Of a stretch of 64,000 nucleotides of DNA, positions 1 through 64,000 are shown one piece after another (position 1 is the stretch's first letter; the number at the start of each line of letters is the position of its first letter). The DNA comes from Mobula birostris. Its lineage: Eukaryota. The notes below the pieces were generated by a model. That model saw only the letters and a list, made by a program, of their open reading frames with translations, did not search any database and was not told the origin of the DNA. Made by a program: the position numbers and the translations under genes. The stretch spans positions 62,420,125 through 62,484,124 of the forward strand of contig NC_092382.1 of assembly GCF_030028105.1 (NCBI RefSeq), read 5' to 3'.

Positions 1-563
1 ACGATCAATTGGCATAAGCTCCGCGGACTCTATAAACACAATATGCAGTGCAGCTACAACAAGACCGAAAGCAGAGAGCCGAGCAACCCATAACTAATAA
101 CAAACAGCTGGAAGAACGCGGCCTGACCCGCTCAGTCCCACGGTAACTGGCCGATTCGCTGAATTCCTGCAGTGGTTTGTTTTTGGATAGAAATACCAGC
201 ATCTATGGTCCCGGTGTTTCCACTCCATTACTGAAATGCCGAATACAGGCACTGGAATGTGGAAGTTTTTTTTTATATATTTTTATTAACTTTTATTTTA
301 AGAAAAACATCCACAAAAACCACAACCATAACGAAATCAAATTAAATATTGAACAGCTATAGAGAGAAAAAAAATATGAAGGCAAAAGTATACATACACA
401 GCAGAGGTGCACCACACTGAAAAAAAAAACTCACACCTCAGCTCTTAAAATAGTCCAATTCAGGACCCCATATCCTGGTGAAAGTTTAAACCAGCGACAG
501 AATCAATCAAATTATTGGGATTAAATTTCAACATCAACCACGGCAACTGACACTGCGGCTTAC

Positions 564-633
564 CGGGAATTCCAAAGGCTGAAATAAAAGGATAGTAAAC
601 GCCTGCTATCCGCCAGATGACTGGATACATCAT
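564..633 (-). CDS. GPR139/GPR142-like GPCR paralog A, coding exon 1 (MMYPVIWRIAGVYYPFISAFGIP+G); exon 2 lies left of the window
   Basis: Minus-strand ATG at 633, 70 nt (23 codons + 1), ending CCCG|gtaagc. Clearly homologous to exon 1 at 9635-9704, and window bases 1-563 resemble the intron of that gene. Confidence 0.85.
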
Positions 634-712
634 TTCAGTGTGAATCTGTGATTTCTGTTGCTTCTGTATTCACAGCTCCGGCAGACAGCTGATGCATTCC
701 AAGCGGCCCTGA

Positions 713-820
713 TTTATACAGAGGATCTCTCTCCAGAGATAAGGTTTTACACCTCACTAACTTCCTTAGTTACAATTGCTTGAACAAACACTTTAATTCA
801 ATACCATTGTCTCTATTGTA
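713..820 (-). promoter_or_regulatory. TATA box and conserved proximal promoter of paralog A
   Basis: TATAAA on minus strand at 713-718, 80 nt upstream of the ATG. The block ACTAACTT(C/T)CTTAGTTAC...AACAAACACTTTAATTCAA..CCATTGTCTCT is shared with 9789-9900. Confidence 0.65.
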
Positions 821-860
821 AACATAGAAACATAGAAACATAGAAAATTGGTGCAGGAGT
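821..860 (-). mobile_element. Tiny CR1 3' tail insertion, (CATAGAAA)n on plus strand
   Basis: Octamer tail repeat plus short 3' UTR remnant, absent from the homologous promoter at ~9900. Confidence 0.55.
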
Positions 861-1043
861 ATTGGTGCATCAAAATTCTTTGGCATTACCTCAGCAGCGC
901 ATATGGTGGAAATAGGCTGGTAGATTTCTTTTCAAAGATTGAGCTTTGTCACGAAGCAGCTACACTTACAGATTTCATCTTTTGTTGGCTAATTATTCAT
1001 CTCTGAACGGAGACCAGCGACACTGATCGATCTTCTTCCTGAT

Positions 1044-1045
<2 letters not shown>

Positions 1046-1095
<50 letters not shown>
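1046..1095. repeat. (CA)n microsatellite
   Basis: Direct read of sequence. Confidence 0.95.
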
Positions 1096-1099
<4 letters not shown>

Positions 1100-1984
1100 C
1101 AATTGCACAGATGTATTTCTATGTTATAGTGACTGTCCTGTTGTACATACTATTTATTATAAGTTACTATAAATTGCACATTGCACATTTACACAGAAAC
1201 ATAACGTAAAGATTTTTACTTCTCTTATATATGAAGGATGTCAGTAATGAATTCAGTACAATTCGAAATACACAAACACAGATTTGAACAAACATACAAT
1301 AGGAAGAAAGAGATCAGGATGGAGACGGTAAAATGAGCACGTTGCTAATGTATAATCACGCTAAAATCTAAAGTTGTTGGCAATCCAGGACAACACAAAG
1401 AACTCTACTGAGTTCCTCCAGCATTTTGTGTGTCATGTTGCTGATGTAACAGTCTTTAATTGGTAACTCAAATCAGTCAAAATGTCAAGAGAAATGGAGA
1501 ATAAATATTTCAGTTTGCAAAGGAAAGGGCAGACTGTTAAATAATCAAAAAACAACAAGGAATTGGCAGAATAGTAAGTGCACGGCGGCTGGAAATGAAG
1601 GAGAGAAAGACAAACGTGAGCTAAATTGATAAATTTAAGACAGAGAGAGAGAGGGGGGGAGGGAGGGGAGAGAGGGGGAGAGAGAGAGAGAAAGATAGAG
1701 GCCGATAGGCAAACTGACAAATAGGTAGGTCAAGAAGGCAGAAAAGCGGCCAGAAACAGATGTATAGATTGCAGGATTGTTGTGTTCCTCCTGTATCACC
1801 TAGTCTCTGGTACAGTATGAGAGTGTGATGTTCACTCTGTACCCATCAGTCTAGGATGCAGTGGGAGTGTGGGGTTCACTCTGTACCTGTCAGTCTATGG
1901 TACAGTGTGATACTGCACAGGGCTGAAAGAAGTGCAGAAGGTTGTAAATGTTATCAGCTCCAACTTGCGTACTAGCCTACAAAG

Positions 1985-4900
1985 TATAACCATATAACAA
2001 TTACAACGTGGAAACAGGCCATCTCGGCCCTTCTAGTCCGTGCCGAATGCTTACTCTCACCTAGTCCCACGGGACCTGAACTCAGCCCATAACCCTCCAT
2101 TCCTTTCCTGTCCACAAACCGATCCAATTTTACTTCAAATGACAATATCGAACCTGCCCTTATCACTTCCACTGGAAGCTCGTTCCACACAGCTACTGCT
2201 CTCTGTGTAAAGAAGCTCCCCCTCGTGTTACCTCTAAACTTTTGCCCCATAAATCTCAACGCATATCCTCTTGTGTGAATATCCCCCACCCTCAATGGTA
2301 AAAGCCTATCCACATCAACTCTATCTATCCCCCTCCTAATTGTAAATACCTGCATCAAGTCCCCCCTCAACCTTCTGCATTGCAAAGAAAAAAGACCTAA
2401 CTAATTCAACCTTTCTCTGTAACTGAGGTGCTGAAACCCAGGTCACATTCTGGTAAATCTTCTCTGTACTCTCTCTATTTTGTTGGCATCTTTCCTCTAA
2501 TTCGGTGACGAGAACTGTACACAATACTCAAAATTTGGTCTTACCAATGCCTTGTTCAATTTTAACATTACATCCCAACTCCTATACTCAATGCTCTGAT
2601 TTATAAAGGGCAGCATACCAAAAGCTTTCTTCACCACGCTATCCACATGAGATTCCACCTTCAGGGAACTATGCACCATTATTCCTAGATCCCTCTGTTC
2701 TACTGCATTCTTCAATGCCCCACCATTTACCATGTATGTCCTATTTTGATTAGTCCTACCAAAATGTAGCATCTCATATTTATCAGCATTAAACTCCATC
2801 TGCCATCTTTCAGCCCACTCTTCTAACTGGCCTAAATCTCTCTGCAAGCTTTGAAAACCTACTTCATTATCCACAACGCCACCTATCTTGGTATCATCTG
2901 CATACTTACTAATCCAATTTACCACACCATCATCCAGATCATTAATATATATGACAAATAAAACATTGGACACAATACAGATCCCTGAGGCACACCGCTA
3001 CACACAGTCCTCCAATCTGACACATAGTTATCCGCCACTACTCTCTGGCGTCTCCCATCCAGCTACCGCTGAATCCATTTTACTACTTCAATATTAATAC
3101 CTAACGATTGAAACTTCATAACTGACCTTCCGTGTGGAACCTTGTCAAAGGCCAGAAAGATGTCCATTTAGACAACATCCACCACTTTACTCTGGTCAAA
3201 TTTCCTAGTAACCTCTTCAAAAATTCAATAAGATTTGTCAAACATGACCTTCCACGCACAAATCCACGTTGACTGTTCCTAACCAGACCCTGTCTATCCA
3301 GATAATTATACATACCATCTCTAAGAATACTTTCCATCAATTTACCCACCACTGACGTCAAATTCACAGGCCGATAATTGCTAGGTTTACTCTTAGAACC
3401 GTTTTTAAACAATGGAACCACATGAACAAAACGCCAACCCTCCGGCACCATCCCTGTTTCGAATGAAATTTGAAATATTTCTGTCAGAGCCCCTGCTATT
3501 TCCACACCAACCTCCCTCAAGGTCCCAGGGAATATCCTCTCAGGTCCCGGAGACTTATCCACTTTTATATTCCTTAAAAGCACCAATGCTTCTTCTTCTT
3601 TAATCATCATAGTTTCTACACCTTCCCTACCTGTTTCCCTTACAATACACAATTCAATATCCTTCTCCTTAGTGAATACCAAAGAAAATAAGCTGTTCAA
3701 AATCTCCCCCATCTCTTTTGGGTCCACACATAGCTGTCCACTCTGATTCTCTAAGGGACCAATTTTATCCCTCACTATCCTTTTGCTGTTAATATAACGG
3801 TAGAAACCCTTTGAATTTCTTACATCTTACTTGTCAAAGCAACCTCGTATCTTCTTTTAGCTTTTCTTATTTCTTTCTTAAGATTATTTTTACATTATTT
3901 ATATTCCTCTAGCACCTCATTTACTCCATGCTGCCTGTATATATTGTAGATACGTCTCTTTTTCCGAACCAAGTCTCCAATATCCCTTGAAAACCATAGC
4001 TCTCTCAAAATTTTAACCTTTCCTTTCAACCTAACAAGAACATAAAGATTCTGTACCCTCAAAATATCACCTTTAAATGACCTCCAATTCTCTATTACAT
4101 CTTTCCTATAAAACAGATTGTCCCAATGCACTCCTTTTAAATCCTTTTGCATCACCTTAAAGTTAGACTTTCTTCAATCAAAATGTCAACCTTAGGTCCA
4201 GACGTATCCTTCTCCATAATTATATTGAAACTAATGGCATTGAGATCACTGCGCCCGAAGTGCTCCCCAACACATACCTCCGTCACTTGACCTATCTCAT
4301 TCCCTAACAGGAGATCTAACGCTGCCCCCTGTCTAGTTGGTTCCTCTATATATTGATGCAAAAAAAACTATCCCCCACACCTTTTACAATCTTCAAACCA
4401 TCTAGCCCTTTTGCTGTAAGGGTTTCCCAGTCTGTGGAAAGTTAAAATCTCCCACATTCCCACCCTTGTGCTTACTACAAATAGCTGCTTTCTCCTTATA
4501 AATTTGCTCCCCCAATTCTCGTTCCACATTAGGTGGTCTATAAAACACCTCTATAAGTGTGTCTACACCTTTCTTATTCTTCAATTCCACCCAAATATCC
4601 TCCCTAGCCGTGCCATCTAATCCACCCTGCCAGAGCACCGCTGTAATATTTCCTCTGAGAAGCAATGCTACACTTCCCCCTCTTGTTCCTCCGATTCTAT
4701 CACACCTGAAGCAACGAAATCCAGGAATATTTAGCTGCCAATCACACTCATCCTGCAACCATGTTCCACTAATAGCTACCACATCATATTTCCATGTATC
4801 AATCCAAGCTTTAAGCTCATTCACCTTTCTTATAATGCTCCTAGCATTAAAATAAATGCATTTATGATATTTTCCACCTGTTACTCTCTGTTTATCACTA

Positions 4901-6090
4901 ACGGTGCAAACAACTTTACTGTCTTCTTTTGCTTTCTTCTCCTAAACATCTGTTCCTACACTCTGGTTCCTCTCACCCCTTGTATCTAGTTTAAATCCAC
5001 TGGAGCCTCTCTAGCAAACATACCTGCAAGAATATTTGTCCCCCTCCAGTTCAGATGTAAACCGTCCCGCCGGAACAGGTCCCACATTCCCTGGAAAACT
5101 GCCCAATTATCTGTAAATCTGAAGTCCTCCCTCCTGTACCATGTCTTCAGGCACGTGTTGATCTGCGCTATCTTACTATTTCTAAACCCGCCTGCACGTG
5201 GCACTGGTAGCTACCCTGAGATTGCTATCCTGGAGGTTCTGTCCTTTAACTTGGCCCCTAACTCCCTAAACTCACCGTTCAGGATTTCCTCACTCTTCCT
5301 ACTCACGTCATTGGTCCCTACATGGACCACGATATCCAGCTGCTCACCCTCCCTCTTGAGTATACTGAGAACTCGATCCGAGATATCGCGGACCTTGGCA
5401 CTATGGAGGAAACAGACCATCCGGGATTCTCGATCTCTTCCACAGAACCTCTTACCTGTCCCCTTACTATCGAATCCCCTATCACTATTGCTCTCTTCTT
5501 TTTCCTCCTTCCCTTTTAAGCTTAGGGTCCCGTCTCGGTACCAGAAAGGCAACCACTGCGACTTGTCCCTATCATGTCGTCCCCATCAATAATATTGAAA
5601 ATGATATACTTATTATTGGTGGGAACGGCCACAGGGGTGCTCTGCTCATTCTGTCTATTCCCCTTCCCTCTCCTGACAGTCACCCAGCTACCTGTCTCCT
5701 GACTCTTAGAAGTGACTATCTCCCTGTAACTCCTGTTGTTTCTGCCTCTGCCTCCCCAATGATCCGAAGTTCATCCAGCTCCAGCTCCAGTTCCCTAACT
5801 CGGTTTGTCAGGAGCTGCAGCTGGATGCACCTTTTACAGGTGTAGTCATCAGGGACAACTGTGCTCGTCCTGACCTCCCACATACTACAAACGGAGCACT
5901 CGACTGCCCTAACTGCTGTCTCCACTGCCTCCCCCTAAGTTAATTAAATTAATTAAAGGAACTTACCCGGCCTTACCTCACTTGGAGTGAACCTCGTCCT
6001 CAGCCTCTGTTCGCCGAAGCCTCTTGAACCAAAGCCTGCCTAATCTATCTCCCTCTACTCCATCGCCCACTACAACTTCGCCCGCTCAGT
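1985..6090 (-). mobile_element. Near full-length CR1-clade LINE, degenerate (ORF1 zinc finger + SGNH esterase; ORF2 APE endonuclease + RT)
   Basis: ORF1: CSVCSMWE...CKRC (5716-5925) and VVHVGTNDV/RDGLHLN esterase motifs (4986-5552). ORF2: DVVAISGTWL, GDFNFP, LDLLLGN, SPGP, NYRPVNLTS, SKYADDT, LVRPNFEYCVQF. 3' TTATA-type tail at ~1985. Many frameshifts and stops. Confidence 0.92.
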
Positions 6091-6169
6091 TAATCTCTTT
6101 CCCGCTGCCTCACGGTCCGACTTTCACGCGCTTGCGCAGTCCTGCCTCGTTCAACTGCCGAAGGTCGTC

Positions 6170-6500
6170 CAACCACAAATGGGATCCAGCTGTTGGTGGC
6201 GGCGATGACCATAGGGATAGTCTGCACTGGCTCTTGAAACCCTTTCCCCTTCCTGACAGTCACCCAATTTCCTGTGTCCTGCACCCTGACTGTATCTACC
6301 AGTTTATATGTCCTAGTCCATCCCGCCTGCGGCCCCCAATGAACCGGGGTTCATCCAGATTCAACAACACGTTAGAGAATCTGCACCTTGCAGTTTGTTA
6401 CAAGCTGCAGCTCTGTGCACTTCTCGCAGGTGTCGTCATCAGGAACCATGGAAGTTTCCCCGCCTTTCCACATCCTGTGAGGAGCATTCCACTCCGGCGA
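6170..6500 (-). mobile_element. Second, older CR1 ORF1 fragment
   Basis: WVTVRKGKG motif and nucleotide similarity to 5650-5890. Confidence 0.6.
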
Positions 6501-7333
6501 TGGCCGCCCCGCTTGTCCCTGCCTTATTTTAATGTCTTCTGTGCATTTAACAGAGGATCAGCGAACCCGAGCGAAATACGTTCTTGTAAGCGTCTCATCT
6601 CTCAGAAAGGCCGCTGCTCTAACGTGCAGAACACGCTGATTCTGTCTGCTCTCTATCAGATTAAACATCGAAATACAAGCCTGAACAACATTCTGACTGT
6701 AATAACTCATCCATGATAGAATGATGAACCAGACACAGCGGACCGAATGGCCTTTCTGCACGATGTCTTATGTTCTTGTGAACCTTGTCGCAGCTTCTGT
6801 TTCTCCCACAATCATCAGATTATTGGGCCTTATGGTTCACTTACTAACATCCATCTGTAAAGCCGTGTTGCCGATATAATTGAACCTCCTGTGTTCAGTG
6901 TCTGTTGACGTTGCCATGATAAACTCACACTCAATGTTTTCAGATTCAGTCCTGTCTATTAACGTTTATATCCCCGCTTCCCCACATGTGAAAATAATGA
7001 GTTTTCCAAGCGTTCTCATTCATCTCAGCAAACCTCCTTCCCACATTCTTGCTGAGAGGCGTCTCACGAGTCTTCGATCTGTATTTTTTTTTACTGCTTG
7101 ACTTTCCAAAGAAGCCCTTTGCCGCGTTGAACCTTGGAGTAAACTACCGACTTTCCGGATCGACAGCCTGCAATGTGATTATGTGTGTGTTGTTTTGTAT
7201 TTCGAGAACCTGCAGATTTTCTCGTCTTCGTTTGGTAACTCTGCTCATCACATTGTTTCCTTTACCCTAGAGTGGGGGTATAGAAAAGGAAGAAGGAAGG
7301 CAGCTAAATTGTAATACATTTCAACATTCATTT

Positions 7334-8238
7334 CTAACGTTCCATGAGTTTCAAAATCCGATTCAGTGGGTATTTCAACGCATTCTTTAGTTCTTCTCGG
7401 AATTTGCTCTGAGTCAGGGCATAAATACACGTATTGGTGCAGGAACTGAGAACCTGCAGCATTCCCGATGTGTATTCTGTGATGAAACGTGGATCCATGA
7501 CAGAATAATAAACAGCACTCTTTGAAATCCGTTGATAGATATAAAATACCACCTGCGTTACCCACAACAGTATGAAACTACCGGTTATGCTGAAGAGCAA
7601 AGCGATGGATTTGTGTCGGTTCTCCATCTCCCGGTCCCTGTCATTCTCTGGGCTCTGTTGTCCCCGGAGCCCCCTGCGGGCTCGACTGGCCGCTAGAATC
7701 CGCCTGACAGTCTGGATATTGAGCAGCAAAATCAGAAAGAATGGGACACAAGGGGTTAAAATGCGGTGAAACATCGTAAATGCCGCCCATGAGGGGGAGT
7801 TCCTGTAGCTCGGTGTATAAACACAATGCCAGGGAACACCATCAATTATTACCCTAGGCTCCGATACAAACCCCCAGGGGACACTCTCCAAACAGGCCAG
7901 CACACTCACTGTCCCGATAACCACAGCCGCCGTTCTCTCGGTGCAATATTTTGTTTTCAGCTTCTCACAGCAAATAGCCACAAATCGATCGACGGTGAAA
8001 GCGACAGTCAGCCAGACAGAGGCCGCCGTGCTCGCAAATATCAACCAAAAACGGGGTCTGCACACAGCAGTAATGAACAGGAATGATCGCTGAAAATAAA
8101 GCCAAGCAGTCCAGCTCAGTAGCGGATCGAAGATAACGACCAGGAGATCAGCCGCTGCCATTCCCACCATGTAGCGAGTAACACATTTGGAAAGACCGCA
8201 CTTTCCCCGGGACAGGATTACAATCGCCACCAGGTTCG
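7334..8238 (-). CDS. GPR139/GPR142-like GPCR paralog B, exon 2 (gene join 9704-9635,8238-7334; 324 aa)
   Basis: 7TM ORF with ANLVAIVILSRGKCGLSKC, MAAADL, TVDRFVAICC, FILLWVT and SSCTNTCIY. Polypyrimidine tract plus AG acceptor at 8240-8239; phase 1. The ORF-track extension to 8410 is intronic. Confidence 0.92.
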
Positions 8239-9634
8239 CTTGAAGAGAGACAGAGAACAGCAAGTTCAGAAAATACAGAACAGAACGAATCAGGCTGCTT
8301 GAAGGGATTCTGTAATATTTCCACATTATTCTTGCATTTAGAAGTGGAAGGCTCGAGAGGGGGTGCACAGGAGTCGTGAAAAGTGAGTTTACACAGTAAA
8401 CTGAAGTCAATATGATCTGAATGCGGACTCCATACTGATTACCGAAAGGTGAAGTGGGAACGAAAAGCTATAGCTGGGTAACTACCTCCTCGGAGTCAAT
8501 ACTGAGTAAGAATATTTTCTACTAGCTCCATCCCCGTCACGTGCAGCCGAAATTAATAAATCCGGACGGTGATGGCGGGATTCTTCCATTAGACAATCAT
8601 TAGCTTCCACGGTGCTCCCCCTCAGTGACAGAACACCGAAGGACGGAACAAAAACACGAAATGCTGGAAACACTCATCCAGGAGAAACAGAATATGTGGG
8701 GGAAAAAAACAGTTAAAGTGTCTCCTCTCAGAACTGTTCTCAAAGATGCCCCTGACACGAGTGTTGACTGGTTTCTCCATCCATACAAGCTGCCTGAGGC
8801 TAAGTACTTCTAGCATTCCCCGTGTCCGATTCCTAATCCAACATTTGCCACTTCACTGACTTTATAACAGAACATAGACAGATTCCGACAGATACAGCGT
8901 AATCTGACACAACCACTCAGACAGACGTGACGCCCCCACTAAATTCACTGCAGGGAAAGGTGGCAGAGGAATTCTACGGCCAGCGGCAAGCTCGGTGCCG
9001 CAGACAGGTGTCTGTAACGGCGTCAGATGTGGATGTAATGTAATACGTTCAACATTATTGATAATTATGAAGCAACATGTCGGTTGTGTTAATTGTCTCA
9101 GCAACGACTTCATTGAGTAGTCCATCAACTGCTTCACATTCAGTCACAGCGCACACATTTGTTAAAAGTCCGTAGGTTTTACGCTGCAACGTGGAACTCC
9201 TGACATTTGCTAAATTGTTACTGCCAGCTGATGGTTTGATCGTTACACCTAACTCAGACAACCGCTCAAATACAAATGCAGACAATCAATGCGTGTAATC
9301 TCAGCGGGCTGTGTAACACAATGCTGCTCAAACCAGGGCAGCTGCTACAAGACCAAAAACACAGAAAGCCGAACATCAGGTTATTGAACACAACAGCTGG
9401 AAGAACCCTGCCTAACCCGTTGAATTCCACAGATGTTAACCGATTCGCTGAACTTCTGCAGCAGTGCGTTTTCGATCCAGGTCCCAGAATCCACTCTCAC
9501 GGTGCTTCCATTTCATTCCTGAAATGCGGAACACCGGGACTGGACAGGTGACAGTGGATAGCAGCGACAGAAACAATCACAACATTGGAATTAATCTTCT
9601 GTCTCCAGCAAGAGCAGCAGACACTGCGGCTTAC

Positions 9635-9704
9635 CGAGAATTCCAAAGGCTGTAATAAAAGGATAGTAAATTTCTCGTATTCGCAGGAAGACTGCATATC
9701 CCAT
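9635..9704 (-). CDS. Paralog B coding exon 1 (MGYAVFLRIREIYYPFITAFGIL+G)
   Basis: ATG at 9704, 70 nt, donor G|gtaagc. Joins in frame to exon 2, giving TM1 FGIL-A-NL. Intron is 1396 nt. Confidence 0.9.
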
Positions 9705-9788
9705 TTCAGTGAGAATCTGTGACTTCTGTTGCTCCCAAATTCACAGCTCTGGAAGAACTGTGACCTGATGCATTCCAAACACCCCTGA

Positions 9789-9900
9789 TTTATACATAGG
9801 ATCGGTCTCCCGAGATATGGTTATACCCCTGACTAACTTTCTTAGTTACCGTTACTGAAACAAACACTTTAATTCAACACCATTGTCTCTGACGTAAATA
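9789..9900 (-). promoter_or_regulatory. TATA box and conserved proximal promoter of paralog B
   Basis: TATAAA at 9789-9794 on minus strand, 85 nt upstream of the ATG. Conserved with 713-820. Confidence 0.65.
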
Positions 9901-10959
9901 TTTGGCCGATTCAGCCAAACATATCAAAATTCTTGGGCATTAACTCAGCAGTGACTCATCAGGTGGAAATAATGCCGGGGTGCTAATGACCAAAAATAAC
10001 TGAGCTTTGTTACAGAGCAGCTGCATTTACAGATTTCACGTTTTTGTTGACCCCAACAAAAACACCGACCCCGAACTTCTGTTCTGCGCTTTCCCTTTAA
10101 GAACTGTCCGTCAGTCCTTTAGTACCCCCCCCCCCCCCACAACCCCGGCCCAATACACCCACACACAAACAAGCACACACACACAAACAAACAGACAGAC
10201 ACACAAGCCCACACAAATACACACATACACACAGGCATACATAGGCACACGCACAGGCGGATAAAGCACCATCATACAGATACATACCCACACAAAAGAA
10301 TTGATGCTCACATACACAGACACAAAGCTCGTGTTTTCTCACAGAGCAACCATATTTACTGAACTCCTCCAGCATTTTGTGATGTTACTGAAGTAATAGT
10401 CTACTATGATCATTTCAAATCTGGCAGGGGCCAAACGAAAATTCAGAAGAAACGTTTTAATCTGCAAAGGAAGGGGAAGACCGGTACAAGCAGTACTATC
10501 AATTGGGAGATGAACAGATGCAGGATGGCTGGATGTGAATGAAAAGGGTCAGATACAATTTCAGATACAGTATGTATGTATGTGTGGGTCGATGGGGGGG
10601 GGGTGGAGAGAGAGCGAGCGAGAGAGAGAGAGAGAGACATACAGATGACAGACAGACAGAGAGACAGACAGACTGGTACTAGCTTCACACAGCCGTTTGA
10701 CATTTACCTCTCCCTCACTGATCCAGTTTCGTTCTCCTACACACAGGCAAAGACTTCATTCAAATCCGATACCCTCCTATGGTGTGACAAGGTACAGAGC
10801 AGCCGCTTCTGTCTTACACACAGGGTGTGTTACAGAGCACAGAGACACTGACAGACATTTCCAATACAACTGCTGCACTGAACCACGGGCAGTCAAATTT
10901 TCCATTGTATTCTATACACAGTGTCCTAAAGGCAGACAAACAGACCCAGAACTCACATA

Positions 10960-11930
10960 CCCACCCACATAGATGGGATGACAGCAACAACAGCGTTGGC
11001 AAAGTCAGTGTGAGTCGAAGAAAGGACAATCAGATGGAAAACAGGGAACTGATGAATGTGGTGTAGATGGATTTGAAGAAAGTTTCTGATTAGCGCATGG
11101 GATTGTGGATAATATGCTTGTGTGGACTCAGATGCAATCAGCGTGTCAAAGGCAGAGAGAGGGGATAAATGGGTCATTTTCGATTTCGGAAGCTTTGACC
11201 GGTTGGGTGACACCGGGATTGGTCCGAGACCACAGCTGTTCACAATCTATTGTATCCATGTCTGCTGCTGTTATAAGCTTGGTGGCAGGTTTAGGAGAGA
11301 GCGGGTTTCGGAGAGAGTTTGAGGATGTCAAATGAAGTGAATGAGTGAGGATGTGGCAGATGGACCAAGTGTGGGGAAACTTGAGGCCATCCTTTCCAAG
11401 AGATACAAACTAGAAATGCCATATTACCGTGGTAGCACAATGAAATGTTCAGAGGGACCTGGGGGTCTTGAAAATAAATTACTGTGAGTTAAAATTCAGG
11501 TACATGGTATGGTAAACGGTATTTTCTCTTGTAATACAGGAGTATTGGAGAAGGGGGGCAGAGAGGTGTTACTGCGAGTTGGCTCATGGGGTTCTGGTGA
11601 AAAAGCGCCTTTAATATCATTTCCAGGTCTGGTCACAGTTCCTCATCAAAGATATCCCTGCAACAGAGCGAGTGGAGGGACTATTCTTACACTAACCGGA
11701 CTGGTACAACAGATGGCAATCTGTTTGTGTGAGGGGACAGTGGGTGAGCTGTGCCTGTATTCTCTGCAATTGTCAGGAAAATGTTGGATTCTTTCAGATA
11801 TTTGGACCGGATCGATTTCAGGGAGGATGTTTCTCCTGAATGAGAATTCTATTACCATGGGTCACAGACTCAGAATGAAGGACCTGATGTTCAGGGCAGA
11901 GAGGAAACGAAATTCCGTTCATCAGTGATT
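10960..11930 (+). mobile_element. Highly decayed CR1 RT/3' fragment
   Basis: Remnant motifs VV*MDLKKVSD and GPQLFTIY, and a GHRLRMK..FRAE 3' region. Confidence 0.6.
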
Positions 11931-12749
11931 ATTTCTCCGTTTCTCCATATAACTGCGGGACAGGAAATGAAAATGTAGTCTGTGATGTTGGGCTAATGTG
12001 ATTAAGCTGGTCATGCCGGATTAAACTAATCCATCTGCCAGCATGTTGCCCATGTCGCTTCCTTCTCTGTGTATTTGTTTGTATAATCCAGAACCTCGTC
12101 AATAGCATTGTTTTACCTGCCTCCGACACCACCCCAGAAACACATTACAGACACCCGTAACTCTCTGCTTTGTTTTATTTTAAACATTCCCCCGCACATC
12201 TCCTTTGAAAGTTTTCCCCTCTCACCTTCATTGCATGTCCTCTGATATTCGGTGTTTTGATGCTGTGAGAAGGATTACAGTTGTCTACTGTATTTATGAC
12301 TCTTATAAGCCTCGCTGCCTCCCTTTGGCGACCGCCATTCTGGAAAAAAAAAATAACACAAGTTCGTGAACATCCTCCTTGTAGATCTCCTCCCTATAAA
12401 CCTCTGCTAACCCTTTTCCAGTGCTTTGGCATCCTTCCTGTAATGGGGCGACCGGAACTAAATACAAACTCCAGATGGAACCTAAGCAGAGATTGATAAA
12501 TCACTTCCTTTATGGCAATAGTGATCGTCTCAGTTCTCCCCTTGGCTTCTGCCACTCCGGAAGAAGCAACCCAAGTTTGTACAATTCCACCTTCTAGATC
12601 TCTTCCTAAAGGTCCTTCTTATAACCTCTTCTATAGCCTTTCCAAATCTTCAGCATCATTCGTAATCCGGGCGAAGGAAGCTGAATGCAATAGTCCAGAT
12701 GCAACCTGACCAGCGCTCTATAGAAAACCAGAGTTTTCTGGTCAAGGAG

Positions 12750-13300
12750 GAATCCACGGGAGTGGGCTGAGTCTGCGCAGTCCCGACAAGCAGCAGGTGT
12801 GAGACCTGCTGGAGAACGACCAGCTGTTTGCTCATCACCGGGCAGCTGGACACAGTGATCAGCAGGAGTGAAGGGCCACGGCACTTCCTCCCTCAAGCAC
12901 AAAGAACTGCAGTCACATCAGAGACTGAGCGGTCCTTTCCCTAATCAATACACAGAGACGGATGCAAGGCCATCATCACCTGCCCCCTCTACGACAATGG
13001 AGACAATCTGTGGGACCAGCATCGCCATCACCACCCCACCCCCCCACCACCACCACCTTCCTCATACAGGGAAACATGGCAGCCCACACTCCTGTAGCCA
13101 CGTCCACACTGACCTTTGCAGAAAGCGTCCTGACCGGATTGATCACGGCTTGGCACAGCAAACTGCTCCTCCTGTGGTTGTAAGAAACTGTCGAGGGTTA
13201 CGAATACAGCTCAGCTCGTCACGGAAACCAGCCTCCTCTCCATGTACTCTGACTTCACTTTCGACTCACTTGGAAAAGCAGTCGGTATAATTAAGGGGCC
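12750..13300 (+). mobile_element. Decayed L2/Rex-like LINE ORF2 C-terminal fragment
   Basis: ESVLTGLITAWHS motif, similar to the better preserved copy at 46588-47150. Confidence 0.5.
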
Positions 13301-13459
13301 AACCCATCACAGACAGCACGGTCTATGTCGTCCATCTATCCTATTCCATTGGTCTTCATCCAATCAGGTCATTGCTGCTCCACTCTGTTTGCAATTCAAT
13401 TCCAGACTTACCACTCCACTACGCATCTAACGACTATGCTGTCTCCCTTTGTTTGGAGT

Positions 13460-14250
13460 ATGAGCATTGCTTCATGAATTCGACCGACTTCGTAAAAGCG
13501 ATTAAAATACATCCAGCTGACCCCGGAAGACACGTCGTTTCCACGTTTCCACGTGGTGGCCCTGCTCACATGAGTTCGCAGTAAGGACAGCTTGGTTCTC
13601 CTGCGGCCAAGCGTTGAGAGAGTCCCAGTGGTCTTTTTGAACACACCCTTACGTCAACGTACTTACTCTGGAAGGGAAACTGTAATGAACAAATTGACGG
13701 AATGACCACGGGATCGCCTTTGACACCGGCGTTTGCTAATTTCTACATGGGGAACATTAAGGAGAGTGTTCTGGCTTCATCGCCCTACCTGGTTCTTCAG
13801 ATACGTCAATTACACTTCTAAGTGAGGCCTCATAGACCCCAGACACTCCAGCCGTTCCAGAGACATCTGAACAGTTATATATCCGAACATTCAACTTCCG
13901 ATGGAGATGGAGGAGAGTGGTTACCTCTTATTCCTGGAGATTCTAACATGACGGAAACCGGTCTGTAGCCTCGGACACAGCGTCCATCGGAAAACCAGTC
14001 GCACGGACTTATACCTCAACAATATCTGCCAGCATCACGCCTCCAAACGTACAGTGTTTCATTATACTTTGATTAATTGTGTGAGAAGTATTTCGGACCA
14101 GAGAGTCCCCACGGGGAAGTAAGACGATTATGCACAACGTTCGAGCAGAATGGTTATAAAATGAAGCAAATCAATTGGCCCGTAGAAAGAAGCCGACTGA
14201 AAATCCAGGAGACCTAACCGTGAGGAGGCAGCCGTCGTCACCACCTGCAT
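13460..14250 (+). mobile_element. Penelope-like element RT fragment (decayed)
   Basis: Frame-hopping motifs EQIDGMTTGSPLTPAFANFYM, FFRYVN, HLNS..PNIQLPMEMEESGYLLFL and SVHRKTSRTDLYLN, typical of PLE reverse transcriptases. Confidence 0.7.
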
Positions 14251-16894
14251 TCGCGTTGTGGCGTCGCCAACCTCGCGGCCTCTCTCCCAGACGAGCTCCA
14301 TCGCTTTTCTGCTAGGATCGATTTCTCTAACTCAGAGCCTCCGAAGAAAGTTACCGGATATAACGTACGTGCAGCCAGATGAGGCTCCAACCAAAATTAT
14401 AATTACAATGTGGATAAGGTGTGGGCAGGAAAATGGATAGGAGATAATTTGGGGAAACTGCTGGGAAATGGGACAAGCTCAGAAAGATTTAGATCAGAAT
14501 GAATTAGTTGGGCCAAAGGGCTTGTGTCCATGCTGTAATCTGTCTTATTCCACCTAGAATCACAGAGTTGAACACAATCATAATGCCTACAGGGAACAGA
14601 GACAGTTGGTCACTGATTGTACCGGGCTTCTATCAGAGCGCCTGGGAACTAAATTTCAGGTCGCAGATAATCACAATAGGGAAATCCTGGGAAAAATACA
14701 GTACCTGCTGTGGCCAGCATTATAGCAAATCACTCTCAGAAATCTACTTCATCCTCCTCACAGAGACATCCTCAGCCTGTCACTAATTTGGAAATCCTAC
14801 GTCTTCTGATGTCTTCGCTCGCCCAGCACCCTAATGTGGATTTGTAAAATTTACTGAAATTTCCTCTCACTGTCTCTGTCGGAAAGGCCACCGTGCATTA
14901 CCAGTGAGGGCAGAGACATGCGGATTTTACTCCACTGACATGTCAAAGTACATTGACAGTAGAACAAAGATAAGCAACACAATCAATGATAGATTTCAAT
15001 TAGTGTTGACAATCACCCAATGTGCAAACGAAAGATCTGCAAACATAGCAAACAAACAAGTACTGTACCTAAATTAATGGGCAGATAAGTAAATATATAA
15101 ATAGTCGAAGGACATGAGAACAAGAGTCAGTGGGTCCTTTGAAGGTTCTGTTCAGTGATCTGTTCAGTGCTGTGGTGAGTGAAGTTATCCACACTGTTTT
15201 AGGATCATGACGGATAAAGGATAATAACTGTCTCTGATCCTGCCGGTGTGAGACCAAAGGCTCCTGTACCTCCTGCCCAACGGCAGCATCGAGGGGAGTG
15301 AATCGCCTGGATGGTGGGGCTGTTGTTGATAGATGCTGCTTTCCTGTGACGGGGTTTCTAGGTGGAGAGGGCGCAATAATGGGGAAGGATTTTCATGTGG
15401 TGGACTGAGCTTTATCCAACACTTCACGCAGGCTTTTCTATTCATGTGTCCATGCCAGACCCTCACGCATCCACGGAGCCTCTTCATGGGTTTGTCTGAA
15501 CTTCTCATGTCACCATGGGCACACACTCTGCCGTCACTTGTTCAAACGCTCACCTCAACCACCGAGACAGTAAACAAGATGAAACACACCACCAATACCC
15601 TCCATATCCACTAATGGGAAGTTTGACAGTGAAATTAGCTTTTTCTGCTCCTTGCGAAGATAAGAACACATGGATAGTGGCTTAATATTGTTCAGCAAAG
15701 GCAAGGCAACCAGTTAATTCTGCTGCAAGGAGAAAAGTCCCAGCCGATCCAGCCTCTCCTGATAACTCAAGCCCTCCAATCCTGGTAATATCCACATGGA
15801 TATTTTCTGTAACCTGACCATCTCAATGACATCCTTCCTGTGCCCCATCTTTCTGTAGAAACAGTTTAACAACAGTCTCAGGGAACTGTGCATCCGTAAC
15901 TTTATTCTGACTACACAACCGCCCCCTCCCCCCGCCATTCTGTAAGATATTTCAGGGCCATAGAAGTTACTGTGCAAGCCGTGCCCAGGTTTAACGTTAC
16001 AACGTGAACCCATTCCTTGGCACACTTTCCACGTTCATCTCAGCCACCTTGTAAACTTATATAACCCACTACATTGTCCATTATACCACCAATTTTGATG
16101 TCACGTGCAGATTTACAAATGAAATTAACAACTTTATCTGCAACATCATTAATACAGATGGTAAACAGTAGCCGTGACACCCATTCACACCACTGGTCAA
16201 GCTAACAATCTGAACAGCATTCCATTATTAACCCTGATTCCTTCCACATGGCCAGCTTCGTAGCCATTTTGCTAGCTCGCCCACCATAAAATGAATCTCA
16301 TATGGTGACATATATTGTCTTTAATAATACATCCACAGTGAACTTTGAACTTTTACCAAATATGAAGATCACTGAATCTGACTGCACAGGTAGACAATGT
16401 GAAGTGGTGATGGTTAACATGTTTACCGTCATTAGCTGCAGCACAGATTCCACACGCAGAGAGGCCTTGTGACAGCTTTATGAACTGTGGGTGGGGCCAG
16501 TTGGATTAGCGTGTGCAATCCTGTAACAATTGCTCAGGAAGGTTGTGTTTGTACTGGACAGGGTGCAGAGAAGATTCAGCAGGGTATTGCTTGGGATTGA
16601 ATATCCCTATTACAAGTGATTGGATAGAATGAGCACATTTTCTGTTTCAGAATCTCAGCACAGACATTGATTATTCATTTTCCTCCATAGCTGCTGCCTG
16701 ACTTGTGATTTCCTCCAGTACTTTGCCAATTAGCCTTCCTAGTTACACTGTACAACTGCGGTGGGATTCATTGTAATCTTACTCAGCAATGACATTACAT
16801 TATACTGATATCCTTCTTTGATTCCACGCTCGTCTCCTCCTGGCTTATATTCCTCAAAGACCCTGTGCTATTTCAGTATCGAAGGATAGATGCA

Positions 16895-17530
16895 TAGAAC
16901 ATAGAACATAGAACAGTACAGCACAGATCACGCCCTTCGGCCCATAATGTTCTGCCGACCCGCAAACCCTGTTTCCCATATAAGCCCCCGCCTTAAATTC
17001 CTCCATATACCTGTCTAGTAGTGTCTTAAACTTCACTAGTGTATCTGCCTCCACCACTGACCCAGGCAGTGCATTCCACGCACCAACCACTCTCTGAGTA
17101 AAAAACTTTCCGCTACCTTAAAGCCATGTCCTCTTGTATTGAGCAGTGGTGCCCTGGGGAAGAGGCGCTGGCTATCCACTCTATCTATTCCTCTTATTAT
17201 CTTGTACACCTCTATCATGTCTCCTCTCATCCTCCTTCTCTCCAAAGAGTAAAGCCGTAGCTCCCTTAATCTCTGATCATAATGCATACTTTCTAAACTA
17301 GGCAGCATCCTGGTAAATCTCCTCTGTACCCTTTCCAATGCTTCCACATCCTTCCTATAGTGAGGTGACCACAACTGGACACAGTACTGCAAGTGTGGCC
17401 TAACCAGAGTTTTACAGAGCTGCATCATTACATCGCGACTCTTAAACTCTATCGCTCGACTTATGAAAGCTAACACCCCATAAGCTTTCTTAACTACCTT
17501 ATCCACCTGTGAGGCAACTTTCAGGATCTT
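16895..17530 (-). mobile_element. 5'-truncated CR1 LINE 3' end
   Basis: VKKAYGVLAFI...LVRPHLQYCVQLWSPHYRKDVEALERVQRRFTRM...RRMRGDMIEVYKI, with an (ATGTTCT)n tail at ~16895-16915. Confidence 0.9.
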
Positions 17531-17819
17531 AAGCATCTTTTGAGAAACCCATGTTCCCCATTAGTCCTCAGTCCAGACATTCACTAAAGAGCTATCTCCT
17601 GCCCATAGGCCATTCGAACTGCTGGCAATGTTCCCGGCTCGGTGACAGAAATAGAATTTGGAAAACACCCCTAATCTCCATTGCAGAGCAGCCCGGAAAT
17701 TAAAAGCTGCTCTTCAAAAATCTGTAGTGCTCAATCCTTCAATCTCCGAATTCATGGAAATAGTCCAATTATCTGGCACTGACTTCTATAAGTGAAAGTT
17801 GCGGGTGACATCCATATCA

Positions 17820-18430
17820 GGGCAACATACACAAAATGATGGAGGAACTCAAAACGCCAGGCAGCATCAATGGAAATGAGTACAGTCGACATTTCGGGCC
17901 GAAACCGTCTGGAGAAAAAAAAAATAAATCTGAGGAGTCAGAGTAAGAAGGTGGAGGTAGGCGAGGAGGACCCACAAGTTGACAGGTGAAACTGAAATGG
18001 GGATGAAGTAAAGAACTGGGAAGTTGTTTAGTGAAAGAGATACAGAGTTGGAGAAGGAGGAATATGATGTGAGCGGACAGAATGCCACGAAAGGAAGAAA
18101 ACGGGGGGGGGGGGCGCGGTGAGTACAAGAGGGAGCTGATGGGAGTGTAAGGAGACAAGGTAAGAGAGTGAAATGGAAATGAGAAATGGTGATGGAGAGA
18201 GAGGGAGGTACTGGGAGATCCAGCTTTTGCTGGCGGTCGGAGCAGAGGAGCTCTGCAAAGTAGTCTCCCAATCTACATTGTGTCTCACCTGGAGGCCACA
18301 CCAGAAGCACCTGAAATAGTAATTGACACCAACAGATGAAATGTGTTGGCGGACACCACTTGTCTTTTCAGCTGCAAGTGCGGAGCAGGGAGTAGTGTTC
18401 GGGGAAGGGATGGATCTTACTGAATGACAT
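17820..18430 (-). mobile_element. Penelope-like element 3' fragment (GIY-YIG remnant plus terminal repeat with a broken hammerhead motif)
   Basis: YYFRCFWCGL and GETQCRLGDYFAELLCS motifs; terminal region homologous to 55073-55200. Confidence 0.7.
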
Positions 18431-18497
18431 GGCGTGCGGGAGGGACACAGTGGCCTGTTTTGTTTTTTGGTGTCTCGGTTAAAAGAAAGGAGTAAAC

Positions 18498-19722
18498 TGT
18501 CATAACGGGGACGCTGGGAGTGGACCCAAATGCAATATACAGACACTAAAGTACCAGGAATAGGACTCGGAGTGACAAGAAAGCAGGGGAAGTGGGGAAG
18601 AAAGGACGCTGGACATGGACACAGGCCCTGGACGAGACAAAGATGCAGGGCCTGGGCTAGGAGTTTGGTTCGGCAAGCGGGACCAGGACAAGGAACTGGA
18701 AACTAGGAGCCTGGGCCTGGACTCCTAGACAGAGACTGGACAGGGACGCAGAACATGGGTCTTGACTAGGGCTCAGATCCCGGAACTAGGCGAGGACATG
18801 ACATGGCTACAGGACTAGACATGGCTTGGGTTCCTCGAGGCGAGGACACGACGAGGCTTGGGTTCCTCCAGGCGAGGACACGACGGGGCTTGGGTTCCTC
18901 GAGGAGAGGACATGACGAGGCTTGGGTTCCTCCAGGCGAGGATACGATGAAGCTTGGGTTTTTCGAGGAGAGGGCATGACGAGGCTTGGGTTCGGACTCC
19001 GAGCCAGAGACTGGACAAGAACGTGGAACCTGGGTCTTGATTCGGGCTCGGACTCCGGAAGTAGGCGAAGACATGACGTGGTCTTGGGAGACAGGACTAG
19101 GCGAGGCTACAGGACAGAACGACAGACTCCTGGGCAAGAGGAGGGAACCCCAGCACAGGACGAAGCACATGGACAGGAAGAGAACACGAGGCCTTGACTT
19201 GGTCGAGTGAGACAGGGACGTAGAGCCTTTGTCGAGGGAGAACAGGAACATGGAACACAGAGCCGGAACCTCTCCTTGGGAACAGGACATGGAGCCGGGA
19301 CTCATACACAGAACACAGAGAGAGAGAGACAGTTCGTAACACAAGGTAGTGGCAAACGGCCGGACCTTCCTAGCGAAGGCGTGGACACAGTGACAGTTCC
19401 AAACAACGATAGGCAGTTCCTTATCTAGTCACAGCAAGGCTCCGGTCTTGCTCCGGCGGTAGAACTTGACAGTGATACAGGCGAGGACGCAGACGAGGTT
19501 GCAGGCAAGTCTTCAGGTAAGGATTCAGGCAGAAGGTGAAGGGAAGGGAAGGGTACAGCCCAGCAACTGAAGCTGAACCCAGGAGCTGTTTATGTAGCCA
19601 GCCGAAGATGAAAATCATGTGCTTCAATTTAGGCACTCAACAGAACAAGGGAAAATCGGAAAATCAACAATAAGGACCGCACCGTGAACCAGAATGCAGA
19701 CTTCAAGGACCGGACCATGACA
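18498..19722. mobile_element. Solo-LTR-like element with internal minisatellite
   Basis: Termini TGTCAT...ATGACA, with a perfect 5-bp TSD TAAAC at 18493-18497 and 19723-19727. Related truncated copy at ~29420-30265. Confidence 0.8.
18823..18992. repeat. 32-bp minisatellite, 5+ copies (GGCTTGGGTTCCTCSAGGMGAGGACAYGACGA)
   Basis: Units start at 18823, 18855, 18887, 18919, 18951 and 18983. Confidence 0.9.
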
Positions 19723-20732
19723 TAAACAGGCCCTGTGAATAAATCAGGCATTCAGTTCGACAAGTTTGAACGACACTGAAGCTGGTTGTTTTGCCTCAGT
19801 AGGCTTTAGACCAGGTGAGAATCAACTTCTCGTGTTCCATGTTAATAACCTGAATAAATCTGTTTTCACGTAATCCCCACATTGTGCGGATGGGATTCCT
19901 GGGTGTCCTGTGGAGTGTTGGTGATAGTAACGCCTCCCTAAAATATGAACCATATTGAGATTTAATTAAAAAGTGAATGTGGGTCATCTGTACACGATTT
20001 AAGGAAATCAATTTGAAAAGTAATGCATCGTGTGCTTATTTATTATTTTTCACAGAAGGTATTCAAATATTTAGGTATTGATCTCTGACTTATGTGAGGG
20101 CTAATTTCTATAAACTGACATATTGCGGGGTAATCTAGAATATAATGTATGCAGGATCGAGAATGGAAGATCGTCTTCTATTGCCAACAGGTGGAGTCGT
20201 CAATTGAGGAGCTATTGATACAGTTAAGGTGCACTGCTGACCACGAAACAAATGGAACAACACAACGTAAGCTAAGATGGCACAGGTAATTTATTTCCAA
20301 AATTTGCATTCTTCTACTAATTATTGAGAAACATTGTTTTCTATTCTCTATTCCTTCTGAAGTTTTTGGAGGCTGTTGTGTCGTATTCGAAAAGTTTTTG
20401 CTCGTCTTTTTCGCTATTTCAGATGATACAGCTTGGCAGCTCGGGAAATACTCTCTGCTGCTTTACAGTGATCCAATGTAGGGTACAGATAGTTTGGTTT
20501 CTTTAGCATTGAAATGACTGTTTTCCAGTCTGTTTTCCATCCGGCCCATTCTAGGCATTCAGACGTTTTATTTCTACGCTGAGCTAATTATTATCAGATG
20601 CGAATGAGACACTTTCTATTACCAGTATGGGGATGTTTTAAATGAGATTTTTTTCCTTATTATCAAACTGAAAGCGCAGATCCTTTACAAGATGTTTCCT
20701 GTTGTAGGACGTGCGCGCGCTGGGACTGAATT

Positions 20733-21664
20733 CTACTTAGGGGAGAGAGCCTTAGATGAACTTACATTTGTCTTGGTCAATGCCCGGATAAGGATCCATG
20801 GAGACAATATCAAAGCCTTTAACTCTCTCCTGAAGTTAGTTTGGGTCGCTGCATAAATACACGTGTTTGTACACGAACTCATGTTCGTGAGCATTACCCC
20901 GGTTTGAGCAGCGATATATCGGGCAGAATAATAGTCGCGATCAGAATACATGGTTAGACTGGCGATAAAATTCGTCACTGTCGACGGCAGCCAGAATATC
21001 ATGAAGCTGCCCGACACACAGAACAGTAACATGATGCCCTTTTTTCTGTTCTCCATTTCCGTGTCACGTTCACTCTTACTCTTATGGATTCGGAAGCCCC
21101 TCCGGGATTTGCTGGCCACCAAGATATGCCTGGCTGTCATCCCATTAAATAGAATTATTAAACCAAATGCGCACAGCAAGTTATGAAAGGATTTGAATTT
21201 GCTGAGAGCGACAAACATTGGAGAGTTGAAGAATTCCAATTTCGGGCGAATACCCCACGAAATATTTCCAATTATTTTTTGAGGCTGAAATGCAAACAAT
21301 AAATGTATATTCTCCAAACAAAGCACTGCCAGTATTACTGCTGCCAGGATTCTGGCAATCTTCACTCTGCAGTATTTTGTTTTAAACTTCCGACAGCATA
21401 TGGCAACATATCGATCACAGGTGAAGGCGACGGTGTACCACAGTGATAGTTCCAGAGTGACTGCCAACACGTAGACCGTGGCTTTAAGGACTCTCGTATA
21501 ATGCAGAAATGAATTTGACAGGCGGAATATTAAAATCTCATAGACAAGGACATTGATGAGAATGACAAATAAATCCGTCACAGCCATCATCGTCATGTAG
21601 GCAGAGATGCATTTGGAAAGACCGCATTTTCCCCGGGAGAGAATAATAACTGTTAACAAATTAG
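20733..21664 (-). CDS. GPR139/GPR142-like GPCR paralog C (divergent), exon 2 (gene join 22930-22861,21664-20733; 333 aa)
   Basis: ANLLTVIILSRGKCGLSKC, TCDRYVAICC, FMIFWLP and SSCTNTCIY motifs. Acceptor ttttttctgttgcag at 21666-21665. Confidence 0.9.
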
Positions 21665-22860
21665 CTGCAACAGAAAAAATCACAACAGAAAAAGACGTCA
21701 CTAAAGAAGGAAGACAATTGAATCTTACAACTTGTTGTTGAAATATGTTCGGATGGATTTCTGTTCAGTCCGTGCACACTGATGGTCTGAGAGTGAGCAC
21801 AGGCAAGACAAAACAGGCACTTCGCAGTGTGATCTTCACCAGCTGGAAACGGGCTGAAAAAATAGCAAGTGCAGTTTACTGGAAGCCTGGGTAATGTGCT
21901 GCCCATCAGGAGGCCAAACCAGGTTACCGTTGCTTGGCGAATGGTAGGGTGTGAGCTTCTCCGTACAAAAGAAAATGAGCTGTAAATACAGATCCGTCAT
22001 TCATTTGAAGTGAAACAATGGGTGACCGGGCGGCACCGTGAACTTTTTGCACATCGCCCATCACAAATCAGGACCTTGAGCACTGCGGTTGTGTTATTGA
22101 GTTAAAGTTATACAATACATAATTGAAACCGAATTCCTTATATTGTTTACATTTCTAGTCACCTTAACGTGAATTGTATCAAAATTACTGACAGAGTTCA
22201 GAATATTTACAAGGATACTGACGGGAATGAGAAATCTTTGTATACATTCGGGGTATAGTTCGTTTAAATGCATTCCAGCATTTTCCCCTCAGGTTGTGTG
22301 AAACTATTTTGAACGGTCACAGGATTAGCGTGAAAGTTGAAATATTTCGGGGTAATCTGAGAGAAGTTATTTACTCAGAGGGTGCTGGGAGAGGGGAAAC
22401 AGCTTCCTGCGGAGCGGACGATGCGGGATCTATTGTACCACGTAAGATAAGTTTGGATAGGGACAAGATGGGAAGGAGGTAGACGAATGTTAGTCAGGTG
22501 CCGGTTCAGAGGACAACAGAGGTACAGGACGCTAAGGCGGGCCGAATGGCCGCTTTTTGTGTTGCAGTACACTTTTACTCTATGACAGGGACGATGAAAA
22601 ATACATTACCTACTGAGCGAAACACTACTGCTATTTCAGGGATGGTATCCCTCCGTTATCTTTGCACCGCACATGAGGAGACGCCTTCATGTGTCCAGAA
22701 GAAAGTCTCAGCGGCCGTGTGGACAGGTAACGATAAGACGCTTACTGAGCAGCTTGTGTAACGGATATATTGTGCTGCATCTTCTGATCATACTTCATAA
22801 AGAAAAACATTGTCCTGCAGAATGCCAATAACTGTTAGACAATGTATTAATACGACTTAC

Positions 22861-22930
22861 CGGGTAAACCAAACACTGCTAGTACAGGGTAACAAACGTC
22901 TTTCATCTGTAGGATCGGCGGTCGACGCAT
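22861..22930 (-). CDS. Paralog C coding exon 1 (MRRPPILQMKDVCYPVLAVFGLP+G)
   Basis: ATG at 22930, 70 nt, donor G|gtaagt, in frame with exon 2. TATAAA at 23004-23009 on minus strand. Confidence 0.88.
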
Positions 22931-24212
22931 TTTCAATTGCTTGAATTATCTCCCGTTGTGTAGTTCACATCGGCTTATGACTTGGATCACGACACCCTGC
23001 TAATTTATAGGAAACACGAATTCTCCGTCATGGGTAAACGGGTTGTGCAATAAATGACGTTACTTGCAGCCAATGAACAAATACGGGTTGATATCCCGCT
23101 CCAGGTCCACCTGGTCTCCAGTTGACAGACTGTGCAGCTGGATCATGAAGCTCCTTCACTCACATTGCACAACACAACAGTGTCACCCCTCCCCCAGGGA
23201 GTGACGTCAGCGCTCCCCTCGCCTGCGGAGAGCATCGCTCCAGGTCCAGCCTTTTGCTGTATCACAGTAATTCAGTGAATAGGTCCTGCTCCGTTCGATA
23301 ACTGCATTTGTTACACAGCCTTTGCTGATTCCTACTGACTATAACATTACCGATGTTGCACTTCTCTTTACATTTCACATAATAATTCTTCAATAACATG
23401 CATCATGATGCGTCAAGTCTAATGTCAATCTATTAGTCTTTCTCTAACCTTATAGTTTGTGATTCCTTCTTGAATGTGACATCATTTAAACCAAACAATT
23501 GATGCAGCGTCCCGGCAATGCTGTAGTGACCCTATTCTAACATTACTAATGATACATCCCGTTATAGCTGGTGGAGATTCACTGTTATATCCAATATAGT
23601 TACTCCAAACAAGCAGATATACATAATCTCCAGCAGGACTGAAAATGCTAATATTGAAGCGTTCAGAGTCGCATGTGCCTCCACATTACTTTGCTGTGGG
23701 TACCAAAGCCGCTTACACCGATGAAACTTTTCATCGGAGAGATTACAAAGTTGCACCTTTACTGGGCAATCGACATTACCAATGAAATAGAAGAGGTTTC
23801 CCGTGAGATTTTCTTTCCATTAGCAGAGATTAGTATGACCAGAATATTCGCTACGATATTCAGGATTTAAAGAGGCATGTGGAAGATTGTCTTACATATT
23901 TTCATCTGTAAAGTCTATGGTCGATAAGGAACTTCCTACATGACGCACTGCTGGGGGTAGGGAGACACCATTTTTTTTTTTGTTATGATCTTATAAAATA
24001 TTATATACAAAGTGACCGGCCAGTGCTGGGACCGGGGATTAATGTGCTTGAGCGGAGCAACGTCGGCGTCTCAGAAGGTGGCAGACTACAAGTGCGAGTA
24101 GTGATGCATATTGAACATTATCCCACTCCTAAAAAGTACATTTTGTAAATTAGATAAATTAGCGCAGTGTGGTAATGAACCACAATGGGTATGTGCGCTA
24201 ACAGTTACTGTA

Positions 24213-25147
24213 TGTAATACGAAGCGAGAGTACGTCAACAACCATGCAGAGCGGCCACTATTAGTGAGACAATGTCCATAGTTCGTTTTTTTTTGTGAGA
24301 ATGATGTCATGGTCTTTTGTAGGTCACCTGATGTGATTTTCCCGCCAATGTGAGGTCACGTGACGACATGTGCACCATGGGTATATAAAGATCGACCCCA
24401 GATGACGCAGTTAGTTTTTAGTTTGTAGATTTCCGGGTAGAACGTTCTGTGTCTCCGTTTCCGTTGCGTGTTTGTTTTTTGGCGCAGTTTCATTTTTAAA
24501 ACGGAGTATTGCGTTCTGTTGCAAGTTGCAATATTAGTGGAATGGAAATTTTTGCTAGATGTGCTGATTTACCCTATTCCAGCAGTAGTAGGGGGAGTGA
24601 AGACTTTATCGAATTACAGGACTCGAAGGATTGAGAGGAGTCGGCATCGTTTGGCAGTTTAATAAAGGATCGACCTTATTGAGTCTTCGTTGAAGGAGTC
24701 GCGACCTGCATCAAGATAACTCTGCCAAAAGAGTAAAGAGTTCATGCAAAGTTTTTCTCTCTTTAAAAACTAAGTTCACTTGTTTTAGACTGTTTATTTA
24801 CTGCATCGTGAATCCTTTGGACAGAATCAGCAGGAAAGTCGCGTCTATGAAGAAATCCTTCTACAGAGAAGTCTCTCCCGATTGAATGCATAAATCTGCT
24901 GGACTTTCGAATTTACCATTTTAAGAACTAAATCTAACTTTATCGCATTAAGAGCTGTTTTCGCATTTAATGTTTTAAGAACCAGTTCCGAGTGACGATT
25001 TAGTGAACGACTGCATAACGGTTAACTTCCGGTTAAATTTTAGTTTGTTTTTTTTTCCCCTTATCCTTTATCCGTGTTTTATAAATGTGTGGTTGTTTTT
25101 ATATAACCTGTCACGATTGATATTCATTGTTGCTGGTTTACGTAACA
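24213..25147 (+). mobile_element. Probable solo LTR
   Basis: TG...CGTAACA termini and internal TATATAAAG. The 3' end TGCTGGTTT..CGTAACA resembles the Gypsy LTR ends at 40988 and 46587. TSD imperfect and left edge approximate. Confidence 0.5.
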
Positions 25148-25359
25148 GTATCTAGGAGTACATAAAAATTAAGTCGATGATGTGTGATATTCTGTTTCCC
25201 TTCGGAGCTGAGGTAAATCAAATGTCAAGTCCATCTCAGTGCCGGGGTTATTTACATTAAGAAAATTTCTCCAAACATATCAGATTGTTTTGTAAATCAG
25301 CACGTTCGCCAATTTGAGCATCAGCACTGAAAATGTCCTTCATCATTCCAGTAGACTCA

Positions 25360-26020
25360 AATCAGGCAGAAGGCAGCAGTGGTTGGCTGCCAGTGAGTAG
25401 TGGTGTTCCTCAGAGGTCAGTATTGGGAAAGATATTTTTTCAAACTGCTTGTCAAAGATTTGGATAATGTAATTGATGGCTTTGTGGAAAGGTTTGCAGA
25501 TGATACAAATATTGCAGGAGGAGTAGGCAGTGCCAAGGAAGCAATGCGATTACAGCAGAATTTAGACGAATTGCAAGAACGGGCAAAAATGTGACTGATG
25601 GAATACAGTGTGGCGTAAAGAATGATCACCATTTTGTTAAAAGGAACATTAGTGCGGAACGTTATCAAAATGGGGTGAAAATTCAAACATCAGGCTGCAG
25701 AAGAGCTTAGGAGTCCTTGTGCAAGAGTTGAAGAAAGATAAGTTGTAGGCTCAGTCTCTGGTGAAGAAAGCAAATGCAATGCAAGCACTTACTTCAAGAG
25801 GAACAGGATTTAAAAGCAAGGAGATAACGCTGAGCATTTGTAAGTCACTAGTCGGGCCGCACGGAGTGTTGTCATCAGCTATGGGCCCCATATCTCAGAA
25901 AGGATCTGTTCTTATTAGAGAGAGTCGAGAGGACATTCACAAGAATGATTCCGGGAATGACTGGGCCGGTATATGGAGAGCGTTCGGCAGTTTTGGGTCT
26001 GCATTCATTGGAATTTAGAA
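25360..26020 (+). mobile_element. Decayed CR1 RT fragment
   Basis: SGVPQRSVLG, RFADDTNIAG and VKKANAM motifs. Confidence 0.75.
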
Positions 26021-26024
26021 GTAC

Positions 26025-27482
26025 GTTTCGGCCTCCCTGTTCAAAATTTCTGTTACTGTGATTTGTTAAGTGAGTAGAAGATGACCTGATCTCTAAAATT
26101 CATAATGTTAAAGACAAATCATTCTTTTCAACATTTTAAACAAGGTTGGTGTATTATTTTTGTTTTGTACAATTTTACAGTGAAAAAAGGAAGGGAGAAC
26201 CATGCAAAAGTTGTAGCACCCCAAGAGATCTGAGCTCTCAGGGAACGTTTACCAATGTCTCAGACCATAATTAGCTTATCAGGGCTATGGCTTGTATACA
26301 GTCATCATTAGGAAAGCTAGGTGATACAAATTTCAAAGTTCGTAAGTACCCTGACTCTTCGAACCTTGTCCCAACAATCAGCATCCATGGGCTCCTCTAA
26401 GCAGCTGCTAAGCACACAGAAAATTAAAACAAATGATGTCCGCAAAGCAGGAGAAGGCTGTAAGAAGATAGTAAAGCGTTTTCAGGTAGCCATTTCCTCA
26501 GCTCGTCATGTAATTAAGAGATGGCAGTTAAAAGGAACGGTGGGCGTGAAATTGAGGTCTGGAAGACCAAGAAAACTTTCCGAGAGAACTGCTCGTAGGA
26601 TTGCTAGACAGGCAAATCAAAACCCCCGTTTGACATCAAAAGACCTTCAGGAAGATTTTGCAGACTCTGGAGTGGTGGTGTACCGTCCTACTGTGCAGTG
26701 ACACCAGCACAAATATGACCTTCATGGAACAGTCATCAAAAGAAAACCTTTCCTGCATCCTCACTGCAAAATTCAGTGTCAGAAGTGTGCAAAGGAACAT
26801 CTAAACAAGCCTGATGCATTTTGGAAACAAGTCCTGTCGACTGATGAAGTTAAAATAGAACTTTATGGCCGCAATGAACAAAGGTATGTTTGGAGAAAAA
26901 AATGATGCAGGATTTCAACTCTTAAACCCGGGGGTGGATCGATCATGCTCTGGCCTTGTGGTGCAGCCACTGGCACGGGGAACATTCACTGGTAGAGGGA
27001 AGAATGAATTCAATTAAATACTAGCAAATTCTGGAAGCAAACATCACATCTTCTGTAAAAAAGCTGAAGATGAAAGAGGATGGCTTCTACAACAGGATAA
27101 TGATCCTAAGCACACCTCAAAATCCACAATAGACTGCCATGGCCCTCACAGTCCCCCGACCGAAACATCATCGAAAATCTGTTGATAGACATCAAAAGAG
27201 CAGTGCGTGCAAGACGGCCCAAGAATCTCACAAAAACTAGAAGCTTTTTATAAAAAAGAATGAGCGAAAATCCCCCAAGCAAAAATTGAAAGACCCTTAG
27301 CTGGTTACAAAAAGCGTTTACAAGTTGTGATACAGGGTGCCCAAATTTTTGCTTCGGGGCCTTTTCCTTTTTTGTTATTTTTAAACTGTAAAAGCTGGAA
27401 ATTAAAAAAAAAGTAATCTTGCTTAAATATGTAAGGCATGTGTCATCTGTATGGAAAACAGGTCATCTTTTACGCGCTTACT
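26025..27482 (+). mobile_element. Tc1-like DNA transposon with long inverted repeats, defective transposase
   Basis: ATG at 26387 (MGSSKQL...SGRPRKLSERTARRIAR...NPRLT). Catalytic remnants TDEVKIELYG, QQDNDPKH and SPDRNIIENL. The ends are reverse-complementary (26025-26220 vs 27334-27482). Stops and frameshifts present. Confidence 0.85.
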
Positions 27483-27518
27483 TTTATACCTGCGGAAGAT
27501 TATAACTTTATTGTTGTC

Positions 27519-28681
27519 CAGGGGTCCCCAACCTTTTTTTGCACTGCGGACCGGTTTAATATTGACAATAATCTTCCGGACCGGCCGACCCGGGGTGGGG
27601 GGTAGGGTTGCCCACGGACAAGAGTAGCAGTCAAATACTTTCGGTTTACCCCATAAAGACTACAATGACCATGAAGCCTTGCGCGGGCAACACTACGCAT
27701 GAGTGAATTTGCGCACGCGTGTACGCACTGAGTCTTTTTCTCCAAATCGCTTTTGGCGATTCTGTTAGTGGGGGGCGGTTAATCGCGCCGGGAATATCGG
27801 TGATAAGTGGCTAATACACTCAATTTCGTTTCTAAAAGGGTTTATCTAACGAATTTAATATTAAACACACAGCGCATATTTTCCTCAAATGAATATACCG
27901 ATAAGTCGGTTATCAGGGGAGGACAGGGGAGCTTGAAGTAAGTGTTAGAGGCCGGTTCGATATTATCATTTAAAGAAAAAATGGATAGGTATATAGACAG
28001 GAAAGGAATGGAGGGTTATGTGCTGAGTGCAGGTCGGTGGGACTAGGTGAGAGTAGCGTTCGGCACGGACTAGAAGGGCAGAGATGGCCTGTTTCCGTGC
28101 TGTGATTGTTATATGGTTATATAAGTCAAGAGCATCTTAACATTTTAAGTAATGTTTCGATAGTAAACACACAGCACACATTTTCCCCGTATGGACATAT
28201 AAAATCATTGCAACACACCAATATCGCGGAATCAGTGGGAGCCCTGGGCTTGTTTCCCTGCGACAACACGGTCCTATCGAGGGCTGATGGGAGACAGCGA
28301 TACTCGAAGGGGGTTCCTTATTCCGCAATTTAGTTTTCGTTGCATTCATTGCAGAAAACTCCGCTTCGCAGAAGAACGTTGGAAATGGAAGCAACGTTTT
28401 CAGTGCTTTCGTGGCTGTCTCAGGATATTTAGCCTTGACATTGATCCGGAATGCCGGCAGAGATGTTATGTCAAACATACTCTTCAGCCCGCTGTCATCT
28501 GCAAGCTCGAGGAGTTGATCTTCTTCCCGCACTGACATGGATGACGAGCGAGTAATGACCTCGCGTGTGTTCAAGCTCAACAGTGGGCGTGACAGGGACT
28601 CAGGAAAGGTGCAGCTGACTCAGATTGTTTCCTCGCGGTCCGGTAGCAGATGCTTTGCGGCCCGGTGGTTGGGGACCGCTG
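27519..28681 (-). mobile_element. Internally deleted hAT (Charlie-like) transposon with a nested CR1 3' end at ~27948-28122
   Basis: TIRs CAGGGGTCCCCAACC and GGTTGGGGACCGCTG. 8-bp flanks TTGTTGTC/TTGTAGTT match 6/8. Transposase C-terminal dimerisation remnant KYPETATKALKTLLPFPT..CEAEFSAMNATKTKLRN. Confidence 0.85.
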
Positions 28682-28699
28682 TTGTAGTTGATCTGTGCT

Positions 28700-29130
28700 C
28701 AGCATTTTTCTCCTTTGCACAAGGACAGCCAGTATTTAATTGCCTTATAAGAATCTGCCACAGTTTAACACTCCTTGCACATTTGGCGGTAAAAGGGCAC
28801 AGGATGTATTTGGAGAAATTGCAGTTTTGCCAGCATACTGTCCAGTACCTTGGATTCCAGCTCAGTAAAGGCGAAGTTTGGGAAGCAATCGAATGAACGT
28901 AATAAAGCAGGTCCTTGTCCCGAAAACGAAAGTGGATTTTTTTTCCCTTCCTGGGAATGGAAGGGTGCCATCGACAGTGAATTAACGAATTCTGAAAAAA
29001 GGTTAGATTATTGCATTCTACTATGCTTCAAACGTTGCTCCCCTCCATCATGGACTGGACACCCACCCGAAAGGGAGAAAGCCTTCCAGAACCTGAAGCA
29101 GGCTTTAGTCACAGCTCCCGCTCGGGTTAC
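28700..29130 (+). mobile_element. Retroviral (ERV-like) pol RT fragment
   Basis: HLAVKGHRMYLEKLQFCQHTVQYLG and EKAFQNLKQALVTAPA motifs. Confidence 0.6.
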
Positions 29131-29158
29131 CTAGCAAGAGCAAGCACTTTCAACAATA

Positions 29159-29406
29159 CAGTGGCATGCAAAAGTTTGGGACCCCGGTCAAATGTTCTGT
29201 TACTGTGAATAGCTAAGCGAGTAAAAGATGAACTAATTTCCAAAAGGCATAACGTTAAAGATGACACAGTTCTTTAATATTTTAAGGAGGATTACTTTTT
29301 TTTGTTTCCTTCCCTCACAGTTTCAAAATAACAACAAAATGAAAACGCTCTAAGCAAAAGTTTGGGCACCCTGCATAGTCAGTACTTAGTAACAGCCCCT
29401 TTGGCA
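29159..29406 (-). mobile_element. Isolated Tc1 terminal inverted repeat (3' end of a related element)
   Basis: TA|CAGTGGCATGCAAAAGTTTGGG outer repeat and AAAAGTTTGGGCACCCTG inner repeat, homologous to the TIRs at 26025 and 27334. Confidence 0.75.
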
Positions 29407-29419
29407 ACCAACACAGAGG

Positions 29420-30265
29420 TGTACCCAAATGTAAGACACAGACACTAAGTACAGGACTAGGCGTGACAAGGAAGCAAGGGAAGAGGGGAAGAAATTACGA
29501 TGGACATTGACACAGGCCCTGGACGAGACAAAGTTTCAGGGCCTGGGCTAGGACTTGACTAGAATAGCGGAAGCAGGACATGGAACTGGGAACTAGGAGC
29601 CTGAGCTTAGACTCCGAGCCAGAGACTGGACAAGGACCCAGAGCCTGGGTCTTGACTCGGTCTCGGACTCCCGAACTAGGCGAGGACAAGACGTGGCTAC
29701 AGGACGGGAAAAGAGACTGCACGACAGGACGCGGAATCCCCAGCACCGGACTGGGCGAGGTACTCCTGGGTTGGGCGAGGCATAAGGACAGGACTAGAAC
29801 ACGAAGCCTTGACTTGGACAGGACGAGATTCTTGGAATTGGCTAGGACAGGACGAGGTTCTTGGACAGGACGAGAGACTCTAGCACAGGATAAGGGAACT
29901 CCAGCACCGGGCTGAGGGAGGTACTCCTGGGCTGGGCGAGGCATAATGACAGGACGAGAACACGAAGCCTTGACTTGGACAGGACGAGAACTCCAGCACA
30001 GGACAAGGCAACACCAGCACCGGGTTGGGCGAGGTACTCCTGGGCTGGCCAACAACACAAAGCCTTGACTTGGTCGAGGGAGAGACAGGAACGCAGAGCC
30101 TTGGTTGAGGGAGAGAAAGGAACGTGGAACCGGGAGAGCCGGGACCCCTCTTTGAGATCAGGACGTAGGGCCGTGACTCATTACACAGAATGGAGAATAA
30201 GACGGGACGGTCCCAACAAAAGCGGCAGACGGCCAGACCTACCTAGCGAATGCGTAGACACAGAA
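29420..30265. mobile_element. Truncated copy of the 18498-19722 LTR-like family with a different internal tandem expansion
   Basis: Shared blocks (CAGACACTAAGTAC, ACAGGCCCTGGACGAGACAA, GACTCCGAGCCAGAGACTGGACAAG, CCTAGCGAA). Confidence 0.75.
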
Positions 30266-33200
30266 TAATCAAATACATGTATTTTCTTTTAAAATCCCGT
30301 GTTAAGAAAGAGTTAAAATAGTCAAAAATCACATTTGATCCTCCCTTGGCGGGCGTAAAATGGAAGACAGAGAACAACGGTTCTGAAAGAGATCCGCATT
30401 AGCTTGGAAAGTGGAAGTTTTATGAGAGAGAAAAGGACTATCAGCCTTCTGTGCAAACGAGCTCTCATGATAGACAGGAGTAGCATGTAGACAAGAAAGG
30501 CAGACGTGGGTGGGGGAAGACAGTAAGTGAGAGTGAGAGAGGGAGACAGATACAGAGAATAATTGAATTAGCTGTTGGGAACTGTGTTCCCTCCCGCACA
30601 ATGTGGATCAGATTAGTGAGTGGCCGATAATCATTCTTTGCACACAGTCCTTCTGTTCCTTTACAAGTGGCTGACTGCTAGTTATCGTGTCATCCTGATA
30701 TATTAGTAATTTAATGATCTTCAGCATGTGTACTTTGTCTCAGTTTGCTGCGAAATCCTGATGCTGTTGAATCAGAACGGAGGAAGAAAAATAAAATATG
30801 TTCCTTACACCCCATACCCGTACGCATATCCCATACAAGAGGGCACGCAGCAATCATACAGACTTTGTCACTGTACGGCAGCTGATGCTGTTCCACTGGG
30901 TGTATCGTGTCGGTGTGATAGGATGCACTTTAATCCAGGGGCATCAGCATCTTTCTATGCAATGACTTTGTATTTATTGGCAGTGAAAGGTGACGCTGTA
31001 ACTTTTCACGATCTGCTCTCCATTGAAGATCACACAAAAACACCAGTGCTCTAAACCAAATATTCACTGAATTTTATTATTTTTTTTTTCTTATCTAATC
31101 GATTCCTTGGGATACTTCCTCTCACTTGAGCAGTAGACGCAATCATATATTATTTCAATTTTTCTTATGCTTTTGGAAACTAATGTTGTTTTAATTTTAC
31201 CCCAGCCGAATGATATGGTATATCTGTGACCCCGCAAAGGCCGAACGGAAACTGGTGAATAATACAAGAATAGCTTCTTTCCCTCAGCTATCAGGTTTCT
31301 GAATGGATATTGAACCCATAAAAAACTCCCTCACTACATGTTGTCCTCTTTGTGCACTAATTCAATTTAGCTCTTTTATATATTATCTTCTAACGTGATT
31401 TTAAACCTCCTTCTGGTTCTGATTGTGTACAGTCTGTGGTTCGCTTCTAAGATTCGCTGCTGCTTTATTTAGAATTGCATAGGGTTCATTTAAGAAATCA
31501 ACTACGCCTCTGATAGTTGTAACCAACCAGAAGTTCGGACTATTTCCCTTTTCCTATCTGGCAACCTTCTCAATCTACTGTGTAATGTTATCCTCCACCA
31601 CCAATCATTTTGCGCTGCGTTTGAGATTTATTCTGAGATATGGTTGGAAAAGTTTTTTTCCTCAGGTCCCTCTGTATTACCAATCCCTTTACACGGTTCC
31701 ATTGTCCAAATACTATCCCGTCGCGCAGGGTGAGAAGGCTCTTCCGTTTTGGTTATGTCCACCATCAGGTATAATAAAGAAGATGCTGATTATGATTTAT
31801 TCTCTGTATGTGTTTGTGCTGCACACGTGGAGACTGAAACGGCTACGCAAAAGCTAAAGTTAAAATGGTCAACATTTGTGCCACCAAATTACATTATTCC
31901 GTTGTTCAATCCCTTCACTCCGACATCCGAACTATAAAACGAGTTATTTCTGTTGGCGATCATTTCATATAGTTTCCAGTCTGCTGTGCACAGGATGATC
32001 TATACTGAAACCATATCAGATACATGATGACAAATTGCAAATCTACTGTATTGGCATCAGAATAACGACACATCAGTTGCGCTTTTAAGGTAAAAGCCGA
32101 TACATGGGTTTGGCGGTGATCCTTCATTTGAGGTTAACGGTGAAGCAGCAGGACAGTAGCGGCTGGAATAATTGTCCATCTGTCCTGTTAGTTACGCTGC
32201 CATATGGGGCAGTAATGTACAAAATACAATGCCGCATTTATGGTGACTTTGATCTAGGTAATCGCGATCGGCTGACTGCAAGGGAGTTGGATAAATCTGC
32301 AGCTGAATTCTATGCAGAGAGGAAGAATTTAAAATATGGGTGTCTTACGAATATATTTCAGTGAACGAACAGGACACGCTGTAAAATTATCACTGTGGTC
32401 ACGGTTATGGCTCAAAAGACAACATTATCATCATGGTCAACTGTGGGCGTTGAATAGTAATGACGTCGGCAGCTTGGCCTGCAGTGAGATCATCATCTCA
32501 GCTCAGTGAGCCGAGATCCGGAGAAGCAATGACAACGTCAGCGTGAGCAGTGACCAACTTTGAAAGTGTAGAACACTCTGTCTATTAAAGGAAAGAGCCC
32601 GTTAATCTTTCTGAAGTTCCAGCATTACACTCAATGTGTCTGTTTCGTATCCGCTGTTCTGCAGTTCCAATCCAGGGACTGGCTCTCCATGAGGTCGGAG
32701 AGATGCGTTTGAGTGTCAGCGGCTGAGACTTTGGACAGATTCATCAAGGCTGTGCTTCTCATCCGTCCCCATTTACAGAGAACTCTTCCTTTTCTTCTTT
32801 TAGAGCAATGTTTACAAATCATTGCAAGATCTTTCAGAATAGCGTGTTTTTTTATACAAACATATGGCGTATTCCATAATTCTGGATGTGCCGAACTGCA
32901 ACGGGTAAACTACAACTATTGCTGACTGCAATTAACCTGATTTGAGATTTGCATTAATTCTCTTTGTTGTTGTACACAGCCAGGTTGAATCAAAACAAAC
33001 CTGAACATTTATTCGCAACATTCTTCACAATACGTTTAAGTGTTTAAATATGTTAAATGCGTGCTTATATGCATACATAATATTTCAACAATTATATTTC
33101 CTATGTCATTACCAGTATGCGAGATCAGAACAAGAAGCTGCTGTATAAAGCTGTAACTGATGTAGACTCGATATTATTATATTCCCCCGTGTGTTCCATT

Positions 33201-33379
33201 GTCTGCACCACTGAATACAAGCGGCTCCTCCTTTCATACTTTTGGTTATTTATCCACTTCTCCACGGAAAAATGTCCGGAATTTTTTTTTTGTGAGGTAG
33301 ACCAAATCAACAAATCAAAGAAACGTAAGACTCCCCCGCCCCTCCCCACCCCGCTTTTCCTCCGCTAGCCGGCAGGTCA

Positions 33380-35100
33380 CACTTGAGTATGGTTAGTCAA
33401 ATTGCTTAGCCCACTACTCCCCCTCCACCCCACCGATCAGGGTGACGCGCAACCATGGGAGTTGGTGGAGGATGGTCCTACGAGCAGATGCTGTATATCA
33501 CAGGGCCTGGTTACGCGACTATTGATGCCAGACAGACAATCTTTGAAGAGTGCTGATTATCCCTGGAGTCCTCGAACACAGGGGCGATTTGTTGCCGTTT
33601 TCCTTATTCACATTAACGATCAAAATGAGATCGCATTTGAGATTGTGGAAGAGATTCTGGGGAACGTATGATCTGTACCAAAGGGACAAGTTACACCTGA
33701 ACCCATGGGGTCTAATGTCATAGGGGGCAAGTTGGCTCGAGTTTTTCTGGTCATTTTATCTTAATTTGGTATAGGGCAGGGAACCGGCGTGATAGTGTTA
33801 AAGATGCGGCAGTTGTTTGAGAAACAGAGGCAATGTGTAACGAGACTACTAGAAAGGAAAGGTTGATGATAGAGCAAAATTACTATCAAGATTAGCTGCA
33901 AGTTTAAAAGACGGCGAAATTGAAATGAGTGAATACTGGACTGAAGGTGTTATATTTGAATGCGCGTTGTTTACTGGATATTGTAGAAGAACTTCCAGCA
34001 GAGCTGCATATTGGCATACGTGTGTAAGCTGTAGAAAGAACAACTGAATCATAGTTGAAAGTAGATTATAGCTAGGAGCTTAATGTGAGTGATACACATT
34101 GTAGCAAAAGTCCAGGAAAGAATGTGGAAGGGGCGGTGTTACTGTGTTGGTTAAAAATGAAATCAAGTCATTGGAAAGAGGTGATAGAGGGTCGTGAGGT
34201 GTTGTATCATTGTGGGCAGAGCAAGCGAACTGTAAGGGTAAAACCGCTTGATGCGAATTTTAGAGAGACCCCACAGACAAGAGTAGGGATGTGGTATACA
34301 AATTACAACGAGAGATAGAACTCCATGCCTAAAGGGTAATATAACAATCGTCTTGAGGGATTTAATATTCAGCACGACTGGGAAAATCATGTTGGTGCTG
34401 GATTCCAACAGTGAGAATTTCTAGAATGCCTACGTGATTTTTTTTAGAGCAACACGAAGTTAACCCACTACGGTATCAGCTATTCTGGATTGTGCACAGT
34501 GTAATGAGCCGGAATTAATTGGAGAGATACATCAAAGAACGCTTTGGAGAAAGTGATCGCAATATGATCTAATCCACCCTGAAATTTGCGAAAAAAAGAG
34601 CTGAAGTGGGATGCATCAGAATTACAGTGGAGTAAATGGAATTAAAGAGGCATGAGAGAGGAGGCGGCCAAAATTGGTTTGGAAAAGGGCATTGGCAGCA
34701 ATGAAGGGCATTGGCAGCAATGAAGAGCACTGCAGCAATGGCTGTCATTTCCGGAAGGGATCTGGAAGACACAGGATATGTACTTCCGAAAGAGGAGATG
34801 CCTTTTAAAGGAAAGATGGTACAACCCGTGGCGAACAAGAGAAGTCAAAGACAACATAATAGCCATAGAGTAGGTTTGCAATGCAGCAAGAATTCCTGGG
34901 AAGCGTGACGATTTTCTGATGCCAACGGAAGGCAACTAATAAGTCACTAAGAAGTTAAAGAAATTATGGAAGCCGATAAAATTATAGAAGTTAACAAATG
35001 TTTATTCAGATACACCGCGTGTATAAGAGTGGCAAGAGTGGATATTGTACTGCTGGAAAGCGATGATCAAGAGGCAGCATAGGATAGAATTGAATGGCGG
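33380..35100 (+). mobile_element. Very old CR1 ORF1/endonuclease remnant
   Basis: Degraded KVLYLNAR, RDFNIQ and EPTTVSAILD-type motifs, collinear with the CR1 at 1985-6090. Confidence 0.55.
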
Positions 35101-38100
35101 ACGTACTAAAACAGTATTCTACATCAATTTTCACTGTGACACTGCCAGTATGGTGGAAGATCCAGTTGTCACGGGTCATGAAATGAAACCACCAGTCTAC
35201 ACAATAATTCCAAAATTAGAGTTGCTAGTAGATAATGTTCTGCAATCCTCCGAAGAAATTCCCTGTCACAGTACAAATCCTTCAATGCAACCTGAATCGT
35301 CATGGCAACAATCGTTCAGTAGTCACTTTATCATTGCAGCACACTAGCTAGTGCACCGTGTTTTTTTTTTTAATTGCGGATGTTGTGAAGGTTTAATTGA
35401 ACGGAGGACATTATACACATCATTTTGAAGACAATTTGGTGCACGATGTTTTGCGGAAGTTGACACCACTTTCTGCTGAGTGAAGGATCACCCCCTTAGT
35501 AAAAATGGTCAGTTAGGCACAGGCAAATTCTGTACTTATTGTATCAATTAAAACACAAGTGAATTTACACAACCTAAAACCTGAGTGAACCATAGTAATA
35601 TTCCAGACACCACCCCCACCTCACCAATGAACAGCCAAAGAATGTAAAACCTGGGAAGCAGTCTACGCAGGCCAAGTGCTCTTCCTTGTCCAGATCCCAT
35701 CTCCACGTGTCCTAACTGTTTTTTTTTTTACTTCTGTTCCTTTGCATCCGAAGCTTCATTTTGGAAGCTACTCTAACTGGTGACAGAAGATAAAGGTAAC
35801 ATGCGACCAGCGTATCTTGTCTTGTTTCCTCTATCGCCTAAGGAGGTTCACCCTCGGCACTGGTAAACTCAGAGCACAAATAACCTGATATATCTGCCGA
35901 ACAGGTGCCAGCCACCCTTCAGTTGCCCGTGGGAATTTCATTTCACTCGCGTCCGGAGCCTCTATGCCCACACGATACCCCCTTCGACCCACGACACCAC
36001 AAAAAAAAAAAAAAAAAAAAACTTGACCCCCTGGTGAATTTTAGCGAGACTGCTCAGGTGACTAACTTTGCACCTATCCTTCTGCCATATTCGGCGTTTT
36101 AAACAATGATTCTTGTTGATATCTGCATTTTGACAGCTTGTGCATTGCTCTGTTAGATGTGTTTGGACAGCCGTCAGCTGCGAACCGTAAACGTTATGCT
36201 GTGTCTGAATGTCCCTTCATGCTCATGCATCAAACTTCATTACGATGTTCCGAGCTTTGATCTCTGACATCACCCATCCTTCAACATCGCCCACTCCAGC
36301 CCACTGCTATCCCATCAATGGCTTCACTGGAACAGCAACTCGAAAGTCGTTCGGGCACACATTTTTGTGCTTATTGTGAAGTTGTTGAATATCACCGCTC
36401 AGGGAATAATGACTCTGGGATGTAAGATTAAAGATCCCACAGAAGCGTTCACTTGAATTTAGTTCAATAATTTTTATTGAATAATCTTGTGTCAGAAATA
36501 TCGATATGTAAAGGTAATAGAATGCCACCAACTATTGTTTCGCTTGTGCGTTTTCGGCATTAATTGTTCTCTGATCAGTCTGTGCCTCTCTGTGACTCCA
36601 ACCCGATATCTACTCTCAAATGTTGGAATTGTTTATTGTCATTCATCAATACACGAGCATAATGGAGAACGAAACCATTGTTACTCGATTCCGATGCAGC
36701 TTAAAAAAAAACAAATTACGTATAAAACACAATAAATAGTAATATAAACGTTATAGCATAAAATAAAATGTACAATGAGATAGTAATTACATAGGATTAA
36801 TTGATATACATTATCTGTGTGTATGTACTTAAATAGGGGGTGGTTGCAGGTGTATCTGAATATCAGATGACTCTGACAGAAAATGATAAAATAACAGACT
36901 GAATTACCTCTAAAATGTGCCGACGCCCAGATCGTTCTGCGGTATAATTGCAAAGACAGTTTGCACAATACTTTAAACCGTTTCGAACCAATCAATCCCC
37001 ATCCATCGGGACTCAGAGAGAGATAAGTTATGAAACATGTGGATATCTAGGCAGAAAATCTCACAGATATGCATCCACTGTCCATACAAACAGCTTAACC
37101 GAGTTTTACAGAGATGCGATAAGGTTGTGAGAAATGGTAAAGGGCAAACAAGCAACAGATGTTTCCTTTACAATGCTTCAATCATGAAGCGAGCCTCTGC
37201 TGTATCCGAGTTTCTCGTATTTCTTAGAATATTTGCGGTACAGAGTGGTGAATCTGTGGAATTCTTTGCGTAGGCTGTTGCGGAGGCCGTTTTTGCCGTA
37301 TATTTAAGGCGGATGTCAAAGAATTATTAATTGATCAGGGCTTAACTGGAGAAGGGAAAAGATTGGAGGCGATGAAAAATGGATCCAACAAGATGAAATG
37401 GCGGAATTTCGTTTGGTGGCCGAGACTTGATGCAAACATCGAGCACATAGTTGGTGCACGCGACCCCTGCTTTTGTAACTAAATCTCTCCAATGTTCCGT
37501 CCGAATCAGTCCCTGATCGCAGAGGTCAGCGCTCTTTCAGTCATGCCCGCATGGCCCTCCCTCCACCACGGACGTCCATCCTTCAGCTACCTGAGGTGAA
37601 ATTTCCCCAATACCATCCGTCAGCCCCGTAGCCTGTCTATTCCTTCCACTCTGAGAATTCTCTCAGTGGAAAATTGGGCGAGATACGCATCCCGTCAAAA
37701 ACTCATCCTCAAGAATGTTCCAAGCCATATGGTAAGCGACACGTAAGTGAAAGGGTTCTAGGGGAACGAAACAAGGCAAATAGGGTATAGCCTCCTGGGT
37801 AATAACTGGGGAATAGCAATCACACTGTGAAATACGCTGAAATCCGGGTGGGCATATGAAATACAACCAGAAGCTATTCCTTAATGAGACATTATCATGG
37901 CTAATATTTTCCCACGAAGAAGTTCTTGTTTTCTTCCGCATCTAATCTGGTTGACTTTATATTAAAAATGGCAATGAAGAAGTATTTCAAAGACTGCGAC
38001 TCTGCTGAATTTCGGATCAAACGTTACTAACATTCACTACATTTCCTAAAGGATATCCTTCCCGTCACAGTTCTAAATTATCCCGTTTCTTAACACCCCA

Positions 38101-39124
38101 CCTGGGGTGTTAATGTATCCTGTCCGCAGTGTGTAAGTTTGGTTCAGTTCATTTCTGTTTCTTGTATTTACTCCATGGATCTCCTCCTGCATCCATTCCA
38201 CTCTGTCATACTCCTCCTTTGGAGCTTTGTAACATTCTTACTGTTGCCATGTCTCCGTCGTACTTTTCCATGTTGTAAGATGTCCACTCATGTTTCTCTG
38301 AAGTTCCGTCTCTCGGGAAGTCTTCTCTGCCAATATAGGGAAATTCCTTTCTATATTTCAATTATTTCCTCTGCATATTCTCCCCACGACTCTCACCAGT
38401 TCAGCACGGTGAGATTTGCCTGGTCTTCATGCTCTTCAATATCAGCAAGATTCTACCAACCTTCACAAATCCTTTTTTATTTTCTCTCTCTCTCTCCCAC
38501 TCCACGTCTTTCAGCATTTTGAAGGGAACATTCTTTCCCTGATTTTCCCTCGATACCATTATGCCCTGGTCCTAGATGAGGCACATCCACTGTGATCCAG
38601 GGACATGGAGCTGAGCAAAATAGCGGGCTAAGTGCTACCGAAATTCTAGGCAGCCTCTAGAGTAGATCTCCCTGCTCCAGGCCGAAGAGCCTGTAATGTG
38701 CTGTAAATATCTCTGTTCGATGTTCTATGCGCATACAGATTTTCTCTCCGTCCAGAGAAAACAGTAATAGAGTGGAACATCTGTTAATTTTGCGTTCTTC
38801 ATTGAACGTTGAAAGACACGTCTCCTGTGCTTTGTGAAAAAGACAGACGGATGAGTAACCGTTCCTGCTTATCCTTGACTGTCTTGTTCCTGCCACTTTA
38901 ATTCCTCATTCCTCTAACTTCTGATCTTTGTCTGCCTGGCCACATGCACTGATATATCGGTGAAACACCCTGGTTTCCTTGGCTGCGGAAGTCTAAGGCA
39001 AACACTCTCAATTCCCGCTAATCTCGTGAGATTGAGATGGCTCGATCCCACCCCAAACCCCAGTTTGTGTGGATGCTGTGTAATTTGCTACCCTGTAACA
39101 CTGCATACGATTAAAGCAACTATA

Positions 39125-40142
39125 TTTAACCATATAAACATAAAACAATTACAGCACGGAAAGAGGCCATATCGGCCCATCTAGTCCGTGCCGAACTCTT
39201 ACTCTCACCTAGTCTCACCGACCTGCACTCAGCCCATAACCCTCCATTCCTTTCCCGTCCATATAGCTATCCAATTTAAATTTAAACTATAACATCGAAC
39301 CTGTCTCAACCACTTCTGCTGGAGGCTCGTTCCACACAGCTACCACTCTCTGAGTAAAGAAGTTCCCCCCTCATGTTACCCCTCACTTTTTGCCCTTTAA
39401 CTCTCAACTCATGTCCTTTTGTTTGAATCTTCCCCATTCTCAAAGGAAAAAGCCTATCCACGTCGACTCTATCAATCCCCTTCATAATTTTAAACACCTC
39501 TATCAAGGCCCCCTCAATCTTCTACGCACCAAAGAATAAAGATCTAACTTGTTCAACCTTTCTCTGTAACTTAGGAGATGAAACCCAGGCAACATTTTCG
39601 TAAATCTCCTCGGTACTCTCTCAATTTTATTGACAACTTTACTATAATTCGGTGACCAGAACTGTGCACAATACTCCAAATTTGGCTTTACCAATGTCTT
39701 ATACAATATCAACATTACATCCCAACTCAATGCTGTGATTCATAAAGGCCAGCATACCAAAGGCTTCCTTCACCACCCTGTCCACATGAGATTCCACCTT
39801 CAGGGAACTATGCACTATTATTCCTGGATCCCTCTGTTCTGCAGCATTCTTCAATGCCCTACCATTTACCATGTATGTTCTATTTTGATTAGTCCTACTA
39901 AAATATATCACCTCATATTTTTCAGCATTAAACTCTATCTGCCATTTTTCAGCCCACTCTTCTAACTGGTCTAAATCTCTCTGCAAGCTTTGAAAACCTA
40001 TTTCATTATCCACAACTATCTTAGAATCATCTGCATACTTACTAATCCAATTTACCACCCATCATCCAAATCAATAATATATATGACAAACAACATTGGA
40101 CCATGTACAAATCCCTGAGGCACACCCCTACACATCGTATTC
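39125..40142 (-). mobile_element. CR1 LINE 3' fragment, cut at the LTR edge
   Basis: WISKYADDSKI, LVKPNLEYCAQFWSP and MIEVFKIMKGIDRVD motifs. Closely similar to 1985-3010. Confidence 0.9.
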
Positions 40143-41088
40143 TGTCATGTACGACGCCAAGCAGAGCTACCGGACGGATGATGCTAATTAGAGAGATAAC
40201 GGGAGACAATGGAGAAACATTCAAAATGCTAATAAGAGAGAAGAGAAAGATTAACGAGGAAGAAACACATTTAGATATTGACAGACCGGTTGCTTTGAAT
40301 CTGAACTGTTTGAAGTTTGATGGACAGGTGATACCCCAGCAGAGGGATAAAAGGAGCAGGTTTGCTAAGGCACGAGACACACCAGGAGACACTGGAAAGA
40401 GAAGTGTGCCCCCCACAAGTGGTTTGAGTTTGGAGGACTGGTTCGCGGGAACCGACCAGAGGAGCACAGGGTGTAAAGGTACGATCGGTGGGTACCTGGG
40501 GTGTGTGTCCGCCCTTGCCTGGGTGCCGGGTTCACCGCGGAAGAACGATCGTATCCGGAACGGAGGGGTCACAGTCGGTGACCACAGCGGGTTTAAAAGA
40601 CGCGAAAAGGTCTGCTCGAAACCAACTGCGAAGACTTCAAAAGGTCTGCCTGAAACCAATTGCATCTCCCTCTCTCCCTCTCTCTCTCCAACGGTACAAC
40701 AACAGCGACTACTTCGAACTGCACTAAACTGAACTGAACTGAACTCTGCTTCACTTAAGACTGATCATTTTACCCCTAGACTGCGATAAAGCTTGGTTGA
40801 TTCCCGTTACCCTAGTTCTGTGTAAATGTGTGTATCATCATTGCTAAGCTGTTACATTTATATCCTTACGATTAGTGTACTGTATTACTTATTTCTTTAA
40901 TAAAACTTCTTTACTTCCTAGTAAGCACAGACTCCAACAAGCGTTCCATTTCTGCTGGTTTGGCAAACCAGTTTCGGGGTACGTAACATAAGTGGGGATC
41001 TCGTCCGGGATTTTGAACGCCAAAAATTGGGACTGGGTAAATTGATTGGGTTAAAATTCCCGGAAGAAAAAAAGGGCAAACGGCAGAA

Positions 41089-42743
41089 ATGGAGATTGAG
41101 GAATTTCTAAAGGCGCCAACCTTGGAGTCATTAGAGGATGCCAGGAAATCAGAATTGCGGACTGCTGCAAAACGGTGGAATCTTTTTAAGGGGAAGCCGA
41201 CAACGAGGAGAGCGGAGGTGCACAGAGCTATCATTGAGCATTATGTATCTAAAGGTGTGTTTCTCCACGGGGAGCTGGAGTTGATGTCTATGAGAAAACC
41301 TGGTGGAGAAGCAGTGCAGCAGGTGATGAAAAAAAAATAAGACTCGAGCACGAGGTCCGAGTAAAGTAGTTAGAACGAGAAGAGAGAGAAGAGCAGTTAG
41401 AACGGGAAGAGAGATAGAAGGAAAGGGATTTTTGAGCTGGAGAAGTTAAGGATGACGCTAGAGAGGGGCCAACTGCCGAACCAAGGTGAAGGGTTCAGGG
41501 CGACCCAGGCGGTTAGGCTGGTTCTCCCATTTGAGGAGGCCGATGTTGATCGGTACTTTCTACATTTTGAAAAATCGCTGCAAGTCAGGACTGGCCGAGG
41601 GATAAGTGGGCTGTTTCGCTTCAGAGCGTACTTAAGGGGAAGGCTCAACAAGCTTACTCAGCGTTGTCAGCAGAAGATGCCCAGAGGTATGATGTGGTGA
41701 AAGAGGCTATACTCAGAATTTATGAGTTGGTCCCGGAGGCATACCGGCAGAGGTTCCGGAATTCGAGGAAGCAGTGTGGCCGCACGTATTTAGAGTTTTC
41801 CCGTGAGATGCAGATGTATTGTGAGCGTTGGTGCGCCTTGAAAGGGGTCACTGGGGATTATGACAGACTGCTACAGCTAATACTGATTGAGCAATTTAAA
41901 GGTTGTGTCCCTGAAGGTATGAGGCCCTATCTAGATGAGAAAGAGGCAGACACCTTAGCCGCAACTGCTAAGTTAGCGGATGAGTACGCGTTAACACACA
42001 AAGCAAAGTTTACCCCGAGTAAGAGCTACCAGAAGGGTAGTCGAGAGGGCGGAGAGAGTCCGCCGGAAAAGCCAGAAAGTAAGCCGGGGACTAGTGAGAA
42101 GGATAAGGAAGACAGGAAGCAGTTTGGTAGGAAGTCTCCTGGGGTCGTATGCTATAATTGTGGGAAAGCCCGTCACTTTGCGTCCAGGTGCTTTGCCCCA
42201 AAGACGGAGACGGGGAAAGGTAAAACGACGGTTCCGACTGGCTGTATTGAGCCGGCAAACAAACCTCTCGCGGAGAAGAGGTCTGATAGAGTTCAGGAAG
42301 GGCGCGAGAAATTTATTTCGGCCGGATTGGCGTCGGTGAAGGAGGGGTCAAATCCAGTACCAGTACGGATTTGGAGAGACACTGGAGCTGGTCAGTCATT
42401 GATATTAAAGAGTGTGTTAGACTGCAGTTCAGAGACCGAGACTGGCGAGGTCAAGGTCAAAGGTATTGGGGAAGGGACTGACGCAGTACCTTTGCACCAG
42501 GTACACCTGAAAAGCAACTTGGTCTCCGGACCGGTCACGATCGGGGTGAGGCCCGAATTACCGATGGAAGACGTTGAGGTTCTACTCGGCAACGATCTTG
42601 CAGGTGGAGATGTGTACCCAGCAGTAAGATTGATAAGCCAGCCTGCCAGGACCGAGGACCCGCCCATGGACTCACAGGTTTGTCCCGTTTGCGCAGTAAC
42701 TCGGCGCATGTCCAGAAAAGCTGCCGAAGCGAATATAGATTGA
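41089..42743 (+). pseudogene. Gag (SCAN-like capsid C-terminus, CCHC knuckle) and aspartic protease of the Gmr1-type element, frameshifted
   Basis: PEAYRQRFR...LILIEQFKGCVPEGMRPYLDEK..TLAATAKLADEY, CYNCGKARHFASRC and RDTGAGQSL motifs. Confidence 0.85.
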
Positions 42744-43006
42744 ACTGAGACGTTTTTACCAGCCCTGTACCAGGAGGGGTTAGAAAGTGTGAAGAATGAG
42801 CATAGTGGAGCGGGTGAAAGTAAGGTAGATTGATCATTAGCGAGGAAGGAATTTATACAAGCACAGGAACGAGACGAGGAGCTGATGGTTTTGACGGAGA
42901 CAGCTCTCTCCGAAGCAGAAATAAAAAAGGAACCAGTGGGCTATTATGTGAAGGAGGGAGTACTGATGAGGAAGTGGAGACCAAATACCGTGGCCGCAGA
43001 TGAGGA

Positions 43007-44089
43007 GTGGGGGGGGGGGTGGTACACCAGGTGGTAGTGCCAAACATTTATATGTACGAGATTTTTAACCTGGCCCACAAGATACCCCTCGGTGGACATT
43101 TTGGGGTGAGGAAAACAGTCGATAGAATTATCAAAGAGTTTTACTGGCCGAACATGAGGAAGGATATTATTGAATATTGTAGTCCGGTGTCATTTCTGTC
43201 AGGTGGTAGGAAAGCCGAACCAGGCCCTACCTAAAGCGCCCCTTCGACCGATACACGCTTTCGGGGAACCTTTTTCCCGAATAATTGTGGATTTTGTTGG
43301 TCCCCTGCCCAGAACTGCGAGTGGGCGAGAGTATGTGATGACTATGATGTGTGCTGCCACCAGGTTTCCGGAGGCTGTGCCCCTGGCAAGCGTCAAGGCT
43401 CCCGCAGTGGTAAAGGCGCTTGTGAAATTTTTCACTACGGTGGGGCTGCTAAGGGAAATCCAGTCAGATCAGGGGAGTGTCTTCACATCTCACATATTCC
43501 AACGGATGTTGGACGAGATGGGAGTAAAGCGTATTTTGGCCTCCGCGTACTACCCGGAGTCCCAAGGGGCGTTGGAAAGATTCCACGCAACAATAAAGAC
43601 CATGGTTAAAATTTATTGTCAAGACAACGCTAGGGACTGGGTGATGCCTTGCCTCTCCTGTTATTTGCCGTGAGGGACACGGTTCAGAAGTCATTGAGGT
43701 TCAGCCCATTCGAGCTCGTCTTCGGTCATCGGGCCAGAGGACCTCTGACCTTACTGAAAGAGCAATAGTCCAGTCCGACAGTACAAGTCAATGAAATTGA
43801 TTATGTTTTAAAATTTTGTGAGAGGCTTAAAAGGATCTGTGACCTTGCCAAAGAAAATCTACGACACACCCAAACTAAAATGAAACAGTGGTATGATAGA
43901 CGTGCCCGCGAACAAGTGTTTCAAGTGGGTGATAGGGTCTTGGTTCTGTTTCTAGTGGTAACCAACCCCCTCCAGGTGAGATCCCACGGTCCGTACAAAG
44001 TGATTAAAAAGATAGACCCTTTGAATTATGTTATTGAAACGCCGGACAGATGTAAGCCGACCCAATTAGTACATATTAATATGTTATAA
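43007..44089 (+). pseudogene. Integrase of the Gmr1-type element, frameshifted
   Basis: AHKIPLGGHFG...FYWP...CHFCQ zinc finger; IVDFVGPLP, IQSDQGSVF and ESQGALERFH (DDE); HGPYKV C-terminal domain. Confidence 0.85.
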
Positions 44090-44149
44090 GCTTACCACGA
44101 TCAGAAAGCAGATCTAGTCGGTGTTATCACAAAAATAAATGAGGCTGGG

Positions 44150-45627
44150 GTGCCAAATGATAAGGGGAAACCCCATCTTGAGAAGATAAATATGGTGCCG
44201 ACCAGGTTGGAGAACTCTATTGTTTTGGCCAACTTTGCTGATAAGGTCTCTCACTTAACCCCTGAACAGAGCGAGCCGCTGATAAAGCTAATTAACCTGC
44301 ATGCAGTTGTATGTCCAGATGCCCCGAGGCGATGCAAGGGGACGGCACATGATGTTGTCGTTACATCAGATCAGCCTATTAAGCAACACCCCTATAGGAT
44401 GAACTTGGAGAAGGGCAAGCCAGTGGAGAAAGAAATTGAACACATACTAGCCACAGGTATTATTAGGCCATCCAAATCGGGATGGGTTTCTCCCTGTGTG
44501 GTTGTCCCGAAACCCGATGGGAGCATACGATTCTGTACAGATTACAGAAAGGTGAACGCCATCACACAAACCGATGCTTACCCCATCCCAAGGGTAGACG
44601 ATTGCATCGATAAAGTGGGGAGAGCTAAGTACGACACAACGATCGATTTGCTAAAAGGGTACTGGTGCGTTCATTTAACCGACCAGGCTCGAGAAATCTC
44701 AGCATTTGTCACTCCATCGGGGTTATACGAGTACAATGTTTTATCTTTTGGCATGAAGAACGACCCAGGGACCTTCCAAAGGATAATTAATTCAGTGATA
44801 AAAAGGTTAAAGAACGCAGAACTGTATATTGACGATTTATTGGTCTGGAGTGACACGTGGGAGGAGCACATTGTGGCAGTAGAGGAACTGTTTAAACGGC
44901 TGTCTGAAGCCAACCTGACAGTGAACCTCTCGAAAAGTGAGTTCGGCCACGCTAAGGTCACTTATCTGGGGTATGTGGTCGGACAGGGGCAGCTGGCACC
45001 GATGCAGGCTAAGGTGCAAGCTAGCTCTGAAGTTCCGATCCCGACGGACAAGAGAGACCTGAGAAGGTTCTTGGGGATGGTGTGGTACTATCGGAAGTTT
45101 TGCAAAAACTTTGCGGATATTACCCTCCTTCTTACTAAGCTCTTGCCGAAGAACGCGAAGTTTGTGTGGAATGACCTTGTCGAAAAGCCTTCGAGAGTCT
45201 GAAGGCGATTCTGTGTCACCACCCTGTATTGAATGCGCCTGACCTTTCAAAACCCTTTTCCATAACAACAGATGCTAGCGACGAAGTGGCAGGGGTGGTG
45301 CTGTTGCAGACCGACTAAGAGAAGATCGAACACCCAGTGGCTTATTTTTTTTAAGAAGTTTAATGTCCATCAGAGAAATTATTCCACTGTGGAGAAGGAA
45401 TTACTGGCAATCATACTAGCATTACAGCATTTTTAGTTTATATCTGTCCGGCACGGAAACCACTGATAATTTACACTGATCACGATCCATTAGTGTTTTT
45501 GGTCACAATGAAGGATAAAAACAAACTGTTACTAAGTTGGAGTCTGGTCTTACAGGAATTTGATATTAAGATAAAACATATAAAAGGAACGGACAATGTG
45601 ATTGCTGATTGCCTGTCAAGGTGTTAA
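44150..45627 (+). pseudogene. Reverse transcriptase and RNase H of the Gmr1-type element
   Basis: SPCVVVPKPDGSIRFCTDYRKVN, IDLLKGYW, YIDDLLV and YLGYVVG motifs. RNase H TTDAS, NYSTVEKELLAI, IYTDHDPL and NVIADCLSR lies in shifted frames. Confidence 0.88.
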
Positions 45628-46587
45628 AACTTAAAGTTCTCTGTATTAACCGAATAGCTGTTGACTACCTGTATATTATAGTGTGTATCTTATAATGTGC
45701 ATTCATCCCCTTGATTTTTTCACCAGTAAAAATCCTTTTAAGGGTGGGGGTGTCATCTGCGACGCCAAGCAGAGCTACCGGACGAATGATGCTAATGAGA
45801 GACATTACGAAAGACAATGGAGAAACATTCAAAATGCTAATAAGAGAGAAGGGAGTGATTAACGAGAAAGAAACACAATTTAGATATTGACAGACCGGTT
45901 GCTTTGAATCTGAACTGTTTGAAGTTTGATGGACAGGTGATACCCCAGCAGGGGGATAAAAGAACAGGTTTGCTAAGGCACGAGACACGCCACGAGACCC
46001 TGGAAAGAGCAGTGTGTCCCCACAAGTTGGTGGAGTTTGGTGGACCGGTTCGCGGGAATCGATCAGAGGCTCACAGGGTCTAAAGGTACGGTCGGTGGGA
46101 ACCTGGGATGTGTGTCCGCCCTTGCCTGGGTGCCGGGTTCACCGCGGAAGAACGATCGTATCCGGAACGGAGAGGTCACAGTCAGTGACCAAAGCGGGAT
46201 TAGAAGACATCAAAAGTTCTGCCCGAAACCAACTGCGAAGACATCAAAAGGTCTGCCTGAAACCAATTAAATCTCCCACTCTCTCTCTCCCTCTCTCTCT
46301 CCAATGGTACAACAGCGATTACTTCGAACTGCACTGAACTGCACCGAACTCTGCTTCACTTAAGACTGATCATTTTACTCCTAGACTACAATAGAGCTTG
46401 ATTGATTCCTATTACCCTATTTCTGTGTATATGTGTGTATTATCATTGCTAACCTGTTACATTTATTTCCTTGCGATTAGTGTACTGTATTACTTATTTC
46501 TTGAATAAAACTTTATTAGATCCTAGTAATCACAGACTCCAACGAGCGTTCTGCTGGTTTGGCAACCCAGTTACGGGGTACGTAACA

Positions 46588-47157
46588 ATGTGAACAAAAC
46601 AGAAGAGATGTTTGTTGACTTCAGGAGAGCATGGAGCGACCACTCTCCGTTGAACATCAACGGCTCCTCCGTAGAGATCGTTAAGAGTACCAAATTTCTC
46701 GGTGACCACCTGGCGGAGAATCTCTCCTGGCCCCTCAAAACCAGCTCCATAGCAAAGAAAGCCCAGCAGCGTCTCTACTTTCTGCGAAGGCTGAGAACAG
46801 TCTATCTCCTACCCCCCATCCTCACCACATTCTACAGAGGTTGTATTGAGAGCATCCTGATCTTGGTTCGGAAATTGCACCGTCTCGAATCGCAGACACT
46901 GCAGCGGAAAGTGAGGTCAGCTGAGAAGATCACTGGGGTCTCTCTTCCTGCCATTGCAGACAATTACACCACACGCTGTATCCACAAAGCTAACAGCATT
47001 GTGAAGGACCCCACACGCCCTTCATATAAACTCTTCTCCCTTCTGCCATCTGGCAAAAGGGACCGAAGCATTCGGGCTCTCACGATCAGACTGTGGAACG
47101 ACATTTCCCCCCAAGCCATTAGACTCCTCAATTCCCAGAGTCTCGTCCGTCACCAAC

Positions 47158-47241
<84 letters not shown>

Positions 47242-47670
47242 ACAGACACTCAACTGAACACAACTCCACTCATTTGCAATTTTTGGTCATTTCTTTCTCA
47301 ATTTCTGCTATAACATTGTTTACATTGTTTACATTTACATATATAATATTTATTATCATATTGTAATTTGTCCTTCACTGTGGTTATTGTCTTGTTTATT
47401 AATTATTGTATTGTCTTGCACTGTTTTGTGCACTTGATGTAGTCCCGTGTAGGTGTGAATTCTAATATAGTTTTGGGTTGTTTCAGGTAGTTTAGTGTAG
47501 TTTTGTGTTGGTTGAGGTAGTCTAGTGTAGTTTTGTGTTGGTTCATGTAGTCTAGTGTAGTTTTGTGTTGTTTCATGTAGCACCATGGTCTTGGAGGAAC
47601 GTTGTTTCGTTTTTATTGTGCACTGTACCAGCAGTTATGGTTGAAATGACAATAAAAGCGACTTGACTTG
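46588..47670 (+). mobile_element. L2/Rex-like LINE 3' portion with (CA)n and 30-bp tandem tail
   Basis: NKTEEMFVDFRR, KFLG, KKAQQRLYFLRRL, FYRGCIESIL and LFSLLPSGKR motifs. (CA)n at ~47160-47245. Tandem GTAGTCTAGTGTAGTTTTGTGTTG units at 47460-47580. AATAAA and (GACTT)n end. Confidence 0.8.
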
Positions 47671-47911
47671 ACGTGTGTGTGTGTGTGTGTGATTGTGTGT
47701 TTGCTTCTGTATGCGTGTCTTTGCGTCTGTCTGAGGGTCTGTGTGTTGGCTTGGCCACGTGTTCTGCGTTTTTTATGTTTGGGTGTGTGCGCCTGCGTGT
47801 GCCTATATATGTCTGTGTGTGTTTATGACTGTCTGTGTGTTCGCGCGTGTGTGTATGTCTCTATGTGGTCGAGCCTGCGTGTGTATCACATACACATAAC
47901 AGACAGAGCAC

Positions 47912-47995
47912 ACATTTCCTTCCGAGAGATTGCCGTAGCCCACGGGGACAAATCACTGGACAGAGAAAATACCTGCATTGTCTGCTAGGTACCTG
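47912..47995 (+). pseudogene. Orphan duplicate of the 5' UTR and start of exon 1 of paralog D, with ATG changed to ATA
   Basis: Aligns to ~49145-49230 (TTCCGAGAGATTGCC..ACGGGGACAAATCACTGG..AAAAT[A/G]CCTGCATTGT..TAGGTACCTG). Confidence 0.7.
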
Positions 47996-49203
47996 TACCT
48001 GCGCCCACATAGTCACTCCTTTAGTTTGCTGCGTTCGATGGGTTAGGGATGGGTACTGAGAGAGTTAAACGAGTGTTCGGACTATGACGAAGTTCGTGGA
48101 TATGTTTGTGGAGAAGTTCGTGGATATGAAATTGTTTATTCAACACCATAAATGTACATTACCTCGGACACATTCTTGGCAGAGTCTCTCAAATTCAAAC
48201 AACGTCAAGAGGTTATACACCTGTCGACAATGGTAGCAATGGGTGATTCAATATAATTTCATAACCTACAAATAGATAATCAAATTCATTATTTCGAGTC
48301 TGTCAAATGGTTCCTTTAAATTACACATTTAGAGTGGAAACACGTTGTAATTGACAAGACACCTTTGAACGTTCAGACAAATTTGTTGGTTCCAACTATT
48401 TCACACAGATGGTCAAAAAGCTTCTGAGATCAGAGAACACAAAACTCCCAGATCTCTGTTGTGAGCGTTGACACATGGACACGCCGGGAGTGTATGGAGA
48501 CTGATCATGTGTGCATAGGTGGGATCCGTTTAAAATGGCGGCATGGTTGGCACAGATACTGTGGTCCGAAGAGACTCTCCGTGCTTTCATTTTTCAGTTC
48601 CAGGTCGATCTAACACAAGTGGAAGGCAGCGACATTGCTTTTCTCAGAGCATGCATTCCTCTCAATGGTGATGAATATCTTTTTGACTCAGGACAATGTT
48701 TGGTACACAGAAACAAGCTGAGGATGGTTGCTGGTAATCGGGAGTGGGAGATAAGGTTACAGTGAGATGAGCTGTGATTGCAATTGGTGGAGAATCAGAG
48801 TGGAGCGGCCGCTTTACTCTCAGTGGATCTGCTCAGCCGATGGACAAAAGTCGTAGTGACACACGATGAGGTGCAGAGCTGGGTCTGATGGTCTTTGAAA
48901 CAATATCCCCTTTGCTGGAGGAATGCCACTTGCAATTTACACCCCTTACTGCCCGCATAATTTCAATTGTTTGCAGTTTCACGGCTAATTCACTAAATTA
49001 ATCACAATGTTGCGCCACAGGAATGGCCCTTGTCTGACGTAATCGGATTGTAAATAATTAAAACAATTTTATTTTAGAATCTGTTGAAATCTGTCCCCGT
49101 GGAGTCGCTGAGTGGTATTAAAACCCCAGTCATGTTCTGCCTCAACATTTCATTCCGAGAGATTGCCTGTAGCAGACGGGGACAAATCACTGGTCAGAAA
49201 AAA

Positions 49204-49279
49204 ATGCCTGCATTGTTTGATAGGTACCTGCTTGTGGACAAAGTATTGAACATGTTCATCGCCGTTATTGGAGTTCCCG
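49204..49279 (+). CDS. Paralog D coding exon 1 (MPALFDRYLLVDKVLNMFIAVIGVP+G)
   Basis: ATG at 49204, 76 nt, donor G|gtgagt, phase 1. TATA-like TATTAAAA at 49116-49123. Confidence 0.85.
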
Positions 49280-50087
49280 GTGAGTGACCGGAGCAATTAC
49301 TGTTTGATATTTCTTTGCGTTGACCAATATGAAACTGTTTATGATTATTTTACAACTTGGTGTTCATTGAACAAATATCCATAAGGCATAAGGGTCTTAA
49401 GGACGGGCAGCCCACCAGGAGGATGTGACTGTGAGAGGTTTACATTTTACAGTTGACTGTTTCTGAGTTATTGATCCGAGTGGGGACCTGGTCCTGTGTT
49501 TTATGTCTCTCTGTGAAGCCCGTCGCAATCGGATTCCATTACCTGCTAGTTAAAAGTTGGATCTGATCACCCGAACCCGAGTCCATGGATCTACTGCCGT
49601 GTATTATCGAATTGAACTGTGCTGTGGAACTAACCCATGAACGGAGTCAATCCACATTGGATGACTAAGATGTTCCTGCTTTCGCTCTGAGACCTGCTCG
49701 GTTGCTAGTTCAATTCCATGATCGCTGCTGGAGCTGCTGAGGTTCTCCAGCATTTTGTGAGTTTTGTTTCCCTCCGGATCCGTCTTTAGCCCCGTCAGAT
49801 GCTATTTCCAGAGGCCTGGTCATTCACGGTTAAATCAGTGAAACCGGCCCCATCAGGGACTGGGATCGGATTAGTGCCGATCGTTGCTGCTCATGACAAT
49901 TGCTCACACATCGTCTTACCTCCACAATGAGGAAGGCAGGTCAGAGACAAGGTGACCTGTGGTTTATGTTAGATGAGCAGCCGTTCACCTCCTCTCGCAC
50001 TCCTGATCATTGGCTGAAACCAGATCCCGTTTCCATTCCCGGGGAAGGTGTTCAGCACTACCCAATGCTTGTTCTTTCTTCCCGCAG

Positions 50088-50995
50088 TGAATTTCGTGGC
50101 GATTGTGATCCTCTCCCGGGGAAAGTGCGGCCTCTCTACCTGCACCACTCGCTACCTGGTGGCCATGGCAGTAGGGGATCTACTGACCGTTGTTAGCGAG
50201 GTCACTTTATTTCGAATCATATATAAATACTTTCCGTGGACTTTTCTGAGCATTACCCCTGTGTGCAGGGTGATCGAGGTACTGAGGTTCACAGCCACAT
50301 ACTGCTCTGTCTGGTTCACCGTCGCTTTCACTTTTGATCGGTTTGTCACCATTTGCTGCCAGAAGCTGAAAACAAAATATTGCACCGGGAAAACTGCGGT
50401 TTTGGTTCTCACAACAACCGGCGTGCTGTGCTGTCTGAAAAATATCCCCCGCTACTTCCTCTGGGAACCCAGAGAGGTAATCGTCAATGTACCGTGGTTC
50501 TGTGACCTAATGGACTATTCTCTCACCGACCCCTGGTGGGTAGGATATGATTGGCTCGATACGGTTTTAAGTCCGTTCATCCCTTTCGTTGTGATTCTGC
50601 TGCTCAACGCTCTGACAGTCCGGCACATTTTAATGTCCAGTCGGGTCCGTAAGGGACTGAGGGGTCAAAGCAAAGGCCAGAATCCCAGTGACCCGGAGAT
50701 GGAGAGCAGGAGGAGGTCTGTGGTTCTATTCTTCACCCTCTCCGGCAGCTTCATCCTCCTGTGGCTGACACTGGTTGTAAATTTCATGTATTACGAGATC
50801 AGAGCAAAAGGATTTGATTTCAATGATTCTGAATGGATCTTTCACTTTGTCGGGGTTTTGCTGAAGAATTTGAGCTGCTGCACGAACACGTTTATTTACG
50901 CGGTGACTCAGTCGAAATTCAGGGAGCGGGTGATCAGAGCGGTGAAATATCCGATCACCTCGGTGCTTCAGTTCATTAATAAAGCCGCGACCTGA
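50088..50995 (+). CDS. GPR139/GPR142-like GPCR paralog D, exon 2 (gene join 49204-49279,50088-50995; 327 aa)
   Basis: Acceptor ttctttcttcccgcag ends at 50087. VNFVAIVILSRGKCGLSTC, IEVLRFTATYCSVWFTVAFTFDRF and SCCTNTFIY motifs. Confidence 0.92.
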
Positions 50996-51205
50996 ACACA
51001 AACCAGATTCAGCGCCTGATTGTCCCATCGACCGGCAGCGCCGGGATATTAGGATCGTTGACCCTAAGAATAGGGGGAGAGGGGATGTGGAGAGAGGTAG
51101 ACAGGGCACGGTTGCGAGGGGAAACGTAAGAGAGTGGCTGAATGAGGTGATGAAACGACAGCGGGGTGCGCATGGGGTCAGTGAGGTAGTGAGAACGAGA
51201 AAGAT

Positions 51206-51208
<3 letters not shown>

Positions 51209-51282
<74 letters not shown>
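51209..51282. repeat. Compound (GT)n(GA)n microsatellite
   Basis: Direct read of sequence. Confidence 0.95.
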
Positions 51283-51288
<6 letters not shown>

Positions 51289-51606
51289 GGAGGATGTTGC
51301 CGTGACTATGAGGCCTGTGTTATAGTGAGGGATTGTCCAGGGTGGGTTATTATTTCATGGAGCTTCGGAGATTGAGATGCCGGCAAATGGAGACGATTGA
51401 AATGACCAGAGTTTCTGGTAAGCTGGACGGAGACAGGTCAATTTCCCGCTGTCGACTGAACTCTATAATATAGTCCCTCTAGTGTGACCCATCCTGTTGT
51501 TAAGTTCTACGCACAGTCACTGTGTGGCTGGAGTTGAGGGAGTGGAGGCAATTCACATGCATTTTCGTTGGCTGCAGTGACGGGTCCCATTGCTGGCATC
51601 AGTGTA

Positions 51607-51980
51607 CATTTTACTCTGAGTTCGCAAGTATTTTGTGAATAAAACGAGCCCGGGTCGTGTTATGTACTTAATAGAAGTTTCAAACCTTCAGTTGAATTCA
51701 ACAGAAAACAACAGCGATCCCCTTACACTCTAGTCATTATGTCAGGCACCACCTCTTAATGGGAGCAAAACGATTGTGGGGCTGGAGGGGCGGAGATAAA
51801 TTCTGGGATCAGAGCACATTTACTGTGAGTTCGTAAGAGTTTGCGAATAAAATGTGCCCCGTTCGTGTTAGGTGCTTAATAAAAACTAGGGACCTTTACT
51901 TCCATTACGAGGAAACCAAAAGCGGAATCCCCTTACATTCTCGTGATTATGTCACGCACCACCTCTTAAAGCGAACACAA
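51607..51980 (+). repeat. Diverged ~208-bp tandem duplication carrying poly(A) signals downstream of paralog D
   Basis: AATAAA at 51638 and 51846. Both units share CCCCTTACA.TCT..T.ATTATGTCA.GCACCACCTCTTAA. Confidence 0.75.
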
Positions 51981-53159
51981 CAACTCAATGACGGTGTTTG
52001 TGAATTACGTCACACTGCTTCCATTATGGATCATTTGTGCCATTTTCCACCATGAGCATTACCTACAATTGAATCTGAGGGTAGGGCCTGTGGTGGCGGA
52101 GGGGAGAATCGATGTCGCATCGCCCTCAGTGTTGCGATCACTGCACAGTCACTGTACAGTCTCCTTTTGACTCGAGTCCTCTGTTCCCGGCAACCAAATC
52201 CGTGAATCATTTCTGCGCCTTTCTAGATTAATCACGTCTTCCTGAGACAAGCGACCAGAGATGTGCACCGAACTCCAGCTGTGGTCTCACCGACATGGAA
52301 AAGTACAGTCGGCCCTTATGCTCAGTGCATTGTTCTGAACTAACCGAACTGGCAATGCCATGGCTAACTACGGCCATTCCTTCTGCCTGCACAAGGCGCA
52401 TATCCTTCCATTTTCACATATTCATGTAGTATCTGAGAACCTCCATCGAATCCGTCTTCACCATCACATTTGGCTTTCCTTCCACCACAACGAGAATAAA
52501 AAAAAACCCGTGAAGGACCTCTCCTTTAAACATTCTGAGTCATCTATAACATCACTGCCTTGCATAATTTGTTTTATTACAGCAGCAGTGTACGGAAATG
52601 ATACAAAATTACTCTAGATAAATAAATAAATAGATCGATAGGTAAATAAATAGATAGATAAATAGATAAATACATACATACATACACAGATGCACAGATA
52701 GATAGATAATGCGGAAAAGGTCCAAAAGACTCTCGACCGGAACTGTCAACTGCACTTTTTTTTTCCCATAGTTACTGCCCGGCCTTCTGAGTCCTTCTGG
52801 CATTTTGCGTGTGTTTCTCTGGATTTCCAGCATCTGCAGATTTCTCTTGTATGTGATGTGGTTTCCCCTTTCACTTTAAATGCATGCCCTCTGGTATTAG
52901 ACATTTCTTCCTTCGGGGAAAATTGATGCCGTCTGCCCAGTCTGTCTCTGCATCCCATATTCCCATATTTTCATCTGTGTGGTCTTTCTCAGCCTCTGCT
53001 ACACTGGAGAAAATGTCCCTAGATTGCCCATTCTCCCCTTATCCAGGAAGCATCCCCTTAAGCCTCTTCTACTCACCATCCAAAGCATCCCCATTCTTCC
53101 TCTGATAGAGTACAATAGGGCCGGATGCGGTTCAAGGAAGGAATTATAAAACTGCAACG

Positions 53160-53850
53160 GAGGGAGAAGATGGCGGCGCGACGGCAGAGCGCGCGGCCTC
53201 TTTGGTGAAGAATATCTGTTATCTGTCAAGTAGGGGACCGTGCACAATCCTGATTTGATGGAGACACCTGATTTGGTGAGAGAACAGCGGAACATCTGGA
53301 AAACTTCTGAAATGCCACTTTGCTGCCGCTGCTACTGTGTGGCAACCGGAATCTCCGGAACTGAAGGCCCCGAAATCCTCGGCTGTATGTGTTTCAGCGA
53401 CCGGGGAGAGGTCGAAGGCGCTCGGTAGAGGATGGCGCTCGGGAGGCGATATCAGAGAGGCTGCTCGGAAGATCGGAGTTTTCGGACGGATAGACTCAAT
53501 GTCGGCTGGGTTCGGCCGCTTCCAAGGTATCGGCAAGTTGACTGTGCCTGGAGGTTTATGGCAGGGAGTTTCTCCCTTTTGACGCTTGCTATCGGGGACT
53601 CGGGAGTCGATTGACTAGAGATTTTGAGACTTTTTTTTTACTGTGCCCATGGTTTCTTCTTTATCAAATTATGGTATTGCTTGGCACTGCTGCAACAATA
53701 TGTTATAATTACGTGGTTCTGTCAGTGTTAGTCTTTGGTCTGTCCTGTTTTCTGTGATATCACTCCGGAGAAACATTGCATCATTTCCTAATGCATGTAT
53801 GCATTTCTAAATGACAATAAAAGAGGACTGAGTGTTCTCATAATCTAACT
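53160..53850 (+). mobile_element. Probable non-autonomous LINE/SINE-like element
   Basis: CpG-rich head starting AAGATGGCGGCG, AT-rich tail ending ATGACAATAAA, similar to the L2 tail at ~47650. No ORF. Confidence 0.45.
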
Positions 53851-55072
53851 ACCTGACACCGGAACTCAGTGTCGCGACTATTGAAAGCAATCGATCCCAT
53901 GATCCCATGCAGCCACTCTCAGGGAGCTATGAACTAGATCACAAGATCCCTCTGTAGATTAACCCTAGACATCAACACAATCCAATCTCACCCCATAACA
54001 CGTACCCAACAATCCCGGTAAATCTCCTCTGCAGTCTTCCAGCACAAAATATATTTTCTCCCAAATGCTAGCCAGAACAGAATGCATAATGTCAAGAAAC
54101 TTAGCAGGTCAGCCAGCATTTACTGAGATATATACAGCCGATATTTCGGACGCGATACTTCCCGTTCACACGGGCCCTTCGGCCCAGCCCTTCTATGCGG
54201 ATCTAAACTCGTTTCATCTGCCTACGTCTGAGCCATTTCCTCTGTAAAAGGAATCAGCTTGAGTGTACATCTCAATCACTTTGGCACATGGGCTGAAGGG
54301 TATTTCCCCCACTGAAAGAGTCTGTGACTAAACTTTTAACATCCTGTACGTATCCAAAATGCCTTTTAAATTTGTACCGCACCAGTAAGGAGATCATATC
54401 CGGTCTCTTAAAGGGCATTAAGGTGGATAATCTTCCAGAGCCTCGGGAGCTACACTGCACATTATTGAGAGATCCAGTAATTGAGATTACTGGGGACGTC
54501 AGCACTACATTTGTGTTCTTCATAGCCACAAGCAAAATCCCATAAAGCCAGTGATAAAAGTTATTATAACATTTAAGAAGCCGGGTGGATAAACCTAGAA
54601 CATAAAGACCCACCTCACTTCAGGGATATGTACTTTACTGGAGAGGATCCTGTGGGCTGGGATGTAGCGTTATCGATCTGGACAGTCGTTCTCCATGTCG
54701 GTTCCTTTCAATGCGATCAGCAGCAGCTCTGCACAAAGCGCAACAAACCTTTCCATTTGGAAGTACTTGTGTGTGTGTATCTGATACCGACCTCTTGAGC
54801 AGAGAGCGGGAATATAATCGGTGAGAGATGGACATACCTTCGCCCCTCCCCACATATCAAACACCCCTACACCACTTCCCATATCCTCTACCCGCCTCCA
54901 CAATCCTCCCCATCTCCGTCACCCCTACATCCCCTACGCCGCCATCCGTCTCTGTGAACTGCTCTCTCCGGTTTACAGTTCAGGCCCTCCGTCAATCCTC
55001 CACCCGCTGCACACTTTACCGTATCTGTCTCACCCTCCCATCCCTGCAAACAACCCCCCCCCCCCCCGCCGT

Positions 55073-56285
55073 AAACACAAAATACTCTGCAGATTCTGGG
55101 GTCAAAGCAACAATCACAACACGCTGGAGAAACCCAGCAGGTCGGGCAGAATCCGTGAAAACGATCAGTCAACGTTTCGGGCCGGAACCCTTTGTCAAGA
55201 CTTTAGAGGGAAGGGGCAGGGGCCCTATTAAGAAAGTAGGGGGAGGGTGAGAAGGAGAAGGCTGGTAGGTTCCAGGTGAAAAACCAGTAAGGGGAAAGAT
55301 AAAGGGGTGGGGGAGGGGGGTTAGGGAGGGGATAGTCAGGAAAGGTGAAGAAGGAATAGGGGAAAGCACAATGGGTAGTAGGAGGAGGCGAAACCATGAG
55401 GGAGGTAATAGGCAGCTGGAGGAGGGAGTAGAGTGAAACTAGGATGGGGGAAGGGAGGGGGAGGGAATTAACAGAAGTTGGTGAATTCAATATTCATGCC
55501 AAGGGGCTGGAGACTACCCAGATGGTACATGAGGTGTTGCTCCTCCAACCTGAGTTTAGCCTCATCATGGCAGTAGAGGAGGCCGTGTATGGACATATCC
55601 GAATGGGAATGGGAAGCAGAGTTGAAGTGGGTGGCGACAGGGAGATCCTGTCTTTTTTGGCGACGGAGCGGAGGTGCTCGACGAAGTGGCCCCCCAATCA
55701 CCGATGTAGAGGAGGCCGCACCGGGAGCACCGGATAAAATAGATGACCCCAACAGACTCACAAGTAAAGCGTTGCCTTACCTGGAAGGACTGTTTGGGGC
55801 CCTGAATGGTGGCAAGAGAGGAGGTGTAGGGACACGTCTAGCGCTTACGCTTACAGAGATAAGTGCCGGGTGGGAGATCGGTGGGGAGGGACGTGTGGAC
55901 CAGGGAGTCGCGGAGGGAAATATCTCTGTGGGAAGCAGAGAAGGGTGTAAAGGGAAAGGTGTGCTTAGTGGTAGGGTCCTGTTGAAGGTGGCGGAAGTTG
56001 CTGGATCCGGAGGCTACTGGGGTAGTAGGTGAGGACAAAGAGAACTCTTTTCCTGTTGTGGTGGCGGGAGGGTGGGGTGAGGGCCGAAATGCGGGAAATG
56101 GAGGAGATGAGGGTGAGGGCATCATTGATGACGGTAGAAGGGAAACCACGATCCTTAAAGAAAGAGGAGATTTTAGATGTCCTGGAACAGAAAACCTCAT
56201 CCTGGGAGGAGATGCGGCTGAGACAGAGGAACTGGGAATAGGGAATGGCATTTTTGCATGTGGTGGGGTGGGAAGAGGTATACAA
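55073..56285 (-). mobile_element. Penelope-like element 3' half (RT C-terminus, GIY-YIG endonuclease, terminal repeat)
   Basis: YTSSHPTTCKNAIPYSQFL, FVEHLRSV and LPVATHFNSASHSHSDMSIHGL...RLEEQHLMYHLGSLQPLGMNIEF motifs. Confidence 0.88.
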
Positions 56286-56929
56286 CCTCCCGTCTCCGTC
56301 ACCCCATCCTCCTCTACGCCGACACCGTCTCCGACCACCCCTCTGTCCCCTATACAGTTCCCACTCCCCGTCATCCCCTCCCTTCCCGAGACACGTTACC
56401 GCGTTCGTCACTCCCTCGCTCCAGTTTACTCGTCTCTGCGCTGAACTAAGACGACAGTGATGACTGTCTCGTGGCTATGGACGCTCGTGCACTGTAGTTC
56501 TTTGGTGTTTGATAATCTTTGATTTGCCGAGAGTTTGGTATTATGCCCAAATATCGGTACTGTGGACAGTTAGAAGATGAGATGTTGTTCCTCTAAATTG
56601 TTTTGAGCTGTGACAAAGTTTTAAATCAGAGATCACCATGGAGGCTAAAATTATCTCAGCTGAAATGTCCTTCACCCATTTGGCGTGCTCTGCAAACTTT
56701 TAACAGTGTAGAAAAGTCAAAAGATTTGTGTATGGGAATCACAAACACAACAGCACGTTAGTTCCGCTGTTTCTGTCAGTTCACCAGCGCTTGAATGCCG
56801 CCGATCCTTGAATGTGGAGGTGGAGATGCTGGAGAAGACAGCGCCCCACTCGCTACAAGGAGAGCCCGATCACGTGTCCATGTCCGTGATCTGATTGGAT
56901 ACATTGCCATGACGTTGATAGCAGTGTGA

Positions 56930-57160
56930 TGTCATTCACCGTCTCTCATTTTGGAAGGGATTCAGTCGGCCATCGCAGATACACCAGCAGCTTCGCACTG
57001 GAAAGCGGCCGTTCACCTGCTCCGTGTGTGCGAAGAGACTCATTCAATTAACCCACCTTGTGATGCTCCGGTGAGTTCACAATAAATAGAGGCCACATTT
57101 CTGTCCGGAGTGAACAAAGAGTGAGCACCACCAGCAACTTCACATTAGGGAGGAAGTTCA
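56930..57160 (+). pseudogene. Decayed C2H2 zinc-finger array fragment
   Basis: From 56997: [31 protein letters not shown], with TGERPF-type linkers and stops. Preceded by a GKGFS-like remnant. Confidence 0.7.
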
Positions 57161-57728
57161 AATCTGCTCTGTTGAATGTTTAACCACCACGGTGACTGAA
57201 GTCAGCTGTAGGTTTATGAGGGACTGTTACCGTCAGTTTCTGCAGTTCTTGCGGCTGTTCATCGCACCCAGGACTGAACCCTGGTCACTGAGCATTGGAG
57301 GAGGCTGTTCTGCTGACGTTCGCCTGAAACTAGACTGGTGTATAATATAGTGGATCTGTGAAAATTTATCAGTTCTGTATGAAATCCAGTGTCTCAGGTA
57401 CTTACACTCTCTACCACACTCACAATGTATACTAGAGAGGCCACTCGGCCCATCTGCTCCCTGCCCATTTTTCTGTTCCATATCAGTATATCAAACTTAG
57501 TCCCTGCCGTTCCCCTCTCACTCTCCCTGTGATTACAGTTTACAACAAGTCACCACTCCGTTGGATAGGAGATTTCCCTTGACTTTCACAGAATCATAGA
57601 AATCTATAGCATATTAGAGACACTTTGGCCCACAAAGTTGTGCCAACCATTTAACTTACTCTAGAAACTGGCTGCAATTACCGTACCGCATAGCCCTCTA
57701 TTTTCCTAAGCTCCAAGTACCTATCTTT

Positions 57729-58260
57729 TTGTGTTCGTCCATCGTCGGCGTCGATGAGGACCTTGACACCAATATGATAGTGTCGAGACTAGTGTATGGT
57801 TTGGATTTAGGAAAGGGATTATTGCACAGTGTCATCCTCACCCTCTCTTCCCAATTCCCATCTGGGTCCAGTGGCAAGACAGAGCCTAGACGGCTGGAGA
57901 TGGCACTAGGCACAGTGGATGACCAGGACGTCTCCTGTGTCTTGTCCTGCTCTACACGTTCCACGACGCTTGCAGAGACCGCCTTCCTGACCCTTGGACC
58001 TTCCATTGGTCTCGTCTGCTCAATCCGCCGGAGTCTGTCTTCACATGCTGGGATAGACAACTCCCTATCTCACCGAGAGTTTGAGACCTGTCGGCTACCC
58101 TCACCTGGTTTAGCCGGCTTGTCGAAGCCGTTGCCCGGGGTGTGGCCGCTGTCGCATGCAAACAGCTACGGGGAGCCACAGGTGAGAGCTGAGTGCCAGG
58201 TGGGGATCAAAGTTGGACTAACCGACTTAAAAAGGACGCGACATGTTCCTCCACCAGAGA
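57729..58260. mobile_element. Unclassified interspersed repeat (possibly RTE-type) between CR1 pieces
   Basis: Compositionally distinct block separating a CR1 3' end (~57590-57725) from a CR1 endonuclease fragment (~58290 onward). Confidence 0.35.
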
Positions 58261-58289
58261 TGCTACCCCTCCCTGATACCCCATACATC

Positions 58290-59530
58290 CCTAATACTAG
58301 ATCTAGAATGGCATTCCCCCTAGTCGGCCTGTCAACGTGCTGTGACAGCAATCCTACCTGCACACACTTAACAAACTCTGCCCCGTCTAAGCTATTGGAA
58401 CTAATCAGGTGCCAATGAATATCACGGAAGTTAAAGTCAGCTATGATAACAACCCTGTTATTTTGCACCTTTCCAAAATCTGCCTCCCAATCTGCTCCTC
58501 GGTATTTCTGCTGCCTCCACGGGGCCTATAGAACATACCCAATAGAGTAACTGCTCCCTTCCTGTTTCTGACTTCTACCCATGCTGACTCAAAAGAAGAC
58601 CCTGCTATATTACCCACCCTTTCAGCAGTTATACTAGTATCCTTGATCAGTAATGCCACTCTCCCCCTCCCTCCCCCATCCCATTTAAAGCACTGATATC
58701 CAGGAATATTGAGAATCCATTCCTGCCCTGGTGCCAGCCAAGTCTCTGTAATGGCCACTATATCATAATTCCATGTATGTATCCAAGCTCTCAGTTCATC
58801 ACCTTTGTTCCTGATGCTTTTTCCTTTGAAGTACACACACTTTAGCCCTTCTACCTGAGTACCTTTACACCCTTTATTCTGTTTCTCTTTCCTCAAAGCC
58901 TCTTTGTATGTTAGATCCGGCTTTATTCCATGCACTATACTTGCAATTCTCGCATGACCTTTATCTTCCTCCACCTCACTACCTGCTCTAACACTCTAGT
59001 TCCCTTCCTCTTGCAAATCTAGTTTAAACCACCCGGAGCAGCTCTAGCAAACCTTCCCACAAGGATATTAGTCGCCCTCCAGTTCAGGTGCAACACGTCC
59101 CGTCGGAATAGGTCCCACCTTCCCTGGAACAAGGCCCAATTGTCCAGAAATATGAAGCCCTCCCTCCTGCATCAACTCCTTAGTCACGTATTTAGCTGCA
59201 TTATCTTCCTATTCCTAGCCTCACTAGCACGTAGCATGGGTAGCTATCCTGAGATTGCAACCCGAAGTTCCTGTTCTTCAACATTGCAACTAACTTCCTA
59301 AACTCTCTTTGCATGATCTCCTCTTTTTTTCTATCCACGTCATTGGTCCCTACATGGATCACGACATCTGGTTGCTCGCCCTCCCTCTTGAGAATACTGA
59401 GAACTCGATCCGAGAAATCGCGGACCCTGGCACCGGGGAGACAACAGACCGTCTAGGATTCTGGATCTCTTCCACAGAACCTCTTACCTATCCCCCTAAC
59501 TATCGAATCCGCTATCACTACTGCTCCCCT
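58290..59530 (-). mobile_element. CR1 fragment (ORF1 esterase and ORF2 endonuclease)
   Basis: VVIADSIVRG, YDIVAITETWL, MFYRP, ADFNF and PTRGNAILDLVLG motifs. Confidence 0.88.
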
Positions 59531-59587
59531 CGTTTCAAAGTTGCTGGTGAACGCAGCAGGCCAAGCAGCATCTGTAGGAAGAGGTGC

Positions 59588-59623
59588 AGTCGACGTTTCA
59601 GGCCGAGACCCTTCGTCAGGACT
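59588..59623 (-). ncRNA. Minimal type I hammerhead ribozyme motif in a Penelope-derived terminal repeat
   Basis: Minus strand reads AGTC-CTGACGA-AGG(GTCTCGG)CCT-GAAA-C-GTC-GACT: stem I AGTC/GACT, CUGANGA and GAAA cores, stem II AGG/CCT, palindromic ACGT stem III, GUC cleavage triplet. Confidence 0.75.
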
Positions 59624-59965
59624 AACTGAAGGAACTGATGTAAATAAGAAATAAGATAACAATTAATATGAAGTCAGTATCAATCACTTGAGTTGTGGAG
59701 CCCTTTGATGTGAGCTCATTGTTCGGGTGAGTGCAATTATTCCCCTCTAATTCAAAAGCCTGATCATTTAGGAAGAAAAGCTATTCCTAAACCTAGTGCT
59801 GTGGGAATTGACGTTCCTGAAACTCCTTCCTGAAGGCAGCGTCCTTAAACAAGCATCACCTGGACAATGCGCGTTTTCATGATGAATGCTGTTTTCCTGT
59901 GACATCCCTCCTTGTAGGTGTTCTTAGTGGTGGGGAGGACTTTACCTATGACAGACTATCTTTAT

Positions 59966-60786
59966 TGTCATGTGCCCCGTGACGGGTTAAATAACCAGCA
60001 GAAATAGAAAACACTTTGGAGTCCGGTATTGCTATTAACTAATGATATTTGTTAGTAACTACGCAATACAGTAATATAAATGCAGGTAAATCAAACAAGT
60101 TAGCAATGATTACATATAAGTAAGTGTGCAATGTATATGAAAACAAAGCTTCTTCAAGTCTACTGGTAAATAAATAGTCTTACGATAATGAGTAAAGTTC
60201 AGTTCAGTTCGTGGTATTGAGTTGAGTAGTGATGGAGAGAGAGAGAGAGAAACAGGGAGAGATTTGAATTGTCAGGCGAACTGACGCCGTCGATCTTCCC
60301 GTTGTCCTCCGAAATCCTTTAAAAGTCATCGACTGTGACCGCAACAAAGGGGGCCGTTCTTCTGATGTGGAATCATCATCCCAGGGAAGAGTTGGCCACA
60401 TGGACAACTCCCCACCAGTCACTCCCTTTTCACACTGTAAGAGCCACCGATCGATCCGCCTGATCGATCCTCCAAAAAAAAAACACTTTCTTTCTGTGAG
60501 CACAACGACAAAGAAATAGATACGTGGTGAGACTTTAATCTCTTCCAGGGAAGATGACCGTTGGCTCTCAAAGAGCTCATCCACTCTTTGTAAGGCCTTG
60601 TTTTTTTTAGTCCTGCTGGGTGTTCGCACACCCTCCTCGCCAGACTAAGTCCGGTGGTGGAGCCGGCCAAGTCGCTGACAACTCGACCACGGCCCCCGGC
60701 CGAGCACCGGGCGCCCGCACCCGCCGAATCTCTCCGAGCGTGATGACAAGTTAAACTACATCTTTCCCTGCATGTGGTCTGTGACA
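59966..60786 (-). mobile_element. Solo LTR related to the Gmr1-type LTRs
   Basis: Reverse complement ends GACTCCAAAGTGTTTTCTATTTCTGCTGGTT...CGGGGCACATGACA, like the LTR 3' ends at 40988 and 46587. Also shares GAACTGAACT and (TC)n blocks. Far end approximate; no clean TSD. Confidence 0.65.
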
Positions 60787-61196
60787 TCCAGTGAACAAAA
60801 CCCAACGAGTTATTTACGACCTTAATGCTCTTTGATCACATTCCCTAACTATCATCCCTTTGAGAATATCACCATACACACTTCTTCCTCCATGTCCTAC
60901 TTCTTCATGAAGTCGAATGAATGCAAAGTATTTATTTGCTACCTCGCACGCCAATTCTGGCTCCGGGTATAAACTCACAATTTTATCATTGAGTGGTCCT
61001 GCGCTCTCTCCAGCATAATGTTAATTACAGTGTATGCATAAAATGCCTTGGGATTTCCGTTAATCCTCCTCACTCTAGTCATTTCCTCGTCACTATTCAG
61101 TCTCCCGAATCACAGAGTGATTGTATCGTTGGTTCCCTATGTTCCTTCGAGACCTAATATCAGCTTTTCATAATTTCAGATGTCCACAACATCTCC

Positions 61197-61199
<3 letters not shown>

Positions 61200-61264
<65 letters not shown>

Positions 61265-61277
61265 TTTCTCTCTCTCA
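61200..61277. repeat. (TC)n microsatellite
   Basis: Direct read of sequence. Confidence 0.95.
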
Positions 61278-61818
61278 GTCTCTGAAGTAAAGACAATGGA
61301 ATTTTGTCTTCATATGTAAATCAGTAAAATTGTGCTACTGGAACTAGTTCATGATGTCAGATAGGAGAACCTACAAGTTGAGAAAGAGGAAAAAACGAGG
61401 GTGAAAGAAAGGACCGGTAATGACGGGTGTAATGGTGGTTATTACCGACGGAAGTATACCCCATGATGAGGCAGTTCTGTTTGAACCAGGAAACAGGGGT
61501 AAATGATTCGCCACGACATTCAATGCAACCGGGGCGTGAGGTAAGGTGCAAAGTGGATCCCTCTGGGACGCTGTAAACAGTTGGGTTGTTACTCTAAGGC
61601 AACACACAAAGATCTTAATGGAGCTCAGCAGACCAGAGAGCAAATGTAGAAAAGAGTAAACTCTGATTCTGTGTGTGTTGTTTTCTATTTCAAGCATCTG
61701 CAGGTTTTCTCGTGTTTTAGTTTTATAGCTCCATGCATAACATGGTTTAAATTTACCCACAAGTGGCGGTACAGAATAAGAAACATGAAGGCAACTGAAT
61801 AACTTACAACATTTATTT

Positions 61819-62723
61819 CTAACGTCTAATGAGTTTCATAATCGGAATCAATGGGTATTTAAGAATATTTCTGAGCTCCTTTCGGAACTTTCTCTGCGTC
61901 AAGGCGTAAATAAAAGTGTTGGTGCAGGAACTCATAATCTGCAACATTCCCGATATCTCGTCTGTGATGTAACGGGGGTCAGTGACAGAATAATAAACAA
62001 ACGTCTTTGAAACCCGTTGATAGATGTAAAATACCACTCGTGTTACCCACAAGAATATAAAACTACCGGTTATACTAAAGAGCAAAATGATGGATTTGCG
62101 TCGGTTCCCCATCTCCTGGTCCTTGTCATTCTCTGCACACTTTCGTTCCCGGAGCCTCCTGCGGGCTCGACTGGCCACTAAAATCTGCCTGACAGTCCGA
62201 ATATTGAACAGCAAAATCAGAAAAAAAGGAACACAAGGGGTTAAAATATGGTAAATCATTGCAAATGCCGCCCATGAGGGAGACTTTTTGTAGCTTGATG
62301 TAAAAACACAATACCAGGGAACACCACCCATTATTACCAAAGGCTCGTACACAAAGCCCCAGGGGACACACTCCAAACTGGCCAGCACACTCACTGTGCA
62401 TACAACCACCGCCGCCGTTCTCTCGGTGCAATATTTTGTTTTCAGCTTCTCACAGCAAATAGCCACAAATCGATCGACAGTGAAAGCGACAGTCAGCCAG
62501 ACAGAGGTCGCAGTGCTCGAGAAAATTAACCATGTACCGAGTCTGCACAGAGGAGTGATGAACAGGAAAGATTGAGGGAAATAAATCCAAGCAGTCCACG
62601 TCAGCAGAGGTTGCGAGATGACGACCAGGAGATCGGCGGCGGCCATTCCCACCAGGTAACGAGTGACACATTTGGACAGACCGCACTTTCCCCGGGACAC
62701 TATCACAACCGCCAGCAGGTTCG
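61819..62723 (-). CDS. GPR139/GPR142-like GPCR paralog E, exon 2; exon 1 expected just beyond 64000
   Basis: Same 905-nt exon length and acceptor (ctcttccag at 62725-62724) as paralog B. Intron 62724-64000 is collinear with 8239-9600. Confidence 0.9.
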
Positions 62724-64000
62724 CTGGAAGAGAGACACAGAACAGCAAGTTTGAGAAATACTGAGCAGAAGCCAATGCAGCAGTGGGAGGGCATCCTGTA
62801 ATATTTCCATTTTATTGTTGCATTTATTGGTGGAACGGTCTAAAGAGGGGCAGAGAAGGACTTCACACAGTAAAGTAAAGTCACTATTATCTGTGTACGG
62901 ATCCCTTACTGATGACCGAAATGTGAAGTAGCCAACGGAAAGCTAAAGCTGTGCAATCACATCCACATTGTCCATACTGGATGGAGGATTTTCTCCTGGT
63001 CTCATTAGCATGAAATGAATAAATCCGGACTCTGATTGCGGCATTCTTCCATTAGACAATCATCAACTTCCATGGCGCTCCCTGCCAGCTACAGGACAGC
63101 GGAAGGATAGAAACAATCTGGAAATGCTAGAAATACTCATCCAGGAAGAACAGAATATGTGGAAAACCGCAAAAAGTGTCTCGTCTCAGAAATGCTCTGA
63201 GAGAGGCCACTGACACCTCTGTGAAGTTATCTCTTTCCATTTCAGCTGAATGACGCTTAATGCTTCCAGCTTTCTCCGTATTTCCTATTCCAGCATCTGC
63301 CACCTCCCTGACTTCACAACAAAACACTGGCTGATGCCATAATTACAGCGCGATCTGAAAGAACCTGAAAGACAGATGTGAAACCAGCACAGAGAACAGG
63401 GGAAAGGAATTCATCGTCAAGTAACTGACGCTGTAGATATAATAGAAAACATTTCGCAGAATTAATAACTATGAAGAGACAAGTCGGTTATGGTAAATGG
63501 GTCAGCAACGACTTCACTGTGTTGTCCATCACCTGCTTCACATTCAGTCACAGCGCACACTATAATTAAAAATCCACAAGTTTCACGCTACAAGATGGAA
63601 CTGCTCGCAAATGTTACAACCAGTCGATGGTTTGATTATTATACCTCACGCAACCGCTCACATACAAATGCACACAATCGATCTTTTTAACCTCCTGCGG
63701 TTGTTACAAACACAATATTTGCAATATTAATGTAACCGCTACCAAACCAAAAGCATAGACACCCGAACAGGAACACTATTGAACAAAAGCAGCTGAGAAA
63801 ACTCTGCCTGACCCGTGAATTCCATAGATATTAGCGGAACCGCTGAATTCCAGCAGCGGTTTGTTTACAGATCCAGATCGCAAAATCCACATTTCCTCTG
63901 TTTCCATTCCATTCCAGAAATGTGGTAGACTTGGACTGGACATGTGGCGGCAGAATCCAGCGACAGAAAGAATTACAACATTGGAATTCAACTTCAGTCC

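What the first reader, a model, noticed from the sequence alone, without database searches (positions are those of the whole stretch)
564..62723. Tandem array of five intact-looking GPR139/GPR142-like receptors: candidate lineage-expanded chemosensory or metabolite-sensing family
Seen: five paralogs in 64 kb with open reading frames in otherwise decayed TE-rich DNA. Wherever the exons are in view they show a very short N-terminus, a 70-76 nt first exon and a phase-1 intron splitting TM1 at G-x-x|A/V-N. They fall into at least three subfamilies (A/B/E close; C and D distant), and D is on the opposite strand. Intracellular motifs are near-invariant while ECL1/ECL2/ECL3 differ, even between the close pair B and E. 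Established: mammalian GPR139 and GPR142 are single-copy class A receptors activated by aromatic amino acids. The segments YYxxxxxxGLPANxLTVIILS and IEVLxFxxxxxSxWxTVxxTxDR match GPR139 as I recall it. Cartilaginous fishes have very few classical odorant receptors. Inference: this birth-and-death clustered architecture is what chemoreceptor repertoires look like, so this may be an uncharacterised receptor repertoire for amino acids or peptides (olfactory, taste, gut or immune).
Basis: partly seen in the sequence, partly recalled or inferred. Interest (0 to 1): 0.8.

Follow-up and report, generated by a model that had tools for sequence, protein, structure and literature searches.

The report
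Huge shark-and-ray orphan receptor family
These genes are a few members of a family of about two thousand related cell-surface receptor genes in one ray genome, whose ligand pockets are diversifying under selection, which suggests that sharks and rays have a large, so far unrecognised set of chemical sensors.

Summary
The array is real, but it is a small sample of something far larger. Four of the five paralogs (B, C, D, E) are intact two-exon class A GPCRs; A is a pseudogene. One 21-base motif of the family occurs 2,038 times in this genome (control 2), on at least 11 large contigs. 44 of 59 sampled motif-bearing loci have an open exon 2, giving roughly 1,200-2,000 intact genes. Relatives occur across rays, sharks and a chimaera. 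They are not GPR139 or GPR142: both exist here as single copies, and orthology to GPR139 is rejected. The family is sister to a single conserved salamander gene within a wider GPR139-related group that shares the TM1 intron. Cytoplasmic parts are under purifying selection (dN/dS 0.1-0.4), pocket positions near 1, with positive selection in 4 of 5 subfamilies, at pocket and ECL2 sites in the two strongest. This fits a ligand-recognition repertoire with a common output. Tissue and ligand are unknown; no expression evidence was obtained. NCBI labels members 'probable GPR139'; I found no paper describing the expansion.

The parts
564..633 (-). Gene A exon 1 (70 nt). Exon 2 lies outside the window and is broken, so A is a pseudogene
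713..718 (-). TATA-like box of gene A; upstream region 73% identical to that of B
7334..8238 (-). Gene B exon 2 (300 codons, mid-TM1 to stop), intact, Pfam 7tm_1
9635..9704 (-). Gene B exon 1 (70 nt); intron 1,396 nt
9789..9794 (-). TATA box of gene B, 90 nt before the ATG
20733..21664 (-). Gene C exon 2 (309 codons), intact; this subfamily lacks both cysteines of the TM3-ECL2 disulfide
22861..22930 (-). Gene C exon 1 (70 nt); intron 1,196 nt; TATA box 79 nt before the ATG
49204..49279 (+). Gene D exon 1 (76 nt); intron 808 nt
50088..50995 (+). Gene D exon 2 (301 codons), intact; database protein P0001 (327 aa) is the same two-exon model; predicted 7TM fold with helix 8
61819..62723 (-). Gene E exon 2 (300 codons), intact; exon 1 at 64031-64100, just outside the window; intron 1,307 nt

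Best explanation
The genes are members of a chondrichthyan-expanded family of two-exon rhodopsin-class GPCRs that works as a ligand-recognition repertoire for cues from outside the body, most likely in sensory cells (nose, taste buds or skin). SHOWN: each gene is a compact unit (TATA-like box, 22-28-codon exon 1, one phase-1 intron, about 300-codon exon 2). The family has about 2,000 or more loci here, spreads partly by duplication of multi-gene blocks and loses members by pseudogenisation. The activation switches and cytoplasmic face are held constant while pocket and ECL positions diversify, some under positive selection. INFERRED: the constant face couples to one shared G protein (Gq/11 by descent from the GPR139 group, or Go); different members bind different small peptides or amino-acid derivatives, since the closest characterised relatives bind aromatic amino acids and peptides; each cell expresses one or a few members, giving a combinatorial code. 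Tissue, ligand and G protein are not shown.
For: Size: 2,038 exact matches to a TM7 motif (control 2) and 1,191 to an ICL1 motif (control 1); 20 of 20 fetched TM7-motif loci were family members. Birth and death: exon 2 open in 23 of 40, 12 of 20 and 16 of 18 loci in three samples. Function is maintained: whole-exon omega 0.40-0.67, below 1 in 4 of 5 subfamilies (p 2e-5 to 2e-21; fifth p 0.07). N1.50, D2.50, S3.39, D3.49, R3.50, N5.58, W6.48, N7.49 and Y7.53 are invariant in 97 of 97. Diversification is placed where ligands bind: dN/dS at 32 pre-chosen pocket positions 0.62-1.28 against 0.19-0.37 for inner TM and 0.12-0.36 for intracellular loops in six subfamilies; pocket against other outer-TM positions p=0.0026. 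M2a beats M1a in 4 of 5 subfamilies; in B all 7 selected sites are pocket (2.65, 3.28, 3.29, 6.51, 6.58) or ECL2, in the D subfamily all 6 are; 30 null simulations gave at most 2dL 4.0 against 23.5-68.7 observed. Context: cartilaginous fishes have only 20-62 complete olfactory receptor genes and 2-5 taste receptor genes (PMC10869828, passages).
Against: No expression evidence of any kind. Promoters show a TATA-like box but no enrichment of olfactory-type motifs (EBF-like 2 of 11 subfamilies, homeodomain 4 of 11 against 3.7 shuffled). The same selection pattern is expected of immune or parasite-sensing receptors. The closest bony-vertebrate relative is a single, very conserved salamander gene, which looks like a receptor for an internal ligand. 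One subfamily shows no positive selection (p 0.4), and in subfamily C the selected sites are scattered, with 1 of 6 in the pocket. Gene conversion between paralogs, which was not tested, can inflate site tests. The catshark nose is already accounted for by V2R in microvillous neurons (PMC10116579, passages).
Confidence: 0.55

Rival explanations
1. An innate-immune or barrier repertoire: the receptors sit on leukocytes, mast-like cells or gut, gill and skin epithelium and detect microbial or parasite peptides and metabolites, as formyl-peptide receptors and MRGPRs do in mammals.
For: Positive selection on the pocket and rapid turnover fit an arms race. Very short N-termini without glycosylation sequons (0 of 90 exon-1 peptides) and loss of the disulfide in subfamily C recall MRGPRs (recalled, not tested). 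MAS1 relatives are reported missing in cartilaginous fishes (PMC8455134, passage), leaving that role open.
Against: About 2,000 loci is far above known immune GPCR families (recalled) and matches odorant-receptor scale. No immune gene was seen among the long ORFs of two 200-kb tiles (multi-exon genes would be missed).
Confidence: 0.22
2. Receptors for the animal's own fast-evolving peptides or reproductive signals (sperm, oviducal gland, pheromones), co-evolving with an expanded ligand family.
For: The group descends from peptide-type receptors: GPR139/142 cluster with protostome MIP, proctolin and FMRFamide receptors (PMC12208981 section 8; PMC8514136 passages); the best fold matches are peptide receptors; the atlas neighbours include FMRFamide-receptor-like clusters.
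Against: No matching ligand family is known to me; the fold matches do not discriminate among class A receptors (TM 0.66-0.76 for all); thousands of receptors for internal ligands would be unprecedented.
Confidence: 0.11
3. Mostly neutral amplification: a compact gene is carried along by segmental duplication in repeat-rich DNA, and only a few copies matter.
For: 6 of 11 near-identical B copies have a C copy 13.3-13.5 kb away on the same strand, so blocks are copied whole; 8 sampled intact exons were exact DNA duplicates; 11-43% of sampled loci are broken; overall omega near 0.5 is relaxed.
Against: Even recent subfamilies (C, 90-97% identical) show omega below 1 (p 2e-5); constraint is sorted by protein region; subfamilies are shared between rays, sharks and a chimaera; most copies are still open. 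The copy number in this genome may still be partly neutral.
Confidence: 0.1
4. The copy number is an assembly artefact (uncollapsed haplotypes).
For: Some copies are identical, and 10 of 387 listed matches are on small contigs.
Against: 377 of 387 are on large contigs; 97 distinct intact exons form 51 groups at 90% and 19 at 70% identity; 2,313 database clusters at 90% identity match, from many species.
Confidence: 0.02

Closest known systems
GPR139 and GPR142 (vertebrate orphan class A GPCRs activated by Trp/Phe)
   Same: Best sequence match among solved structures (E 1e-8); same phase-1 intron at the same TM1 codon; W6.48, N5.58 and lack of P7.50 shared.
   Different: 19-23% identity; GPR139 and GPR142 are separate single-copy genes in this genome; family+GPR139 clade rejected (AU p 2e-47); most members have the TM3-ECL2 cysteines and a longer ECL2 and ICL3; E3.32 in 0 of 97, N7.39 in 1 of 97.
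Unnamed single-copy vertebrate 'probable GPR139' paralogs (salamander P0458/P0510/P0513; coelacanth and teleost P0473/P0481; fish-wide P0241 group)
   Same: Short N-terminus with YP...G-x-P in TM1; the salamander gene is sister to the family (100/99) and shares the DPEM..RRRS motif; 25-31% identity.
   Different: They appear as single conserved genes; the chondrichthyan lineage expanded to thousands. None has a known ligand in what I read.
Vertebrate chemoreceptor families OR, TAAR, V1R/ORA, T2R
   Same: Clustered birth-and-death evolution, large pseudogene share, short N-terminus, variable pocket with fixed cytoplasmic face, repertoire of similar size to the largest OR sets (2,278-2,399 complete).
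   Different: Not homologous beyond class A (Pfam 7tm_1 only); coding sequence has an intron; no sensory expression shown.
MRGPR and formyl-peptide receptor expansions (recalled)
   Same: Lineage-specific clusters derived from non-sensory class A receptors, with short N-termini.
   Different: Different ancestry; one to two orders of magnitude larger here.

Membership tests
Class A (rhodopsin-like) GPCR | 7tm_1 domain, seven helices plus helix 8, N1.50, D2.50, D/E-R3.50, W6.48, N7.49-x-x-Y7.53 | tested here: met
   Pfam above cut-off for B, C, D, E; model of D, pLDDT 76, seven helices and helix 8; motifs in 97 of 97
GPR139 (orthologue) | Groups with vertebrate GPR139 in a tree; high identity to it | tested here: not met
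   20-23% identity; true orthologue at G000:C11; AU p 2e-47
GPR139 (orthologue) | Trp/Phe site F3x33, H5x43, W6x48, N7x38 (PMC5430874, abstract) | tested here: not met
   All four in 0 of 97; F+H+W in 25 of 97, all B subfamily
GPR142 (orthologue) | Groups with vertebrate GPR142 | tested here: not met
   True orthologue at G000:C28 groups with shark, chimaera and lungfish GPR142, 100/99
Wider GPR139-related group | Phase-1 intron at G-x-P|x-N in TM1 | tested here: met
   Same acceptor position in the family, GPR139 and GPR142
Wider GPR139-related group | Branching order: nearer to GPR139/142 or to the other unnamed paralogs | tested here: inconclusive
   Best tree joins it with the unnamed paralogs (94/93), but the alternative is not rejected (AU p 0.098); outgroup sampling is thin
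Chemoreceptor repertoire (works like OR/TAAR/V1R) | Large clustered family with pseudogenes | tested here: met
Chemoreceptor repertoire (works like OR/TAAR/V1R) | Diversifying ligand pocket with conserved cytoplasmic face | tested here: met
Chemoreceptor repertoire (works like OR/TAAR/V1R) | Sparse expression in sensory cells | not testable with these tools
   No run on record as RNA held the gene
Chemoreceptor repertoire (works like OR/TAAR/V1R) | Activation by external chemicals | not testable with these tools
   needs assays
OR, TAAR, V1R, V2R or T2R (membership) | Family-specific domain or best match | tested here: not met
   Only Pfam 7tm_1 hits; nearest relatives are GPR139-like

The most novel reading that the evidence does not exclude
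Cartilaginous fishes built their own large chemoreceptor family, independent of OR, TAAR, V1R, V2R, T1R and T2R, from a GPR139-related peptide or amino-acid receptor. With 1,200-2,000 intact genes in this ray it rivals the largest mammalian odorant-receptor repertoires, is expressed sparsely in olfactory or taste cells, and explains how sharks and rays discriminate chemicals with only a few dozen classical receptors.
Probability: 0.4. Interest if true: 0.95.

Novelty: new variant of a known kind. Interest (0 to 1): 0.86.

Why it matters
Cartilaginous fishes are described as poor in GPCRs and olfactory receptors (PMC8455134; PMC10869828), which sits oddly with their reputation for smell. A family of about 2,000 loci hidden under one automatic label changes that picture whatever its tissue. 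If sensory, it is a new vertebrate chemoreceptor family and makes the question of how sharks smell directly testable with existing catshark tissue data. If immune, it is an innate receptor repertoire of unusual size. It also points to three unnamed vertebrate paralogs of GPR139 and warns that the label 'probable GPR139' covers several different genes.

Tried and rejected
Expression: no RNA holder was listed. Four runs guessed to be RNA were laid on gene B at 80% likeness: no exon 1-exon 2 joint among the rows shown, loose ends run into intron-like sequence and intron bins are covered, so they may be DNA; no conclusion. Three short-contig database proteins (P0024, P0033, P0045) hold exon 2 only. 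Promoters: an EBF-like palindrome seen in A and B is not family-wide. Fold search: 500 class A matches with similar scores, GPR139 at rank 34, not discriminating. A search for a copy of the coelacanth-type paralog in this genome gave no answer twice, so its presence is open. Earlier scan findings: none. Paper searches 13 and 19 needed only two of their terms and listed no paper with the GPR139 terms among 30 of 1,899 and 40 of 2,224, so they say little. The catshark genome paper's supplement could not be read. Branch-by-branch substitution counts were not made; selection rests on pairwise counts and likelihood models. Rejected: five intact genes; orthology to GPR139 or GPR142; membership of OR, TAAR or V1R; assembly artefact.
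Full report
OBSERVATION. A translated search of the window finds four full second exons, B (8238-7334, -), C (21664-20733, -), D (50088-50995, +) and E (62723-61819, -). First exons are A 633-564, B 9704-9635, C 22930-22861 (70 nt each) and D 49204-49279 (76 nt), each ending in phase 1 at G-x-x|A/V-N. All four exons pass the Pfam 7tm_1 cut-off, and the model of D has seven helices and helix 8 (pLDDT 76). The flanking 20 kb on each side show that E has its first exon at 64100-64031, that a sixth intact paralog F lies near 72-74 kb, and that exon 2 of A carries two small insertions and an in-frame stop. So four of the five are intact and A is a pseudogene. Exon-2 identities are B-E 76%, B-D 50%, B-C 40%, C-D 34%.

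SCALE. The window lies on G000 contig C17. Gene B as query gave 5,166 first-look candidates; all 131 scored were at least 80% identical. A 17-nt ICL1 motif has 1,191 exact matches (reversed control 1) and a 21-nt TM7 motif 2,038 (control 2). I fetched 40 of the first 100 listed ICL1 loci, 20 of the first 100 listed TM7 loci, and three motif-independent tiles (104 kb around the window, 200 kb each on C24 and C33). All 20 TM7 loci were family members, one of them only a fragment. Exon 2 was open in 23 of 40, 12 of 20 and 16 of 18; a first exon was found within the fetched flank for 40 of those 51. Of 59 loci bearing the TM7 motif 44 were open, which scales to about 1,500 (1,200-1,900 by sample), and 7 of 39 intact genes in the ICL1 and tile samples lack the motif. 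The samples are not random, so this is an estimate: at least about 2,000 loci and roughly 1,200-2,000 intact genes. Members were confirmed on C3, C4, C5, C6, C7, C9, C11, C17, C24, C33 and C34. Density varies: 6 genes in 104 kb, 11 in 200 kb, 1 in 200 kb. Only 10 of 387 listed protein matches were on small contigs. 6 of 11 near-identical B copies, the window's included, have a C copy 13.3-13.5 kb away on the same strand (read), so multi-gene blocks were duplicated across some 50 Mb of C17.

RANGE. Gene D finds 2,313 database clusters (90% identity) among 3,453 candidates; of the 120 listed, 117 are named and all of these come from rays and sharks, nearly all labelled probable or putative GPR139. 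The identical protein P0001 carries a Mobula label. A profile search of 50% representatives gave 131 at E below 1e-30. I named 20 of the 150 listed: 10 mid-ranking ones were nine elasmobranch and one chimaera; 10 weaker ones included salamander, coelacanth and teleost genes and unnamed proteins.

RELATION TO GPR139. A GPR139 motif matches once in the genome; that exon is 87% identical to human GPR139. With it as query the genome yields GPR139 (C11), GPR142 (C28, 56%), then hits at 23-35%, mostly family members, among them a third single gene on C3 whose relatives are found across fishes. GPR139, GPR142 and the family share the same TM1 splice acceptor. In a tree of 61 proteins (LG+G4, 305 columns) GPR139 and GPR142 form one clade (100/99). 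The 28 family rows (91/95) are sister to three nearly identical salamander proteins (100/99), and join the C3 group and a coelacanth-teleost group at 94/93. The chimaera member nests inside the family and C pairs with a skate gene (a long-branch pair), so the expansion probably began early in cartilaginous fishes. Family plus GPR139 as a clade is rejected (AU p 2e-47); family plus salamander as sister of GPR139/142 is not (p 0.098). The NCBI label is thus a best-hit name. Of the residues that GPR139 needs for Trp and Phe (F3x33, H5x43, W6x48, N7x38; PMC5430874, abstract), no member has all four and 25 of 97 have three.

SELECTION. I used 97 distinct intact second exons; broken loci and exact duplicates were dropped. 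Nine switch residues are invariant in 97 of 97. Single-ratio omega is 0.57, 0.54, 0.53, 0.40 and 0.67 in the five subfamilies with six or more members (76 of 97 sequences), below 1 in four. Thirty-two pocket positions were chosen beforehand from generic class A numbering (recalled knowledge, anchored on the invariant residues, not checked against model coordinates). Pairwise dN by region over whole-exon dS, in six subfamilies (80 of 97), was pocket 0.62-1.28, extracellular loops 0.57-1.81, other outer TM 0.44-0.67, inner TM 0.19-0.37, intracellular loops 0.12-0.36. Pocket exceeds other outer TM (p 0.0026) and extracellular exceeds intracellular loops (p 2e-7), and the three fastest sites are 3.29, 6.58 and 6.51. 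No pocket interval excludes 1 on its own. My own M1a/M2a test favours positive selection in B (p 1e-15), the D subfamily (6e-8), C (8e-6) and L022 (0.004), not in L005 (0.4). The selected sites in B and D are all pocket or ECL2; those in C are scattered, and L022 gives a diffuse list. Thirty null simulations stayed at or below 2dL 4.0. Gene conversion was not tested.

REGULATION AND EXPRESSION. Most subfamilies have a TATA-like box 68-89 nt before the ATG, so each gene seems to carry its own promoter; no olfactory-type motif is enriched across 11 subfamilies. No expression evidence was obtained. In the catshark, the 50 top genes of a brain and olfactory library held no GPCR (PMC11979771, section 11), which applies to V2R as well and so does not discriminate.

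MECHANISM. Shown: a compact two-exon receptor gene multiplied by block duplication in repeat-rich DNA and turning over by pseudogenisation, with a conserved signalling face and a diversifying pocket. Inferred: many ligands, one output. I put external chemosensation at 0.55, immune or barrier sensing at 0.22, self or reproductive peptides at 0.11, mostly neutral growth at 0.10 and artefact at 0.02. That it is a selected ligand-recognition repertoire of some kind is about 0.88.

NOVELTY. The proteins are in public annotation under an automatic name. Searches requiring GPR139 with shark and expansion (4 papers), 'receptor 139' with shark, GPR139 with skate, ray and transcriptome, GPR139-like or GPR142-like, and broader ones (listings only) showed no paper that describes the expansion. 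The catshark genome paper has no '139' in its main text (supplement unreadable and may bear on this). The whale shark paper speaks of GPCR paucity (passages) and its 24 supplementary files hold one GPR142 mention. Two other shark genome preprints have no GPCR mention (term searches). A 2025 GPR139 review does not mention sharks (PMC12208981, passages and section 8). Complete olfactory receptor counts are 20-62 in cartilaginous fishes and up to 2,514 in mammals (PMC10869828, passages). The library lacks most subscription papers, so prior description cannot be excluded.

VERDICT. A real and much larger finding than reported: an apparently undescribed, very large, positively selected GPCR family of cartilaginous fishes, related to but distinct from GPR139/142, working like a chemoreceptor repertoire, with tissue and ligands open.

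Noticed in passing
window 40143-46587 (+): Decayed LTR retrotransposon with two 89% identical LTRs (40143-40988, 45751-46587), a SCAN-bearing gag, and integrase placed before reverse transcriptase, the order of Gmr1-like Gypsy elements (recalled).
   Followed up: partly
L083, G000:C3:115344283-115345098: A third single-copy GPR139-related gene, with relatives in sharks, chimaera, coelacanth, lungfish and teleosts among the 120 listed, none from tetrapods; labelled GPR139 but a separate clade. It keeps E3.32 and the disulfide cysteines.
   Followed up: partly
P0458, P0510, P0513: The salamander sister gene is extremely conserved among three salamander genera (branches 0.01-0.09); a good handle on the ancestral ligand.
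   Followed up: partly
P0473, P0481, P0497: A further unnamed paralog group (coelacanth, a teleost and an unlabelled UniRef entry); its presence in this genome could not be checked.
   Followed up: partly
window 20733-21664 (gene C): Subfamily C has lost both cysteines of the TM3-ECL2 disulfide together, as GPR139 has, yet has about 40 copies on C17 at 85% identity or more.
   Followed up: partly
G000:C17 33-87 Mb: B and C copies recur at a fixed 13.3-13.5 kb spacing, and B-subfamily copies about 10 kb from B-like genes (the position of A) are open in some other blocks.
   Followed up: partly
G000:C7:118.19-118.50 Mb: A regular tandem run of about 15 motif matches spaced near 20 kb, mostly on one strand; three fetched were intact and closely related.
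   Followed up: partly
G000:C24, about 60.439 Mb: A C2H2 zinc-finger ORF lies among the receptor genes.
   Followed up: no
window 8239-8470 and 62724-62930: The 3' part of the intron is conserved between B and E (75% over 2.4 kb including the exon) and is stop-free in B, which makes the exon-2 ORF look longer than it is.
   Followed up: no
window 1975-5590, 17039-17560, 26321-26698, 39133-40134, 58444-59535: Fragments of LINE elements and a Tc1-type transposase.
   Followed up: no
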